Virus record (IMG/VR): IMGVR_UViG_3300035703_000089
Coordinates: 1,168-65,167 of that record
Source: a virus
Taxonomy: Duplodnaviria; Caudoviricetes
Length of the DNA stretch: 64,000 nt
Strand: one strand, 5' to 3'
Part shown: piece after piece, positions 1 through 64,000 of the stretch
Position numbering within the stretch: position 1 is the first letter of the stretch
Layout: every line of letters starts with the position of its first letter
The notes under the pieces: model-generated
The model's database searches: none
What the model was told of the DNA's origin: nothing
Seen by the model: only the letters and a program-made list of their open reading frames with translations
Translations under genes and position numbers: made by a program

Positions 1-267
1 AAGATTAACAATACTAACATTAAAATAGGCGATTTAAACGATAATCAGCTTAGCATCTCTAGAAATATACTTAACAGAAGATTAACGCTTAGCAATGAAG
101 AAAAACAACAATTAAAAGCATTAAATTATGTAATTGATTACAGATCTAAATGTGCTGAAATTAAAATGCAAAACAACCTCTCTGATTCATATAATAAAAG
201 ATTAGTTACTAGAGCTAGTAAAAAAGCTGATATTATTATGGATTGGATACAAAAATCATACAAATGA
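1..267 (+). CDS. hypothetical protein, 5'-truncated by the window edge
   Basis: Frame 1 is open from base 1 to TGA at 265-267, overlapping the next ATG (ATGA). Confidence 0.7.
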   Translation, partial: KINNTNIKIGDLNDNQLSISRNILNRRLTLSNEEKQQLKALNYVIDYRSKCAEIKMQNNLSDSYNKRLVTRASKKADIIMDWIQKSYK

Positions 268-512
268 AAAAATTAATAAACACACTAAAATGGTTAATAT
301 ACCATAAAACAGATGTATATGTAATGGATGAAATACATTACTCAGATTTACATTATTCATTATTCTTTCTGCATAGAGTAGATAGATTATTTGGGTTTAA
401 AATACACAGATGTGTTGATAAAGCTACATCATTATATCCATCAAACATTAAACCTGCACAATGGATATATAGTTATTTCAATTTAAAAACAAATAAAGTA
501 ATACTAAAATGA
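264..512 (+). CDS. hypothetical protein
   Basis: Tracked ORF 243..512; ATG at 264, coupled to the upstream stop, is the more likely start. Confidence 0.7.
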   Translation: MKKLINTLKWLIYHKTDVYVMDEIHYSDLHYSLFFLHRVDRLFGFKIHRCVDKATSLYPSNIKPAQWIYSYFNLKTNKVILK

Positions 513-757
513 TAAATAAAAAACTTACTAAAGCGGATGCTATTAAGATGAGAAATGCTTATCAAGAAAAGCTACAAGAATATGATAAGATGAGTTTAGA
601 AGAACTTAAAGCACTATTTAACTCTAAAAGGTTAGGTGGTGCTTATAAAGCTGCATTGATTGAAGTAGTTAAATACAAATTACAACAAGAAATGGTTGCT
701 AAAGCAAAGGAAATTGAAAAGAATAATGAATCACAAACTAAAATAGAAGAAGAATAA
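509..757 (+). CDS. hypothetical protein
   Basis: Translationally coupled ORF, 82 aa. Confidence 0.75.
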   Translation: MINKKLTKADAIKMRNAYQEKLQEYDKMSLEELKALFNSKRLGGAYKAALIEVVKYKLQQEMVAKAKEIEKNNESQTKIEEE

Positions 758-978
758 TGAAAGTAGTAATGGAATTTAACTTACCTGAAGAACAGGAAGA
801 ACTTGAAAATGCACAAAATGGTTATAAATGGGCTACAGCAGCTAAAGAATTTGACCAAGCATTAAGGAATACAATTAAATATGAACCTGCAGATTTTAAA
901 GGTGATATAAACACTTTACAAAACATAAGGGATAAGTTTAATGAAATATTAAGTAGTTACAATTTAAGAGTATACTAA
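757..978 (+). CDS. small phage protein (MKVVMEFNLPEE type)
   Basis: Coupled ORF; the N-terminal EFNLPEE motif resembles a common small phage protein family. Confidence 0.75.
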   Translation: MKVVMEFNLPEEQEELENAQNGYKWATAAKEFDQALRNTIKYEPADFKGDINTLQNIRDKFNEILSSYNLRVY

Positions 979-1079
979 TGAAAAAAGAAGATATAATAGT
1001 AAAAGTTGCTGAAACAATAGCTGTTTTAAGCATTGGAATAATAATAGGTATAATAATAGCTTATAATTATCAGAATTAA
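978..1079 (+). CDS. 33-aa single-pass membrane peptide
   Basis: Not in the ORF track. MKKEDIIVKVAETIAVLSIGIIIGIIIAYNYQN; TAATG overlap; fills the gap exactly. Confidence 0.6.
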   Translation: MKKEDIIVKVAETIAVLSIGIIIGIIIAYNYQN

Positions 1080-1081
1080 TT

Positions 1082-1246
1082 ATGGATATAACAATGTGTG
1101 TAGGGTTAAATTGCCCATTAAGAGATAATTGCTTAAGATATAAAGTTGAATCAACTGAATTATATCAAGCTTATTTCTCAGAATCACCTATTAAAAATGG
1201 TGAATGTGAATATTTTATAGATTATAGTCAATACAAATTACTGTAA
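1082..1246 (+). CDS. 54-aa Cys-rich small phage protein
   Basis: Not in the ORF track. MDITMCVGLNCPLRDNCLRY...CEYF, four Cys; abuts the next gene. Confidence 0.7.
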   Translation: MDITMCVGLNCPLRDNCLRYKVESTELYQAYFSESPIKNGECEYFIDYSQYKLL

Positions 1247-1630
1247 ATGAAAGGTATATTAAGTAAAACAAGCCAAGGATGGATTGTAAAATACAAATAT
1301 AATCACTTAGATAAAGGGTATTTCACTAAAGAATTGCAAATTCACCCTGATGATGCAAAAAATTTAGATGAAATACCTAATGCTTATGAAGTACTTAATA
1401 ACAATGAGATTGAATTTGATATTACAGAAGTTATACTAAGTACTAATGATAACAAAGTAATATTAAATGATTTTGCTAGGATAAAATCACCAACAATAAA
1501 CAAGGTTGATACTGCTAAAACATCTTGGGATACTGTATGGAAAGATTTTAGAGTTAAGAAAAACGCATCTTATTCTTGGGCATTACTTGAGTATTTAAGA
1601 GATAATTATAATCCACCAACTAAAAAATAA
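1247..1630 (+). CDS. hypothetical protein
   Basis: ORF in tightly packed operon. Confidence 0.75.
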   Translation: MKGILSKTSQGWIVKYKYNHLDKGYFTKELQIHPDDAKNLDEIPNAYEVLNNNEIEFDITEVILSTNDNKVILNDFARIKSPTINKVDTAKTSWDTVWKDFRVKKNASYSWALLEYLRDNYNPPTKK

Positions 1631-1631
1631 T

Positions 1632-2486
1632 ATGATTAAGTTAATAAATAGAAGGTCTATGATTATAAGGCCTAGTGGTCGTAGTACAGATTATATTAGT
1701 CCAAGCTTTGGTCATGGCTGTTTATATAACTGTTCATATTGTTACATGAAACGTCATAAGCCTGAAGGTTTAGATATAGCTATGAATCCACATGATATAC
1801 TAACAGCAGTAAACAATCATTGTGCATTTGCAGATGTAGATAAGCCTAATCAAACTCATGCAGAATATATTACTTATGATATATCATGTAATGAAGATTT
1901 TGCATTGCATGCTAAATATCATGATTGGGAAACAATATTTGACTTCTTCAAGAATCATCCTAAAGCTATGGGTTCATTTGCAACTAAATATGTAAATGAA
2001 AAGCTATTAAGCTACAATTCTAATGGCAAAATAAGAATTAGATTTAGTTTAATGCCACAGATATATGCAAACCTATTAGAGCCTAATACAAGCTCTATAA
2101 GTGATAGAATAGAAGCAATTGATAAGTTTATTGACGCAGGATATGATGTACACATAAACTTTAGTCCTGTAATAGTATTTAATGACTGGTTACAACATTA
2201 TGAAGAACTATTTGATTTAGTAAATCACCATGTAAAACATAAAGAGTTAGTTAAAGCTGAAGTAATATTTCTTACTCATAACGAGAATAAGCATAAGTAT
2301 AATTTAATTAAAAACTTACAAGGCGAATTCTTATTATGGAATAAAGATATACAAGAGAATAAAACATCTCAATATGGTGGTAATAATGTTAGGTATAAAC
2401 ATGATTTAAAGAATAAATACATTGAAGAATGGACTAAGTTACATGATAGCATTATACCTTGGAATACAATAAGATATATATTTTAA
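1632..2486 (+). CDS. splB: spore photoproduct lyase-like radical SAM protein
   Basis: GCLYNCSYCY (CxxxCxxC), SCNEDF, ATK, RIRFSL and NFSPVI motifs typical of the SPL family. Confidence 0.8.
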   Translation: MIKLINRRSMIIRPSGRSTDYISPSFGHGCLYNCSYCYMKRHKPEGLDIAMNPHDILTAVNNHCAFADVDKPNQTHAEYITYDISCNEDFALHAKYHDWETIFDFFKNHPKAMGSFATKYVNEKLLSYNSNGKIRIRFSLMPQIYANLLEPNTSSISDRIEAIDKFIDAGYDVHINFSPVIVFNDWLQHYEELFDLVNHHVKHKELVKAEVIFLTHNENKHKYNLIKNLQGEFLLWNKDIQENKTSQYGGNNVRYKHDLKNKYIEEWTKLHDSIIPWNTIRYIF

Positions 2487-2487
2487 T

Positions 2488-2790
2488 ATGAAAACAACAT
2501 TAGATTATGATGACAATAGAGATTTAAACAAATATAAGTTAGTACGTGAACGTGATAATTTAACTAAATACTCACAAAGTATTTTATGGATTGAATACAA
2601 AGAAAATGGTTATTTTAAATCAAAACATAAGATTATAAAGGTTGGTAGGTCATTATTAATGTCGCCATTTAATATGTTTTATACATGGCAAACAACACCT
2701 GTAACTAAAATTATTAAAAAGAAAAAAGATTACATTAAGTTTGAAACAGAAAATAGTGTTTATGAACTTTATAAATTAAATGATAAATAA
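2488..2790 (+). CDS. hypothetical phage protein
   Basis: ORF with WQTT and FETENSVYEL motifs. Confidence 0.7.
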   Translation: MKTTLDYDDNRDLNKYKLVRERDNLTKYSQSILWIEYKENGYFKSKHKIIKVGRSLLMSPFNMFYTWQTTPVTKIIKKKKDYIKFETENSVYELYKLNDK

Positions 2791-2792
2791 TT

Positions 2793-3023
2793 ATGACACC
2801 AAAAGAAAAGGCTAAAGAATTAGTTGAAAAGTTTTATGGATTACCAACAGGTAACACTAATCGTTGTGTTGATTGGTTAACAGCTACAGAAAGTGCTTTA
2901 GTAACAATTGATGCAATGTTACAAATACAATCTATTACAATGTATCCTGTTATTGAAGATAATATGATATATGGGCATAAAGATTATTGGAATAAAGTTA
3001 AACAAGAAATAAATAGTTTATAA
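2793..3023 (+). CDS. small phage protein (MTPKEKAKEL type)
   Basis: MTPKEKAKELV...YWNKVKQEI, a pattern recalled from Bacteroidota phages. Confidence 0.75.
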   Translation: MTPKEKAKELVEKFYGLPTGNTNRCVDWLTATESALVTIDAMLQIQSITMYPVIEDNMIYGHKDYWNKVKQEINSL

Positions 3024-3697
3024 TGAAAATATGGCACATAAGTGATACGCATACATATCACGGATTATTAGATATACCTGATAATATAGATATAGTAATA
3101 TTTAGTGGTGATTGTAGTAATCCTAGAGATCCATACTTAAATAAACCAGAAGTAGAAAATTTTTTAGCTTGGTATGAATCATTACCTATTAAATACAAAA
3201 TATTTGTTGCTGGAAACCACGACACTTCAATTGAAAAAGGTTTTATTAATAAATTAGATTTTGCATCAAAAGGTATTATTTATTTAGAAAATAATTATAC
3301 TGAAATTGAAGGATTAAAAATATGGGGATCACCAATAACTCCTACATTTGGTGATTGGGCATTTATGAAAGCTAGACATAAAACACATGAATTATGGCAA
3401 CAAATACCTAATAATACGGATATAATAATAATTCATGGGCCACCAGCAAATGTACTTGACTTATCATATAATAGATTAAATCAATTAGAATTTTGTGGTG
3501 ATAAAGCATTAAAAAAAAGGCTAATTGATATTAACCCTAAATTAGTTTGTTTTGGTCATATACATAATTGTGATGATATTATAAATGCAGGAACTATGAA
3601 GCTATCAATCAGAGATACTATCTATAGTAATGGTAGTGTTGTAACTGATGGTAAATTTGGTAAACTAAGTAGTAATGGTAATATATTTGAAATATGA
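3023..3697 (+). CDS. calcineurin-like metallophosphoesterase
   Basis: SDTH, GD, GNHD, HGPP and FGHIH motifs. Confidence 0.9.
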   Translation: MKIWHISDTHTYHGLLDIPDNIDIVIFSGDCSNPRDPYLNKPEVENFLAWYESLPIKYKIFVAGNHDTSIEKGFINKLDFASKGIIYLENNYTEIEGLKIWGSPITPTFGDWAFMKARHKTHELWQQIPNNTDIIIIHGPPANVLDLSYNRLNQLEFCGDKALKKRLIDINPKLVCFGHIHNCDDIINAGTMKLSIRDTIYSNGSVVTDGKFGKLSSNGNIFEI

Positions 3698-4005
3698 AAC
3701 TAATAAAACTAAAAGATGACCACTATGTAGTGGTAACAGATAAACCAATAAAATGGAAAGATTACTTTTTAAATACTATACAAAAAGAAGTTTATTGTCA
3801 TGATATAGAAAATTATGATGTCAATAAATATTATCTTAAAAAAATCACCCACTCAACACAACCTATGCCTCATGGATTAGTAAGAGAAAGTCAAATAACA
3901 GGTGTTACAGCTATATCTCTCAAAAAAGTAAAAGAACTAATAGGTGATGTGGATAAAACAGAGTGGGAAGTAGAGATAGTAGATGGTAAACTTAAATTAA
4001 AATAA
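3694..4005 (+). CDS. hypothetical protein
   Basis: Coupled ORF. Confidence 0.7.
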   Translation: MKLIKLKDDHYVVVTDKPIKWKDYFLNTIQKEVYCHDIENYDVNKYYLKKITHSTQPMPHGLVRESQITGVTAISLKKVKELIGDVDKTEWEVEIVDGKLKLK

Positions 4006-4006
4006 A

Positions 4007-4366
4007 ATGAAAAAAATATTAATAATATTATTATTAGCAATTTGTTTTAAGTCAAATGCTAAATTTATACAAACAGTAGAATTAAAATATGAGAAAAAAG
4101 ATGGTTGGTCTAAGTATTATACAGTAGATGCTACATTTATGACAGGATTTGAACTTAACAGAGCAACAAATACTTATGATTATAATTCATATTTAACATA
4201 TTGCATTGTTTGGTGGGGAAATGGTCAATGTAGCTTAATAGCATTAAACTATATATCTTGTGGATACGAAGCATTACCGTCCTGTTTATCATATTATTAC
4301 TCAGTTGATGGTAAAGATCAAGATGATAATAAGTGGAATATATGCTTAACATATACTTGTTATTAA
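4007..4366 (+). CDS. putative exported protein
   Basis: Signal-peptide-like N-terminus MKKILIILLLAICFKSNA; several Cys. Confidence 0.65.
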   Translation: MKKILIILLLAICFKSNAKFIQTVELKYEKKDGWSKYYTVDATFMTGFELNRATNTYDYNSYLTYCIVWWGNGQCSLIALNYISCGYEALPSCLSYYYSVDGKDQDDNKWNICLTYTCY

Positions 4367-4369
4367 TTA

Positions 4370-4753
4370 ATGGCTAAAGTAAAAGTAAATAAATTTAATA
4401 CGTGTTATTGGCTTTTAAAGAAAAATGAAATAAATGAGTATACACAGGTTAATAACAATAACCGTAAAGATATAATATTAATTGGTAGGATATTATATAT
4501 AATAGCAAGGACTGGCTCAAATTATCTTTATAGGGGTTCAATAGTTATAAACCCATGCTTTGAAAAAGGTTATTATAAATATCCTTTAATGCCATGGCAA
4601 TGGACTAATGTAACTCATTTTAAAATTAATTTAGATAAAACAGATAAAGATGATTGGGCTAGAAGTTATAAAACATTAATAGATGGATTTATTGATGAAA
4701 AAGCTTTGTATTATAAAAAAGATGATCCAATTTTAGAATTTATAAAAGAATAA
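4370..4753 (+). CDS. hypothetical protein
   Basis: ORF in operon. Confidence 0.7.
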   Translation: MAKVKVNKFNTCYWLLKKNEINEYTQVNNNNRKDIILIGRILYIIARTGSNYLYRGSIVINPCFEKGYYKYPLMPWQWTNVTHFKINLDKTDKDDWARSYKTLIDGFIDEKALYYKKDDPILEFIKE

Positions 4754-4754
4754 T

Positions 4755-5618
4755 ATGCCTAATGATAGTGAATGGTTTAATAGTATTTTAGATACTTATA
4801 CACAGTATTTAAGATTTACTAGTGATGGCAGAGTTACTTATAATACGCCATCAGATAGTATACCACAGCCAGAAATACAATATGTAAAAAAATATAATAA
4901 AGAATTAAGTAAAAGTATAAACAAAATGATTCATGATGAAATAGATAAAGCGTTTGAGTTTAAAAACAAAATAATAGATTCCAAAGATTTAGCTTATACA
5001 GTTAGACATGGTAAACTTATAATATATAGGTTAAATAGAAAAACAAATAAAAGTATAGGTTTATTTAAAACAGATAATAGTTATAAGTTAGAAAAAATAC
5101 CAGATGTATCTACATATAGAGCTTATAATATAGGAATTCCTGAAAGGAATATATTAAGAACATTTTGTGATGTAAAAATTAAATCTTTTCAAGAATCTGC
5201 AGATCTATTTGGTTATAAGCCAACTAAAGAATTTATGATGAAATCAGGTCAACAGTTTGAAATAAGTAACATGATTCTTGATTATACTTGTAAAAAAGAT
5301 GGTATAATTAGAAACGTTGTTGAAGTTATATTCAAAGATAAAGCACTAAAGTTTCTTCCTGAAGATTTAGAATTTATATATCCAGATTTAGAACTATTAA
5401 GAAAAGGTTATACTGAACCTTTAGATAGAAAAATTAAGAAAGGTTCTAATGTTAAAGTAGTTGACGATAGAGGTATTCCATTTAAAAAGAATACTAGGTT
5501 AAAAGTTAACACTGTTATAACAGTAGGTCATTCAAGTTTTGGTAGAAAATATTGTAGTATTTTAAATGATTATAAAGAATATTTAATACCAACTAAAAAG
5601 TTAAAAGTTGTAGCATGA
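4755..5618 (+). CDS. hypothetical protein, possible C-terminal SH3/KOW-like barrel
   Basis: ORF coupled to the ATP-grasp gene; IKKGSNVKVV-type segment. Confidence 0.7.
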   Translation: MPNDSEWFNSILDTYTQYLRFTSDGRVTYNTPSDSIPQPEIQYVKKYNKELSKSINKMIHDEIDKAFEFKNKIIDSKDLAYTVRHGKLIIYRLNRKTNKSIGLFKTDNSYKLEKIPDVSTYRAYNIGIPERNILRTFCDVKIKSFQESADLFGYKPTKEFMMKSGQQFEISNMILDYTCKKDGIIRNVVEVIFKDKALKFLPEDLEFIYPDLELLRKGYTEPLDRKIKKGSNVKVVDDRGIPFKKNTRLKVNTVITVGHSSFGRKYCSILNDYKEYLIPTKKLKVVA

Positions 5619-6415
5619 TTAAAAAAAAAGTAAAAAATAAATTAGGTTATAGACCTTTATTATTAAGTAGGCATCCAAGCCATCAAATATTACGTACTAC
5701 GCTTGATAGGAATCCTTTTAGGGCAGTTATTAGGTTAGGTAGTACTACAATACCAAATGATGGTAAAGAACGCTTAGAAATCAATACTGCAGGTGCTATA
5801 CGTAATAGTGCTGATAAGTTACTTATGAAAGAATGTTTTGATGAAGCAGGAGTTAAAACAGCTAAATGGTGGCGTGCTGAATGTTTACCTGAAATAGAGG
5901 ATAGTTCATTTCCTATTATAGCTAAGCATAGGTTTGGTAGCCGTAATTCAGGTAATACTTTGTTACATAACAGAGAAGAACTTAATGATTGGCTTACAGG
6001 TAAAACAAAATCAAACTATATATTTGAGAAATTCTATACTTATTCTAAAGAATATAGGATTCACGTAACAAATGATGGTTGTTTTTATACTTGTAGGAAA
6101 CTATTAAGAAATGATACGCCTAATGATGAACAATGGCATCGTCATGATGATAATTCAGTATGGATAGTAGAAGATAATCCTAAGTTTAAAAAACCAAGTA
6201 ATTGGGATTCAATTGTAGAAGATTGTATTAATGCTAAAAAAGCATTAGGACTAGATATTTGTGCATTTGATGTTAAAACACAGGGTAGTAGTAAAGAAAA
6301 GCCTAAATGGATTATTATTGAGTCATGCAGTGCACCAAGTTTTGGTGAAATAACAACACAAAAGTATATTAAAGAGTTAAATAAATTAATTAAAAATAAA
6401 TATTATGGAATTTGA
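5615..6415 (+). CDS. ATP-grasp peptide ligase (RimK/glutathione synthetase-like)
   Basis: ADKLLMK, FPIIAK, KEYRIHV, LGLDICAFDV and IIESCSAPS motifs. Confidence 0.88.
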   Translation: MIKKKVKNKLGYRPLLLSRHPSHQILRTTLDRNPFRAVIRLGSTTIPNDGKERLEINTAGAIRNSADKLLMKECFDEAGVKTAKWWRAECLPEIEDSSFPIIAKHRFGSRNSGNTLLHNREELNDWLTGKTKSNYIFEKFYTYSKEYRIHVTNDGCFYTCRKLLRNDTPNDEQWHRHDDNSVWIVEDNPKFKKPSNWDSIVEDCINAKKALGLDICAFDVKTQGSSKEKPKWIIIESCSAPSFGEITTQKYIKELNKLIKNKYYGI

Positions 6416-7073
6416 ATTATCTGAAACTCCAGTTGAAGCAATAGTTAAACCTAAAAGAAAATATGTTAAAAAAAGTAATGGTATTGATCCTTTAACTAGA
6501 GATCAGTTTGAAAAGGCTAAAGATATTCTTAAAAGAAAATTGCAAATGATGTGTACTATGAGTAGTTACAGATCTGATGGTAACGCAAATAAATATGTAG
6601 AAGCCTATATTGACAATGTAATTAACTTTTTACGTGGTGATTTTAAAATGAAATCTAATGTAAAAAACTTACATGATTCAGCACATTATGTTTCTTATAG
6701 AATAAACATATTTGATTATAATTTAGACTTATCAAGAAGTTATCATACAGCAAATGTTTCATTTAAAATGGAAGAATTGCATTCAAATTGTTCAAGCATA
6801 GGTATTCATCATTTTGATGGTAATTTTGCACCTAATCCTGGTATGTATGGTAATCAAGAAGCTATATTTAATTCATCAGATAAATTTAAATTGTTTTTAG
6901 TTGAAATGGAAGAATTAGCTAGAATATTTGGTTATAGCAATATACTTTATACTATTAGCAATGAATCAGATAAAGTTTTTGCAGAATATGTTAAAGCTAC
7001 TGCAACACAAATAGATATTTTTACAAATAAAAGAAGTCAAAGAGTTATTAGTTATTACAGCAAAAGAATATAA
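6405..7073 (+). CDS. hypothetical protein with possible GNAT-like C-terminal fold
   Basis: FLVEMEELARIFGYSNILYT resembles the GNAT helix-strand motif. Confidence 0.5.
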   Translation: MEFELSETPVEAIVKPKRKYVKKSNGIDPLTRDQFEKAKDILKRKLQMMCTMSSYRSDGNANKYVEAYIDNVINFLRGDFKMKSNVKNLHDSAHYVSYRINIFDYNLDLSRSYHTANVSFKMEELHSNCSSIGIHHFDGNFAPNPGMYGNQEAIFNSSDKFKLFLVEMEELARIFGYSNILYTISNESDKVFAEYVKATATQIDIFTNKRSQRVISYYSKRI

Positions 7074-7076
7074 ATT

Positions 7077-7880
7077 ATGAAAGTAAATAAAGTTTTAATA
7101 GGTTGTGATCCTGAAGGTTTTCTGTTTGATCCAATAAGAAATAAATATGTGCCAGTATGTGGCTTAATAGGTGGTACTAAAGATGAACCAATTCCTATTA
7201 CTGATAATGGACATAGTCTACAAGAAGATAATGTAATGGTTGAGTATACTATACCACCATCAGCAACTGTAGAAGAGTTTAAAGATAATATTAATTTTGT
7301 TAAAGATTATATTGCTGAAACTGTACTTAAACCTTTAAGTCTAGTACCTCATTATATTGCATCAGCAAGATTTGAGATTGATGATTTATTAGCACCACAA
7401 GCACAACATTTTGGTTGTAGTCCTGATTATAATGCTTATACATTTGAAGCTAATAGAGTTCAACGTGATGATTTTACACTTAGGACTAGCGGTGGCCATA
7501 TTCATATAGGCTATGATAATCCTAGTGCAGAAACTAATATTGAATTGATTAAAGCTATGGATTTATTCCTAGGCGTACCTTCAATACTATTAGATACTGA
7601 TACTGAACGTAGAAAAATGTATGGCAAAGCAGGCTGTTATAGGTTTAAGAAATATGGCTTAGAATATCGTGTATTATCAACATTCTGGACTGCAAATGAT
7701 GAATTGATTGAATGGGCATTTAATGCCGCTAAGCAAGCGATTGAATTTGTAAATAGTAATGGTATAATAACAAATGAAAACGATATTATTGATTGTATTA
7801 ATAATTCAAATAAAGATTTAGCTTTAGAGATTATTGAAGATTATAATATTAATGTAAATTTAGAAAAATTAATAATTTAA
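7077..7880 (+). CDS. phiEco32-like COOH-NH2 ligase type 2
   Basis: IGCDPE, GGTK, QEDNVMVE, FGCSPDYNAY, RTSGGHIHIG, RRKMYGKAG and GLEYRVLS motifs. Confidence 0.92.
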   Translation: MKVNKVLIGCDPEGFLFDPIRNKYVPVCGLIGGTKDEPIPITDNGHSLQEDNVMVEYTIPPSATVEEFKDNINFVKDYIAETVLKPLSLVPHYIASARFEIDDLLAPQAQHFGCSPDYNAYTFEANRVQRDDFTLRTSGGHIHIGYDNPSAETNIELIKAMDLFLGVPSILLDTDTERRKMYGKAGCYRFKKYGLEYRVLSTFWTANDELIEWAFNAAKQAIEFVNSNGIITNENDIIDCINNSNKDLALEIIEDYNINVNLEKLII

Positions 7881-7883
7881 AAT

Positions 7884-9491
7884 ATGTGTGGACTTTTTGG
7901 TTTTTCGGGTAAAACCCCATGTAACAAGAAATATATGCAGTTAGGTATTATCTGGAACTCATTAGAAAGAGGCGAAGATTCTACAGGTATATATAGTCCC
8001 ATTAATGGACTTAAAAAAAGTTTAACAAAGGGCAGTCATTATGTGTTACACAATGAAAATGATTTCAAAGTTGACAAAATAATGATTGCCCATGTTAGGG
8101 CTAAAACAGTTGGCTCTGCAACAGTTGAAAATGCACATCCATTTGAGCGAGGAAATTATATCCTTGCTCATAATGGTACTTTAACAAATCACAGAGATTT
8201 AATACATAAGTATGAATTAGATAGTTCATTGTATAATGTTGATAGTGACGTAATATGTGGCTGTATTGCAAAGAATAATAATTTTGATGTTATTAAAGAA
8301 ATTGCAGGTGCAGCAGCATTATTAATTCATGATAAAACTAATCCTGAGTTATTGTATGTGTTTAAAAATGATCAGCGACCATTATGGCGAGGTGTAGATG
8401 CTAAAGGTAATATGTATATCTCATCATTATGTGAGCCATTGTATTTTATGGAATTATTTAACGTAAAAGAATTTAAAAATGATGTTTTATATACTATAAA
8501 AGATGGTAATATTATTAAGTCTACTAAGATTAAAAATACACCATATACTAAGCCTTATGTACCAACTGTAAATCATAATAGCTATGATTATAATAATTAC
8601 AATAATAATAGTTATAACAACTATGGTAATTATAACAATATAAATAATCGTTTTAGCCTTTATGAAAATGATGGCACTTATACAAATGTTTGGCTAAGAT
8701 CTAAGTGGGAAATGAGTCACGTATCTCCTGAAAATAGTTATAGTCTAGTTAAAGATACATATTATCTTATATTAGGTAAATCTACTGATCAACACAGATT
8801 TAGGGTTATGTGTAATGGTGTTGAAAGATGCGTGCCTAAAGCCGCATTTGACTCTAGTGACTTATTACAACGTAATGATATATTAGTTTTACTTGAAGAT
8901 ATACCTGAAGGTAGAGGATCTTTTGCGGGTAAAAACGTAGGCTCTAAAGGTGATTTATTTAAAGTATCAACAGTTTATAATGATGCTGACGTAGGTATAT
9001 GCACTATAATAAATGAAGTTAGTCTTGGTTATATAGATAAAAAGTATGTTAGAAAATTATCAGAAAAGGAATTAGCTGATTATAGAATAGCATCTACAAT
9101 AAGTCATGTAACTAATATTAAGTATATTGAAGATATAAAGAATCCTGTTCAATTAGATTTATTTAATTCAGTACAAGATACTACTCCTTTAAATAGTGAG
9201 CCTAATAATGCAACTGACATAAATCAAAGTAATAATGATGAAGATTATGAAGCTGAAATGAACGCTTATAATAAGTCATATGATCCTATTGATATGGTAG
9301 AAGTTGATGCAGCTTATGTATCAGAATACTTTGATGAATCAGATAATTTACTAGAAGAAATAAATGAGCTTATGAGTAAAGATATGTATATAACACCTGA
9401 TTTAAGAGGTAAAGTACTTGAACTAATAGATTTAAATTTTGTAGCAAGATATCAAATTATTAACGAAGAAGTAATTAAAGATGCCCATTGA
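7884..9491 (+). CDS. class II (Ntn) glutamine amidotransferase with long C-terminal extension
   Basis: MCGLFG (Cys2), RGEDSTG, HVRAKT, NAHPF, AHNGT, VDSD and RPL motifs. Confidence 0.9.
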   Translation: MCGLFGFSGKTPCNKKYMQLGIIWNSLERGEDSTGIYSPINGLKKSLTKGSHYVLHNENDFKVDKIMIAHVRAKTVGSATVENAHPFERGNYILAHNGTLTNHRDLIHKYELDSSLYNVDSDVICGCIAKNNNFDVIKEIAGAAALLIHDKTNPELLYVFKNDQRPLWRGVDAKGNMYISSLCEPLYFMELFNVKEFKNDVLYTIKDGNIIKSTKIKNTPYTKPYVPTVNHNSYDYNNYNNNSYNNYGNYNNINNRFSLYENDGTYTNVWLRSKWEMSHVSPENSYSLVKDTYYLILGKSTDQHRFRVMCNGVERCVPKAAFDSSDLLQRNDILVLLEDIPEGRGSFAGKNVGSKGDLFKVSTVYNDADVGICTIINEVSLGYIDKKYVRKLSEKELADYRIASTISHVTNIKYIEDIKNPVQLDLFNSVQDTTPLNSEPNNATDINQSNNDEDYEAEMNAYNKSYDPIDMVEVDAAYVSEYFDESDNLLEEINELMSKDMYITPDLRGKVLELIDLNFVARYQIINEEVIKDAH

Positions 9492-11082
9492 AGGAAATAT
9501 AAGATTAAGAAGTAATACTGAACCAGAACTACATCCAGTTCCTGCACCACCATTAATTGATTGGGTGGAAGATGCAATGAGAGATCCAAGTTTTGATGAA
9601 ACTGATGAGGAATTAGAGCGCATGCTTGAAGAAGAAGAACATTCTTCTGAACCTGAATTTAGTGATGATGATCTTGTAAAGTTATATGAAAATGATGAAA
9701 AGATAAAGTATAAAGATGCTGTTTATGTACAGCATTTTGGTTTTTTCAAAAAAGATGATCCTAGATTATTTAAAGATAAGTTTTACAATGATTTAAATTT
9801 AATAATTGATGAAAAACTTAAATTATTGGCCTATAATCAAATATATGCAGTATATGAAGATATAGACGCTAAAGGTAATCTAATTAACCCATCTTATACT
9901 GTAGCTGCTGAATGTAGTTCAAATTATATTCAAGTTAGTAATCCAAATCATAAACTATCAGAGTTTTCATGGCTAGATGATAAATTTGTAGATAATAATG
10001 TATTTAAATATTATTATGTAGAATGTGTAAATACTGGTAATTTTTATCGCAAAGATGATCCTAATACACCTAAAAATATATTAGTTAAACAAAATGATAT
10101 AACTTATAGGAAACGCAAGTATAATAAATCTTTTAAAGATTTAGTAGCTAATAAACCTATGACTTATGTTAAAATGCTTGGTAAAAAATATACTTGGGGT
10201 GTAGAAATAGAAACTTCAAGTGGTTATTTGCCAAAGTATTTAGATAAAAAGTTAGTTTATGATGCAGTACATGATGGTTCATTGAGAGATGAAAATGGCA
10301 ATGTATTTGGCGGTGAGTATGTAACTAGTGTATTATATGGTGACCTAGGTTTACAACAGCTTAAAATGCTTTGTAATGAATTATCTAAAAGATGCATGAT
10401 TAACAAGAAGTGCGGTGTTCATGTCCATATAGGTGGAGCAACATTTAATAAGGAAAGTGTAGTATTGATGTACTACCTTTATAAGAAAATGGAGAAGTCT
10501 ATATTTAACATGTTACCTGAGTCTAGAAGAGATAATGAATATTGTAGGAAATTACCTAATGTTAATATTAATATAAGCTCTATTAATACAAATAGAGAAT
10601 ATAATATTGATTATTATTATAATACTATAATGACTATATTATCTTCAGGTTATTCACCAGATCATAAGGTTAATAAGAAAAATGATCATCCAAAGGGTTT
10701 TAAATGTGGTTATGATCATAGTGCTGCAAGATATTGCTGGGTTAATTTTATCCCTGCAGTATTTAATACTAGGAAAAATGAAGTGTATACTATAGAGTTT
10801 AGACCTCATTCTGCTAGTACATCTTATTATAAGATTAAAAACTGGTTATTTATATGCATTGCATTGATTGATATTGTAGAGAACCATAAGAAAGAAATCT
10901 ACAATAATCCTAATATTACATTGCAAGATATAATCAGAATAGTTTATCCTAAAAATCACATGCAAATCAATGATTATATTGAGAAAAGAACTTTAAAGTT
11001 TGCTGATAAATCAATTAATCATGAAATAAGTGACTATACGGATAACGAAGTAACTGATGATTTAACATTAAAAAGTTTGTAA
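9481..11082 (+). CDS. putative amidoligase (Amidoligase_2-type COOH-NH2 ligase)
   Basis: WGVEIET, HDGSL, GEYVT, CGVHVHIG and TIEFRPH motifs; acidic N-terminus. Confidence 0.88.
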   Translation: MPIEGNIRLRSNTEPELHPVPAPPLIDWVEDAMRDPSFDETDEELERMLEEEEHSSEPEFSDDDLVKLYENDEKIKYKDAVYVQHFGFFKKDDPRLFKDKFYNDLNLIIDEKLKLLAYNQIYAVYEDIDAKGNLINPSYTVAAECSSNYIQVSNPNHKLSEFSWLDDKFVDNNVFKYYYVECVNTGNFYRKDDPNTPKNILVKQNDITYRKRKYNKSFKDLVANKPMTYVKMLGKKYTWGVEIETSSGYLPKYLDKKLVYDAVHDGSLRDENGNVFGGEYVTSVLYGDLGLQQLKMLCNELSKRCMINKKCGVHVHIGGATFNKESVVLMYYLYKKMEKSIFNMLPESRRDNEYCRKLPNVNINISSINTNREYNIDYYYNTIMTILSSGYSPDHKVNKKNDHPKGFKCGYDHSAARYCWVNFIPAVFNTRKNEVYTIEFRPHSASTSYYKIKNWLFICIALIDIVENHKKEIYNNPNITLQDIIRIVYPKNHMQINDYIEKRTLKFADKSINHEISDYTDNEVTDDLTLKSL

Positions 11083-11085
11083 AAT

Positions 11086-12372
11086 ATGTGTTTAATAAGT
11101 GTGTGCCCTAAAGGAACTAAGAAGGGCACAGAACAAGTATATAAATTTATTAAATCTGGCATGGAAAGTAACACTAGTGGTAGTGGTTATATGTTCAAGC
11201 GAGATGGTGAAAATACAATAACAATTAGAAAAGGATTTTTTAATTATGGTAGATTAATTGAGTCCTTGGAAAGTGATAGATTAAATGATAATGATGAGTT
11301 AGTAATTCATCATAGGATTCCAACAAGTGGCAATAGAAATGATTTAAATTGCCATCCATTTGTTATATCTGATAATCATAGTGAAGTTATAATGACTAAC
11401 GGAAGTACAGAAAAGCCTTGTATGGCTCATAATGGTATTTTCAGTAGAATTATAAGCCTTGAAAACCTTAATCCAGAGTTTTCAGATACTTATGCATTTG
11501 CAAGATATATTATGGGTAATCCTAATATGTATGAAATATTTACAAATGATTATCTTTTATTTGAAACTTTAACTTCTCATATAGTTGGAACTGATAAGTT
11601 AGTATTCTTATTTCCTAATAAAGATTTAATGATGATAGGTCAATACATTCAAGATGATGGCTATTTTCATTCAAATACAGGCTATAAGAGATATACTTAT
11701 GATAGAGGTGGTAGCAGTAGTCACAACTATGCAACATCGTCACACAGCAGTTTTTCAGAAGGATATGGAAATTGGAGTGAATATGTTGATGAAGATGAAA
11801 GTGAATATGGTTGGCCTCCAGCTCTTCCAGTAATCAAGTCTATGCAACGTGTAACTAATAGTGTAGTTGTACCTAACCTTATAGCATTTGATTCAAGTGA
11901 AATAGCTTTAGATGAGAAAAACTATAATCATTTTGATTATGTAATGAAAACTAAGTGGGATGATACACCTCCTAATGAGAGGCATAAAGTTAAATTAAGT
12001 AGTTTAGAAGGTTTTGATGGTAATGCGTTATTACAAGTTTTAACATGGGTTAGTGAAGATAAAAAGACTTATGGTGCTGGTGTACAAACATTCTCATTGA
12101 TGGAAAACTATTATTATATTCCTAAAAATGAACATTACAATGTTTATAAGGATTATAAGAAATTGTTACTTAATGATTATCAGTATAGTAAAAGCTCTAT
12201 TAAAGATTTAGGTAAATTGTTAAATCGTAACTATTTAAAGCCAGACAATCATCCATTGCTATTCAAAAAAGATAGTAAGTTTTATTGTAAAAAAGCTTTA
12301 CAAATGTTACATAATAATTTAACTAATCCTATGAGAGAAGTTATTGATGCATTAAACGCAGGGACTGCATGA
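11086..12372 (+). CDS. second class II glutamine amidotransferase
   Basis: MCLI (Cys2), GSG, HHRIPTSG, NCHPF, AHNGI and SDT motifs. Confidence 0.85.
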   Translation: MCLISVCPKGTKKGTEQVYKFIKSGMESNTSGSGYMFKRDGENTITIRKGFFNYGRLIESLESDRLNDNDELVIHHRIPTSGNRNDLNCHPFVISDNHSEVIMTNGSTEKPCMAHNGIFSRIISLENLNPEFSDTYAFARYIMGNPNMYEIFTNDYLLFETLTSHIVGTDKLVFLFPNKDLMMIGQYIQDDGYFHSNTGYKRYTYDRGGSSSHNYATSSHSSFSEGYGNWSEYVDEDESEYGWPPALPVIKSMQRVTNSVVVPNLIAFDSSEIALDEKNYNHFDYVMKTKWDDTPPNERHKVKLSSLEGFDGNALLQVLTWVSEDKKTYGAGVQTFSLMENYYYIPKNEHYNVYKDYKKLLLNDYQYSKSSIKDLGKLLNRNYLKPDNHPLLFKKDSKFYCKKALQMLHNNLTNPMREVIDALNAGTA

Positions 12373-12596
12373 TAGAGAATGTAAATAGTATATCTGATAG
12401 ACAAAAGATGATACATATTTACTTAAAAATACTAAATATTAGTAATAATAATTTGTTTTCTAATGTAGAAATAGTATCTTTGTTAAAGTCTAAGTTTGAT
12501 TATGATGTGTCAATAAAAGATGTCCAGTTGTATTTTGAGCCAACAGTGTTTGAAGATGAGATTGATTTGAGATTGCAAATGAAACACTTAATGTAA
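12369..12596 (+). CDS. hypothetical protein
   Basis: Coupled ORF. Confidence 0.7.
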   Translation: MIENVNSISDRQKMIHIYLKILNISNNNLFSNVEIVSLLKSKFDYDVSIKDVQLYFEPTVFEDEIDLRLQMKHLM

Positions 12597-12603
12597 CAAC
12601 TTA

Positions 12604-13191
12604 ATGAACAACTTTAAAATAGATATAAAAACTTTAATAGATCTTCAACTTAGCTTTGAAGAGTATTTTGTTTTATACTCAATACATACAAATAATAAAC
12701 AACTTATAACAAGTTATACTCACAACTGCAAAAAGATTAAAACTTATGTTTTTATAGATTTAGAATCTAACGGCTACATTAACATTGCAGACCGTTTGGA
12801 TAATAATATTTACTTTGAGTTATTATCTCTTACTGACAAAGGCAAGTCGCTACTCGGTAACCGTATCCCTTCAGAGTCAGAACATAGTTTTGAGGAATTC
12901 AGAAAATTTTATCCTTCCATTGTTAAACAAGGGGTGGAAACCCGCCGTTTACATGGGAATCTTAAAAAGTGTAAGAGTGCCTATGAGAAGCTATTACTGG
13001 AAACAACGCATGAAATATTATGTAAATGTGCGCAATTATATCACAGGGAAAAGATTAGATCTAACTCTGTGATATATATGCAAAATTTAGAAACATGGCT
13101 TAATCAAGCAAATTATAAACAATATCTACAAGATATAAAACAGGTAGATTTAATAACTAATACGGAGAATAAGCAGAGTGAGGATATTTGA
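12604..13191 (+). CDS. putative replication initiator / helicase loader with winged-helix N-terminus
   Basis: LESNGYI...LTDKGK wHTH-like motif; FEEFRKFYP and ETWLNQ motifs; overlaps the helicase start. Confidence 0.6.
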   Translation: MNNFKIDIKTLIDLQLSFEEYFVLYSIHTNNKQLITSYTHNCKKIKTYVFIDLESNGYINIADRLDNNIYFELLSLTDKGKSLLGNRIPSESEHSFEEFRKFYPSIVKQGVETRRLHGNLKKCKSAYEKLLLETTHEILCKCAQLYHREKIRSNSVIYMQNLETWLNQANYKQYLQDIKQVDLITNTENKQSEDI

Positions 13192-15288
13192 TAATCTATA
13201 TAATAAGATAGAATCTAATATAGAAAAGAAAGAATTAGGTGGTATAACTTCAATTGTACCACCTTTCCCTAGATTAGCTAAGAAATATCCTGGTTGGGTA
13301 AAAGGTACTTATTCAATAATAACTGCATCAAGCGGGATAAAAATAAATTTTAACTTGTACTTGCAGTATTAATAAAAAATCACTATATTAATAGTATATA
13401 TTATACTATTATGAAAGTGCCTAAAATTTTATTTAAAAAGAAAATTCCACAAAGTGGGATTTATTGTATTGAAAACACAAAAAATGGAAAAATTTATATT
13501 GGAAGTTCTAAAAACATGTATCAAAGATTGCATGTCCATAGAATTTACTTAAATAATAAAGTTCATCAAAATCAAAAATTGCAAAATTCTTGGAACAAAC
13601 ATACTGAAAACAGTTTTATATGTTATTCTTTAGAAATGTGCAGTCATAATGATTTGACTAAAAAAGAACAATATTGGATTGATTTATTATCTCCTTGGTA
13701 TAATATTACTTTAAAAGTTGAAAGAAACATACTTTCAGAAGAAAGTAAAATTAAAATTTCAGAAACTTTAAAAAGAAAATATAAATCAGGAGAAATTAAA
13801 GCTACAAGAACATCTGAAATAGATTGTTATGATTTAGAAGGAAACTTTATTAAATCATATAAAATGCTAAAAGATTGTTCAAAAGATTTAAATATTGCAA
13901 CTAGTTCAATAACTAGAATTATAGCTGGTGAATATAAACAATGTAAAGGTTATCAATTCAAATACAAAAATGATAATAAAATTTTAGGAAAAGTTGAAAT
14001 TGATATTGCAGGAAGAAGTAAAAGATCAGTCCCCTTAAAATCGGATAAATTGCTGGAAAACCCTGAAGAGGATAATCAGCAGCCTATCATTACTTTAAAT
14101 GAGTAATGCTGGTTCAACGACTAGATATTGAAACTAAATTATGGAATATAAGCAGTTATTCTCTAAAGAACCTTGTTTGCATGTTACAATCGCAGGGAAA
14201 GCACCTAGATAAATTTAGAATATAATATATCCACGAACATCCGACATTTCATAAGTCTTTGAAATGATGATATAGTCTGAACTATAGATATAACAAAATG
14301 AAACTATAGATCTATAAGATAAAGAGCTTATAGGATAACAAAATGTGGTAAGACTAAAATAGCAAAGTTCTTTGCAGTAACATCTGTATATGAATTTGCT
14401 AAGGCTAATCCTAATATAAAAGTTAAAGTATTTTACTTTGCATTAGAAGAAAGTAAAGAAGTATTTTGGTTAAGTATGATAAGTAGTTTGTTATATACAA
14501 GATATAACATTTATTTATCACCTCAACACCTTTTATCATTAGGTGAATTTACTTTAGATAGAAACACACTTGAAAGAATTGAGTCTGTTAAAGAAGAAGT
14601 AAATGATATGGAGAAATATATTGATGTTGTAGATCATGTATTTAATCCGTATGGTATTTATAGATATGTAAGGGAATGGTTTCAGAATCCTGAAATTGGT
14701 AGTTTTAAGAAAATTGAAACTGAGAATGGTGTAATCAATGGTGAATTTGTATATAATGATGACGATCAATATGTATTTGTAGTAACTGATCACGTATCAT
14801 TATTAGTTCCAGATACTAACGGAAAGATTACTCAACAAAAGAACTTACATGAAGCTATGAGTTATTTCTCACAAGAGTATTGCCTTAAACAAATGTGTAA
14901 AAGATTGAAATGTGTTGTTATTAATATACAACAACAAAGTGCTGAGAAGGAGAAACAGGAGTTTTATAAAGGTCAATCTATTGAGAAGAAATTAGAGCCA
15001 AGCCTTGATGGTTTAGCTGATAATAAATTAACACAGAGGGATTGTGACCTTGTGTTAGGTCTATTTGCACCAACTAGATATGAATTAGATAGTTATAGGG
15101 GATTTAATATAAATAGATTGAAGGACAAGTACAGGTGTTTAATATTTCTAAAAGATCGTCATTATGGCTTAGCAAATAATTATGTAAATCTTTATTTTAA
15201 TGGTGCTTCAAACATTATGAAAGAATTGCCACTTGCTAAAGATATGACGGAAAATGATTACTTAAATATTGAACAAAATAAATTTTAA
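13178..15288 (+). CDS. dnaB: DnaB-like replicative helicase, spliced: exons 13178-13338 and 14346-15288 (367 aa)
   Basis: Splicing restores Walker A TASSGIGKT in frame; FALEE, VTDHVSLL, IQQQS and TQRDCD motifs follow. Confidence 0.85.
13361..13391 (+). promoter_or_regulatory. putative promoter TTGCA-N18-TATATTAA for the GIY-YIG endonuclease
   Basis: Same motif and spacing occur at five other sites; followed by hairpin aatagtata/tatactatt just before the ATG. Confidence 0.65.
13411..14106 (+). CDS. GIY-YIG homing endonuclease with NUMOD1-like DNA-binding domain
   Basis: SGIYCIEN...IYIGSS...R; C-terminal YDLEGNFIKSY...KGYQFKY; lies inside the intron. Confidence 0.92.
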   Translation: MKVPKILFKKKIPQSGIYCIENTKNGKIYIGSSKNMYQRLHVHRIYLNNKVHQNQKLQNSWNKHTENSFICYSLEMCSHNDLTKKEQYWIDLLSPWYNITLKVERNILSEESKIKISETLKRKYKSGEIKATRTSEIDCYDLEGNFIKSYKMLKDCSKDLNIATSSITRIIAGEYKQCKGYQFKYKNDNKILGKVEIDIAGRSKRSVPLKSDKLLENPEEDNQQPIITLNE

Positions 15289-15291
15289 TAA

Positions 15292-16017
15292 ATGACAGAA
15301 ACAATTAAACTTCCTACTAAAAAAGTAGAAGCACAGAGAGTTAATCCAAAGAGATTAGTTATTTATTCTAAGCCTAAGACTGGTAAAACAACAGCTTTTG
15401 CAGGTTTAGATAATAATCTAATAATAGATTTGGAGAATGGCTCAGATTATGTAGATGCTTTAAAGGTTAAAGCAAATAGTATTGAGGATCTAAAAACAAT
15501 AGGTACTCAACTTAAAGAGGCAAATTATCCTTATAAGTTTGTTACAATTGATACTGTAACTGTACTTGAGGATATAGTAAAGCCATATGCTTTAAGGTTA
15601 TATAAAAGTACTCCAATAGGCAAGAATTTTGATGGGGATGATGTACTTAAACTACCTAATGGCGCTGGCTATATGTATCTTAGAGAAGCATTTTTCAAGA
15701 TACTAGACTATATTGATAGCTTTGCACCTCACATCATACTATCTGGTCATATAAAAGATAAGCAGGTAGATGATAAAGGTGAGCTTGTAATGGCTGCAAA
15801 TATAGATTTAACAGGTAAAATTAAATCTTTAATCTGTTCACAAGCAGACGCAATAGGTTATATGTTCAGGAAAGGCAATCAAACTATACTTAGTTTTAAA
15901 GCTACTGATGAAATAACTTGTGGCGCTCGTCCTGATCATTTAAAGAATCAGGAAGTATTGCTTGCAGAAGAAGTAAATGGTGTGTATACAGCATACTGGG
16001 ATAAAATTTATAAATAA
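15292..16017 (+). CDS. AAA-family P-loop ATPase (AAA_24 / Sak4-like)
   Basis: YSKPKTGKTT, IDLENG, TIDTVT, SGH and ADAIGY motifs. Confidence 0.85.
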   Translation: MTETIKLPTKKVEAQRVNPKRLVIYSKPKTGKTTAFAGLDNNLIIDLENGSDYVDALKVKANSIEDLKTIGTQLKEANYPYKFVTIDTVTVLEDIVKPYALRLYKSTPIGKNFDGDDVLKLPNGAGYMYLREAFFKILDYIDSFAPHIILSGHIKDKQVDDKGELVMAANIDLTGKIKSLICSQADAIGYMFRKGNQTILSFKATDEITCGARPDHLKNQEVLLAEEVNGVYTAYWDKIYK

Positions 16018-16049
16018 TAAAATAATAATAACTAATAAATAATAATAAT

Positions 16050-16628
16050 ATGTTCAATTTAAACGAAGCAAACGAATCAACAGGAAGTTCAGTTAATTAC
16101 CAAAAAGTAGGTATTTATGACAATGTAAAAGTAACTGAAGTAATTTTAGCTAAAACTGGTCTTAATCAAGTTCCTTATATGGAGTTAAAAACTGTTGGTG
16201 AGGATGGTGCAGTTGGTAAAAGTAATAAAATGTTCTTATCTACAGATGTTAAGCCTGGTAAACAAACCTCAGCTTGGGCTATTACTGCTCGTAACATCTT
16301 AGATTTAATTGTAAATACTCACAATATTACTCGTGATGAGGCTAAGGCTATTCAGTTAGTTAACCCTGCTGAAACTAATCCTGAGAAGGCACAAGCTGAC
16401 TTAGTTAATAAAGTTGCATCTTTGTTAGTAGGTAAGCCTTTCCGTGCTAAATTCCGTGGTGAAGAAGGTACTAAGCCAGGTGTTATTTGGGTATCATTAG
16501 ATTTAACTGAGTCAATGAATGTGCCTAAAGATCAATCTATGTTAAGATTTGATCCAGCACGTGATATTAAAAAGTTAATTGTACCTACTGCTACTGCAGC
16601 TACTACAACTAACGATTTACCATTCTAA
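16050..16628 (+). CDS. putative single-stranded DNA-binding protein
   Basis: C-terminal NDLPF tail; sits between the Sak4-like ATPase and primase. Confidence 0.65.
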   Translation: MFNLNEANESTGSSVNYQKVGIYDNVKVTEVILAKTGLNQVPYMELKTVGEDGAVGKSNKMFLSTDVKPGKQTSAWAITARNILDLIVNTHNITRDEAKAIQLVNPAETNPEKAQADLVNKVASLLVGKPFRAKFRGEEGTKPGVIWVSLDLTESMNVPKDQSMLRFDPARDIKKLIVPTATAATTTNDLPF

Positions 16629-16640
16629 ATCAATTTAATT

Positions 16641-16677
16641 AAGTATTAGGGGCATTAATATTGTCCCTAGTACTTTT
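16641..16677 (+). terminator. intrinsic terminator
   Basis: Stem agtattaggggca / tgtccctagtact (with G-U pairs) followed by a T run. Confidence 0.7.
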
Positions 16678-16683
16678 ATAAAT

Positions 16684-17691
16684 ATGTATAATTTACAAGA
16701 AGAACATAGTAATATAAGTTTAGATGATATATTCTCCAGATTATCAGAATATGAATTATGGAGTTATTATTGCCCTAATTTTACAAAATTAGATAAATCT
16801 TTTTTATCAGAACTTTACGATGATAAAAACCCTTCTTGTAGAATATTTATAGGTAATAACAATAGATTGCAATACAAAGATTTTGGCACAGGTGATACTT
16901 ATACAATACTGGATTATATACAAAGGAAATACAACTGTAACTTCAAAGAGTGCTTAAATATAATAGCAAATGATTTTAGTTTAAAGAAAACAGGTATTAC
17001 TTTGAATAAAACAGTTAAAACATTTAATGTTGAAGAAAAGTTATTAATCAGGCCTAAATCAAGGATTGAAATATTATCACAACCTTTTAATATAACAGAT
17101 TTTAATTACTGGAATCAATATAAAATACCATTTGATTTGTTAAATGAATATAATGTATTTTCATGCAAACATGTTTATTTATACAAAGGAGATGATATGA
17201 CTGTATTTACTTATACAAAACAACGACCTATATACGCTTATAGGTTTTGTAGTAATAATGAATATAGTTATAAGATTTATATGCCTTATAATGATAAAAA
17301 ATATAAATGGTTATTCTCTGGTGGTAGCTCAAAAGATATTGAAGGACTTGATCAGCTTTCATTAAATGGAGATACGCTTATATTGACTAAAAGCTTAAAG
17401 GATTGCATGGCTTATAGGTTGCTAGGTTATGATGCTATATCACTGCAAGGTGAGGCTAATAAACTAGAATATGACCTAGTAGATAAGTTACTTAAAAGGT
17501 TTGATAAGATTATTGTTAATTATGATAATGATGCAGAAGGTATAAAAGGCTCAGAAAGGTTTAAATCACAATATAATTTTGATTATTTCTTTATAGATGA
17601 ATATAAAGATTTAAGTGATTATATGATGCATAAAAGCCTTAGTGAAGCTAAAGAAATGATTTCAAATAAATTAAAACAATTAAATGGCTAA
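16684..17691 (+). CDS. DNA primase (TOPRIM), crAss-type
   Basis: DKNPSC, YKDFG, TKSLKD, YDNDAEG and KDLSDY motifs. Confidence 0.88.
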   Translation: MYNLQEEHSNISLDDIFSRLSEYELWSYYCPNFTKLDKSFLSELYDDKNPSCRIFIGNNNRLQYKDFGTGDTYTILDYIQRKYNCNFKECLNIIANDFSLKKTGITLNKTVKTFNVEEKLLIRPKSRIEILSQPFNITDFNYWNQYKIPFDLLNEYNVFSCKHVYLYKGDDMTVFTYTKQRPIYAYRFCSNNEYSYKIYMPYNDKKYKWLFSGGSSKDIEGLDQLSLNGDTLILTKSLKDCMAYRLLGYDAISLQGEANKLEYDLVDKLLKRFDKIIVNYDNDAEGIKGSERFKSQYNFDYFFIDEYKDLSDYMMHKSLSEAKEMISNKLKQLNG

Positions 17692-18085
17692 TAAAATTAA
17701 AGTAAGTTTTGAGATTGAAGATTCTTATAATATCCAAGGGTTTAGGAATTTTCTTAAATATATACAATCTGATGATAAGTTTGAGTTATACATTATATCA
17801 AATGATGATGATTCAGCACTTATAACAAAAGTTGGACAGAATTTAGGATTAGATCCATCTAAGGTAATTATATGCAACTTTACTCAAGATAAAATACAAG
17901 CTATTATTGATAATAATATTAATATTCATTTAGATAATTTACAAAGTACTATAATGCTTGTACAAGAAACTACAAGTGCTTATGGTATATTAGTAACAAA
18001 GAATCTAAATAAATATTATTTAGAACCAGACTATGTTATTGTATTTAACAGAGTCGTTGAGGAAATAGAAAGTAATGCGCCGTAA
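17684..18085 (+). CDS. hypothetical protein, possible degenerate HAD fold
   Basis: KVSFEIED...LYIIS...K...IHLDN pattern echoes HAD motifs I-IV without canonical Asp residues. Confidence 0.55.
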   Translation: MANKIKVSFEIEDSYNIQGFRNFLKYIQSDDKFELYIISNDDDSALITKVGQNLGLDPSKVIICNFTQDKIQAIIDNNINIHLDNLQSTIMLVQETTSAYGILVTKNLNKYYLEPDYVIVFNRVVEEIESNAP

Positions 18086-18581
18086 AGTAAAAAAAACAAG
18101 CTTTTCAGGTGCTTCTGAAAACAAGAAGATACGTAATGCTAAGAAATTAGAAATAAATGGTTTAAAGTTTAGATCTAAGCTTGAGGCATTTACCTATCAG
18201 AAACTTGTAGAAAATGGTATTACAGACTTTAAATATGAAGCTGATAAGTTTGTATTACAGGAAGCATTTGAGTATAATAACGAGTCTTATGAAGCTTATG
18301 AGAGGAAAGAAGGGAAACAATATGTAAAGAATTTCTCAGATGTTGATCATAAGATTAGAAGCTTAACGTATTTACCTGATTTTACAAGAATAAATCCAGC
18401 TACTAAAACTGGTTGGATATTAGAGGTAAAAGGTTACAATAATGATGCGTTTCCAATTAAATGGAAATTATTCAAAAAGTACTTACAGGATAACAATTAC
18501 AACGTCACTCTATACAAGCCTAATACGCAAGGAAACGTTATTAAGTGTGTAGAATTGATTAAATCTAGATATTATAGTTAA
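18075..18581 (+). CDS. PD-(D/E)xK endonuclease (DUF1064 / resolvase-like)
   Basis: FRSKLE, TYLPDF and ILEVKG motifs. Confidence 0.85.
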   Translation: MRRKVKKTSFSGASENKKIRNAKKLEINGLKFRSKLEAFTYQKLVENGITDFKYEADKFVLQEAFEYNNESYEAYERKEGKQYVKNFSDVDHKIRSLTYLPDFTRINPATKTGWILEVKGYNNDAFPIKWKLFKKYLQDNNYNVTLYKPNTQGNVIKCVELIKSRYYS

Positions 18582-18955
18582 TGAGATACATATTACTATT
18601 TTCAGTTGCTTTAATAACGTCATGCATGACTGTTAAGCAAGAAAAGTTCTCTTATAAGGCCTTAGAAAAAGAATTACAGTTACTAGGTATTAAGCACCCA
18701 AAAATTGTACTTGCTCAAGCAAAATTAGAAACTGGTAATTTTAAATCAAACTACTTTAAGAAAAGAAATAATCTTTTTGGATTTAGAGATGGTAAAGGTT
18801 ATTTACGCTTTAAATCGTGGCAAGATTGCTGTAAGTATTATAAGAGATGGCAAAGAAAAAGATATAAAGGTGGTAACTACTATCATTTCCTTAAACAAGT
18901 AGGTTATGCAGTAGATCCACTTTATATAAAAAAACTAAAAAAATGTTTAAAGTAA
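18581..18955 (+). CDS. GH73 glucosaminidase-like muralytic enzyme with lipoprotein-type signal
   Basis: AQAKLETG, NNLFG and GYAVDPLY motifs; N-terminal LITSC lipobox. Confidence 0.85.
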   Translation: MRYILLFSVALITSCMTVKQEKFSYKALEKELQLLGIKHPKIVLAQAKLETGNFKSNYFKKRNNLFGFRDGKGYLRFKSWQDCCKYYKRWQRKRYKGGNYYHFLKQVGYAVDPLYIKKLKKCLK

Positions 18956-19155
18956 GCAGTGATAAATTAATACGTATTGTTAAAGCTCTAGAAGCTTCAA
19001 ATAACGCTATTAATATACTTGAAAGAGCCAATAAGAATCACATACTATTTAGTAATGTGAAAAATGAAATAACTAATTTAGCAGAGGAAATAACCTCTCA
19101 ATATGGGCTTAAAGAGTTCAATGACTTTAAAGATAATGGAGAGTCAGAAGGATAA
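18943..19155 (+). CDS. hypothetical protein
   Basis: ORF overlapping both neighbours. Confidence 0.65.
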   Translation: MFKVSSDKLIRIVKALEASNNAINILERANKNHILFSNVKNEITNLAEEITSQYGLKEFNDFKDNGESEG

Positions 19156-19873
19156 AATAGCCGTATGGGATGCTGATTTTATACCATTCTATGTTTGCTA
19201 TAATAAGAAGGATGAGCCTATTAAATCACTTGAAGAATGTAAAGCATTGTGTGACAGCATGATAGATACTATTAATATATCTACTAGATGTGATTATTAC
19301 ACAGGTTATTTAACAGTTGGAAAGTGCTTTAGATATGAGGTAAATCCTTCTTATAAAGCTAATAGAAAGTATGGAGAAACTCCACCATTCATTGCTGAAA
19401 TTAAAGATCATTTAAAAACTAATCACAATTTTTTATTTGATACAAGATATGAAGCAGATGATTTAGTTTTATCATTTAAAGCTCAAAATCCTCAATATGA
19501 ATGCGTTATTATATCTCCTGATAAAGATGTATTAAACTTGTATGAAGGTGGCTACAACCCACGTTTAAATCAATTTAAGTATACATCTAAAGAAGAGGCT
19601 GAGAAGTTTTTTTGGGGAAGTATGATAATAGGTGACAGAGTTGATGGGATTCCAGGAATTCCCGGCATGGGTAAAAAAGCAGTTGAAAAATTATTTGATA
19701 GGCCAAATATAACATCATATATGGCTATTGTTCAAGAAGAATACTGTAAGGTATTTGGAGAATATGAAGGAATAAAAGAGTTTACAAGGAATTATTTAAG
19801 TTTAAAGTTAGTTGACAATGTGAAATTAGAAGAAGTGAAACTTAATAAAATAGATAAACTACTTTGTGAATAA
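19103..19873 (+). CDS. 5'-3' exonuclease / flap endonuclease (T7 gp6-like)
   Basis: DAD, YKANRK, EADD, SPDKD and GDRVDGIPGIPG motifs; true start may be the later MESQK. Confidence 0.9.
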   Translation: MGLKSSMTLKIMESQKDKIAVWDADFIPFYVCYNKKDEPIKSLEECKALCDSMIDTINISTRCDYYTGYLTVGKCFRYEVNPSYKANRKYGETPPFIAEIKDHLKTNHNFLFDTRYEADDLVLSFKAQNPQYECVIISPDKDVLNLYEGGYNPRLNQFKYTSKEEAEKFFWGSMIIGDRVDGIPGIPGMGKKAVEKLFDRPNITSYMAIVQEEYCKVFGEYEGIKEFTRNYLSLKLVDNVKLEEVKLNKIDKLLCE

Positions 19874-20444
19874 ACGGCAAAAAATAGAAGGAACTAAATT
19901 AAATAAATGTGTAAGATTAGTCTTACCAATGTGTGATATAAACTTTAGTATTTTACCTAAAAACTTTACTAATGGTTATATATCAGATAATAATAAAGCA
20001 ATTATAGTATTTGATAAAAAATATATTTTACCTGAAACAGACAACTTTGAAATCTTTTTATTACATTTGTGTGAAAATAAGAATTTTAAGCTTAAAACTG
20101 AAGATGAAGATGAAATAGTTGTTTACTTTAATATACCAAGTATATGGCTTGATGACCTCAAACTATTTAAAATTGGTGCTTATAGTAAATTTTCAAATGA
20201 TTATAAGAAAAAATTAGTACAATATTTTGGCAATAGGTCTATAAAAGATACGTATCATGCAAATGTATACAATGCTATATATCCTCAAGATTTTAAGAGG
20301 AAACAGATTGCTGAAAGACTTAGTACTAAAAATAGTATAGTAGATTACAGAGATATAGTTGAAGTACTGGAAGTGCCTGATTTGTTTAAAGAAACATTTA
20401 GGCCAATAACACAATTACAAGAAACAAATATAAATAATATATGA
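19866..20444 (+). CDS. hypothetical phage protein
   Basis: ORF with FKIGAYSKFS motif. Confidence 0.7.
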   Translation: MNKRQKIEGTKLNKCVRLVLPMCDINFSILPKNFTNGYISDNNKAIIVFDKKYILPETDNFEIFLLHLCENKNFKLKTEDEDEIVVYFNIPSIWLDDLKLFKIGAYSKFSNDYKKKLVQYFGNRSIKDTYHANVYNAIYPQDFKRKQIAERLSTKNSIVDYRDIVEVLEVPDLFKETFRPITQLQETNINNI

Positions 20445-23400
20445 CAAAAGATAAGGAAGTATTAAGTAAGATTACGATCTTCAACAAGTATGCTAAGTTC
20501 ATACCTGAATTAAATCGTAGAGAAACATGGGAAGAGTTATGCACAAGATATCAAGATATGATGATAAGTAAATATCCATCATTACAAAATGATATTAAAG
20601 CTAACATGAAATACATTTATGATAAGAAAGTTTTACCATCAATGCGTGCATTACAATTTGCAGGTAAAGCTATATCAAAGAATGAAAGTCGTATATATAA
20701 TTGTGCTTATTTGCCTGTAGATGATTACAGGGCATTTTCAGAAACTATGTTTTTATTATTAGGTGGTACTGGCGTGGGTTATTCCGTGCAGTACCATCAT
20801 GTTGAAAAACTAAATGAGATTCACAAGCCTACAAAACTACGTAAATATGTAGTATCTGATAGTCTTGAAGGTTGGGCAGATGCAATTAAAGTGCTTATGA
20901 AAGCATATATTGGTGGTTCTAGTTACAAGCCTAAATTTAACTTCAGTGACATCCGTCATAAGGGAGTTAGATTAGTAACTGCAGGTGGTAAAGCACCAGG
21001 GCCTAGACCTTTAATGGAATGCATTGCTAAGATTGAAGGACTATTAGAATCTAAAGAAAATGGTAGTAAATTAAAGCCTATTGAGTGTCATGATATTCAA
21101 TGCTATATTGCAAATGCAGTATTATCAGGTGGTATAAGAAGATCAGCAATGATTAGCTTATTTTCATTTGATGATGATGAAATGCTTAAATGCAAATATG
21201 GTAATTGGTGGGAACTTAATGAGCAAAGAGGACGTAATTAATTTGTGCGCCCTAAAATATGGTGAATTGCTGGAAACCCCTTAGAGTCTTAACTACCAAA
21301 GAGTAAAAATGTTAAGAATTGGGCAATCAGCAGCCAAGTCTATTAAATAATAGAAAGGTTCAACGACTATCCGCAAGGAGTACAATCGAGTGATTGGAAG
21401 CGCCATACACTATAAATTTATAGTGAAGATATAGTCTAATCTTAATGGAAACATTAAGCAGTTGTTAAAATAGCTTAAATTTTATATTAGCTCTTGCACT
21501 ATATTCATTTATTTATTATATTTATAATATGTACAATTCTTTTATAAATAAATATAAAAATCAAATAATTAAAGATGATTATTTTGAAATGCATCATATA
21601 AAACCTAGATATTTAGGTGGATGTAATAGTGAAGAAAATTTAATTAAATTAACTTATAGACAGCATATTTTAGCTCATTTATTATTGTGGAGAAAATATA
21701 AAAATCCAGAAGATATGTGTGCTTATAGATTAATGAAAGGTTTATCTAAAGATAGAAAATCTGAAATATGCAAAATGATTGGAGAAAAAAATAAAATATC
21801 TGGTCATATCTATAAGTTAGGATTAAAAAACAAAGAAACTAATTGGATAAATAAAATTAAAACTAAAGAAAGTTTATCAAAAGGTGGAAAAATTGCTGGA
21901 AAAATAGCAAAAGAAACTGGTCAGATAAATAAAATTAAAACTAATAATTCTTGTAAAAAAGGTGGAATTACTCAAGGAAACAAAGCTAAAGAATTAGGTC
22001 AAATACAACAGATAGCCAAATATAAAGGTAAATATGTTTTAATAATGCCTGATGGTAAAGAATTTTTACATGCTTTTCAAGCTTCAGAATACATGAATGT
22101 TGATTCAAACACAATTAGTCAAAGATGTTATTCAGGAGCGTTAGGGTACAAAAGAAGATTAAAAAAACAAGAAGAATATGGTATGTATGGAGTTTTAACA
22201 ACGGAGTAGAAATTAACGAGTCTACTTGAATAAAAAAAAGGCAAATAATTCAGCTGTAATAGTACGTAATAGAATTAAAAAAGAAGAATTTGATGAAGTT
22301 TGGGAAAAAATTGAATTATCTAATTCAGGAGAACCTGGATTATATTTTACTAATAACAGTGATTGGGGCACTAATCCTTGTTGTGAAATTGCACTAAGGC
22401 CATTTCAATTTTGTAATCTCTAAACAAACATGGAGATTTAAAACGTGGAGAATTGCTGGAAAATCTAAACGTAAAGGCGTAGACAATCAGCAGCCGAGCC
22501 TACAGTCTGTAGGAAGGTTCAACGACTATCCTGAAAAGGAGTACACTTAAGTAAGTGGAAGCACCACGCACTAGAAATAGTGATGATATAGTCTGAACTT
22601 ATAAGAAATTATAAGATGAGTAAACTTTAACAAATATTTAACATGTAAAATTTTCAAATATAGATTTAATTTTGTAAATTAATATTATTACAAAACTAAA
22701 CATTATGGAAGATTTTAAAATAAACAGGGAAGGTAATTTAATTTCACAAACTCACAGAGAATGTACTAATAAAAATTGTAAAAAAATTTTTAAAAAAACA
22801 TCAAAAACTGTTACTTTATGTAATGAATGTAATTCAAATAGAGTAAAAGGGCGTGATAAAAAAACTAAAATGCTTAATGGTGCTAAAAATAGAGCTAAAA
22901 TTAAAAATTTAGACTTTAATATAGACTTAAGTGATATAATTATCCCTGAATATTGTCCAGTTTTAAAAATAAAATTAAATGTTCACAAAGGAATATCAGG
23001 AGGTAAAAAAGATTCTCCTGCTTTAGATAGAATAAATAATAATATTGGATATGTTAAAGGAAATGTTAGAGTTATTAGTCATTTAGCAAATATGATGAAA
23101 AGTCATGCAAACAATGAAGAATTATTGCTTTTTGCAAAATGGATTAATAATACTCTGGCTGAGAATAACGAACTCAGTTGAACAATTTGGTGAAATTAAT
23201 GTAAGTGATATTGCATCTCAACAAGACTTAAATGAAAGAGCTTCTGTAGCATCATTCTTTGGTACTTTACAAGCAGGATTTACTGATTTCCATTACTTAC
23301 GTCCAATATGGAGAAAAACTACTGAGAAAGATGCTTTAATTGGGGCTGGAATGACAGGTATAGCTTCAGGTGAAGTTTTGAAATATAATCTAGCTGAAGC

Positions 23401-24115
23401 TGCTGAGGTTGTTAAGTTTATTAATGAACAAGTAGCTGCTAAGATTGGTATTAATAAAGCTGCACGTACTACAACTATTAAACCATCAGGTACAACTAGT
23501 TGTGTATTAGGTACATCAAGCGGTATTCATGCATGGCATAATGATTATTATATTCGCCGTATAAGAATAATGAAGAATGATCCTTTATATTCTTATCTAA
23601 TAAAAGAACTACCTGAACTTATTGAAGATGATAAATTACAGTTTAATACTGCAGTATTATCTATTCCTCAAAAAGCTCCAGAAGGTTCTATTGTTAGGAC
23701 TGAAAGTGCAATACAATTACTTGGTAGAATTAAGTATTTTAATATGAAATGGGTTAGAGAAGGTCATCGTAAGGGTGATAATACTAACAATGTATCAGCA
23801 ACTGTTTCAATTAGAAATGAAGTTATACCTGGTATGAGAATTGAAAATGGTGTAGAGATACGTGATGAACTTAGAGAATGGGATGCTGTTAGAGAATGGA
23901 TGTGGGATCATAAACACACATTTAATGGCTTATCAGTATTACCATATGATAATGGTTCATATGTACAAGCACCATTTACAGATTGTACTGAAGAAGAATA
24001 TAATAAGTTGTATGCTTTAATCAAAGATATTGACTTAAGTAAAGTAATTGAAGAAGATGATAATACAACTCATTCTCAAGAAGCTGCTTGTGCAGGTGGA
24101 GAATGTGCTGTTTAA
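20441..24115 (+). CDS. nrdJ: class II (B12-dependent) ribonucleotide reductase, spliced: exons 20441-21235, 22241-22421, 23190-24115 (633 aa)
   Basis: YNCA, GGTGVG, RRSA, TNPCCEI, IKPSGT and C-terminal CAGGEC; splicing gives QRGR|ANNSA and FCNLCEIN in frame. Confidence 0.92.
21494..21524 (+). promoter_or_regulatory. putative promoter TTGCA-N18-TATATTTA
   Basis: Matches the repeated motif; ends 4 nt before the ATG at 21529. Confidence 0.6.
21529..22209 (+). CDS. HNH homing endonuclease (MobE-like)
   Basis: HHIKPRYLGG...NLIKLTYRQHILAHLLL; located in the intron P9 region. Confidence 0.88.
   Translation: MYNSFINKYKNQIIKDDYFEMHHIKPRYLGGCNSEENLIKLTYRQHILAHLLLWRKYKNPEDMCAYRLMKGLSKDRKSEICKMIGEKNKISGHIYKLGLKNKETNWINKIKTKESLSKGGKIAGKIAKETGQINKIKTNNSCKKGGITQGNKAKELGQIQQIAKYKGKYVLIMPDGKEFLHAFQASEYMNVDSNTISQRCYSGALGYKRRLKKQEEYGMYGVLTTE
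22652..22682 (+). promoter_or_regulatory. variant promoter TTTCA-N18-TAAATTAA
   Basis: Same spacing as the other copies with two mismatches; overlaps hairpin ttttgtaa/ttacaaaa. Confidence 0.45.
22705..23181 (+). CDS. His-Me finger (HNH-like) homing endonuclease with N-terminal zinc finger
   Basis: CTNKNC...CNEC; CPVL...SPALDRINNNIGYVKGNVRVISHLAN. Confidence 0.85.
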   Translation: MEDFKINREGNLISQTHRECTNKNCKKIFKKTSKTVTLCNECNSNRVKGRDKKTKMLNGAKNRAKIKNLDFNIDLSDIIIPEYCPVLKIKLNVHKGISGGKKDSPALDRINNNIGYVKGNVRVISHLANMMKSHANNEELLLFAKWINNTLAENNELS

Positions 24116-24126
24116 TAATTTAAATT

Positions 24127-24498
24127 ATGAATAACAAAAATTATATTGTAGAAGAAAGTTTTGATGTAAATGATTCTAGAGTATTTGAAACTGGTGCAAA
24201 ACGGGACTCAAATTACGCTAAGCCTTTTATTCATAACTTACAAGGTTATACAAGATTAAGATTTGGTTATCATACTAATTTAGGTGCTAGAAAATATGGT
24301 GATGGGAATTTCCTTAAAGGGATTCCCACTCCTGTAGCACTTGAGTCATTAGACAGGCATTTAGCACTATATTTAGTAGGTGATAGGTCAGAAGATCATT
24401 TATCTGCAATAATATTTAATGCACAATTATGTATGTTAAATGAAAGAGATGAGGGTATGCAATCAGATCATTTTTATAAAATAAACAGTAATAAATGA
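24127..24498 (+). CDS. DUF5664 dATP/dGTP diphosphohydrolase-domain protein
   Basis: FETGAKRD, GARKYG..NF.KGIP, SLDRH and EDHLSAIIFNA motifs. Confidence 0.82.
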   Translation: MNNKNYIVEESFDVNDSRVFETGAKRDSNYAKPFIHNLQGYTRLRFGYHTNLGARKYGDGNFLKGIPTPVALESLDRHLALYLVGDRSEDHLSAIIFNAQLCMLNERDEGMQSDHFYKINSNK

Positions 24499-25418
24499 AT
24501 AAAGTAAATAAAAAAGAAGATGCAATTTATACTTGGTTAAATGAACGTAAAGGTTATTTAAAGAAAGGTATAATGGCTGGTTTTAACATCTATAGAAGTA
24601 CTGTAGATAAAACTGCAAGTTTTATTGATTACAACGATGCTTTAAGGCGTTTAAGACTTGAAAATGAAGATCATTATAAGTCTAAACCTAAACCATCTAA
24701 ACCTGTTAAAATAACAACTTACAAACCTATTAGATCTAGTAGTTCTAGTAATAAACAAAATACTTTGGCTATATCTGATATGCATGAACCATTCTGTAAA
24801 GAAGGTTACATGGAGCATTGTATGGAAATAGCTAAGAAGTATGAATGTACTAGAGTAGTATTAATAGGTGACGAAGTAGATTTATGTGGCATAGGTCAAT
24901 GGGAAAAAGATCCTGACGGATTTAGTGCAGGTTCAGAAGCTGCTATGGCTCATGAAAAGATGAAGTTATGGTATAAAGCATTTCCTGAAGCTTATGTATG
25001 CATAGGTAATCATACTGCAAGACCTTTTAGAATGGCTAGAACAAGTGGTATTCCTAAAAAGTTTATAAAGTCTTATGAAGAAGCTTGGGAAGCTCCTAGT
25101 ACATGGAAATGGGCTGAACATTGGGAATTTGATGGTGTATTATATACACATGGTACAGGTTTTAGTGGTGCTAATGCAGCTATTAGAATAGCTACAAGGC
25201 ATCGTCAAAATACTGTAATAGGTCATATCCATAGTGAGGCTGGTATTCAATACTCTGCAAGTAAGATAGATTTAGTATGGGGTATGCAATTAGGTGGCGC
25301 ATTGGATGATAGTTCATATGCAGCTTATTATGCAAAAGATCAACTTAAAAAATCTATTGTAGGTTGTGGTGTAGTATTAGAAGGTAGATTACCAATTTAT
25401 GAACCAATGAAATTATAA
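24495..25418 (+). CDS. calcineurin-like metallophosphoesterase
   Basis: SDMH, GDEVD, GNH, THG and GHIH motifs. Confidence 0.88.
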   Translation: MNKVNKKEDAIYTWLNERKGYLKKGIMAGFNIYRSTVDKTASFIDYNDALRRLRLENEDHYKSKPKPSKPVKITTYKPIRSSSSSNKQNTLAISDMHEPFCKEGYMEHCMEIAKKYECTRVVLIGDEVDLCGIGQWEKDPDGFSAGSEAAMAHEKMKLWYKAFPEAYVCIGNHTARPFRMARTSGIPKKFIKSYEEAWEAPSTWKWAEHWEFDGVLYTHGTGFSGANAAIRIATRHRQNTVIGHIHSEAGIQYSASKIDLVWGMQLGGALDDSSYAAYYAKDQLKKSIVGCGVVLEGRLPIYEPMKL

Positions 25419-25445
25419 TTTTAAATTAATAAACAACAAAGTAAA

Positions 25446-25772
25446 ATGAAAAGAACAGTAACATCAAGAAGAAGTACTAGTACTAAAAGTAAACCTGCTA
25501 AAAAAGTGGCTACTAAAAAATCAACCAAAAAGGTTGCAACTAAAAGTCCTGCTAAGAAATCAACTGCTAAAAAAGTAGTTAAAAAGGCTGTAAAAACTAC
25601 TAATAAAGTTACAACAACTCCTAGAACTACTAGAGTTAAAAGAACTAGTAGTATTGAAAAGACTCCATCTAATACATTTCGTGTAAGAAAAGTTATTAAT
25701 GGTAAACGTCACAACATTTCATTTAAAACACGTAAGGATGCAGTAGCATATCTTAACATGTTAAATGGATAG
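25446..25772 (+). CDS. histone H1-like basic protein with C-terminal AP2/Arm-type DNA-binding domain
   Basis: KKVATK and PAKK repeats; C-terminal FRVRKVINGKRHNISFKTRKDA. Confidence 0.7.
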   Translation: MKRTVTSRRSTSTKSKPAKKVATKKSTKKVATKSPAKKSTAKKVVKKAVKTTNKVTTTPRTTRVKRTSSIEKTPSNTFRVRKVINGKRHNISFKTRKDAVAYLNMLNG

Positions 25773-25774
25773 GT

Positions 25775-25819
25775 AAAAAGTAACCCCATAAGCAATTAAG
25801 TTTATGGGGTTTTTTATTT
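25775..25819. terminator. bidirectional intrinsic terminator between the convergent genome arms
   Basis: A run, stem aaccccataagc / gtttatggggtt, then T run. Confidence 0.85.
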
Positions 25820-25834
25820 AAACTAAATTTAATA

Positions 25835-28800
25835 TTATTCCATAGCTTTACTAGTTCCTTGGTAAAGTCTTTCAATCTGAGTAAGAAATGGTATATTCTT
25901 TTCAGCAGCAACTCTAATTCTTAAATCACCTTTGTGTATACCAGTCTTGTAATAAGGATCACCAGTAATAGTTTTTTGTGTAGCTTGTACTAATTTAGCA
26001 GCATCAGTAATAATACTCATTGCAGGTATAGAACTTTGTGTAATCTTTTCAAATGCTAATGGACTAGTAAAGAATGCCATATCATTTTGAGTTCTAAGAT
26101 TAATGTTTATAAGATAATTTAAAGCTTTTTTCTCATCGTCATCATCAGAATCTAAAGATTTTAATATTAATGTTAACATGTATAAATGTAAATATATTAA
26201 CATTTCCATAGCATTTTTGCGCATATTAGCTTTGTCAACTTCAGATAAAGAATCTAAACTAGTTTTAAATGCACCGCCAAAGGTTAAAAAATTTGCCATC
26301 TGGCTTAATAATAACATAGGCCCTTGAACTAAACCTTGTTCTTTAAGAGTTATAAATCTACCTTTTCTAGATCTACCTAATAATAAATCTTCTTTTTCAC
26401 CTTCAAATCTAGCAGCAAATCCTTCTGCTACCCAGTTTCTAAACATTGTAACAGCTCTACCTAATGTAACTTTTTTAATAGCAACAGGTGAACTTGGATC
26501 ATAGTTACCATGTACAATTTTTTTAACTTGCTCTAATTTAATTTTAAAATCAGATTTTTCCTTTTCACTTTGCGGAGGGAATTCATCAGTTTTCCAATTA
26601 CCTTCTTCATCATAAGCTTCCCACATAGATCTTTCATTACCTTGTAAATCTTTAATTTTTTTATTAAGAAGCATTGCAACAAATGTGCTACCCTGATTTA
26701 AATATTCAGCTCTTTTAGTTAATTCATAAGGTGATAATTTCTGTAAACCTTTTGCTACACCTGATTCAAATGCCGTAGAATTATAACCAGCTTGGTCAAT
26801 TTCTCCTACAACATTAAAATTAACCATCATGTTGTTAATCTTTTTAGCAGTTTTAGTTTCTAAAGCATCTAATGAAGCAGATTTACCTACAGAATTTAAC
26901 ATTAATCTATAAGCTTTAAGATAATCACCTGCAGTATAATCTTCATTACCTGAAGCATGTATTAAGTTACTTATAAAACCTACTACAGTATTGTTTACAG
27001 GAGCAAATAAATTCCAACCCATACCTTTTAGTTGAGCAAATTGTATTACTTTATCCCAAACTTTTGAAGCTACTACGTTAGAACCTAATTCATCTATTTT
27101 AGCTTGTATTTCTTTTTTAGCATCTTCATCAGTAGTTTCAGCAAGTTGCTTTTCTAAATCAGCTTTAATAGCCTTTTCTTCAGTATTTAAAAGTTTTTTA
27201 GTTTTAGAAACACCTTCTTCAATTCTTCTTTTATTATACAATAATGCTTCAACAGCATAGTTATATTGAGCTCTATAGTTTTTTAATTTACCTTCTACAG
27301 ATATAGCTTCATTACGAGCATTCATCTTAGGAGTTCCGTCAGGATTTAAAACAGCTTCCTTAGAATTATTAACTACTTGTTCTAATAATCTAATACTATC
27401 TTCAATTTCAGATTTATGCTTAAATGATAAAGCCATTATTGAAAATGCTTTAGTAATTCTAGCTAAATCATAAGATTTTTCATCAGCCTTAAGGTTTTTA
27501 CCAACCATTGAAATTGGTAAAGTTTTAATAAGCTCACCTGTTTCAGGATCCCTTTCCTCATAACTAATACCTGATGGTGAACTTGTAGTTAATTCTGATA
27601 TAATTTTATCATACCAACCATCTAAACCACCTTTAATTCCTTTATCAGAAAATAACTCAGCTATATTTTTACGTATCTCTGGTATATAATTGTATTGCAA
27701 ATCTTCTACAGCACTATCTGGTAAATAATCACGTAATTCATTAAACTTATCTATAGTATATTTGTAGTAATCATATAATGCAGGATTATCTTGAATAACA
27801 TCAAACTTTGCGTCATGCCAATTAGTTTTTTGACCATCAGGAGTAAACCTTCTAGGAACTTCAGAAGTATATTTATACCCTTTAGGGTTTATAAACTTTT
27901 CTCCTAACTTAATTTTTTTACCTTCATATACTCTTTCAGCATAAACAAATGGACTATTTGTTAATAACCATTCTTCCATCATAGCGTCTTTAGCACTTTG
28001 ATCGGCTTCTAATGATGAAATATATTCTTTTTGAGCTTCTAAATCCTTTTTATATAGGTCAAATTTGGCTTGTAGGCGATCATAATACTCTTGATAACCC
28101 TTTTCCCCTAATTGTAATTTTAAATCGTTTATATGAGCTGTAATATCTTCTTCAGAGAATTCTTTACCACCATCTAACTCTTTATACTCATTATAAAATA
28201 ACTTTCTTAAATCAAATAATATATTATTTTCTTTTTTCCATTTAAAAAAATCTTCCCAATTACCTGTTTTTTTAGCATCATCCCTTCTTTTACCAGACTC
28301 TTTATAAAATACATCAGAAAATCTACTGGTCATCATACCAGTTTTTTTACCATCTTTATCTTCTTGTGCAAATATATCAAAGCCTTTTTGCTTATATTCA
28401 ACAGTTTTTTTAACTGCATCCATTAAAGCATCAACCTCTTTAACAGTTTTAATAACTTCCTGTTCAGTTTTAAAATTAGCTTCTTTAATAATCTTAGATG
28501 TTACTTGAAATATAACATCATTAGTCATACTAATATCTCTTAAATTAGCTTGAAGAATATCAATTTCTTTTTTAGCACCAAATATTTGTTCCTTAGTAGG
28601 CGTTACACCTTGTTTAAGGAATATATTCATTACAGTATTTTCAAATACTTTAGTATACTTTAAACTTAATTCTTTAGCTCTTAATTCAATATTATTAACT
28701 GCCTGAACATTTAAACTATATTGACCATCAGTTCTTTCTAAATCATTTGCATCAAATATAGTGCCTACTACATTATTCCATTGATGTAATATTTTATTTG

Positions 28801-29470
28801 CATAGAATAAATCTGAAGTTGAAATTTCATCCTTATTAAGGATTTTCTCAACATCATCCATGTCACTATTACCAAATGACACAACATTTGCTAATTTATC
28901 TTCAGCTATTAATTCAGCTTCACGTTCTTCAAGAGTTTTAATCTTTGCACTTATTTCAGCAAATTTAGTTCTATCAGATTTATTAGCATTTAAGTTACGT
29001 TTTAATGTAGATATCCTATCAGTTATTTTATTAATTTCATTTTGAAATCTATTAACTTTAGGTAATGTAGCTGGTGAATAATCAACTTCAGTTATTTCAT
29101 CGCCATTAATTCTCTTATATTCCTCAATAAGCTCTTTAGGAATGTTCCAACTTATTTCAGTATAATATGTAGAAATGTTTTTATCTATATAAGCAACAGT
29201 TCCAAATTTATCTGACATAAATTCTTCATTAATCCTATCTACAAGTTTCTGTCCCCAATTATTAGTTTTAGGTTTATCATCTAATTGAGGGTTATTCTTG
29301 TTAACCATTAAAAAGGTTTTATTTGGGGCAGTTTTTAAATAACGAGCAGAAGTCCTTTGATTATATTCAGGCTCAACATATCCAATATTAGGCACATCTG
29401 TAGGGTTAAATCCTACAATCTTAGCAATTCTTTTAATTATTTCTCTTCTATAATGTTGTTCGCAATCCAT
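25835..29470 (-). CDS. large internal virion (cargo/ejection) protein
   Basis: 1211 aa, helical; directly downstream of the virion RNAP as in crAss-like phages. Confidence 0.7.
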   Translation of the reverse strand: MDCEQHYRREIIKRIAKIVGFNPTDVPNIGYVEPEYNQRTSARYLKTAPNKTFLMVNKNNPQLDDKPKTNNWGQKLVDRINEEFMSDKFGTVAYIDKNISTYYTEISWNIPKELIEEYKRINGDEITEVDYSPATLPKVNRFQNEINKITDRISTLKRNLNANKSDRTKFAEISAKIKTLEEREAELIAEDKLANVVSFGNSDMDDVEKILNKDEISTSDLFYANKILHQWNNVVGTIFDANDLERTDGQYSLNVQAVNNIELRAKELSLKYTKVFENTVMNIFLKQGVTPTKEQIFGAKKEIDILQANLRDISMTNDVIFQVTSKIIKEANFKTEQEVIKTVKEVDALMDAVKKTVEYKQKGFDIFAQEDKDGKKTGMMTSRFSDVFYKESGKRRDDAKKTGNWEDFFKWKKENNILFDLRKLFYNEYKELDGGKEFSEEDITAHINDLKLQLGEKGYQEYYDRLQAKFDLYKKDLEAQKEYISSLEADQSAKDAMMEEWLLTNSPFVYAERVYEGKKIKLGEKFINPKGYKYTSEVPRRFTPDGQKTNWHDAKFDVIQDNPALYDYYKYTIDKFNELRDYLPDSAVEDLQYNYIPEIRKNIAELFSDKGIKGGLDGWYDKIISELTTSSPSGISYEERDPETGELIKTLPISMVGKNLKADEKSYDLARITKAFSIMALSFKHKSEIEDSIRLLEQVVNNSKEAVLNPDGTPKMNARNEAISVEGKLKNYRAQYNYAVEALLYNKRRIEEGVSKTKKLLNTEEKAIKADLEKQLAETTDEDAKKEIQAKIDELGSNVVASKVWDKVIQFAQLKGMGWNLFAPVNNTVVGFISNLIHASGNEDYTAGDYLKAYRLMLNSVGKSASLDALETKTAKKINNMMVNFNVVGEIDQAGYNSTAFESGVAKGLQKLSPYELTKRAEYLNQGSTFVAMLLNKKIKDLQGNERSMWEAYDEEGNWKTDEFPPQSEKEKSDFKIKLEQVKKIVHGNYDPSSPVAIKKVTLGRAVTMFRNWVAEGFAARFEGEKEDLLLGRSRKGRFITLKEQGLVQGPMLLLSQMANFLTFGGAFKTSLDSLSEVDKANMRKNAMEMLIYLHLYMLTLILKSLDSDDDDEKKALNYLININLRTQNDMAFFTSPLAFEKITQSSIPAMSIITDAAKLVQATQKTITGDPYYKTGIHKGDLRIRVAAEKNIPFLTQIERLYQGTSKAME

Positions 29471-32400
29471 TTAGCAAGGTTTTAATTCGTATAGATTTTT
29501 AATTTTACTCTTCTTTCTAGTTACAGGCATTAAGTCAGTGTCAGTTGGTTCATTTGTTACAGTACCAAATATATCATCTTCAGTAGTTAAACCTTTAGCA
29601 GGTCTATTGTTATCAGTTTTATCAGATAATACATAAGCATTTTGTGTAGGTCTACTAAATGCAACATATTTTAATTTATTTCTTTCAGAAGCATTACTAT
29701 TTTTATCTATGTTATTTTCATTAACTAATACATTAGTATAAGTGCTTCCTTGAGATTTATGAACTGTTATAGCATATCCGTAGTCTAAATCTTTTTTAAC
29801 TATTAACTGTCCACCTGGCCCATATAAGTTTTCAAGCAATAGGTATTTATTTTTAAATGCAAAATAACTAGGCCATAATTTTCTATTCTGTTTTGCAGCA
29901 TTTAATTTCTGATTAAATATTTGAACAAATTTAACATAATTATTTGTATTTGGAAGCAAAATATTTACACTTAATGGATTTCCTGGTTCATCTATTAAAT
30001 CTAATTCAGCAGATATAACATCTAAACCATCAGAAGTAGTTTTATTTGATGTTTGAACAACTACGTAATCAGCACTATTTTCAATAGCTTCATAAGGGCC
30101 AAGCTGAATTGTATTGTAAGCCATTAATAAATCTCCTTGCAATACAGGCTCTGTAGGATTATCAAATAAACTATTTCTTATTATGCCATTCCAATATTTT
30201 ACATCATCATTAGTCCATGTTAATATCTTAACAAAATCTTTATCTTTTTTATATTCTTCAGAATTATAAAGTTCAATAGCTTTTTTCTCAAATTCTTTAT
30301 ATTTTTCAGTAAAAACAATACCTTCGTTTTTATTATTAATAGATGTAGTGTGGATAAATCTATCTATTAAAGAAGTTAAATTATTTCTTATAGAATCATA
30401 TATTAGCATTAAAGGATTATCACCTTTTTGACGCTCAACTTTAGTTAATTCAGATTTATTAGGCAAAGAAAATACTTGACTTATTTGCTCTCCAACTGGA
30501 GGTAATTGAGCAGCATCACCCATAAATAATATTTTAGTACCTGCTTTTTCAGCTTCTTTAAGCAACAAATTAAACAAGTCTTTGTTTAGCATTGAAGCTT
30601 CATCAATAATAATTAAACCATACCTGTTTATTTCTTTTTCTCCTTTAGGATCAAATTGAGGTCTATTAATATCAAAGTTATCTAAATCAGTGTTAGGCAT
30701 TAAACCTAATAGTTTCTGAATAGTATAACCAGTTTTTTTAGTAGATTTTTGTATAACTTTTTTAGCTTTATGAGTAGGCGCAGATACAGCAACTCTACCT
30801 TTATACTTATCAAGTATAGATTTAACTAAAGTAGTTTTACCTGTTCCTGCAAAACCTGACAATGTATAAAATAAATCATCACCTTTTAACCATTCATTAA
30901 TATTATTAATAGCACTTACTTGTTGATCATTAAAAGTAATTACTCTACCATCAGGTAATTTGTACTGATTAGATTCAACAACTTCTGAAAATGGCGTTGA
31001 AATATTTTTAGTAGGATCTTTAGCTTCAGCAAACTTATTTATTTGTTGAGGATCAACATCTCTGTTAGTATTAAATGCTGATAATAATAAAGCTTTTCTT
31101 TCAGGTTTACCTTTGTAATCAACTACATCAATACCTGTTGAACCATCTTCACTTAATATTACTTTATAAGGTGCTCCAAAGTATTTATAATCAGCAGTTT
31201 TTTGCTCAACTTTAGGTGTAATTTTTACATCTTTAAAATCTTGAGTTGTATAACTTACTATTTTAGTATTAGCTTCTCCATGCGCATATTTAAATATGTC
31301 ATTATTTCTTTGTAAAACACTAACATTATCAGAATAATCATAAGATATTGAGTAAAGATTTATTATTGTTTTATTTTTAGTGTCAACTAAATATTTACCA
31401 GGTTTAAACCCTCCTCTTTTATAATCATATGCACTTCCAGCATCTAAAACATATCTTTCTAATATATAGAATCTTTCAGAGCCTTTAAATATTTCATCTA
31501 AACTATATCCAATTGATTTAGATAATAGTTTTTCAGAAGCAGCATTTTTATGTAAATCATAATTACCATGAGTTGTAACTAGAGTTTTAGTTGGTGCATT
31601 TTTAATTACTTCATTAAATGCATCTTTAACAGTAAAATCTTTTTGTTCAGTAACAGGAGCAGAAGGTTGAGTAGTAGGTTTATTAGTTGCTTTAAAAGTA
31701 TTAGCATATACATCTCTAATAGCTTGTTTAGCAGCTTCTTCAATCTCTTTTCCTTTATATTGTTCTCTTGGCACCCATTTACCTTCCTTTTGTACATTAT
31801 AAGATTCAATATCTCTTGAACCTACGCCAGCAAAATTTTTAGTAAGAGTTGGAGTTTCAATCTCTTTCCAGCCATTATAATCCCATTTATGTTTAGTTGA
31901 ATCATAACCTGTTTTAAGAAACTCAGTATCTTGTGTATACCATTTTTTTGTATCTAAATCAAATACATATACAGGTTTACCCATCTTTATTCCTAATTTA
32001 ACAGCCGTATTAGTTCCACCCATAACTTCAGGTCTTGTAGTAGGACTGATTTCAGCTATAGCAAATACAGCATCAGCATTAGCTACTTGGTAATAATTTC
32101 TTACTTGAAGATTTCCTTGTAAAGTATCAGGATATTTTTCTCCAAGCAGTCTTTCTACCTCTAATCTAGCCTTGTCCATTTGTTCTTTAGTAAGAATAGT
32201 AGCTTTTACACCTGCATTTCTAAGTTTTTGAGATAAATTAGCATTGCCAGCATCTTTATAATGCATATGATTAGTAACACCAAATTCTCTACCTATTAAA
32301 TCCCAAAAAGTATCTCCGCCATAAGCTCCACCAGAATGATTCGTGTAACTTAAAGGATTATTGTCAATAGTGCTTTCAGATAATTCCTCAGCATATTGAG

Positions 32401-35400
32401 GATTAGTTAAGTTAATTAACTCTACTATATTAGATACAGCATTTGATAATACTGAATTTTCTTTAACAGGAAATCCTACTGAAGCTAATAATTTGTTAAC
32501 TAACTCAACAAATCTATCAAGTATTGTTTTATTGCTATCAAATGGAATATCATTAAGTATTTTTTGGAATTCCATATCAGTCATAGCCATTGTAAAGAAT
32601 TCTGAAAACTTATAAGCTCCATAATTCTTGCTTACTTGAATTTCATCAACGTGTTTTTTAGACTCATATGTTTTAACAAATTCATCATATTGAGCTTGCC
32701 ACTTAGGATTACTTTTAATTTTAGCAACTAAAGTATTTTGCATTGTTTTTAATGAATTGCAAATTCTTATTTGCTCATCAGTTAACTCACCTTTATTACC
32801 AGTTTCTAAATACTTTTCATAATCTTTAGCAATATAACCTGTTAAATGATGTACTAACTCGTGTAACAATGTTCTTTCAAAATCTTCGTCAGATCTAGTA
32901 TTAGCTTCATTAATAACAACTGTACCTTCTTTAGTTTTTCTATCATAAGCATAAAATCCTTTAACGTTTGGATCATTACTTATAGCAATGTTAACTTTAG
33001 GACTATTTTTTAAAGCCTTTCTTATTTCAGGCGCTAATGCTTTATGTAGTAAATTTGTAGATGTTTTAGATATAATGTCTAATGCATTATCAATGTTTAC
33101 TATATTATACTTAATAACTCTTCTAGTATCTGATAAATTATTAGCTACACCAGGCATTTCTTTTTCAACAACATCTCTAGTATCAGTTTTAACAGGTTGT
33201 TTAGGTAAAGGCTTATTAGCTTTATTCTCATAAACTAATGAATCAACGTTAAATTCACCTTGTGTATATTCTGAATAACCAAATGAACCTAATGTATCTA
33301 TTAACACATATTTACCATTTCCAGTATATTGATAAAGTTTAAAATCTAAATTAACAAACTCTGGTAATACTTCTAAAAACTCATTAGTTTCAGGCATAAC
33401 TCTACCAACTAGTATATCACTAGCAAGTTTATTTGTTGTTGTAAATTCAGTAATAGTTTTATTAAAATCACGCTTAATTGACTTAGGATCAATTTGTGAA
33501 AGATCATCTTTTAACTTAATAGCTTCACCAGGATTATGTTGTATATATTGTTTAACAAAGTTAGATACTTCATAGTAATTAGATTTTTGATTTAAATCAA
33601 GTATACCTAATAATTCTGGATCCTCAAAATTTAAGTTTCTTAAGTTCTCATCAAAACCTATTGCTCTTAAATATGAATTAGGTATATACTTACCAAACTG
33701 AATAGCTTGTTGTATACCGCCTGATATGTAAAAATAAGTAATCATGTTCTGAGCTAACTCAGTAGTTGCTTCATTACCTATTAAATCAATAAATCCTTGG
33801 TAAACATTTAATTCATCAAAATTCTCTGCAGCTCCTGCATTGTATTTAATTAATGAAGGTTTATTACCAGTTGGATCTATATCAACCATTAAACGTGTTA
33901 TAAATGGATTTTTAGAGGTCTTTTGTAATTCCTTAACTTGTGACGCTAAAGATTTATTACCAGCTCTATCAAAGAATAACTTTTCACGTAATGACCTAAC
34001 ATTTTCATTATCTAAACCTAAACTTTGCTTAGAATAAACAAATGATTTAATACCATTAAATATCTTTAATCTTTTTTCATTAGTCAATACTTTTTTACCA
34101 AGTACTGATTGTAGCTCATTAAATACTTGTGATATCTTACCATAAGGAAATAAATGATACCATAGACTATTGTTTAATCTTAATGCATCATCTGTTGCAA
34201 AACCATTAATAGTATTATCTAATAAGTTTTCAACATTAGCAATGTATTTGTTATCAAATAACTCATTAACCTTTTCTTCCTTGTAGTTAGACTCAATTAA
34301 TGATGGAGATATACCAGCACTATCAGTATTAATAGTTAACTGAATATTACTAATTTCTTTACCTATTTCCCTTGCTTTATTAAACTTAACTAAAGCTCTA
34401 ATCTGTGTTTTATAATAGTTAGGATCTTTTTCACCCATCTCAATACTACTCCACATTTCTTCCTTAGTTAAAGGGTAGTCAGGATCCATTAAAGATGCTG
34501 CAAGAAAAGAGTCTATATTACCTTCAGTAGCATATTTGTTTATTAACTTAGTAATAATAGTTTGTTCAGGGTTAGATATAAACTCATCATTTACAGAGTC
34601 TTGTGACCTAGCCATTTCATTAGCATAGTCAAATATTGCATCTTGTGAAGTTAATGGTGCTATAAATGATTCATCAAATCCTACTGCAGCTAATGCTCTT
34701 TCAGCATCAAATGTATAATTATTAGAGTTAATCTTTTCTAAGATTTGTTCCTTTTCATTATCTACAGCAGCTGACTGATAAGCAGAAACAGTATTGATTT
34801 TAGGTTTATTATTTATACCATCTTTTTCAGATATATTATTAAGTTCAATTGCTTTACCTGATTCGTCACCAAATACTAAGTTAATTTTAGTTTCTATAGG
34901 ATTAAAACCACCTGAAACAGTTCTTAAATATAAATCTTTGCCTTGTGATATTGCAGTAAATACAGAGTCTAATGATTTAACACCAGTACCTGATTTGCCT
35001 GCACGAGCCTTTAAATACTTTTCTTTTTGATAAGTATCATTTAACTTAGTAGCTTTAAATTTAGATTCTAATCTTTTACTTCTATATGAATCAACTTTAT
35101 TAGCTATACTTGGTAGTTCACCAAATCCTAAAGGATTAACTATGTTAGTAAATAAATTAGGATTTGACATTACAGATATATGAACATCTAATAATTCATT
35201 TTGTAATTTCTTTTTAGCTGATGAATCATCTCTTACAAGTTTACCATTTTCAATTTTAGCATTGTACATGTAAGTATATAACTTATCCACGTCAAAGTCA
35301 CTACCCATTTGTTTAGTAAAATCTTTAGGCGCTATAACTAAATCTCCCATATAACTTGGTAAAAACCCTACTACTTCTACGTAACTCATAGAACTATGTA

Positions 35401-38400
35401 ACTGTGTAGGTATACGGAAACCAAATCCTGTTAATAATTTTGGATCTATTTTAGAAAGATCTAAGTATCCATCTCTAGTCATAAATCTTTGTAGATTTAC
35501 AGGATTACCTTCTTGATCTTTTAACTTATTAGTAATTAATATTTGAGCAGGCAATACTTTGCCTGTTTTTTTGTCTATTCTCATAGGCAATAAACCTGTT
35601 TCAGGGTTATAAGACTTAGTATAAATAATATCTTTACTCTTGCCTCTAAATCCTTCTTCAGAACCTAATACAAATGAATTACCACGTAATTTTTGTTTAC
35701 GCACCTTATTATCAACTAATGAACTTAATAAAGCTTCAATCTTATTTGCAGATGTACTAGCCCATAAAGGCATTGCAAATTGATCTATTATTTCATTAAC
35801 TTTTACTAACCTTAAAGCATCAATATCATTTTGTGGCCATCCTCTACCTTTAGCTTCTTCAATAAGTAATTTTTGTACTTTTACAAGGTTTAAATTACCA
35901 CTATCATCAGTTATTTCTTTTAATAAAGCTCTTTTACCATTTGCAAATAATTGCTTGTTTAAAGCGTTGTATTCATCTTGTAATTGTTTACCATTAATAG
36001 TTTCACCATTATAGTTAAAACCTTCCATATCTAATATGTTGGCAAATAATAATTTAGCTTCTTGTGAACCTCTATTTACAGAATCTTTTTCAGCATCAAA
36101 AGGTACATCTTGTTGTATTCTAAAACCACTTCTATCTAATAACATCTTATTATCAAATACTAGATTGGATTTAATAGTACCGTCTTGATTAAATATATCT
36201 ATAAATTCTTTAGGGCCACCTACTTTAGTAGCTGTTTTAAATGCTAATCTATCAACGCCATTCTTAATCATAGCATCTCTTAGCTTATCCATTTCAGGTG
36301 TTAATCCTTTAACTAAAGGAAATGAAGATGATTTAATGTATATCTTCCTGTTGACATCCATTGATGGTTCTAATTGCGTATTAACATAAACAGGTTTGAT
36401 AGGTTGAAATATATCAACAAAGTCATATTTATTTAAAGTACCCTTTTCTTCCCTTTCAAGTAACTCTTTAACTTTTTCAGGACTTATTTTACCAGATTTT
36501 TCTAGTACATATAAATGCTCAGCAAGTATAGTAAGTTCTTGAGCGTCAGTACCTTCAATATCATAATAAGGATAAGAATCTAAAGCTTCTTTTTCTTTTT
36601 TACTTAATTTATTAAATTCTTCTACTGATAAACCATCCAACATTTTTAATAGTTGTGGAAAATTCATTGAAACACTTAATGCGCCACTTGCATCTTTAGC
36701 AAACGCAACAGTAAATTTATTATTTTTTGAATCAGCTAATTCTAATCCTGGCGCAATTTCAGCAGCAAGACGTTTACCTACGTTAATCCAAGTTTTTTCA
36801 GCATCCTTTTTAAAGAATAGTGCAGGATCACCTACAAACAGTTGAAATGAATTAGCATTTGCTATAACATAATTAATTACATAGTCAGCTGCAGCATAAG
36901 TAATTACATCACTCATGTTCTTATTAGCTTCACGTAAATTATTTCTTGCAGCAGTTATATAAGTTTTATCAGCAAATTTAAATGAATCTTTAGTTGTTAA
37001 ACCTAAGTCAGTCCAATGCTGTTTCTTAGCTTCAATCAATTTTAATGCATGATCAGCAACAAATTCCTTAATTATATTTTGATTTATTTGATTTAAAGGT
37101 TTAAGAGTTTTTCTAGTAATTTCTTTACCATTTTCATCAGTAATAGTTGTTTCTTCCCATAATGCCTTATTGTTATTTAATTCCTCAAAAAAATAAAACA
37201 TATTAGGGTTATAACCATCTATATCATTCTTAATATTATAAGATTGCAGAATTCTTTTATATTCAGCTTCAACAACATCATATAAAGCATCTTTAGTACT
37301 TTCACTTAATTCAATACTTCCATCTTCATTAAACAACACTTGTACATTATGCCTCAAAGCAGTAATACCAGTCATTGTAGATTTATCTGACATTGTAGGG
37401 AATAAGAAATGAGATATTTTCTCATCTTGCCTTCCATTATTTTGATTCCAGAATAAAGCTAATTTAGTTAACTCATGTTCCCTAGATGACATATGATCTA
37501 AAGTAACACCTTCTTTTTTATATTTTAATGTATCTAAATAGAAATAATCAAATACTTGACTAAAGTATGAATCCTTATTCTTAAGTTGTTTACCCCAACT
37601 AGATGTTGAAGCAAAACTTGTACTCATTAAATTGTTTAAATAGTTACCAACATTACGTTTTAATCTGTAAAACTGATTGATAAAATACTTATTATTTGAA
37701 TAAGCAAATACACTTTTACCTTCACCATTTTTAAATGAATTACTAAAGTGTGCATCAGAATATAATGCTTCAATAGCAGCTAATTTCTTAATACCACTAT
37801 TGTTAGTTAAAGGATTGTTTGTATCAAACGTATCATCAGCACTTAATGTTTCTTTAGATAGATTTGCAACTATGTTAAAGAATATACCATTTTTATCAGT
37901 AAATTGTTTAGCATATGGACTCGTAGGATTGTTTTTAATGGCTTCTAAAGTATCCATTGATACTTCTATGCCAATTTTAGCTAACCACGCTTTAACAGCG
38001 TTTAAATCGTTTTTATCAATACTATTTAATTCATCAACTAACTCTTTACGTTTAGAGTTATCAATTATTAAATTACCAGGAGTAGTTTCTTTTACTAAAT
38101 CAGTAGTTTTAAGATTTGCTAACCATTTAGATTGTATAGTTTTAATAATAGCATTTTGGTCAGAATCCATTACTTTAATGGAAATTCCACCTGTTTTAAT
38201 GCTACCAAATATTTCAGCTATTTTAAAATTTGCATAATGCTTAGTTGCCCATTGAACAAATTCATTTTTAATTTGATCAGATGCATTATCTAATTCATTT
38301 TTAACTTCTTTAACCCAAGGTTTAACTTTAGCAATTTCACCTAATCTAGCACTAATATCTGCATAAGATGCTTCCATGCCAGCTAATTGACCTGATAGGT

Positions 38401-41400
38401 AATTAACTACCTCATCAAACGGCATATAAGTATCTAATTGTAAATAAGATTTAGTAGGACTAGTAATAAATGATAAAAATTGCTTTAACCTAGATGACAT
38501 TGATTCTTTAGAGTCAATTAAGAATGTTGCCCCATCATCATAATTTACCTTTTCATTATTAGATTCAACATCTTCAACACCTACTACATCTTCAACAGGA
38601 GCTTCAGTAGTTTTACCTTCATTACTTATTTTACCAGGTTGACCAGGTACTTCTTTAACATTAAACAAAGTTAATCTTTGTTCAGATTGTTTAACAAACT
38701 CTTCGTAATTATCTAGTATCTTTTTAAATTCATTAGCATAATTAACTTTACCACGATCCCTAAATGCTTTTTCATACTCAACAAAAGTGTTTTTAAGTTC
38801 ATTATATAATGCAGATTTAGTTTGAGCACCTTTCTCTTTTAAAGATTTAAGTACAAACCCATTCATTATATTAACAACCTGACCTTGCCTAAATGCATTA
38901 AAGCCTGGTATTAATGATGAAGCATCAGCAATTTCTTGTTTAGATTTAGGTGATAATGTTGGAGGAGATAAATCAACAGATCCTGTAAATTCTTTAAATC
39001 CTTGTATATCTTGTTTAGAACCTAGTATATGAATTTGTTCTGGTTCAAATACCACATAACTTTCAACATTTTGAGATTCATCTTCAATGCCTTTAATAGT
39101 ATCAAAATTATCTTTATTTAAATTTTTTACTATTTCAGAATTTACTTTAGAAATTTCTTTTATGTTTTTACTATTTAAAACGACAGAATACTTTTTAAGT
39201 TCTTTTTTTGCTTCTTCTGTAGTCATTATTACTCCAGAATACAAAGCATGTGATTTTATTTTTTCTGCAATAAGCTCTTCTGCATATTTTATATTATCTG
39301 TAAAATATATACCGTTATCTCTTTTAGTAAAATTATTTATAATATTATAGCCTACATGATAAACAATATCTTTTACTTTACTTTCAGGAAATATAGTATC
39401 AAGATATTGAGAGTATGCTTGTAGAGCTTGTTGTTTTTGTTGTGGAGTTACTTTCTTTAATATATCTTTTGTAGCTTTTAGTTTTTCTTCTTTAGTTAAA
39501 AGAGGATTTTCAGATATTTGATCAAGATCTGCAATTTCTAAATAACTATTTATAAATGCATCCTTTTCTTCTGTAGTAGCTATTTGACCATCAATAAACT
39601 TAATTTCTTCTGCAAATCTTTGTTTAGAAATTTCTTCAGGACTTTGGTTTTCACTAAAATAGAAATATCTATTATCAGAAGTTTTTACTAAATCAATATA
39701 AAAAGCATCTGTATTATCTCCAGCTCTAAATAAAACAGTAGATTTATCTTTAAATATATCTTTTAGTTTTTCTGTTAAAGCTAATTTATTTTTAGTTTCT
39801 TTACTATATTCTTTAAACCCTAAAGCTTCGTACACAGCATTAGCTAATTCAGGATTAGATTCAAATAGTTCTGCAACACCTTCTTTAATAGGCTGTTTAG
39901 CTTCAGAACTTAATACTACAGGTGATTCATCAACTAAATCTTTCTCATCATTTAAAGCATCAAAATCTATTTTACCTAATTTTGTAGGATCAGACTTTGT
40001 ACTAGGTGTAGTATAACTAGGTTTTGATGAGTCATTAAGAATATTCTTACCTACCTCAACAGCTTCTTCAAATGTTATTACAGGTTGTACAAATAGAGTG
40101 TAACTACCATCTGGTAACTTAATATCAGATACGTTAGTAGTTGTATTATTTTTAATAAATTCAGTGTAAGTAGATTCTTTATAAGTTACTTTACCTTTGT
40201 TGTCAATATATACTTGTTTAAATGAAGGTTTATTTAAGTGTTTTAAAAATATAGAAACAAATGATCTTTTAATTTGTTTATTAAAATCACTCTTATTAAA
40301 GTTTGCTAAATTACCTACAGACTTAAGAACGCCTCCACCAGTACCATATTGTATTCCGCTACCTAGTACATTTAAAAATAATTTTGTATCATTTTTAACA
40401 TTATTATTTAAGTCAGCTTGATCAAAACTAGCGGTAGCTACGTATAGTTCAAAGAAACTTCTTAAACCATTAGCTGTAAGAATATCTATACCTGTTTGTT
40501 TAAGTATTTCATTACCAATCTTAGCATCTTGTTTAAAGAATGCTTCAGCAGCATTAGTTAATGTATCAGCAATTTCATCACTAATCTTATTATTAAATAC
40601 TGGTATAGCAATAGTTTTACCTGCAACAGGTGTATCAACTACCATGTATACTAAACCAGCTTTAACATCTTTGTTAATAGGCTGATTGCCATTTAAAGGC
40701 TTATCTAATCCTTCATAAAAACTATTATTCTTACCTATTACAAATTTAACATTAGGGTTTTTAATAACTTCAGAAGTTGGTTTATCAACTTTCTTAGTAG
40801 TAAAGTTTAATTTACCTAATGTTTTATTACTTATAAATACTTTCTTAGTTCCTTTAGCTACTATATCTTCACGCAAAGCTTTTAACGCATTACGTTGTAT
40901 TTCAATGTTATTACCCTTAGATGCTACGTTAGATTCTGTAATCCAATCTAAAGTATGTAAATACCCTATAATCTTACCTTCTTTATTAGTAATCTTAATA
41001 GGTACTAAGTAAGGATTATTTTTAGTTTGTTCATAAGTAATAACTGTACCATCTTTTAAAGTTAAATTAAATGTAGTATCAACTGATAAGTTTAACTCAT
41101 CACCTACTTGATATTGTTTACCTGACAATAACATAGGTTCTTGGATTAACTCATTAAGTTGATCTTCAGATATATCTTCTTTTCTAGAATAAGTTACTTC
41201 ACCTAATTTAGCAAACTTTGATATATAAGATTTAGATAAATACGCAATACTCTTTGCTGCATTAATAATTAAATCACCTAATGTAACTGAATTACCTTGT
41301 GGACTTACAGATTCACCTTGATCATTAGTAAACTCTAAATCTTCATTTAATTCATTTTCAAGGGCTTTTCTTTCCTTATAACCAATTTCAGGTACAATCC

Positions 41401-44400
41401 CATCATTAGCATTGACAATAATATTTTCCTTAGTATTTTGAGCATCTTCAATCTTTTCAATTTGTTTATTTAATTCTTCTTTAACACCATACTTTTGTTT
41501 TACTAGATTCTCTAAATCATTAAATCTTTCATTAATAATGTTAATAGAATTTTCTAATACTTCTTTAGGTAAATTAGCATTAGTTAAATCACTAATAGCC
41601 TTTTCCTTTTTATTATTAAGATCTTGTAATTCAGATTCAAGTGTAGCAACTTTAGGTTTACCACCTTCTAAAGATTTTAGTTCTGCATCAATTTTAGATT
41701 GGTTTTTAATATATCCATTAACATCTGAAAGTATTCCTAAAATACCAAAAGGATTATTACTTTTATCTTCTCTAATACTTTTACCATCCCATATTCCAGT
41801 TCTTTCTTTTTCAGCATAAAAAGTTATTTTATCACCAACTTTAAGCTGTGATGCTACTTTATCTGGATTTAATATTTCAGTTCCTTTTTTAGCTAAACCA
41901 GTGCCATCAGATATTTCTTTTAGAGAATCTCTAGTAAAAGTATTTGCTTTTTCTATATCAGCTTTAGTATTAGTAGTAGTAGTTGCACTTTTTAAAGCAG
42001 CTAGTTCTGCATCATATTTAGCGTTAATTCTTCTTTGTATACCTTCTATAAGTTCTGGTTCATAATACTCTCTAAGTTCGTTACCATCTGTAAATCTAAT
42101 TACAGCTGTACTTTTATCAGCTAAAGGAGTAATAGCTCTTATTTTAAAACCATCTAAATTTACTATTTCTTTTAATATAGGTTGTCCTGGAATGCTTGGT
42201 AATTCTTCTTCTACATCAGCTTCAACAGTATCTCCTATTTTAAAATCTGTATAAGATTTAGGAGCTTTATCTAACTCTTCTTGCCTTCTTCTTTCTATAT
42301 CAGCTCTCTTAGCTTCTATGTCTGTAGCAGTTGTTGCAGGTTGTTTATTAGATAATAGTTCTTCTACCGCTTTTACTAATTCAGGATTACTACCATCTTT
42401 TTTAGCTTTGTGATAAGCTTCTGAAACATCAGTAAATATATTTGAATCTTCTAATCCTGCTATTTTTTGAATTTTTTCATACTCATTATATTTTTGTTGT
42501 TTATAATAAGCGTTGTATAATCCATCGGTTGTACTTTTTACATCTTTTAATACATTTTTAGTTTCTATATCAGTAACACCTAATTCAGTTTCTAAATTTT
42601 TTTCTTCAATATTACTTTTAACAAATAAGTTATTCCAGTTAATTTTATCTTTTGAGTTCCACCATTTTTCTTTTTTTGTTTCATTGTCTACCAATAAAAT
42701 ACCTTTTAAATACTGATTAGATCCTTTTCCTCCAACATTAAAAGCTTTTATTGTATAACTATTAGCAACGTCTTGAGTGTTTGTATATAAATTATATAAA
42801 ATATCACCTTTTTTTAAATCAAATTCATTTACTGGTATAAATTTATCTTTACTTCTTTTTTTACCAACGTTTAACTCAGTTTCAGTAGGTTCTATTGTTT
42901 CACCAAATATATCACCTGCAGGTTGACTAGTTACATTAGCTTTTTGTTCTTCAAAATTAGCTTCATTCTCAGCATCCTTGTTAAGTATATCTAGTATATC
43001 TGTAGGTATATTATTGCCAGCAACTTTTAATTCTTCAACTCTACTATCAATAGCTTTTTTATTAGCATTGTAATAAGCTAATTCTTCTTCAGATGCTAAT
43101 TGTTCACCACTGTTAATCTTGTTGGCAAACATGTCAATAATCTTTGCTTGTTCAGTCTTTGCAGCTTGTTCAGCAGCTAATTTAGCTTCATTCTGAATTC
43201 TAGCTAATTCCTCTTCAGCACCTTTTTTAATCTCATCTCTACCTTCAGGTGTAGATAATTTATATAAAGCCTCTTTATTTTGATTAAATGTTCTAGTATC
43301 TAACTCCTGATTTCTAATTAAATTAATTAACTTAGAGTCATTAGGAGATATTAATTGCTTATCAATATCTTCTTTAGAACTATAAACTCCTTCAGATAAT
43401 AATAAGTTATAATTTTCAGCAATTGTTAATTGTAATTGTTTAGCCTTATCTGCAAATTGAGGTATATCTTTAATAGCCTCATATTGCATTTTAAGATTTT
43501 TAAACTGATACAATGTAGGATCTTGTAAGTTTAATGAAAAAGCATCTTCAGCTTTTAAAGATGTTAATTCAGTATTTATATTTTTTAATCTATTTTCAGT
43601 TAATTTTTGATCTATTGCATAATCTAATTCAGTAGCCTTTGCAATATCATCTTTAGTATTATCAGATGCTAATGTATTCCTATAATCTTCAGCAAATTTA
43701 ATTACCTGTTTCCTGTCATTTAAAGTCTTTTGTGACTTAACTCTTTCTTCAGGATCATCCATTGCTTCAGGAGTCATATCTAACATTGATTTAAAATTAT
43801 CAAGGTCAGTTATATTATCCATTAATGTTTTATGAAAAACATCATCAGTAGTTCTATTAAATGATTGTTCATCACCTTTAATTACAGCAGTATGTAATTT
43901 AATAATAGCTTCTTGTTGTTTCTGAAGCTTTTCAATATTTTTATTTTCACTAAATTTACCAACACCTGCAAATATACCTCCGCCTAATCCACCTAAAAAT
44001 GCACTAGTCCAAAATTCACCATCTTTTGCATAATCTAATGTTCTGTCAATCAATGATGATTTATCATCTTCTAATACACCAGATTTAATTAATGCGGCAC
44101 GTTTAGTTTCTTCATTAGTAATAAACTGATAAGCTTCTTCACCAGCCTCTTGCCCCATTGTTGTAAGTACATCAGATAAACCAATTCTTTGATCTTTAAT
44201 CATTTGGCTAAATGACTTATTTAACAACATGTACTGAGGTAAGTCAGTTGCAATATTTGCCCAATTTAATTTATAGTTATTAGCTGCAGCTTCACCAGCT
44301 ATAGCTTTTTTCTCATCTTCAGTAAATAATTGATTAGTGTTAGGATTAATCTTGCCTTCTAATTTCCTATAAGTATCTTCAAATGTTTGACCACCTTCCA

Positions 44401-45100
44401 TGATGTTTTCCATTTGACGAGATATTACAGCACCTGTAATACCTTTTAAGCCAGCGCTTAAATTTTTAGTACCACTAATAGCTTCAATACCTCTAATAAG
44501 TTTAGCTCCACCTAAAGTTTTACCTAGTTTAGATAAACCCATTACAGCTCCTTGTGCAGGAACCATCATACTTACTGTTGTTAATATAGACGGAATATTT
44601 TCACCCCACCATCCATAAGATAATGGACTAAACCCTTCAGATTCTTTAGTTCTGTAAACAGGTAGTTTAAGTTTATCTTCAGCAGATTGTATTGCATCTG
44701 CAATGTCATTATGAAAACCTTCTTTAGCTCTTTCAGTAAAGTCAGTATAATTTCTGTAATCTAGTAAATATGAAGCGTCTTTAATTATATCTAATCCAGT
44801 TTGTGTAACTGCATTAGCTAATCCTGAACCTATTTTAGCAAGACTTGACTGTTCCTGAGCTCTTTGATATTGAAATGGTAAATTTTCATCACCATAATTT
44901 TCAAAATATTGTTGAGTTAAAGGTTTATCATATTTAGATTCACCAAATAAATTAAATTGTTCTTTTGTTGAATAACCTGGTTGAGGTGTTATAACTTGTC
45001 CAACATAGCTAAAATCTTCTCCAGCTTTAACTCTTTTTGAAAATTTATCAATAGCATCTTCTTGATTATTATTTTTTTTAGGTAATTCTTGTTTAGCCAT
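29471..45100 (-). CDS. giant multidomain virion RNA polymerase (crAss-type two-barrel RNAP) with ART-like, zincin, SLOG and SF1B helicase domains
   Basis: GFRIPTQ and catalytic GSDFDVDK (about 35285-35299); HELVH (about 32850); HSGGAYGGD...GGT; GFAGTGKTT, DEASM, GDAAQLPPV and HKSQGST. Confidence 0.92.
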   Translation of the reverse strand: MAKQELPKKNNNQEDAIDKFSKRVKAGEDFSYVGQVITPQPGYSTKEQFNLFGESKYDKPLTQQYFENYGDENLPFQYQRAQEQSSLAKIGSGLANAVTQTGLDIIKDASYLLDYRNYTDFTERAKEGFHNDIADAIQSAEDKLKLPVYRTKESEGFSPLSYGWWGENIPSILTTVSMMVPAQGAVMGLSKLGKTLGGAKLIRGIEAISGTKNLSAGLKGITGAVISRQMENIMEGGQTFEDTYRKLEGKINPNTNQLFTEDEKKAIAGEAAANNYKLNWANIATDLPQYMLLNKSFSQMIKDQRIGLSDVLTTMGQEAGEEAYQFITNEETKRAALIKSGVLEDDKSSLIDRTLDYAKDGEFWTSAFLGGLGGGIFAGVGKFSENKNIEKLQKQQEAIIKLHTAVIKGDEQSFNRTTDDVFHKTLMDNITDLDNFKSMLDMTPEAMDDPEERVKSQKTLNDRKQVIKFAEDYRNTLASDNTKDDIAKATELDYAIDQKLTENRLKNINTELTSLKAEDAFSLNLQDPTLYQFKNLKMQYEAIKDIPQFADKAKQLQLTIAENYNLLLSEGVYSSKEDIDKQLISPNDSKLINLIRNQELDTRTFNQNKEALYKLSTPEGRDEIKKGAEEELARIQNEAKLAAEQAAKTEQAKIIDMFANKINSGEQLASEEELAYYNANKKAIDSRVEELKVAGNNIPTDILDILNKDAENEANFEEQKANVTSQPAGDIFGETIEPTETELNVGKKRSKDKFIPVNEFDLKKGDILYNLYTNTQDVANSYTIKAFNVGGKGSNQYLKGILLVDNETKKEKWWNSKDKINWNNLFVKSNIEEKNLETELGVTDIETKNVLKDVKSTTDGLYNAYYKQQKYNEYEKIQKIAGLEDSNIFTDVSEAYHKAKKDGSNPELVKAVEELLSNKQPATTATDIEAKRADIERRRQEELDKAPKSYTDFKIGDTVEADVEEELPSIPGQPILKEIVNLDGFKIRAITPLADKSTAVIRFTDGNELREYYEPELIEGIQRRINAKYDAELAALKSATTTTNTKADIEKANTFTRDSLKEISDGTGLAKKGTEILNPDKVASQLKVGDKITFYAEKERTGIWDGKSIREDKSNNPFGILGILSDVNGYIKNQSKIDAELKSLEGGKPKVATLESELQDLNNKKEKAISDLTNANLPKEVLENSINIINERFNDLENLVKQKYGVKEELNKQIEKIEDAQNTKENIIVNANDGIVPEIGYKERKALENELNEDLEFTNDQGESVSPQGNSVTLGDLIINAAKSIAYLSKSYISKFAKLGEVTYSRKEDISEDQLNELIQEPMLLSGKQYQVGDELNLSVDTTFNLTLKDGTVITYEQTKNNPYLVPIKITNKEGKIIGYLHTLDWITESNVASKGNNIEIQRNALKALREDIVAKGTKKVFISNKTLGKLNFTTKKVDKPTSEVIKNPNVKFVIGKNNSFYEGLDKPLNGNQPINKDVKAGLVYMVVDTPVAGKTIAIPVFNNKISDEIADTLTNAAEAFFKQDAKIGNEILKQTGIDILTANGLRSFFELYVATASFDQADLNNNVKNDTKLFLNVLGSGIQYGTGGGVLKSVGNLANFNKSDFNKQIKRSFVSIFLKHLNKPSFKQVYIDNKGKVTYKESTYTEFIKNNTTTNVSDIKLPDGSYTLFVQPVITFEEAVEVGKNILNDSSKPSYTTPSTKSDPTKLGKIDFDALNDEKDLVDESPVVLSSEAKQPIKEGVAELFESNPELANAVYEALGFKEYSKETKNKLALTEKLKDIFKDKSTVLFRAGDNTDAFYIDLVKTSDNRYFYFSENQSPEEISKQRFAEEIKFIDGQIATTEEKDAFINSYLEIADLDQISENPLLTKEEKLKATKDILKKVTPQQKQQALQAYSQYLDTIFPESKVKDIVYHVGYNIINNFTKRDNGIYFTDNIKYAEELIAEKIKSHALYSGVIMTTEEAKKELKKYSVVLNSKNIKEISKVNSEIVKNLNKDNFDTIKGIEDESQNVESYVVFEPEQIHILGSKQDIQGFKEFTGSVDLSPPTLSPKSKQEIADASSLIPGFNAFRQGQVVNIMNGFVLKSLKEKGAQTKSALYNELKNTFVEYEKAFRDRGKVNYANEFKKILDNYEEFVKQSEQRLTLFNVKEVPGQPGKISNEGKTTEAPVEDVVGVEDVESNNEKVNYDDGATFLIDSKESMSSRLKQFLSFITSPTKSYLQLDTYMPFDEVVNYLSGQLAGMEASYADISARLGEIAKVKPWVKEVKNELDNASDQIKNEFVQWATKHYANFKIAEIFGSIKTGGISIKVMDSDQNAIIKTIQSKWLANLKTTDLVKETTPGNLIIDNSKRKELVDELNSIDKNDLNAVKAWLAKIGIEVSMDTLEAIKNNPTSPYAKQFTDKNGIFFNIVANLSKETLSADDTFDTNNPLTNNSGIKKLAAIEALYSDAHFSNSFKNGEGKSVFAYSNNKYFINQFYRLKRNVGNYLNNLMSTSFASTSSWGKQLKNKDSYFSQVFDYFYLDTLKYKKEGVTLDHMSSREHELTKLALFWNQNNGRQDEKISHFLFPTMSDKSTMTGITALRHNVQVLFNEDGSIELSESTKDALYDVVEAEYKRILQSYNIKNDIDGYNPNMFYFFEELNNNKALWEETTITDENGKEITRKTLKPLNQINQNIIKEFVADHALKLIEAKKQHWTDLGLTTKDSFKFADKTYITAARNNLREANKNMSDVITYAAADYVINYVIANANSFQLFVGDPALFFKKDAEKTWINVGKRLAAEIAPGLELADSKNNKFTVAFAKDASGALSVSMNFPQLLKMLDGLSVEEFNKLSKKEKEALDSYPYYDIEGTDAQELTILAEHLYVLEKSGKISPEKVKELLEREEKGTLNKYDFVDIFQPIKPVYVNTQLEPSMDVNRKIYIKSSSFPLVKGLTPEMDKLRDAMIKNGVDRLAFKTATKVGGPKEFIDIFNQDGTIKSNLVFDNKMLLDRSGFRIQQDVPFDAEKDSVNRGSQEAKLLFANILDMEGFNYNGETINGKQLQDEYNALNKQLFANGKRALLKEITDDSGNLNLVKVQKLLIEEAKGRGWPQNDIDALRLVKVNEIIDQFAMPLWASTSANKIEALLSSLVDNKVRKQKLRGNSFVLGSEEGFRGKSKDIIYTKSYNPETGLLPMRIDKKTGKVLPAQILITNKLKDQEGNPVNLQRFMTRDGYLDLSKIDPKLLTGFGFRIPTQLHSSMSYVEVVGFLPSYMGDLVIAPKDFTKQMGSDFDVDKLYTYMYNAKIENGKLVRDDSSAKKKLQNELLDVHISVMSNPNLFTNIVNPLGFGELPSIANKVDSYRSKRLESKFKATKLNDTYQKEKYLKARAGKSGTGVKSLDSVFTAISQGKDLYLRTVSGGFNPIETKINLVFGDESGKAIELNNISEKDGINNKPKINTVSAYQSAAVDNEKEQILEKINSNNYTFDAERALAAVGFDESFIAPLTSQDAIFDYANEMARSQDSVNDEFISNPEQTIITKLINKYATEGNIDSFLAASLMDPDYPLTKEEMWSSIEMGEKDPNYYKTQIRALVKFNKAREIGKEISNIQLTINTDSAGISPSLIESNYKEEKVNELFDNKYIANVENLLDNTINGFATDDALRLNNSLWYHLFPYGKISQVFNELQSVLGKKVLTNEKRLKIFNGIKSFVYSKQSLGLDNENVRSLREKLFFDRAGNKSLASQVKELQKTSKNPFITRLMVDIDPTGNKPSLIKYNAGAAENFDELNVYQGFIDLIGNEATTELAQNMITYFYISGGIQQAIQFGKYIPNSYLRAIGFDENLRNLNFEDPELLGILDLNQKSNYYEVSNFVKQYIQHNPGEAIKLKDDLSQIDPKSIKRDFNKTITEFTTTNKLASDILVGRVMPETNEFLEVLPEFVNLDFKLYQYTGNGKYVLIDTLGSFGYSEYTQGEFNVDSLVYENKANKPLPKQPVKTDTRDVVEKEMPGVANNLSDTRRVIKYNIVNIDNALDIISKTSTNLLHKALAPEIRKALKNSPKVNIAISNDPNVKGFYAYDRKTKEGTVVINEANTRSDEDFERTLLHELVHHLTGYIAKDYEKYLETGNKGELTDEQIRICNSLKTMQNTLVAKIKSNPKWQAQYDEFVKTYESKKHVDEIQVSKNYGAYKFSEFFTMAMTDMEFQKILNDIPFDSNKTILDRFVELVNKLLASVGFPVKENSVLSNAVSNIVELINLTNPQYAEELSESTIDNNPLSYTNHSGGAYGGDTFWDLIGREFGVTNHMHYKDAGNANLSQKLRNAGVKATILTKEQMDKARLEVERLLGEKYPDTLQGNLQVRNYYQVANADAVFAIAEISPTTRPEVMGGTNTAVKLGIKMGKPVYVFDLDTKKWYTQDTEFLKTGYDSTKHKWDYNGWKEIETPTLTKNFAGVGSRDIESYNVQKEGKWVPREQYKGKEIEEAAKQAIRDVYANTFKATNKPTTQPSAPVTEQKDFTVKDAFNEVIKNAPTKTLVTTHGNYDLHKNAASEKLLSKSIGYSLDEIFKGSERFYILERYVLDAGSAYDYKRGGFKPGKYLVDTKNKTIINLYSISYDYSDNVSVLQRNNDIFKYAHGEANTKIVSYTTQDFKDVKITPKVEQKTADYKYFGAPYKVILSEDGSTGIDVVDYKGKPERKALLLSAFNTNRDVDPQQINKFAEAKDPTKNISTPFSEVVESNQYKLPDGRVITFNDQQVSAINNINEWLKGDDLFYTLSGFAGTGKTTLVKSILDKYKGRVAVSAPTHKAKKVIQKSTKKTGYTIQKLLGLMPNTDLDNFDINRPQFDPKGEKEINRYGLIIIDEASMLNKDLFNLLLKEAEKAGTKILFMGDAAQLPPVGEQISQVFSLPNKSELTKVERQKGDNPLMLIYDSIRNNLTSLIDRFIHTTSINNKNEGIVFTEKYKEFEKKAIELYNSEEYKKDKDFVKILTWTNDDVKYWNGIIRNSLFDNPTEPVLQGDLLMAYNTIQLGPYEAIENSADYVVVQTSNKTTSDGLDVISAELDLIDEPGNPLSVNILLPNTNNYVKFVQIFNQKLNAAKQNRKLWPSYFAFKNKYLLLENLYGPGGQLIVKKDLDYGYAITVHKSQGSTYTNVLVNENNIDKNSNASERNKLKYVAFSRPTQNAYVLSDKTDNNRPAKGLTTEDDIFGTVTNEPTDTDLMPVTRKKSKIKNLYELKPC

Positions 45101-47235
45101 TATTCAGTTTCTTGTAGATTTTCAAATTCATCAGTTTTAGTAGCTCTATCAAAATTTCTTGTATTGTAAGTAGGTAGTAAAGGAGATATATTATCTTTAT
45201 CTAATAACTTGTTAGCTTCATCTAATGTCATAGGAATTGGTTGGCCATTTGTATTAAACATAGTTACACCAAATTCTATAATAGGTCTACCATTAGCATC
45301 TTTTTTATTTCCTTTAACAAATGATGCATAAACATTTCCTTTTGAATCTTGTTGTGCAGAAACAAATTTTTGATTTCCTGTTGCTCCTACAGCTTTATTT
45401 ACTTTGGTTAATAAAGGAGAATTATCTACAACACCTTGTTGTATAAAGTTATTTATTGATTGTGTTAAACTTGTAGATGCTTGATTTGCTCTATTAAAAT
45501 CTACGTTATTAGTGTTTATTATAAATATTCTAGGTTCTCCAGTTTTAGGATCTTTACTTTGCAAGTATAAATCTCCAGCTTTATAATTTGAATTAGTTAA
45601 ACTTTTTGCAGGGCCAAGTATTTTAGAATTATTTAAAATATTAGCTTTTACTAATTCTAAATCTTCAGCTTCTAAAGGTTTTCCATCTAAAGTTTTAACA
45701 GTACTAAATGATAATTGACCAGGATTTACAACATTTCCATCTTTATCAACAGATGCACCAAATGCTTTAGATAAAGCTTGTTTAGTTCCTTCATCAAATG
45801 CTGTAAAATTCATTTGGAAAGTATTTGCAGTTTTTAAATATTCTTCAACAGCATTTTTATAATCTGCAAATTTACCACTAGATACACCTAATCTTTGACC
45901 TAACTTTATTAAGTTTTTATTAGCATTAACGTGATCTTGTTCAGTAACAGGTTTTGAAGTTATAGTAACATTTTTACCATCTGGGCCTTTAACAACTGTA
46001 CTTGATTTTCCTCCACTAGAACCAGCTCCTGGCATATAAATTCCAGAAGTTGTTTCAGCCTTATATCCTTCAGGTAAATTATCTAAGCCATATTGTTTAC
46101 CATTAATATTTACAACATCAACAGTTTTGCCAGTTAGATTCTTAAGAGATAATTTTCCGTCTTTAAATTCCCAATCATTACCTAAATTATTATCTGTATT
46201 TTTTAATACAGTGTTTATTCCAGAATCATTATTTACATTTTTAGGATCAGTAGGTATTCCTTGAGATGTCCAAAGCATTTGTTTGTTAATATCTTCTTCA
46301 TCAGATCTTTTCTTTAAATTATATAATTTTAAAGGATCTGAAACTTTCATATAGTCTTGTTTTTCTTTTTGATATTGTGCACCATATGCAATACCTTGTA
46401 ATATATTACCAAAAGGAGTTTTAGTATTAGGTATTAATGTTCCAGATTCATCAACTAAAGGTTTTCCGTTTTCATCTCTAGCAATAAAATCACTCCATCC
46501 TTTTTGACCTTTAAATCTTCCTTCTTGCTCTAAAGATGATTTTAATTTTTCATCTCCTGCAGCTCTTGATAATAAAGAACTCATTATTTTATTATAATCC
46601 TTATGTTCTATTTCTCCAGATGCAAATGCTTGAGTTACTTCATTAAGACTTCCGTAATTTTTTAATTTTGAAATTCCAGTATCTGCAGCAACATCTTTTA
46701 AAGCTTTTGATGCCCACTCATTTGCATCAACATAATTTGCAACACCTTCTCCTGCAAAATAATTTATGTTACCGTCTTGAACTGTTCCAGCAAAAGATTC
46801 TTTAGCTTGATTTAAATGAGATCTTAATTCATTTTGTGACCAACCTAAATCTTTAGCTTTATCTAAAATATTTTTTTCGTATGCTTTATAAGCATCATAA
46901 TTTGCTTGTATTGCGCCAAGATCACCAGTTGGACTAAGTCTAGAAACTAATTCATTTTTCTTTTTTGACCATTCTCTTTTAATAATAGGATCACTAAAAT
47001 CTTTATCTCCAAATTCAGCAACAGCATTTTCTATTTCCTTTTTTGCCTTTTTAGAATATTCATAATCTGAAGGTAAAAAATTCCAATTTTTGCCAGCAAT
47101 ATCTATTCCTTCTTGTAATTTTTTTTCTTGATTAACATTATATTCCTTTGCTAGACCAGATAAATAATCTAGTGGCATTGGTACATATTGTGAAACGTAT
47201 TCTTGTTTTTGAGGTGTATCAAAACGATTAGCCAT
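45100..47235 (-). CDS. internal virion (cargo) protein
   Basis: MANRFD...YVSQYVPMPL start; position upstream of the RNAP as in crAss-like phages. Confidence 0.65.
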   Translation of the reverse strand: MANRFDTPQKQEYVSQYVPMPLDYLSGLAKEYNVNQEKKLQEGIDIAGKNWNFLPSDYEYSKKAKKEIENAVAEFGDKDFSDPIIKREWSKKKNELVSRLSPTGDLGAIQANYDAYKAYEKNILDKAKDLGWSQNELRSHLNQAKESFAGTVQDGNINYFAGEGVANYVDANEWASKALKDVAADTGISKLKNYGSLNEVTQAFASGEIEHKDYNKIMSSLLSRAAGDEKLKSSLEQEGRFKGQKGWSDFIARDENGKPLVDESGTLIPNTKTPFGNILQGIAYGAQYQKEKQDYMKVSDPLKLYNLKKRSDEEDINKQMLWTSQGIPTDPKNVNNDSGINTVLKNTDNNLGNDWEFKDGKLSLKNLTGKTVDVVNINGKQYGLDNLPEGYKAETTSGIYMPGAGSSGGKSSTVVKGPDGKNVTITSKPVTEQDHVNANKNLIKLGQRLGVSSGKFADYKNAVEEYLKTANTFQMNFTAFDEGTKQALSKAFGASVDKDGNVVNPGQLSFSTVKTLDGKPLEAEDLELVKANILNNSKILGPAKSLTNSNYKAGDLYLQSKDPKTGEPRIFIINTNNVDFNRANQASTSLTQSINNFIQQGVVDNSPLLTKVNKAVGATGNQKFVSAQQDSKGNVYASFVKGNKKDANGRPIIEFGVTMFNTNGQPIPMTLDEANKLLDKDNISPLLPTYNTRNFDRATKTDEFENLQETE

Positions 47236-47252
47236 AGTTTTATTTTATATCG

Positions 47253-47273
47253 CAAATATAATAATTATATTTG
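47253..47273 (-). promoter_or_regulatory. Bacteroidota -7 promoter element TATATTTG within an inverted repeat
   Basis: caaatata-ataat-tatatttg; exact TAnnTTTG on both strands, upstream of the ATG at 47235; no clear -33 TTG. Confidence 0.5.
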
Positions 47274-47290
47274 ATTGTTGTTTAATATTA

Positions 47291-50200
47291 TTATTTTTTA
47301 AATTGTGCAATATAAGCTTTACCTTCAGCACTATTTGCCCACTGAGGATTAGAAGCAATAATAGCATTTAAAGTTTTTTGATCCATACTACCAGTCCTAT
47401 AATCTTTTACTTGCGATGAAACATTTTTACCTATACCTGACATACCTGAACTCATTAAATCTCTATTAGCTGCTCTATTCTGTGCATTAGCAATAGTTTC
47501 TCTCATTGCAAGTTCAGTATTATATTGACCTGCTTGATTTGTAATACCAGCATTTAAATTATTAACTTCTTCAATAGCTTTAGCATCAGCATACATTTTC
47601 TTAAGAGCTAAGTCTTTTAAATTTTGTCTATATGCACTACCACTACCTTGTGATGCAGCGGCTAAACCTTCTTTACCCTTAGCATAACCTAACTGATTTC
47701 TTCTAAGTATTTCATTAGCAGTTAATGTAGTTGGAGTATATCTTTCATAAGTTTCAGTTTCAGGTTTACTTCCCCTGTAAATATCATATATATTACCAGC
47801 ATTTTGTAATAAGCCCATACCTATTTGTGTGCCAGCATTTATAAGACCACTATAATCTTTAGTTTTACCAGCATCAGTAAATCCAGTATTACCTGCATTA
47901 AATTCACTAGCGCCTTTAGCTAATGATTGGTTAAAATCATTTCTATCACCAAAATCTGCTATAGAATTATCTCTAACTTCTGTAACACCTTGAGGTACAT
48001 TTCCAAGTCCAGACATTGAATAATCATAATCATCTACAAATTTAGATGGATCATATGCTGGCCCACCATTAACATATTGAATAATACTTTCGTTATTATA
48101 ATTTATTCCACCATATCTTTTTTGAGATATTGCTTCATTTGCAATATTATTAGTTCCGTAATTTAAAATCTGAGCTTTTTGTTTAGCCTGATTGTAACTA
48201 TCATTAATACCAGGTATTGAATAACCTTGATAGTCAGGATGCATTATAGTTCCTTTAGGAGTTACAGGAGTAGTATTAGCTACAGGAGTAGCAGTAGATC
48301 TTAACTTACTAATATAATCTTGATAAGTTACATTAGCAGGTGCTTCAAATTTAGCATTATAAACCATTCCTGAAGGATCGTTAGGGCCTTTAGCGTATTG
48401 ACCTGAAATAGGTTTAGGATTTACACCTGTAATTCTTGCATATTCAGCTTCAGCATTAGTAAATTTAGGATCTTGCCAATTCTCTTTATATTTACTAGAG
48501 TTGTAAAGTATTTTTTTAACATTTTGTAATGCTTTAAAATCAGCTTCACTCATAGGCTCACCTGTATTACCACCCATATTATATTGTTGTACACCACCCA
48601 TTTCATGTTTCCAACCTGCAGCATTACGTGCAAAATTAGCACGCTTAACTTGTGTAGAACTATAATCTTCTTTATTAGCTAATACGTGTCTTGCAAACTC
48701 TTGTACACTCATTCCTGCACGTTCAGCACTTGCAGTAAATTTACCTTTATTTGCAGGGTTAATATGTATACCACCTTCTCTATATTCAGCATTAATCTTA
48801 GCTTCTTGTTCAAGCATTTCCTTAGTAGGTTCTTTGCCACTACCAGCATTATCTCTTATATTATCCCATAAACCACGTTTAGAATATGTACCATCTGCAC
48901 GCTTAATCATACCGCCATTACCATAATTAGCAATGTAATTATTTGCTTCTTCAGGTGACATATGAGCCTCTAATCTAGATCTTAATATACCTTCAGGTAA
49001 TTTACCACCATTAGCATATGTTAATGAGTTATAATTTTCATCACGCATATAATCATTTACAGTTGGTACCATCATTTGACCACCAGCCATATACATGCCA
49101 CCCATTCTAGCTATTGCATATTCACCTTCATTACTTTCAGGTAAACCCATAGGCTCAGTAGTTTCAGTATCTCTTGAAGGTACTAAACCTAATCTCTTAG
49201 CATAATTATTAACCTTTTGTTGTTTAAGTGCCTCTTGTTGTGCAAATAAGTTTTGAGAGTTAATCATCATAGCTTTTCTTAATTCTTTTTTAGCATTTTT
49301 TGCAGTTTGATTATCAGGCATCTTATCAAATTTTTTATCTAATTTACTAGTATCATTTTTCTTATTTACCTCAGCAAATGTTTTATTTGTACCAGGTACT
49401 TTTAATTTATCAGAAAATATTATACTACCAGTAGGTATTTGTTGTTCAGTTAATTTAACACCACCCTCTTCATGTGAAGGAGCACTGTCAGGTAGTTGTA
49501 CAAATCCGCCATTATCAGCTTTAATGTAATTCTCACCACCTTCTAACTCAGCTACTATTTGACCACCATTTTTAAACATTTGTAATGAATTAACAAACAA
49601 TGGTTTTTTATTAGGATTATCCCAAACTCTTTGCATACCACTACTTAATCCACCATCACCAAACATTCTAATATCTGTAATAGCTATTTTATTATCATAA
49701 GGAGTTTTAATAACTCCACCTAACGCATATTTCATTCCACCATATCTAGCCATCATACCAGCTTGTTGTGGACTCATAGTATTAGGTACACCTGTATTCA
49801 TACTAGGGTTAATCATTGTAAGCATATTTGCATTACTGCCACCTGTCATTCCTGTAGAACCCATTCCTTGACCTAATCCCATAGATGCTAATTGACCTAA
49901 TGATCCAACTGCTTGACCTGCCATTTGAGCATTAGGATCACCTGCACTACCATATGATATGCCTTGACCTATTCCTTTTGATGCAGTACCTATTGCAGCT
50001 TCAGGAGATACTAATCCTGTAGCAGCGCCTGTAATAGCACCTGCTGCTTTACCATAACCAGCAATAGAATTTTGTTGCCTTATTTCATCTTCAGTAGAAT
50101 TACCAGCTTTTTGTAAAGCCTTATAACCCATATCAGTTAATTGATCAGTTGCACCCATTGTCATAGTGTCAAGCAATCCTTCACCTACGCCATATGCACC

Positions 50201-50350
50201 AGCGCCTATGTCTTTCCATATTCTTGCATTCTTGCCACCGTCACCATATTGTGGAACACCATAATAGGGATTATATACACTAGGTAATTTAGATGGCATT
50301 TTTTTACCACCGTTTTTATATGTTTTAACTAAAGATTTTTTATTTTTCAT
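47291..50350 (-). CDS. crAss-like virion protein with repeated [YF]xxGG motifs
   Basis: ELEGGE and PSHEEGGV motifs; GGIHINPANKGKFT...KRANFARNA module; Gly/Ala-rich termini. Confidence 0.75.
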   Translation of the reverse strand: MKNKKSLVKTYKNGGKKMPSKLPSVYNPYYGVPQYGDGGKNARIWKDIGAGAYGVGEGLLDTMTMGATDQLTDMGYKALQKAGNSTEDEIRQQNSIAGYGKAAGAITGAATGLVSPEAAIGTASKGIGQGISYGSAGDPNAQMAGQAVGSLGQLASMGLGQGMGSTGMTGGSNANMLTMINPSMNTGVPNTMSPQQAGMMARYGGMKYALGGVIKTPYDNKIAITDIRMFGDGGLSSGMQRVWDNPNKKPLFVNSLQMFKNGGQIVAELEGGENYIKADNGGFVQLPDSAPSHEEGGVKLTEQQIPTGSIIFSDKLKVPGTNKTFAEVNKKNDTSKLDKKFDKMPDNQTAKNAKKELRKAMMINSQNLFAQQEALKQQKVNNYAKRLGLVPSRDTETTEPMGLPESNEGEYAIARMGGMYMAGGQMMVPTVNDYMRDENYNSLTYANGGKLPEGILRSRLEAHMSPEEANNYIANYGNGGMIKRADGTYSKRGLWDNIRDNAGSGKEPTKEMLEQEAKINAEYREGGIHINPANKGKFTASAERAGMSVQEFARHVLANKEDYSSTQVKRANFARNAAGWKHEMGGVQQYNMGGNTGEPMSEADFKALQNVKKILYNSSKYKENWQDPKFTNAEAEYARITGVNPKPISGQYAKGPNDPSGMVYNAKFEAPANVTYQDYISKLRSTATPVANTTPVTPKGTIMHPDYQGYSIPGINDSYNQAKQKAQILNYGTNNIANEAISQKRYGGINYNNESIIQYVNGGPAYDPSKFVDDYDYSMSGLGNVPQGVTEVRDNSIADFGDRNDFNQSLAKGASEFNAGNTGFTDAGKTKDYSGLINAGTQIGMGLLQNAGNIYDIYRGSKPETETYERYTPTTLTANEILRRNQLGYAKGKEGLAAASQGSGSAYRQNLKDLALKKMYADAKAIEEVNNLNAGITNQAGQYNTELAMRETIANAQNRAANRDLMSSGMSGIGKNVSSQVKDYRTGSMDQKTLNAIIASNPQWANSAEGKAYIAQFKK

Positions 50351-50381
50351 GTATATAATTTATTATGTTATATATGTATTA

Positions 50382-50412
50382 TTAATATAGTGTTTTTAGT
50401 GATAAAGTGCAA
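50382..50412 (-). promoter_or_regulatory. putative promoter TTGCA-N18-TATATTAA
   Basis: Exact motif upstream of the 1019-aa gene. Confidence 0.65.
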
Positions 50413-50430
50413 ATTTATAATATAACATAA

Positions 50431-50447
50431 GGTGTTATAATAACACC
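50431..50447 (-). terminator. possible terminator hairpin after the tail gene
   Basis: ggtgtta-taa-taacacc; weak U tract. Confidence 0.35.
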
Positions 50448-50452
50448 AAATG

Positions 50453-53400
50453 TTATCTATCAGAAATGCGATAAGTTGATTTAAGATTATGTAGTATAAA
50501 CCTGTTATTTAATATGTTATTGTACTCCATATCAACAACCAAGTATTTATCTCTCATCCTGTCACCAAACAATGTTTTAGTTAATATAGCAGGATCAAAT
50601 ATAGAATATGTGTTAATATTGTTTGCATCATAATTAACCTTATTTCTAGGTAATTGCATATTGTAACCTTGTTCAGATTTCCTTAAAGTAGGATTAGGGA
50701 ATGCGGTACTTAATGTTACCCAATCAGTATTCTGATATTCATTATAAGCTCTTATCTTAGTGATTGTATTGTTAAGGTAAGGTATATCATCAGAATCTCC
50801 TAAATAATCGTTTATAGAGTCTTTAAATAGCAAATTATCCTTAATTGATTCACTTATCCAAGATAAGTTATCAAATACTTTAGTATATATTGGATTTTCA
50901 TTAATATTAACTTTTAAAGTAGATGGATAAATATTACCATAGAATTTGCAGTAATCTCCTATATTATGTAAATACATTTTACTACGAACTCCTGAATCAT
51001 ATGAATTAACACTGTATAGTTTATTGTGATTGTTTAAATAAATATAAGGAGTAAAGCTATAAAATGAACTAAATGCATCTATTAGATCTGAATATACTAT
51101 AGTATATTTTTCACTGTAATTAGGTGGTTCATCAGTTATGTAAGTATTTAAAAACGTGTATAAAAATTCATTATTAATATAATCATAAGTTGTTAAAATA
51201 CCTTTTCCTATTATAGGATTATCATTAACTAATATATGATCATGCAATACTTTATTTACAAATCCTCTATTACCTTTAGTGTCACTTATAGGACTAACAG
51301 CTTGGCCATCAAATAAAAATATTTTTTTATGCCTTGAGTCAACAAATGTAATGTGAGTATTAGATCTGTTAACTGACCACTGATGTTTACTACCAGAGTC
51401 TATAGAATAATACACATGTTTTTGTATCACTTCACCTGTGCCTATACCAATAGATTGTAAGTTTTGTGTAGTAACAGTTTCATAAGGATTAACTATTAAT
51501 AATCCTATTGCTCTATCTTGTACAAAGTACATGTTGTTTTTAAGTATTTGTAAAGCATTTATAGGGCCATAGCTACCTTCTACATCATAGTAGTTATCTA
51601 CAAATACGCTAGTCCAACTATCAGATGTTTCACCATTTATTTTAACTTCAGAGTAATAAACCCTGTTGTTCCATTCATTTGTTAAGTTAAAAAATATAGG
51701 TCTAGGATAATACTTTTTAAGTGTATTTTCAAATGAAAAACTTGACACATAAACATAATCATCTGTACCTGATGCAAAATTACCTGCGTCATTATCTAAG
51801 TCAGAATTAACATGTGCCCCATCTCTTAAATCCACATTTTTATAAGACTGATGTGGAAAATACCAAGTTTGTGAATGCTTTTCATTAGCATTAGCTTCAT
51901 TTGGCAAAGGAACACTTTGAGCTTGACTTCCTGTCCAATTTTTAATAGCTTTTTGAGAATCTAATATACCATGAAACACATCGCCACCAAATACCTTTAT
52001 TGTATAAATTCCATTTTCAGTAACAGGATAATATGCACCTGTAGGTATATATTCTCTAGTAGCTCTTCTTGCATTAGTTCTGCCGCCATATTGATTTTTT
52101 AAAACACTTGGCTTATAATGTAATCCTAACATTTTAGCATTACCTTGTGTTGATCCTGTAGAACATACTCCCATAAATGTAAATGGTGTCCAATCAAATG
52201 ATGAATCTTTAATACCAACTACAACAGTAGGAGATCCTGCAGAAAAATGTGATCCAGCAATTCCAGTTCCTAATTGCCAATCTTGATTTTTATAAACATT
52301 TCCACCCACAACAGATATGCTTGGGCTTATTCCATCTTGAGAAACATAATAAGCTTCTTTAACTGTGTGAATATCAGTAGCTCCAAAATAATTATTTCTA
52401 TAAAGATTATATGTTTTATCGTAATACTTTTTTATATAATATTTATCACGAACACTAGATGTAGGAAAATTTCCTGGAGTAATAGAACTTTCTATAACTT
52501 TTATATAAACTTCAGTTAAAACTAACTGATCATCTTCTTCAAAATCATCATTTGTTTGATCAACTAATGACTCCATTGAATGATAACATATTAAATCTTT
52601 TGTAGCCATTCCTCTTGTACTAGGAGTAACTGGAACTGGCCCACTCTCAGGATCACATGCATTATAATTATTTCCATTTGAATAATGTGTAAATGGCATA
52701 TAATAATTGCTAGAATCCCACGTTGGGCCTGTAGCAACTTGTGTAATTAAACCATGAGATTTAATAGTTCTGTCATTTTGAGTTCTTAAACATCTAACTA
52801 TTTCATAACCTGATATAATATTAGAAACTTCTTTAGGTATATTAACTTCAAAATTAATGTAAGGAACTACAAGATATGCACTAGGATCTGATGGATTAGT
52901 AGTATCATAAAACATACTTCTAAAATCTGGACATTTTGTACCCCATTCAGTTTCATCACATAAATTAATATCTGCTTGATCTGAATAATCAGGAAACTTA
53001 ATATCTCCTATCCATTTAACAAATGAAGTTTCACCTGTACGTGATTTAAATACTATACCAAAACTATAAATTTCATTATGTTGATATGATCTAAATGCTC
53101 CTGATAAATACTCAAGAGCCATAGTATTTAAACTATTATTTTGTTTGTACCTTTGATTAGGAGCCCCATTATAAAATGTAGGATCTAAAAATGAACCATT
53201 TGATAGACCTGCTGCTTTTCTATAACCATAAGGATATAACTGACCACTACCAGGATTATCTCTTGCAGTACCTTCATTAGTAGATGAACCATTTAAAGGC
53301 ATTGTAGGGAATGCATCAGCTCTTAATAATAAATTACCAAATGAATAACTTATATTAGGGCCTGAACCACCTATATCACTACTAAGTCTTTTATACTTCA

Positions 53401-55039
53401 TTGTAAAGTCAAAGTTAGGATCTTCAGCAGTACTCATACCTAAATTTATTAAAGGTATAAGGTCAGCATCTTGTTGTATGTTTGCATAATCATTTGGAGT
53501 TGATATAGTATAGGCTTGAGGAACTGTATCACCTTCATATTGCAAAACATCAAATACATTTGAACTTTGTATAAACCTATAAGTTCTAGTATCGTATGCG
53601 TCAAGTATAGTATCTATATCACTTCTAACATTACCAAAGAATAACCTATTATCTTTTTGTTCAATTGTTTTACAATGACTAAACAATACGTTTTCAATAA
53701 GTAATTCTTCAGTAGTTATTTCATCGTTGGTAAGTGGATCATTAACCCATGTAGTTAATATAGTTGAATTACCATTTATTACTTGAGTGTCAAATTTGTA
53801 AACATAAAATAAATTTATATTTGATACATCTCTAGTAATTATTACAAATTCTATATTATCATAATCTGTGTCAACTCCTTGTACTTCAAATCTAAGAGCT
53901 TTATTTACACCACCTGGAGCACCAGTAGCTGCAATACTACTAAAGTTATTTAATGTTTTAACAAAGTCTGAAGTTCTTTGAGGAATAGGTGCAACTATGT
54001 TTGATAAACTTGAATAGTTTGTTATAGCACCATTATTCTTTGTTAACCTATATGCACATTGATAAGTTGCAGTATTTGATATATTATTAACAGCGCCACC
54101 ATCTATAACGTCATTTAATACAGGTACTGACATGTTAGTTAATGGACGAAGATTAGTTAAATCAACATTTAGTGCCATTAAATTAACATCTTTAACATTT
54201 ACAGTTCTTACAGGGTTATAAAAGTCTGTCCAGTAAATACGTTGTAAATTATTTAATTCATATCTACCTATTGCAGCAGATGTAGGTATAGGATGATCTA
54301 TTGTAAAATTTAAATAGTTGTTATACAATAAATAAATAGTAGTTGTTTTAGTTAATTCATCATAAACTAATTCCCATATTTGACCTATTTTATTAGTGTT
54401 GTTTTGGGGGCAAGTAAATATGTAAATATTTTCGTTAACAAATGTAGAGCCTATTATTACTAATGGATCAGTTAAATTTACACGTGGTACAAAATATGTA
54501 TTAGCAACACTTGTTAAATTACCTTCAGGATCTACATAATCTATTCCAGAAGTACCACTTACTTGAGTAATAGTAACTACTGGTTCAGTTGATAAATCAC
54601 CACTGCATCCTGTATATTCAGGTTGTTGATATATTACAATATAGTCAGAATTATATGCTACTGCAAATAATGCAACACCTGTAGATGTTCCGTAACAATT
54701 AGGTAAGCCACTTATTGATCCTACAAAAGAATTTATATTAGTATTTTCATTAATAAGAATATTTGGTGTAGTTTCTCCATTTACAGTAATTGTAACAACT
54801 CCTGGTAAAAAATTATTATCTACATCATATTCTTTTCTTATAGCTAACTTATAAACACTTCTTAATATAGGAAAAGATATTTGACATTCATTACCTTTAA
54901 TATTTACTAAAGATGCATTAGAGCTACCTAGTTCAGTTACAGGTCTAAAATTTAAAGCTTTTACGTATTGATCTTTAGACTGATATAGTTTTGATATATC
55001 AGAATTCATTCCGTTTTGAAAAGTATTATTACTATCCAT
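50453..55039 (-). CDS. tail stabilization / nozzle (muzzle) protein, P22 gp10-like
   Basis: NTFQNGMNSD, IYWTD, KDNRLFFGN, YSFGIVF, FGGD and RMRDKY motifs; beta-rich; syntenic position. Confidence 0.8.
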   Translation of the reverse strand: MDSNNTFQNGMNSDISKLYQSKDQYVKALNFRPVTELGSSNASLVNIKGNECQISFPILRSVYKLAIRKEYDVDNNFLPGVVTITVNGETTPNILINENTNINSFVGSISGLPNCYGTSTGVALFAVAYNSDYIVIYQQPEYTGCSGDLSTEPVVTITQVSGTSGIDYVDPEGNLTSVANTYFVPRVNLTDPLVIIGSTFVNENIYIFTCPQNNTNKIGQIWELVYDELTKTTTIYLLYNNYLNFTIDHPIPTSAAIGRYELNNLQRIYWTDFYNPVRTVNVKDVNLMALNVDLTNLRPLTNMSVPVLNDVIDGGAVNNISNTATYQCAYRLTKNNGAITNYSSLSNIVAPIPQRTSDFVKTLNNFSSIAATGAPGGVNKALRFEVQGVDTDYDNIEFVIITRDVSNINLFYVYKFDTQVINGNSTILTTWVNDPLTNDEITTEELLIENVLFSHCKTIEQKDNRLFFGNVRSDIDTILDAYDTRTYRFIQSSNVFDVLQYEGDTVPQAYTISTPNDYANIQQDADLIPLINLGMSTAEDPNFDFTMKYKRLSSDIGGSGPNISYSFGNLLLRADAFPTMPLNGSSTNEGTARDNPGSGQLYPYGYRKAAGLSNGSFLDPTFYNGAPNQRYKQNNSLNTMALEYLSGAFRSYQHNEIYSFGIVFKSRTGETSFVKWIGDIKFPDYSDQADINLCDETEWGTKCPDFRSMFYDTTNPSDPSAYLVVPYINFEVNIPKEVSNIISGYEIVRCLRTQNDRTIKSHGLITQVATGPTWDSSNYYMPFTHYSNGNNYNACDPESGPVPVTPSTRGMATKDLICYHSMESLVDQTNDDFEEDDQLVLTEVYIKVIESSITPGNFPTSSVRDKYYIKKYYDKTYNLYRNNYFGATDIHTVKEAYYVSQDGISPSISVVGGNVYKNQDWQLGTGIAGSHFSAGSPTVVVGIKDSSFDWTPFTFMGVCSTGSTQGNAKMLGLHYKPSVLKNQYGGRTNARRATREYIPTGAYYPVTENGIYTIKVFGGDVFHGILDSQKAIKNWTGSQAQSVPLPNEANANEKHSQTWYFPHQSYKNVDLRDGAHVNSDLDNDAGNFASGTDDYVYVSSFSFENTLKKYYPRPIFFNLTNEWNNRVYYSEVKINGETSDSWTSVFVDNYYDVEGSYGPINALQILKNNMYFVQDRAIGLLIVNPYETVTTQNLQSIGIGTGEVIQKHVYYSIDSGSKHQWSVNRSNTHITFVDSRHKKIFLFDGQAVSPISDTKGNRGFVNKVLHDHILVNDNPIIGKGILTTYDYINNEFLYTFLNTYITDEPPNYSEKYTIVYSDLIDAFSSFYSFTPYIYLNNHNKLYSVNSYDSGVRSKMYLHNIGDYCKFYGNIYPSTLKVNINENPIYTKVFDNLSWISESIKDNLLFKDSINDYLGDSDDIPYLNNTITKIRAYNEYQNTDWVTLSTAFPNPTLRKSEQGYNMQLPRNKVNYDANNINTYSIFDPAILTKTLFGDRMRDKYLVVDMEYNNILNNRFILHNLKSTYRISDR

Positions 55040-55758
55040 TAGTGACGTTTTAAATTCTCTACGTTATTAATATTTCTGAAATTTGTAGTGTAAGCGTTTT
55101 GACTAGGTATTAATCTAACCATAACATTCTTTAAGCTGTTTAATTGTGCAAGATTTGGCATATTTGCAGAACCTTTAGCTGCTCCTACGTACCATAACCA
55201 TTCTTGTTCAGATTTTTGCATAACCTTATCAGCAGTATTTCCTTTACGCCAATCTCTGTAATCAATCATATAAGTTACGTATGATGAACAAGCTTTCATA
55301 AAATGAACATCATCTGGTATTAATGGATAACCTTCATCATCAATTGGTACACCTAAATATGATATGCAAATATAATCTTGCTGCTTTATTTGTGATTCAG
55401 TAATATCAGTTATAATATAACTGTTGTTTATATAGAATTTATTTTCAGTACAACATCTTGGCAATATGTTAGTTTCACAACCAAATTCAGGAATTTGATT
55501 AGCATTAGCCCAAGACAATACTCCATTTATATAAGTAATAGTTATTAACTTATAGAAGTTTGCAGGTAATTTAATCTTACCATCTACTATAGGTAAAGTA
55601 GTAGCTATTTCATCATACTGATAAAACGTACCTATTAACTCTAAGGCTTCAGCAATCCATTCAATTACATGAGATTCATTAATCTCAGTTGTTAGACCTA
55701 AATCCCTATATAGTTTAGCCATTACAGCTTTACTACTTACATATCCATTTATTGCCAT
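55039..55758 (-). CDS. tail ring / tubular protein
   Basis: EWIAEAL and DDEGYPLIPD motifs; crAss tail synteny. Confidence 0.75.
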   Translation of the reverse strand: MAINGYVSSKAVMAKLYRDLGLTTEINESHVIEWIAEALELIGTFYQYDEIATTLPIVDGKIKLPANFYKLITITYINGVLSWANANQIPEFGCETNILPRCCTENKFYINNSYIITDITESQIKQQDYICISYLGVPIDDEGYPLIPDDVHFMKACSSYVTYMIDYRDWRKGNTADKVMQKSEQEWLWYVGAAKGSANMPNLAQLNSLKNVMVRLIPSQNAYTTNFRNINNVENLKRH

Positions 55759-56195
55759 TAATTATAAAAATCTAATTGTTTATTATTTACAGCATCAGCT
55801 ATTAATCTTGATGCAGTTCTACAAGGTTTAAAACTATAATACCTTTTACCTTTTACACCGCAATGAACTTTGCTCCATTTCCATTTATAGCCGTATTTAG
55901 AGCCATGATAAACAATCATACCTGTTTCTTTACTAAGTTTATAATTAACCTTCCAGTTCCTTTTATTATCCTCAGTAAATGTATTTTGAAACTTATGTAT
56001 AAAAAGTTTACCTAATTTAAATGGCAATGTTAAAGTTTCACTGCTGTATACTATTTTATTCCTTACCTCTAAATTAAACTCTTTTAATATTTTAGAGTAA
56101 GTCTGATAATCTACGTAACTTCTATTCTTTTTTATTGAAGTTTCTTTATAATATTTGTAAAAATCTCTAAGTCCTATATCCTTAGTATAACCCAT
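55758..56195 (-). CDS. IHF/HU-like protein of the crAss tail module
   Basis: LPFKLGKLFI...YSFKPCR; basic; located between ring genes. Confidence 0.65.
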   Translation of the reverse strand: MGYTKDIGLRDFYKYYKETSIKKNRSYVDYQTYSKILKEFNLEVRNKIVYSSETLTLPFKLGKLFIHKFQNTFTEDNKRNWKVNYKLSKETGMIVYHGSKYGYKWKWSKVHCGVKGKRYYSFKPCRTASRLIADAVNNKQLDFYN

Positions 56196-56199
56196 TTAT

Positions 56200-56886
56200 T
56201 TATTGTTTTGTTGGTAATCTATCTAATGTATTGCTAGAATCATTAGTGTTATCCTGTGGCATACTCATAAATGGATATATCTTAGTTTTTAAAACTATAT
56301 TAGTTATATCACTAGCCATTTTTAAACTTATAGGATAAAAAGAATTAATATCATAGCAAGTATTTCCATCGCAGTTTACATAATTAGATAAATCTGATGG
56401 TGTTTCCCATAAACCATATACATTTATTTTATTTAAAAACTGAGAATTTATAATGTAAATATAGTTATTTTTTAAATACCATTTAGTTTTATCTGTAGTG
56501 TATTTATTATAATTGTTATACTTGCTTTCAAATGCAGTAGTTTTAGATAATATATTACCAGAAATATCTTCAACTCTTACAATTGAGTTATCATGTACAG
56601 TATCAATAGTACTAGGAACTTGTTCCTGAGTTCTTAAAACTTTACAATTTGTAGTTACTTCACAACATTCAGATTTATCAACTTCTATTAAGTCTAAACA
56701 GTTTATTGGAAGTATCCAACTATCATTAATATCATCCTTTTTTTCTAAAGATTGAGCTATAAGCATTGACCTTATTTCATCAATCCAGTATTGGATTTGA
56801 GCATCTTCTATACGAAAATCAATAGGGTTACTACCACTAGTAGCAATATTTCTTATATCAGATATTATCTTATTAGCTGTTACCAT
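56200..56886 (-). CDS. tail ring / tubular protein
   Basis: CLDLIEVD..CC and PQDNTNDS motifs; synteny. Confidence 0.7.
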   Translation of the reverse strand: MVTANKIISDIRNIATSGSNPIDFRIEDAQIQYWIDEIRSMLIAQSLEKKDDINDSWILPINCLDLIEVDKSECCEVTTNCKVLRTQEQVPSTIDTVHDNSIVRVEDISGNILSKTTAFESKYNNYNKYTTDKTKWYLKNNYIYIINSQFLNKINVYGLWETPSDLSNYVNCDGNTCYDINSFYPISLKMASDITNIVLKTKIYPFMSMPQDNTNDSSNTLDRLPTKQ

Positions 56887-56887
56887 T

Positions 56888-57427
56888 TTATACTATTTTA
56901 TTATATGCTTTAAATATACCCCAAGCTAAGAATGTAAGTAAAACAATCCATGCTGTGTAACCTGATTTAATTATAAAGGATTGCCAAGCAGTAACTTTAT
57001 ATATTATTTTAGGCTCAAGAGTAATTTTTTTATTTTCAATTCTTAACTTATTAATTTCAGTTGTTATTTTTTCATTAATTTGTAATAAGCTGTCAACATC
57101 ACATTTCTGTACTAATGTATTATTTTTAGTATCAGTATATAATGTTTGTTTAATACCGTTCTTTTTAGTTTGTTTATAGAAAGGTTTTAATTTACCTGTA
57201 CTATCACAAAATTGATCACATGGCCCAGGAAGAATTACTGAAGGGCCCTCTATAGTTTTATAAACTGTATCATGTACAGTTATAGTTTTACTCCATGAAG
57301 AGTCAATTACAGCTATTACTTCAGTAACAACTGGACACTCAGAACATATCTTAGCGCGTTTCTTTTCAGTAATACAACTTACTAATAGTAATAGTATTGC
57401 AATAATTAATATTTTACTTAGTTTCAT
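56888..57427 (-). CDS. putative unimolecular spanin
   Basis: N-terminal lipobox LLVSC plus C-terminal transmembrane segment; follows holin and endolysin. Confidence 0.65.
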   Translation of the reverse strand: MKLSKILIIAILLLLVSCITEKKRAKICSECPVVTEVIAVIDSSWSKTITVHDTVYKTIEGPSVILPGPCDQFCDSTGKLKPFYKQTKKNGIKQTLYTDTKNNTLVQKCDVDSLLQINEKITTEINKLRIENKKITLEPKIIYKVTAWQSFIIKSGYTAWIVLLTFLAWGIFKAYNKIV

Positions 57428-57635
57428 CTTTGAAAAAATTTGTTAAAAACTTACCAATTATACCTACAAATAATGTAGCGCCTATAATTATTTTAAGTTC
57501 TTTAGGACTATAAATTGATTTTAAATCATCAAATGCCATTAAACCACCTGCACCAACTATAGCTGCAGATGCTAATAAAGCATCACCTATTTTTCTCCAT
57601 TTCTTAGGAGTTGTTTTATAATAATTTTTTAACAT
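57414..57635 (-). CDS. putative holin
   Basis: 73 aa, two hydrophobic helices, TPKKWRKIGD start; next to the endolysin. Confidence 0.7.
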   Translation of the reverse strand: MLKNYYKTTPKKWRKIGDALLASAAIVGAGGLMAFDDLKSIYSPKELKIIIGATLFVGIIGKFLTNFFKDETK

Positions 57636-57636
57636 A

Positions 57637-58101
57637 TTATTTATCTAGTATTGGTGGATGTATAAATATTGAAACACTATACTTTCTTTCTCTTATCATA
57701 ACTGTACCACCATTAGAGTCATTATTAAGAGCTGTGTTACCTTCAACTGATTGAAAACTACCATTACCTAGGTCTTTAATAAAGATGCCTGTATGGTCAT
57801 ATCTACCATCTCCATTCCAATCAAATAATACTACATCACCTGTTTTAGGTGTTTTAGTAATCCATTTCTTATCCCTAAAATATGCATAGCCTGATTGACA
57901 ACCTGCAAATCCTGGAAATCTAAATCCTATTTTAGGTAAGGGTAAGCCTGCTTCATTGTAGCACCAACTAACAAATAATGCGCACCATGCTACACCATTG
58001 TATTTAGCCCATTCACCATATTTTTGCTTATTAGAATTTTTAGGCTCTTCGCAAGTACCAACTTCTAATTTAGCTATATCTACTATCTTTTGACCTTTCA
58101 T
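57637..58101 (-). CDS. CHAP-domain endolysin
   Basis: WCALFVSW, GDVVLF, HTGI and EGNT motifs. Confidence 0.9.
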   Translation of the reverse strand: MKGQKIVDIAKLEVGTCEEPKNSNKQKYGEWAKYNGVAWCALFVSWCYNEAGLPLPKIGFRFPGFAGCQSGYAYFRDKKWITKTPKTGDVVLFDWNGDGRYDHTGIFIKDLGNGSFQSVEGNTALNNDSNGGTVMIRERKYSVSIFIHPPILDK

Positions 58102-58105
58102 ATAT

Positions 58106-58136
58106 ATAATATAACATTATTTACTTAAATAAGCAA
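58106..58136 (-). promoter_or_regulatory. putative promoter TTGCT-N18-TATATTAT for the lysis cassette
   Basis: Motif ends 4 nt before the endolysin ATG. Confidence 0.6.
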
Positions 58137-58172
58137 GAAAAACTATAAATTATAATTTTGTAAATTTTAACA

Positions 58173-59747
58173 TTAACCAGTAACTTTTTGTATTATTACG
58201 TTAACATCACTTAAAGTTAAGTTATTAGTACCACCCTCATTTCTTACCCATACTTCAAAGTAATCTCCTGTTGAAACCTGTATAATATCTTGTGCTGAAA
58301 ATGGAAAAGGTTGGCTTGCTGTTGGACATCTTACAGATATAGCACTTTCATTTTGTATAACACCATTTTCTGCTATACCTATACTTAATGTGATATTAGC
58401 AGTTGCTGATGCAATTGCACCAACTATAGTTATTACAAATTCTGTTGTTATGCTACCAGTATAAGTTAGCCTATTAGTTACAGATGTATCCCATTTAGGT
58501 GAATTGCCTAAACCAACAACTGTTGTTCCAGCAGCTTTTTTCCAGATATTCTGTTGACCAGTACCTACTACTGTAGCAGTAGCATTATTTTGCATATAGT
58601 ATTGACCAATATTTGAAGTGTTTGATATACCTATGTTGTTGATAAACAATGCTTTATTAGATGTTTGATCTACGCCAGCAAGGTATGTTCCACCACCAGA
58701 AAAATTACAGTAGGTAAGAATGTACCCATCATTAGGGATTACTGCAGATGCATTTATATTAATACCAGTTTCTCCAGCTAGTACTATAAATGAAGTGTAT
58801 ATAACTCTAAATCTTCTAGTAATTGTTAAAGTAGAAGGAAGAATAAAAACAGAATTTGCTGCATTGCAGTTGAATAAACATTGGCTAAAACCAACAGTTC
58901 CTATAGTCCCATCAAATGTTAAACCGCCTGAATTAAGAAAAGCTGAGTCAGCCATTATAACATTAGTATAATTTTTAATTAAACCTACTGTGTTACAATC
59001 TGTAAAATTAACACCAAACCAATCTAAAGCTGTAGTTGTTGTGTCACCAACAAGGTTTAAAGCAACATCAGCTTCTATTGTAATGTTTCTTATAGGAAGA
59101 GAATAGTTAGATGTTATTAAAGCTGTACCTACTAATCCAGTTGATTTAATTCTGCAGTTTTCAGATGATCCACCTATTATAGTAGTATTTATTCCAGCTA
59201 CTATTCTATCTCCTTCAAGATCTACAACTGTAGTAAAAAAATATGTTGTTTCATTTTCTAAAGTAATAACACCACTAACAGGTAATGGAAGGTCAGTTTT
59301 AGAAGATATAAATTTTAAATAAGTTAATATTGGTAAATAAATAACTGCAGCATCAGCGCTAGTTAAATAAGGTGTTAGGTCTGAAGATGTTATAAAATCA
59401 CTTGGATTAGCATCACTATAAGGCGTATACCCTAAAGCTGTTGTTACGTCACCTGATGTAATATTTGTAATATAATTTTCAGGATTATTTAACGGATAAT
59501 AATTATCTATTAAAAATTGTTCTGTAGGTTGAGAAACTGGTTTATTTAAGTCAGATGTATTATCTACATTACTTAAACCTACACTACTTTTAGTTAAACC
59601 TGTTATATTATTTGTAGGTAATAAGTATTCAGTATATCTATTTTTAGTTATTGCTCTAAAAACTCCTTTACTAGTAAAGTATACTTCATTAGGTATTAGT
59701 TTACCATAATACCTTAATGATAATAATTCTTTATAGTCAATATTCAT
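58173..59747 (-). CDS. tail fibre / spike-like protein
   Basis: VGLSNVDNTSDLNKPVS and ALGYTP fibre motifs; beta-helix-like middle. Confidence 0.7.
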   Translation of the reverse strand: MNIDYKELLSLRYYGKLIPNEVYFTSKGVFRAITKNRYTEYLLPTNNITGLTKSSVGLSNVDNTSDLNKPVSQPTEQFLIDNYYPLNNPENYITNITSGDVTTALGYTPYSDANPSDFITSSDLTPYLTSADAAVIYLPILTYLKFISSKTDLPLPVSGVITLENETTYFFTTVVDLEGDRIVAGINTTIIGGSSENCRIKSTGLVGTALITSNYSLPIRNITIEADVALNLVGDTTTTALDWFGVNFTDCNTVGLIKNYTNVIMADSAFLNSGGLTFDGTIGTVGFSQCLFNCNAANSVFILPSTLTITRRFRVIYTSFIVLAGETGININASAVIPNDGYILTYCNFSGGGTYLAGVDQTSNKALFINNIGISNTSNIGQYYMQNNATATVVGTGQQNIWKKAAGTTVVGLGNSPKWDTSVTNRLTYTGSITTEFVITIVGAIASATANITLSIGIAENGVIQNESAISVRCPTASQPFPFSAQDIIQVSTGDYFEVWVRNEGGTNNLTLSDVNVIIQKVTG

Positions 59748-59749
59748 TT

Positions 59750-60013
59750 TTAGTTATGATTATGATGAGCATTTAAATCTTCTAATCTTGATACTCTTTG
59801 TTTAACTTCCTTAACATCTTCTTTTAAATTAGTATGATCGTTAGTTAAAACACCTAAATCTTTTTCCATTCTATTAACAGATTTTGCAATACTTTGTAAT
59901 TGCGAAACACCTAATCTTCCAACATAGGCTAATATGCCTAATAATGTAATAACTAACCACATTAGCGTTTTTGAATCAGTAGCACTTACTATGCTGTTAG
60001 AAATAGTTTCCAT
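59750..60013 (-). CDS. small membrane-anchored coiled-coil protein
   Basis: One transmembrane helix followed by a heptad pattern. Confidence 0.65.
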   Translation of the reverse strand: METISNSIVSATDSKTLMWLVITLLGILAYVGRLGVSQLQSIAKSVNRMEKDLGVLTNDHTNLKEDVKEVKQRVSRLEDLNAHHNHN

Positions 60014-60073
60014 AAATTATTTTTAAATTATATTAATATTTTAAATTTTATTTTTTAATTAATTGATTTTTAG

Positions 60074-60247
60074 TTAAACTAATTTTGCAGGAATACTATC
60101 GTACCATCTCCATCCATCTACAGGATAAGTATAAGTTTCATGTAATTCTCTTTCTAGTACATATTCTGTATTTACAACCTTGTTTGGGCCCCACAACCAT
60201 TCTAATTGTTCAATGTCCCATTTATAAAAACCACTTGTATCTTCCAT
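60074..60247 (-). CDS. small fibre-associated protein
   Basis: MEDTSGFYK...YTYPVDGWRWYD; start at 60247 is more likely than 60268. Confidence 0.6.
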   Translation of the reverse strand: MEDTSGFYKWDIEQLEWLWGPNKVVNTEYVLERELHETYTYPVDGWRWYDSIPAKLV

Positions 60248-60249
60248 AA

Positions 60250-61416
60250 TTATGTTGTTACTGTCCAACCTTTATTAGTTGCTATTAATAAATCAGCAGC
60301 CGTTAAATCTGCAACTCCTGGATTATTTGTTATTGTAATAGTTTTTGCAGTTACTGTAGCTAAATCATTAAATAAATCTACCAATTCTGTTCTTTGCATG
60401 TTACATCCTGTTATTGAAAAAGTTGCACCCATTCCAGGCATTCTTAATTTTCTAAGACTCTGACAATTTGTAAATGCAGTAGTAGTTGTTACTACTGTAG
60501 CACATGATGTAAATACTATTTCTTTTAGTTTTATGCAATTATAAAACATGCTTGTAATATTAGTTGTAGCAGGAGTTGTTAATGTTCCTAATTTAGCTAA
60601 ATTTTGACAAAAGAAAAACATCTGCAATGTATTTTGAGCTAATGTAAGGTCTATATTTCCAACCTCTTCTACAGAAGAATAAGCAAACATATTTTGAGAA
60701 ATTGTTGTACCTGAAAAGTTTAAATTACCTATAGCTTTAATTCTACTAAAATAAAAAAATTGTAAGCAAGTAGCTGATGCAGGAAATGAAAAATCCATTT
60801 TATCAATATTACCTATAAAATTAAAGTAACTACTTGCTGATGTAACTGCTGATGTATTTATATTCTCCCATCTTAAAGACCTTAAAGAAGTTAATGAATC
60901 AAGGTAGCTATTCATGTTACCGCTAAGAGTAGCTTTAAAAACTTGAAGTCTTTGAAGATATATAGCATATCTTATTCCGAATTGAAAAACTGCTGTCCAA
61001 CTATAACTAACATCTAACCAATTATTAGAACCTCCTTGAGTTATTGATGGCCCTAAATTCCAACTTGTTACAGTTCCACTATTATTAGTAATACTTATAA
61101 TAACTTGTTTATAATTAAACCCAAAATCATCTTGTAAAATTACACTTGATATTAAAGTATAATCGTATCTTTTAGTGTAAGTATTTGTTGTAGTTCCTGT
61201 TTGTGAAGTTCCATCACCCCAGTCTATATTATAATTTTGCGCCCCACCTCCCGGTGCTTGAATTGATATTGCATTCTCTTCATTTTGATATACTGCAACT
61301 AATCCTACTATCCTTGTATCAGCAGATGTTATAGTAGGTAATGTTAACCAACCTGATGGTCTATTCCAATTAGTTGATGAAGGAGCAGTTGCTTTTATAT
61401 ACCTATTATCACTCAT
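60250..61416 (-). CDS. putative receptor-binding protein with PKD-like and BspA/DUF285-like repeats
   Basis: IDWGDG, repeated xMFxxC units, IATNKGWTV end. Confidence 0.7.
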   Translation of the reverse strand: MSDNRYIKATAPSSTNWNRPSGWLTLPTITSADTRIVGLVAVYQNEENAISIQAPGGGAQNYNIDWGDGTSQTGTTTNTYTKRYDYTLISSVILQDDFGFNYKQVIISITNNSGTVTSWNLGPSITQGGSNNWLDVSYSWTAVFQFGIRYAIYLQRLQVFKATLSGNMNSYLDSLTSLRSLRWENINTSAVTSASSYFNFIGNIDKMDFSFPASATCLQFFYFSRIKAIGNLNFSGTTISQNMFAYSSVEEVGNIDLTLAQNTLQMFFFCQNLAKLGTLTTPATTNITSMFYNCIKLKEIVFTSCATVVTTTTAFTNCQSLRKLRMPGMGATFSITGCNMQRTELVDLFNDLATVTAKTITITNNPGVADLTAADLLIATNKGWTVTT

Positions 61417-62717
61417 TATTTTGTAATATTTAGATTAATAACTGATGCAACTGAAGCAGTTACAGTTATTTTACTTCCTATTGCTATTGTATTACCTAAT
61501 GTATAGGCTACATTATCATCTTGTATAGTTATGGTAGGTGAGTTTAAAACATTTGAAACTGATGTAATAATCATGTTATAAGGTGCATAAAAATCAACTG
61601 TAAGAGCACTTATAAGTTCAACTGTATATTGTATTCCTGCATTTACCCATAAAGAAGTAGATGATTGATATTCAAGTGAAGATCCACCTGTTGGGTTATT
61701 AATATAAACATTGTGTAGTTCATCTAACTCCCAACCATTCATTATTTTTACATATATTTTACCATGATTAGAATGAGCATATTCAACATAACCAACTACT
61801 ACTATATGACCTGTTGAGCCATTAGGTTTTATTTTAGTTATTGCACCAGGAGTTGTAGGACTTAAATATAATACATCACCATCGGCCCATGTTTCACCTT
61901 GTAATGAGCCTGTAGTGTTAATATCTTCTAACTGACCTACAGTCATAATAAAACCTTCTTGGTTAGAAGCAATAGTTTCTATTACAATTCCTAATGTATC
62001 TGCACTATTATTATCATTATTTGCCTGTGCTAATCCAACTGCTAATCTTTGACCTTGCGCTCCTGTAACCTTAACAACTTGATATGCTGCCTTAGTTAAT
62101 GTTGTATTTGGAGTTACTTTATTAACTACTCTTGCAACCAAATCAATACCATTTTTTAATGTAACACTACCTCCTTTTAAACCAGTATCTACAGTTCCAT
62201 TTGTGTTATTCCAATTCATTCTACCAACAGTATTAGTAACTACTGCATTTGTATTAAATTCTACATAGTCAGTAACTATTTCATTACCGTCATTAGAATC
62301 TATAATGTAAAATGTATTTAAATTTGACCAGTTAACTGCTTTAATTGTTATAGAGTATATTAAAGCAACGGAAGGATCTGTGTATATGCCAGATGCAATA
62401 TAAGCACCAGTTGTTGTATTTAAAGAAACTGTAACTGTATCTTCACTAGATGTTAACGGCGTTTCAAAAGTCGGCTTATTTGAGCCATCAATTTTTGAAA
62501 GTATAGCGTTACCCGATAACCCAAATTCCCCCGAGTTGAAAGTTGACGTTGCAGGCGGAGTGATGGTGCCGCTTGTTCCTGAGATAATCTCGTAATATGT
62601 GACTTTATATTCATTATTTTCTAAGTTTGTAACTCTAGCATCTAAGCCAGCAGGAGATGATCCTAAATCTGGACTAGCACTAAATAATCTATATTTATAT
62701 TTTAAGAAACTACTCAT
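61416..62717 (-). CDS. tail fibre-like protein
   Basis: GDVLYLSPTTPG and ELDELHNV motifs; Thr/Ser-rich. Confidence 0.7.
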   Translation of the reverse strand: MSSFLKYKYRLFSASPDLGSSPAGLDARVTNLENNEYKVTYYEIISGTSGTITPPATSTFNSGEFGLSGNAILSKIDGSNKPTFETPLTSSEDTVTVSLNTTTGAYIASGIYTDPSVALIYSITIKAVNWSNLNTFYIIDSNDGNEIVTDYVEFNTNAVVTNTVGRMNWNNTNGTVDTGLKGGSVTLKNGIDLVARVVNKVTPNTTLTKAAYQVVKVTGAQGQRLAVGLAQANNDNNSADTLGIVIETIASNQEGFIMTVGQLEDINTTGSLQGETWADGDVLYLSPTTPGAITKIKPNGSTGHIVVVGYVEYAHSNHGKIYVKIMNGWELDELHNVYINNPTGGSSLEYQSSTSLWVNAGIQYTVELISALTVDFYAPYNMIITSVSNVLNSPTITIQDDNVAYTLGNTIAIGSKITVTASVASVINLNITK

Positions 62718-62735
62718 TACAAAAATAATTTATAA

Positions 62736-63092
62736 TTATTTGTAATATTGTATATATAATATTGCTGAGTTACCAGACGTAGCTATTACTCTAAAATTTT
62801 GTAAATTTTCTCTTGAAGAAATGTCAAACAAATCAAGATGAGATAATCCCATTCCATCAGCATCTGCTGGAGCAACTACATCTCCTAGTAATAAATACCT
62901 TGCAATAATTCCAGTTGATCCAGCTTTTTCTACTCTTATTTCAGCATAATTTGCATCATCTGGTACAGAAAGTAAAGATGTTGCGCTATCAGTAATTGCT
63001 AAAGGTTCATAACCTATAGCTATTTTTTCTTTTTTAGTAAACTTTAATAAGTCTAATAATATACTTTTTGTTTGATCTGAATTAAATGGCAT
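62736..63092 (-). CDS. hypothetical structural protein
   Basis: Beta-rich ORF in the virion arm. Confidence 0.65.
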   Translation of the reverse strand: MPFNSDQTKSILLDLLKFTKKEKIAIGYEPLAITDSATSLLSVPDDANYAEIRVEKAGSTGIIARYLLLGDVVAPADADGMGLSHLDLFDISSRENLQNFRVIATSGNSAILYIQYYK

Positions 63093-63115
63093 TTTATTTA
63101 AGTTTTATTTTATTA

Positions 63116-63421
63116 TTAATTATCTGTGCAATCACACTTACCACAAATATCTTTAGCATTTTGTACAATTATAGCAAATTGCTCAGTTGTTAAACAATTT
63201 ATAGTATCTAAACTTTCAGGAATTTCTCCAGAAATTGGATTAGATAAGTTATAAGAAGTTAATTCCTTAATAAATGAATTAAGCAGTATTAATTTAATAC
63301 TATCATCGCACGCTCCATTTACCAAGTTTTTACCAATATCTATTGATAAACTTGCAGAGCAACATTTAAGTTTTGTTATTAAAAAATTTAATTCTTCTTG
63401 AGTCATTGTTAAACTTGCCAT
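63116..63421 (-). CDS. Cys-rich structural protein
   Basis: NCLTTEQ...ICGKCDC C-terminus. Confidence 0.65.
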   Translation of the reverse strand: MASLTMTQEELNFLITKLKCCSASLSIDIGKNLVNGACDDSIKLILLNSFIKELTSYNLSNPISGEIPESLDTINCLTTEQFAIIVQNAKDICGKCDCTDN

Positions 63422-63912
63422 ATACTGTGCAATACTGCCGAACTTATAGTTGCTGTAGAACTTGTTGTATTTATAACTAAACCAACTACATCTGTATTTG
63501 CAAATGTAATTAAACCAGTTTTAAAATGAAGTTGATCAAATCCTGCAAAATCAACTCTTCTTGATGGGCCAACTTGTGAACCATTTTTTGTAAAATAAAA
63601 AGTACAATTATGACCAGCTTCTGCATCTATGTTCATATCTAGCCATAACAAATAAGTTCTATTAGTTGAATCTTTAAATAAGTTAGTTTCAAGTCCTGTA
63701 AAAGTATTAACACCTAAAGTTAAATCTCCGCTTAATTCTATTGGAGCAGAAGTAGATTGGAATATAATCCTTTCTTGAGATCCTGCAGGGCCTGGATCAC
63801 CTTGTGGGCCTTGAGGGCCTGTAGGGCCAGCTGGGCCAATAGGGCCTTGAGCACCTGTTGCACCTGTTGGTATTAAGCCATTATTTATTTCATCATTACA
63901 AGCTGTACACAT
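63409..63912 (-). CDS. collagen-repeat protein
   Basis: About nine G-X-Y triplets followed by a beta-sandwich-like domain. Confidence 0.8.
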   Translation of the reverse strand: MCTACNDEINNGLIPTGATGAQGPIGPAGPTGPQGPQGDPGPAGSQERIIFQSTSAPIELSGDLTLGVNTFTGLETNLFKDSTNRTYLLWLDMNIDAEAGHNCTFYFTKNGSQVGPSRRVDFAGFDQLHFKTGLITFANTDVVGLVINTTSSTATISSAVLHSIWQV

Positions 63913-63933
63913 TTTAATATTGTTTTATATATA

Positions 63934-63964
63934 TTAATATAACGTTTTTTTTAATTATCTGCAA
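63934..63964 (-). promoter_or_regulatory. putative promoter TTGCA-N18-TATATTAA
   Basis: Exact motif upstream of the collagen-repeat gene. Confidence 0.65.
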
Positions 63965-64000
63965 GTTTTACAACCAGTATTTGAACATAACTTATCCAAA
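63955..64000 (-). CDS. 3' end of an upstream Cys-rich gene (truncated by the window)
   Basis: Reads ...LDKLCSNTGCKTCR followed by a stop. Confidence 0.5.
   Translation of the reverse strand, partial: LDKLCSNTGCKTCR

What the first reader, a model, noticed from the sequence alone, without database searches (positions are those of the whole stretch)
29471..45100. 5209-aa polyvalent virion RNA polymerase fused to a Dda/RecD helicase, SLOG, zincin and ART-like domains
Seen in one ORF, N to C: helical cargo region, ART-like module (about 38990-39900), RNAP core (DFDVD at about 35290), zincin HELVH (about 32850), SLOG/DprA-like domain (about 31700-32350) and an SF1B helicase with the expected motifs (about 29630-30950). 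Known: crAss virion RNAPs are large and may carry zincins. Inference: an injected toolkit coupling early transcription with DNA translocation and counter-defence. An RNAP-helicase fusion could pull in the genome or clear protein roadblocks.
Basis: partly seen in the sequence, partly recalled or inferred. Interest (0 to 1): 0.72.

Follow-up and report, generated by a model that had tools for sequence, protein, structure and literature searches.

The report
Giant crAss-like polymerase-helicase virion protein
One 5,209-residue gene of an uncultured crAss-like phage strings together a virion RNA polymerase, a DNA helicase and three smaller enzyme modules; the gene is real, but polymerase-helicase fusions of this kind are widespread in public data and seem to have gone undiscussed.

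Summary
Window 29471-45100 (-) is one uninterrupted 5,209-aa ORF.
- gp67-like N-terminus
- ART-PolyVal-like module
- phi14:2 gp66-type RNA polymerase, with DFDVD in register with the catalytic DFDID of gp66
- HELVH zincin
- SLOG domain closest to the circularly permuted YpsA structure 3imk
- intact Dda/RecD-like SF1B helicase

Synteny with phi14:2 and a crAss muzzle protein place the phage among crAss-like phages. Assembly chimerism is very unlikely.

Of 119 listed giant proteins sharing the helicase, 113 also carry the RNAP core. Of the 150 best RNAP-core relatives, 29 carry the helicase. RefSeq crAss phage cr118_1 encodes a 4,946-aa RNAP-helicase protein labelled "exonuclease V". The ART and SLOG modules are swappable cassettes. 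None of these 269 listed relatives (a few appear in both lists) combines ART, SLOG and helicase.

I found no paper text describing the fusion. It matters because phi14:2 gp66 transcribes single-stranded DNA well and double-stranded DNA poorly in vitro, so a tethered helicase could supply the template. Against this, phi14:2 has no such helicase.

Verdict: a variant of the known crAss polyvalent virion RNAP that I did not find described in print. Interest is moderate.

The parts
29471..45100 (-). Single ORF of 5,209 aa (587 kDa): polyvalent virion RNAP protein (P0001)
43940..44944 (-). N-terminal region similar to phi14:2 gp67 virion structural protein (aa 53-387)
   Evidence: blastp E 1.1e-5, 22.8% identity over 386 columns. 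Weak. No Pfam, PHROG or PDB hit for aa 1-1400.
38966..39433 (-). ART-superfamily module, ART-PolyVal-like (aa 1890-2045). H1915 and D2000 are at least 90% conserved in the alignment; Y1932 matches the GxYF consensus.
   Evidence: Own PF18760 E 3.8e-4, 21.7 bits, below the 31.2 cut-off. 30 of 40 aligned relatives hit PF18760, best 7.8e-14. Transitive evidence via P0005 and P0069. AF2 pLDDT 87.3. Top fold matches are ART folds.
33170..36904 (-). gp66-type crAss virion RNA polymerase core (aa 2733-3977), with catalytic DFDVD at 35285-35299
   Evidence: PDB 6vr4_A E 1.8e-25. gp66 blastp 7e-31 and 1e-9. DFDVD is in register with gp66 DFDID, 46% identity over 72 aa. phrog_16227 3.2e-93.
32816..33043 (-). 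Zincin-like metallopeptidase module with HELVH (32849-32863)
   Evidence: phrog_87 6.6e-5. SprT-like 0.0019 and M76 0.0054 are both below cut-off. HExxH is kept in 87 of 104 relatives that cover the motif.
31661..32380 (-). SLOG-superfamily domain, closest to the circularly permuted YpsA family
   Evidence: phrog_768 3.4e-10. AF2 pLDDT 88.8. VIA 3imk_A Z 12.2, rmsd 3.6, 150 aligned; DprA, YpsA and LOG at Z 5.4-6.6. PF12694 reaches only 13.8 bits against a 26.2 cut-off.
30956..31648 (-). Linker of about 230 aa with no assignable family. Its last 60 aa or so are shared with 10 of 119 helicase-bearing giants.
29621..30958 (-). Dda/RecD-like SF1B helicase with all checked motifs intact (aa 4715-5160)
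   Evidence: AAA_30 93.8 bits, AAA_19 73.7, UvrD_C_2 30.2, all above cut-offs. phrog_325 4.2e-87. PDB 9kwf_B 7e-25, 8jx6 6.6e-20, T4 Dda 3upu 1.4e-14, RecD2 3e1s 1e-11. Motifs.
25835..29470 (-). Next gene, starting directly after the stop codon: 1,211-aa gp65-like RNAP-associated protein without HExxH
   Evidence: blastp to phi14:2 gp65 4e-12 and to cr118_1 gp15 3e-7. No HExxH.
45100..47235 (-). Upstream 711-aa gene overlapping the giant ORF's start by one base. Function unknown.
   Evidence: no family

Best explanation
This is the central gene of the 'transcription block' of an uncultured aquatic crAss-like phage. It is a polyvalent virion cargo protein.

The phi14:2 gp67-like and gp66-like (RNA polymerase) proteins are fused into one chain. 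Four further modules are added: an ART-PolyVal-like ADP-ribosyltransferase, a zincin peptidase, a cpYpsA-like SLOG domain and a C-terminal Dda-like SF1B helicase.

Shown:
- the ORF
- the homologies, intact catalytic motifs and folds
- the crAss context
- the recurrence of the fusion

Inferred:
- The protein is packed in the capsid, extruded largely unfolded ahead of or with the DNA, and refolds in the cell. It is probably cut by its own zincin.
- Its polymerase makes the early transcripts.
- The tethered 5'-3' helicase opens the entering duplex, or strips proteins from it. This gives a polymerase that prefers single strands a template.
- The ART modifies a host target.
- The SLOG domain binds or destroys NAD/ADP-ribose-derived defence signals. 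Its closest full-length relative carries NADAR in the same slot.
For: ORF and motifs.

RNAP:
- 6vr4 E 1.8e-25
- DFDVD in register with gp66 DFDID

Helicase:
- Pfam hits above cut-offs and phrog_325 4e-87
- T4 Dda 1.4e-14

SLOG fold: Z 12.2 to 3imk.

ART:
- 30 of 40 relatives hit PF18760
- ART folds fill the top structural matches

Zincin: HExxH kept in 87 of 104 relatives.

crAss identity:
- muzzle protein PF25731, 8e-123
- 12 of 48 window ORFs match phi14:2. Of these, the replication-block genes and the gp65/gp66/gp71-73 block run in phi14:2's order; the metallophosphatase match lies elsewhere in phi14:2.

Virion status of homologues:
- phi14:2 g065-g067 annotations are based on MS/MS
- PhicrAss001 RNAP-associated cargo proteins were detected by mass spectrometry (PMC10172136)

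Fusion of the three proteins into one polyprotein, with probable cleavage and a zincin role, is proposed in 10.1101/2020.03.07.982082 (passage).

Template argument, same preprint:
- gp66 did not transcribe double-stranded M13 and only weakly transcribed native phi14:2 DNA
- it transcribed single-stranded and denatured DNA very efficiently (passages)
- its eukaryotic relative QDE-1 needs the QDE-3 helicase and RPA

Recurrence:
- 113 of 119
- 29 of 150
- cr118_1 gp14
- in both this phage and cr118_1 the helicase ends the RNAP chain just before the gp65-like gene

One helicase copy per genome, fused or free.

NADAR occupies the SLOG slot in P0002. SLOG-SF1 helicase fusions in phages are noted in PMC9503650 (passage).
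Against: - phi14:2, the one phage whose polymerase was tested, has no match to the Dda-like family in its whole 100,418-bp record. The helicase therefore cannot be generally required for virion RNAP function.
- 121 of the 150 best RNAP relatives lack the helicase in the same chain. Among them, 66 have tails of at least 1,400 aa after DFDxD.
- In Rudgehvirus jaberico the single homologue is a free 482-aa gene beside UDG and PolB in the replication block. This suggests a replication or repair role.
- No data show that this protein, or its C-terminal third, is in virions, nor that it is cleaved.
- The ART and zincin modules score below Pfam gathering cut-offs.
- Enzymatic activity of every module is inferred.
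Confidence: 0.55

Rival explanations
1. The helicase is simply the phage's one replication/recombination SF1 helicase, whose gene has moved to the end of the late 'transcription block' and lost its own start. It acts on replicating DNA after release by the zincin, or as part of newly made protein. It has no role in the injected complex or in early transcription.
For: - Free-standing homologues are far more numerous: 4,614 at E<=0.001 among 8,000 scored, against 437 among 1,202 giants.
- In Rudgehvirus the homologue sits beside UDG and PolB.
- Yutin et al. 2021 list 'SF1 helicase' among replication-block genes (PMC7886860, figure-legend passage).
- Each genome examined has one copy only.
- phi14:2 transcribes early genes without one.
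- On the RNAP tree, helicase presence is scattered almost at random: 23 changes against a shuffled mean of 26.
Against: - The same position, at the end of the RNAP chain and directly before the gp65-like gene, recurs in distant lineages: this aquatic phage and gut cr118_1.
- In 3 of 119 proteins the helicase lies between RNAP segments, and in 10 of 119 it is at the N-terminus. Accidental read-through cannot easily produce either arrangement.
- A replication enzyme made only with late virion genes would arrive after it is needed.
Confidence: 0.22
2. SLOG plus helicase form a counter-defence unit. The SLOG domain senses or degrades NAD/ADP-ribose-derived signals. The helicase strips host nucleases, CRISPR R-loops or other roadblocks from the incoming genome. 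This is independent of the polymerase's need for a template.
For: - SLOG, linker and helicase occur in this order in other viral contigs (L018, L019, L020) and in P0006 and P0068.
- NADAR replaces SLOG in P0002.
- Iyer et al. 2022 propose that SLOG regulates fused nucleic-acid enzymes (PMC9503650, passage).
- ART and SLOG are exchangeable cassettes between close relatives, as expected under arms-race selection.
Against: - Of the 29 helicase-bearing relatives among the 150, 25 have neither SLOG nor ART. The helicase link is therefore to the polymerase rather than to SLOG.
- A relative 84-89% identical in the flanks lacks SLOG in frame but keeps the flanks.
- No defence target is identified.
Confidence: 0.15
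3. The ORF is an artefact: a chimeric assembly, or a frame kept open by sequencing error.
For: The record is a linear metagenomic contig estimated 68% complete. Logan contigs of the probable source run break at about 30556-30581, 40129-40140 and 44163-44244.
Against: - A separate assembly of the probable source run gives a 9,585-bp contig identical to window 30556-40140. It spans every internal junction from the helicase to ART. The breaks overlap or fall inside domains, not between them.
- P0002, from a 92.6-kb contig, is colinear from the N-terminus to the helicase at 28-62% identity.
- The order zincin-SLOG-helicase recurs in P0006 and P0068, and N3-ART-mid recurs in P0069.
- The helicase aligns in full to Dda-like proteins across the 30556-30581 break.
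Confidence: 0.02

Closest known systems
Cellulophaga phage phi14:2 gp66 virion RNA polymerase (PDB 6VR4) with its neighbours gp65 and gp67
   Same: - The RNAP core is homologous (E 1.8e-25), and the DFDxD motif is in register.
- The N-terminus is gp67-like and the next gene is gp65-like.
- The block occupies the same place in the genome, between the replication genes and the muzzle and tail genes.
   Different: - gp67 and gp66 are separate proteins of 1,797 and 2,180 aa. Here they form one chain.
- The phi14:2 zincin motif is in gp65 at residue 245. Here it follows the RNAP in the same chain, and the gp65-like gene has no HExxH.
- phi14:2 has no Dda-like helicase anywhere in its record. tblastn of its bases 8001-100000 found no match to the SLOG or ART modules.
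cr118_1 gp14 (YP_010110531, RefSeq 'exonuclease V'; Crassvirales, Suoliviridae, Besingivirus coli)
   Same: It is a 4,946-aa single protein with DFDID at residue 3209 and a Dda-like helicase at 4434-4925. A gp65-like gene and then the diverging replication block follow. It holds the only helicase copy in that genome.
   Different: - It is very distant: 30% identity in the RNAP core and 33% in the helicase.
- Its HExxH lies upstream of the RNAP, at residue 1734.
- blastp detects no SLOG or ART module.
- It comes from the human gut rather than an aquatic habitat.
Polyvalent proteins of phages and conjugative elements (Iyer et al. 2017, PMC5512222), including N4-like virion RNAPs fused to zincins and ARTs
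   Same: Both are giant virion-associated proteins that combine unrelated enzymes. A zincin peptidase acts as hub and an H-Y-D type ART is the commonest modifier. Delivery with the DNA is proposed, with possible autoprocessing (passages).
   Different: The RNAP there is the single-subunit N4 type, not the two-barrel crAss type. The helicases described there are SWI2/SNF2, and in a few actinomycete plasmids UvrD-like. The terms crAss, SF1, SLOG, Dda and RecD have no occurrences in that text.
T4 Dda / RecD2 / Pif1 (SF1B helicases)
   Same: The sequence is homologous and all checked motifs are intact.
   Different: Those are free proteins of about 430-570 aa. Here the domain is the C-terminal 10% of a 587-kDa protein encoded among virion genes.
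cpYpsA / 'putative molybdenum carrier' SLOG family (PDB 3imk, Pfam PF12694)
   Same: This is the best structural match (Z 12.2, 150 of 158 residues aligned). The Gly-rich SGGAxGxD loop and the GGT motif are invariant across 16 homologues.
   Different: Sequence identity is 14%. The Pfam score of 13.8 bits is below the 26.2 cut-off. The module is about 240 aa with inserts and is embedded in a polyprotein.

Membership tests
crAss-like virion RNA polymerase (phi14:2 gp66 type) | Sequence homology to gp66 across the catalytic region | tested here: met
   - 6vr4_A E 1.8e-25: aa 2733-3287 against chain 870-1394
- blastp 7e-31, plus 1e-9 extending to gp66 residue 2143
- phrog_16227 3.2e-93
crAss-like virion RNA polymerase (phi14:2 gp66 type) | DFDxD metal-binding motif at the homologous position | tested here: met
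   DFDVD 3268-3272 aligns with gp66 DFDID 1361-1365 without gaps, at 46% identity over 72 aa.
crAss-like virion RNA polymerase (phi14:2 gp66 type) | Located in the transcription block next to gp65-like and gp67-like sequences of a crAss-like genome | tested here: met
   (muzzle protein 8e-123)
crAss-like virion RNA polymerase (phi14:2 gp66 type) | Packaged in virions and responsible for rifampicin-resistant early transcription | not testable with these tools
   Known only for homologues (10.1101/2020.03.07.982082; PMC10172136).
crAss-like virion RNA polymerase (phi14:2 gp66 type) | Two double-psi beta-barrels in one chain | not tested
   No structure of the RNAP part was predicted. The alignment covers gp66 residues 856-2143 only.
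SF1B helicase (Dda/RecD2/Pif1-like) | Pfam SF1 helicase core and C-terminal domain above gathering score | tested here: met
   - AAA_30: 93.8 bits, cut-off 27
- AAA_19: 73.7, cut-off 25.1
- PIF1: 37.3, cut-off 25.9
- UvrD_C_2: 30.2, cut-off 27.4

SF1B helicase (Dda/RecD2/Pif1-like) | Walker A and motifs II, III and VI intact | tested here: met
   GFAGTGKT, IIIDEAS, GDAAQL and TVHKSQG are all present. The motif names are recalled from knowledge of SF1 helicases.
SF1B helicase (Dda/RecD2/Pif1-like) | 5'-3' translocation on single-stranded DNA | not testable with these tools
   Inferred from the nearest solved relatives Dda, RecD2 and Pif1.
SLOG superfamily | Rossmann-like SLOG fold | tested here: met
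   The model has pLDDT 88.8. 3imk_A scores Z 12.2. Seven of the next nine rows are DprA, YpsA, TM1055, MCP, ShosA or TT1887, at Z 5.4-6.6.
SLOG superfamily | Conserved glycine-rich nucleotide loop | tested here: met
   S16 G17 G18 A19 D23 and G121 G122 T123 are invariant in 16 sequences.
cpYpsA family (Pfam PF12694) | Score at or above Pfam gathering cut-off | tested here: not met
   13.8 bits against 26.2. I file the domain under the superfamily only.
ART-PolyVal (Pfam PF18760) | Score at or above Pfam gathering cut-off | tested here: not met
   The module itself scores 21.7 bits against 31.2 (E 3.8e-4). 30 of 40 aligned homologues match at E<=0.001. P0005 and P0069 pass the cut-off at the homologous place.
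ART superfamily | ART fold | tested here: met
   The model has pLDDT 87.3. Foldseek's top rows are PARP4, PARP13, MbcT, PARP1 and tankyrase (best E 3.7e-3). VIA gives ParT and VPA0770 at Z 7.6 and PARP2 at 7.4. Most of the 50 rows are ADP-ribosyltransferase, PARP or RES-type proteins. All Z values are under 8, which the tool flags as middling.
ART superfamily | Catalytic H-Y-D/E triad | tested here: inconclusive
   H1915 and D2000 are at least 90% conserved, and Y1932 fits the GxYF consensus. Assigning these residues to strands 1, 2 and 5 follows Iyer 2017. I did not check it on the model.
Zincin-like metallopeptidase of polyvalent proteins | HExxH in a homologous, conserved module | tested here: met
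   HELVH is present, and 87 of 104 relatives that cover the motif keep HExxH. phrog_87 scores 6.6e-5.
Zincin-like metallopeptidase of polyvalent proteins | Match to a curated zincin family above cut-off, or a zincin fold | tested here: inconclusive
   SprT-like scores 18.5 bits against 25.6, and M76 scores 17.0 against 25.2. No structure was predicted.
Polyvalent protein (Iyer et al. 2017) | Several unrelated enzymatic domains in one very large phage protein encoded with virion genes | tested here: met
   Five enzyme modules lie in one ORF, in a block of co-directional genes that includes the muzzle, tail-tubular and gp65-like genes.

The most novel reading that the evidence does not exclude
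The recurrent covalent tethering of a Dda-like 5'-3' helicase to the crAss virion polymerase answers an open question about the injected enzyme. That enzyme transcribes single-stranded DNA well and duplex DNA poorly, so how does it get a template in vivo? In about one fifth of lineages the machine may carry its own unwinding motor. It would form a self-contained 'unwind-and-transcribe' complex on the entering genome end, mirroring the QDE-1 / QDE-3 helicase / RPA arrangement of its eukaryotic relatives. Phages without the fusion would borrow a host activity or a free phage helicase.
Probability: 0.25. Interest if true: 0.75.

Novelty: new variant of a known kind. Interest (0 to 1): 0.45.

Why it matters
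crAss-like phages dominate the human gut virome and are common in water. Their injected polymerase is a relative of the eukaryotic RNA-interference polymerases. How it engages a double-stranded genome is unknown, because in vitro it prefers single strands.

A family of natural polymerase-helicase fusions offers a ready experimental handle: hundreds of clusters, including one in RefSeq mislabelled 'exonuclease V'. The RNAP-to-helicase fragment can be expressed and tested for whether ATP and the helicase make duplex DNA a template.

The locus also shows in-frame swapping of ART, SLOG and NADAR cassettes between near-identical phages. That pattern is expected of counter-defence cargo and is useful for finding new anti-defence modules.

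For annotation, these giant genes should not be named after their helicase tail.

Tried and rejected
**Similarity and family searches that gave nothing**
- megablast of the whole gene against 50,697 phage records: no match.
- tblastn of the C-terminal 1,609 aa: 0 of 2,538 matching records cover at least 80%. The same test with the RNAP-C plus helicase part of cr118_1 found only the two cr118_1 records among 2,353. Divergence is too high for tblastn to census the fusion in deposited genomes.
- Pfam, PHROGs and PDB sequence searches of aa 1-1400 found nothing. The whole N-terminal 2,700 aa has no PDB hit at E<=0.1.
- The weak coiled-coil, SesA, Rep_OBD and poly(A)-polymerase hits are all far below cut-offs, and I disregarded them.
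- The ESM Atlas gave no usable hit for the linker at aa 4485-4715.

**Structure searches**
- Foldseek found no match at E<=0.001 for either model. The best rows were 3imk at 2e-3 and PARP4 at 3.7e-3. The VIA search was needed to confirm SLOG.

**Trees**
- On a midpoint-rooted FastTree of 240 helicase domains, free and fused forms switch 9 times.
- On the RNAP tree there are 23 changes for 28 helicase-bearing tips, against a shuffled mean of 26.0 and minimum of 22. This is too close to random to infer a history.
- Truncated proteins and split gene calls, such as the 370-aa fragment P0121, probably add noise. I draw no order of events from either tree.

**Sequencing runs**
- Parts without cover in the laid runs are not interpreted.

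**Tools and papers not available**
- Earlier findings of this scan were not open.
- Yutin et al. 2018 and the journal version of Drobysheva et al. are not held.
- I made no complex prediction.
Full report
**The observation.** Window 29471-45100 on the minus strand is one ATG-started frame of 5,209 codons with no stop under table 11. The predicted protein is 587 kDa. The only other ORF of at least 100 aa inside the span is a 145-aa antisense frame at 37800-38237. The DNA is 27-30% G+C, so a 15.6-kb open frame is not chance.

- DFDVD at 35285-35299
- HELVH at 32849-32863
- a glycine-rich SGGAYGGD loop at aa 4256-4263
- helicase Walker A (GFAGTGKT), motif II (IIIDEAS), motif III (GDAAQL) and motif VI (TVHKSQG)

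**RNA polymerase.** Residues 2733-3287 match the solved phi14:2 gp66 polymerase (6vr4_A, E 1.8e-25). Pairwise blastp extends the homology to residue 3977. DFDVD aligns without gaps to the gp66 catalytic DFDID, within 72 residues of 46% identity.

**Helicase.** Residues 4715-5160 pass the Pfam cut-offs for AAA_30, AAA_19, PIF1 and UvrD_C_2. They match the PHROG 'Dda-like helicase' at 4e-87. They also hit T4 Dda (1.4e-14) and RecD2 (1e-11) among solved structures.

**SLOG.**
- The module at 31661-32380 matches a PHROG annotated as DprA-like (3e-10).
- A 16-sequence alignment has the SGGA..D and GGT motifs invariant.
- Its AlphaFold model (pLDDT 88.8) is closest to 3imk, a structure deposited as a 'putative molybdenum carrier protein'. 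From memory, not from a call, I take 3imk to belong to the family Pfam now calls circularly permuted YpsA.
- The match is Z 12.2, rmsd 3.6, 150 residues aligned. DprA, YpsA, LOG-like and ShosA structures follow at Z 5.4-6.6.
- The Pfam cpYpsA score itself is below the cut-off. I therefore place the domain in the SLOG superfamily only.

**ART.**
- The module at 38966-39433 scores 21.7 bits on ART-PolyVal, below the 31.2 cut-off.
- 30 of 40 aligned homologues match that family, with a best E of 7.8e-14. The 40 rows were the window, L002, L009 and 37 of the 80 loci kept.
- Two relatives pass the cut-off at exactly the homologous stretch.
- The model (pLDDT 87.3) finds mainly ART-superfamily proteins: PARPs, ParT, RES-type toxins and diphtheria-type toxins. 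Scores are modest: Foldseek best 3.7e-3, VIA best Z 7.6.

**Zincin.** This rests on HELVH, a PHROG metalloprotease hit (6.6e-5) and sub-threshold SprT and M76 hits. HExxH is conserved in 87 of 104 relatives that cover the motif.

**N-terminus and linker.** Residues 53-387 weakly resemble phi14:2 gp67 (E 1e-5). The rest of the first 1,700 residues and the 230-aa linker before the helicase have no assignable family.

**Context.** The window lies in a linear IMG/VR virus record of 65,167 bases, estimated 68% complete. Twelve of the 48 ORFs of at least 100 aa match phi14:2:
- the ATP-grasp, ligase, amidotransferase and amidoligase cluster
- DnaB and primase
- a metallophosphatase
- gp65, gp66, gp71, the P22 gp4-like tail tubular protein and IHF

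All of these except the metallophosphatase, whose phi14:2 match lies elsewhere in that genome, run in phi14:2's order. The 1,528-aa gene at 50453-55039 is a crassvirus muzzle protein (PF25731, 8e-123). This is therefore a crAss-like phage.

In phi14:2 the transcription order is g067, g066 (RNAP), g065. Here the gp67-like and gp66-like parts are one chain. A 1,211-aa gp65-like gene follows, starting right after the stop codon. The phi14:2 zincin motif is in gp65. Here it follows the polymerase, and the gp65-like gene has none. [quoted passage not shown]

**Chimerism.**
- Logan's separate assembly of the probable source run yields a 9,585-bp contig identical to window 30556-40140. It crosses every junction from the helicase to ART.
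- The three contig breaks overlap, or lie inside domains.
- Independent contigs show the same order. P0002, from a 92.6-kb contig, is colinear from the N-terminus to the helicase. P0006 and P0068 have zincin-SLOG-helicase. P0069 has the ART module in the same slot.
- I rate an artefact at about 2%.

**How common the fusion is.**
- A search restricted to proteins of 2,864-9,116 aa found 437 with the helicase at E<=0.001 among 1,202 scored.
- Of the 119 listed, 113 also match the RNAP segment that holds DFDVD.
- The helicase is usually C-terminal. It is N-terminal in 10 of the 119, and it lies between RNAP segments in 3.
- An unbiased HMMER search with the RNAP core found 2,462 representative proteins at E<=0.001. 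Of the best 150, 29 carry the helicase, 5 the SLOG module, 5 the ART module and none all three.
- Of the 120 helicase-free proteins that have the DFDxD motif, 66 have at least 1,400 residues after it. Many therefore truly lack the helicase in that chain.
- The RefSeq genome cr118_1 (Suoliviridae) encodes a 4,946-aa protein named 'exonuclease V'. It has DFDID at residue 3209 and the helicase at 4434-4925, and a gp65-like gene follows.
- Each genome checked has a single copy. It is fused in cr118_1 and in the contig of L018. It is a free 482-aa gene beside UDG and PolB in Rudgehvirus jaberico. There is none in phi14:2.
- Free-standing homologues are very numerous: 4,614 at E<=0.001 among 8,000 scored.

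**Cassette exchange.**
- The SLOG module is 71-85% identical to modules in giant ORFs whose RNAP core is only 25-39% identical (L002, L007-L009).
- Of 16 SLOG-bearing loci, 10 have RNAP core within 3 kb upstream. Three have the helicase downstream. Three have an ART module downstream: L009, and L002 and L010, which are the same contig.
- In an estuary run, a relative 84-89% identical in the flanks replaces 775 nt holding the SLOG module with 100 nt, in frame.
- Reservoir-run relatives lack a 135-codon insert upstream of the ART core.
- The ART slot is unalignable in the estuary relative.
- The closest full-length relative, P0002, carries a NADAR domain (59.5 bits) in the slot between zincin and helicase.

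**Mechanism.** The homologies and motifs are shown. The rest is inference from homologues.
- *Delivery.* PhicrAss001 virions contain three RNAP-associated cargo proteins that must partly unfold to pass the tail and then refold (PMC10172136, passages).
- *Early transcription.* phi14:2 gp66 makes the rifampicin-resistant early transcripts (preprint passages).
- *Template preference.* gp66 did not transcribe duplex M13 and only weakly transcribed native phage DNA. It transcribed single-stranded and denatured DNA very efficiently. Its relative QDE-1 needs the QDE-3 helicase and RPA.
- *Proposed helicase role.* A tethered 5'-3' helicase is therefore a plausible template-provider or roadblock remover.
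- *Other modules.* The ART, and the SLOG domain (NADAR in P0002), fit the host-modifying and ADP-ribose-signal-processing roles proposed for polyvalent proteins and viral SLOG domains (PMC5512222 and PMC9503650, passages).

Against a general requirement for the helicase:
- phi14:2 has no such helicase.
- 121 of 150 relatives lack it in the same chain.
- The free form sits among replication genes.

**Literature.** Seven full-text searches found no paper whose text describes a crAss RNAP-SF1 helicase fusion.
- Yutin et al. 2021 call the transcription-block proteins 'large, multidomain' and list SF1 helicase among conserved genes (passages). Their Fig. 3 draws the recognised domains, but figures are not held and supplements are closed. 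The fusion may be depicted there.
- Iyer et al. 2017 do not mention crAss, SF1, SLOG, Dda or RecD.
- Bayfield et al. 2023 do not mention a helicase.
- The 2018 Yutin paper and the journal version of Drobysheva et al. could not be read.

**Verdict.** The gene is a member of a widespread helicase-bearing variant of the crAss polyvalent virion RNAP that I did not find discussed in print. None of the 269 listed relatives (the 119 and the 150, a few in both lists) combines ART, SLOG and helicase as this protein does. Such shuffling is the norm for this protein class. Interest is moderate.

Noticed in passing
window 31598-32372, compared with run X2: A relative 84-89% identical in the flanks replaces 775 nt holding the SLOG module with 100 nt, in frame. 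The SLOG domain is therefore a present/absent cassette among close relatives.
   Followed up: partly
window 39416-39841 and 39024-39833: Reservoir-run relatives (X5) skip 422-424 nt with 17-19 nt in between, a net 135 codons in frame, just upstream of the ART core. In the estuary relative (X2) the whole ART slot is unalignable. This is a hot spot of module exchange.
   Followed up: partly
L002:10001-10693, L007:3001-3744, L008:3001-3690, L009:3001-3705: SLOG modules 71-85% identical to the window's sit in giant ORFs whose RNAP core is only 25-39% identical. This points to recent horizontal transfer of the cassette between distant polyvalent proteins.
   Followed up: partly
P0002 residues 3495-3611: The closest full-length relative has a NADAR domain (PF08719, 59.5 bits) between zincin and helicase, exactly where this protein has SLOG. 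The same slot holds alternative ADP-ribose-related modules.
   Followed up: partly
window 50453-55039 (-): A 1,528-aa crassvirus muzzle protein (PF25731 8e-123, PF25729 2.7e-10). The P22 gp4-like tail tubular and IHF homologues follow at 55039-56195.
   Followed up: yes
window 5615-11082 (+): A cluster of four genes: an ATP-grasp (RimK-like), a COOH-NH2 ligase, a glutamine amidotransferase and an amidoligase. It is syntenic with phi14:2 g038-g041. It is a conserved peptide or amide-bond modification system of unknown target.
   Followed up: no
NC_055872.1 16381-31221 (L004:2702-17542): RefSeq names the 4,946-aa RNAP-helicase protein of cr118_1 'exonuclease V', and GenBank MT774379 names it 'DNA helicase'. 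Both names describe only its C-terminal tenth.
   Followed up: yes
P0029, P0030, P0033: In three giant relatives the helicase lies between the segments homologous to RNAP aa 2701-3200 and aa 3201-3700. That is, it is inserted within the polymerase region rather than appended.
   Followed up: no
PDB 9k3a_B: A chain of the cyanophage A4 pre-ejectosome appears among the ART-fold matches (Z 6.0). This hints that ART-like domains in ejected proteins have now been seen structurally in another podophage.
   Followed up: no
window 37800-38237 (+): A 145-aa TTG-started antisense ORF lies inside the giant gene. It is probably spurious.
   Followed up: no
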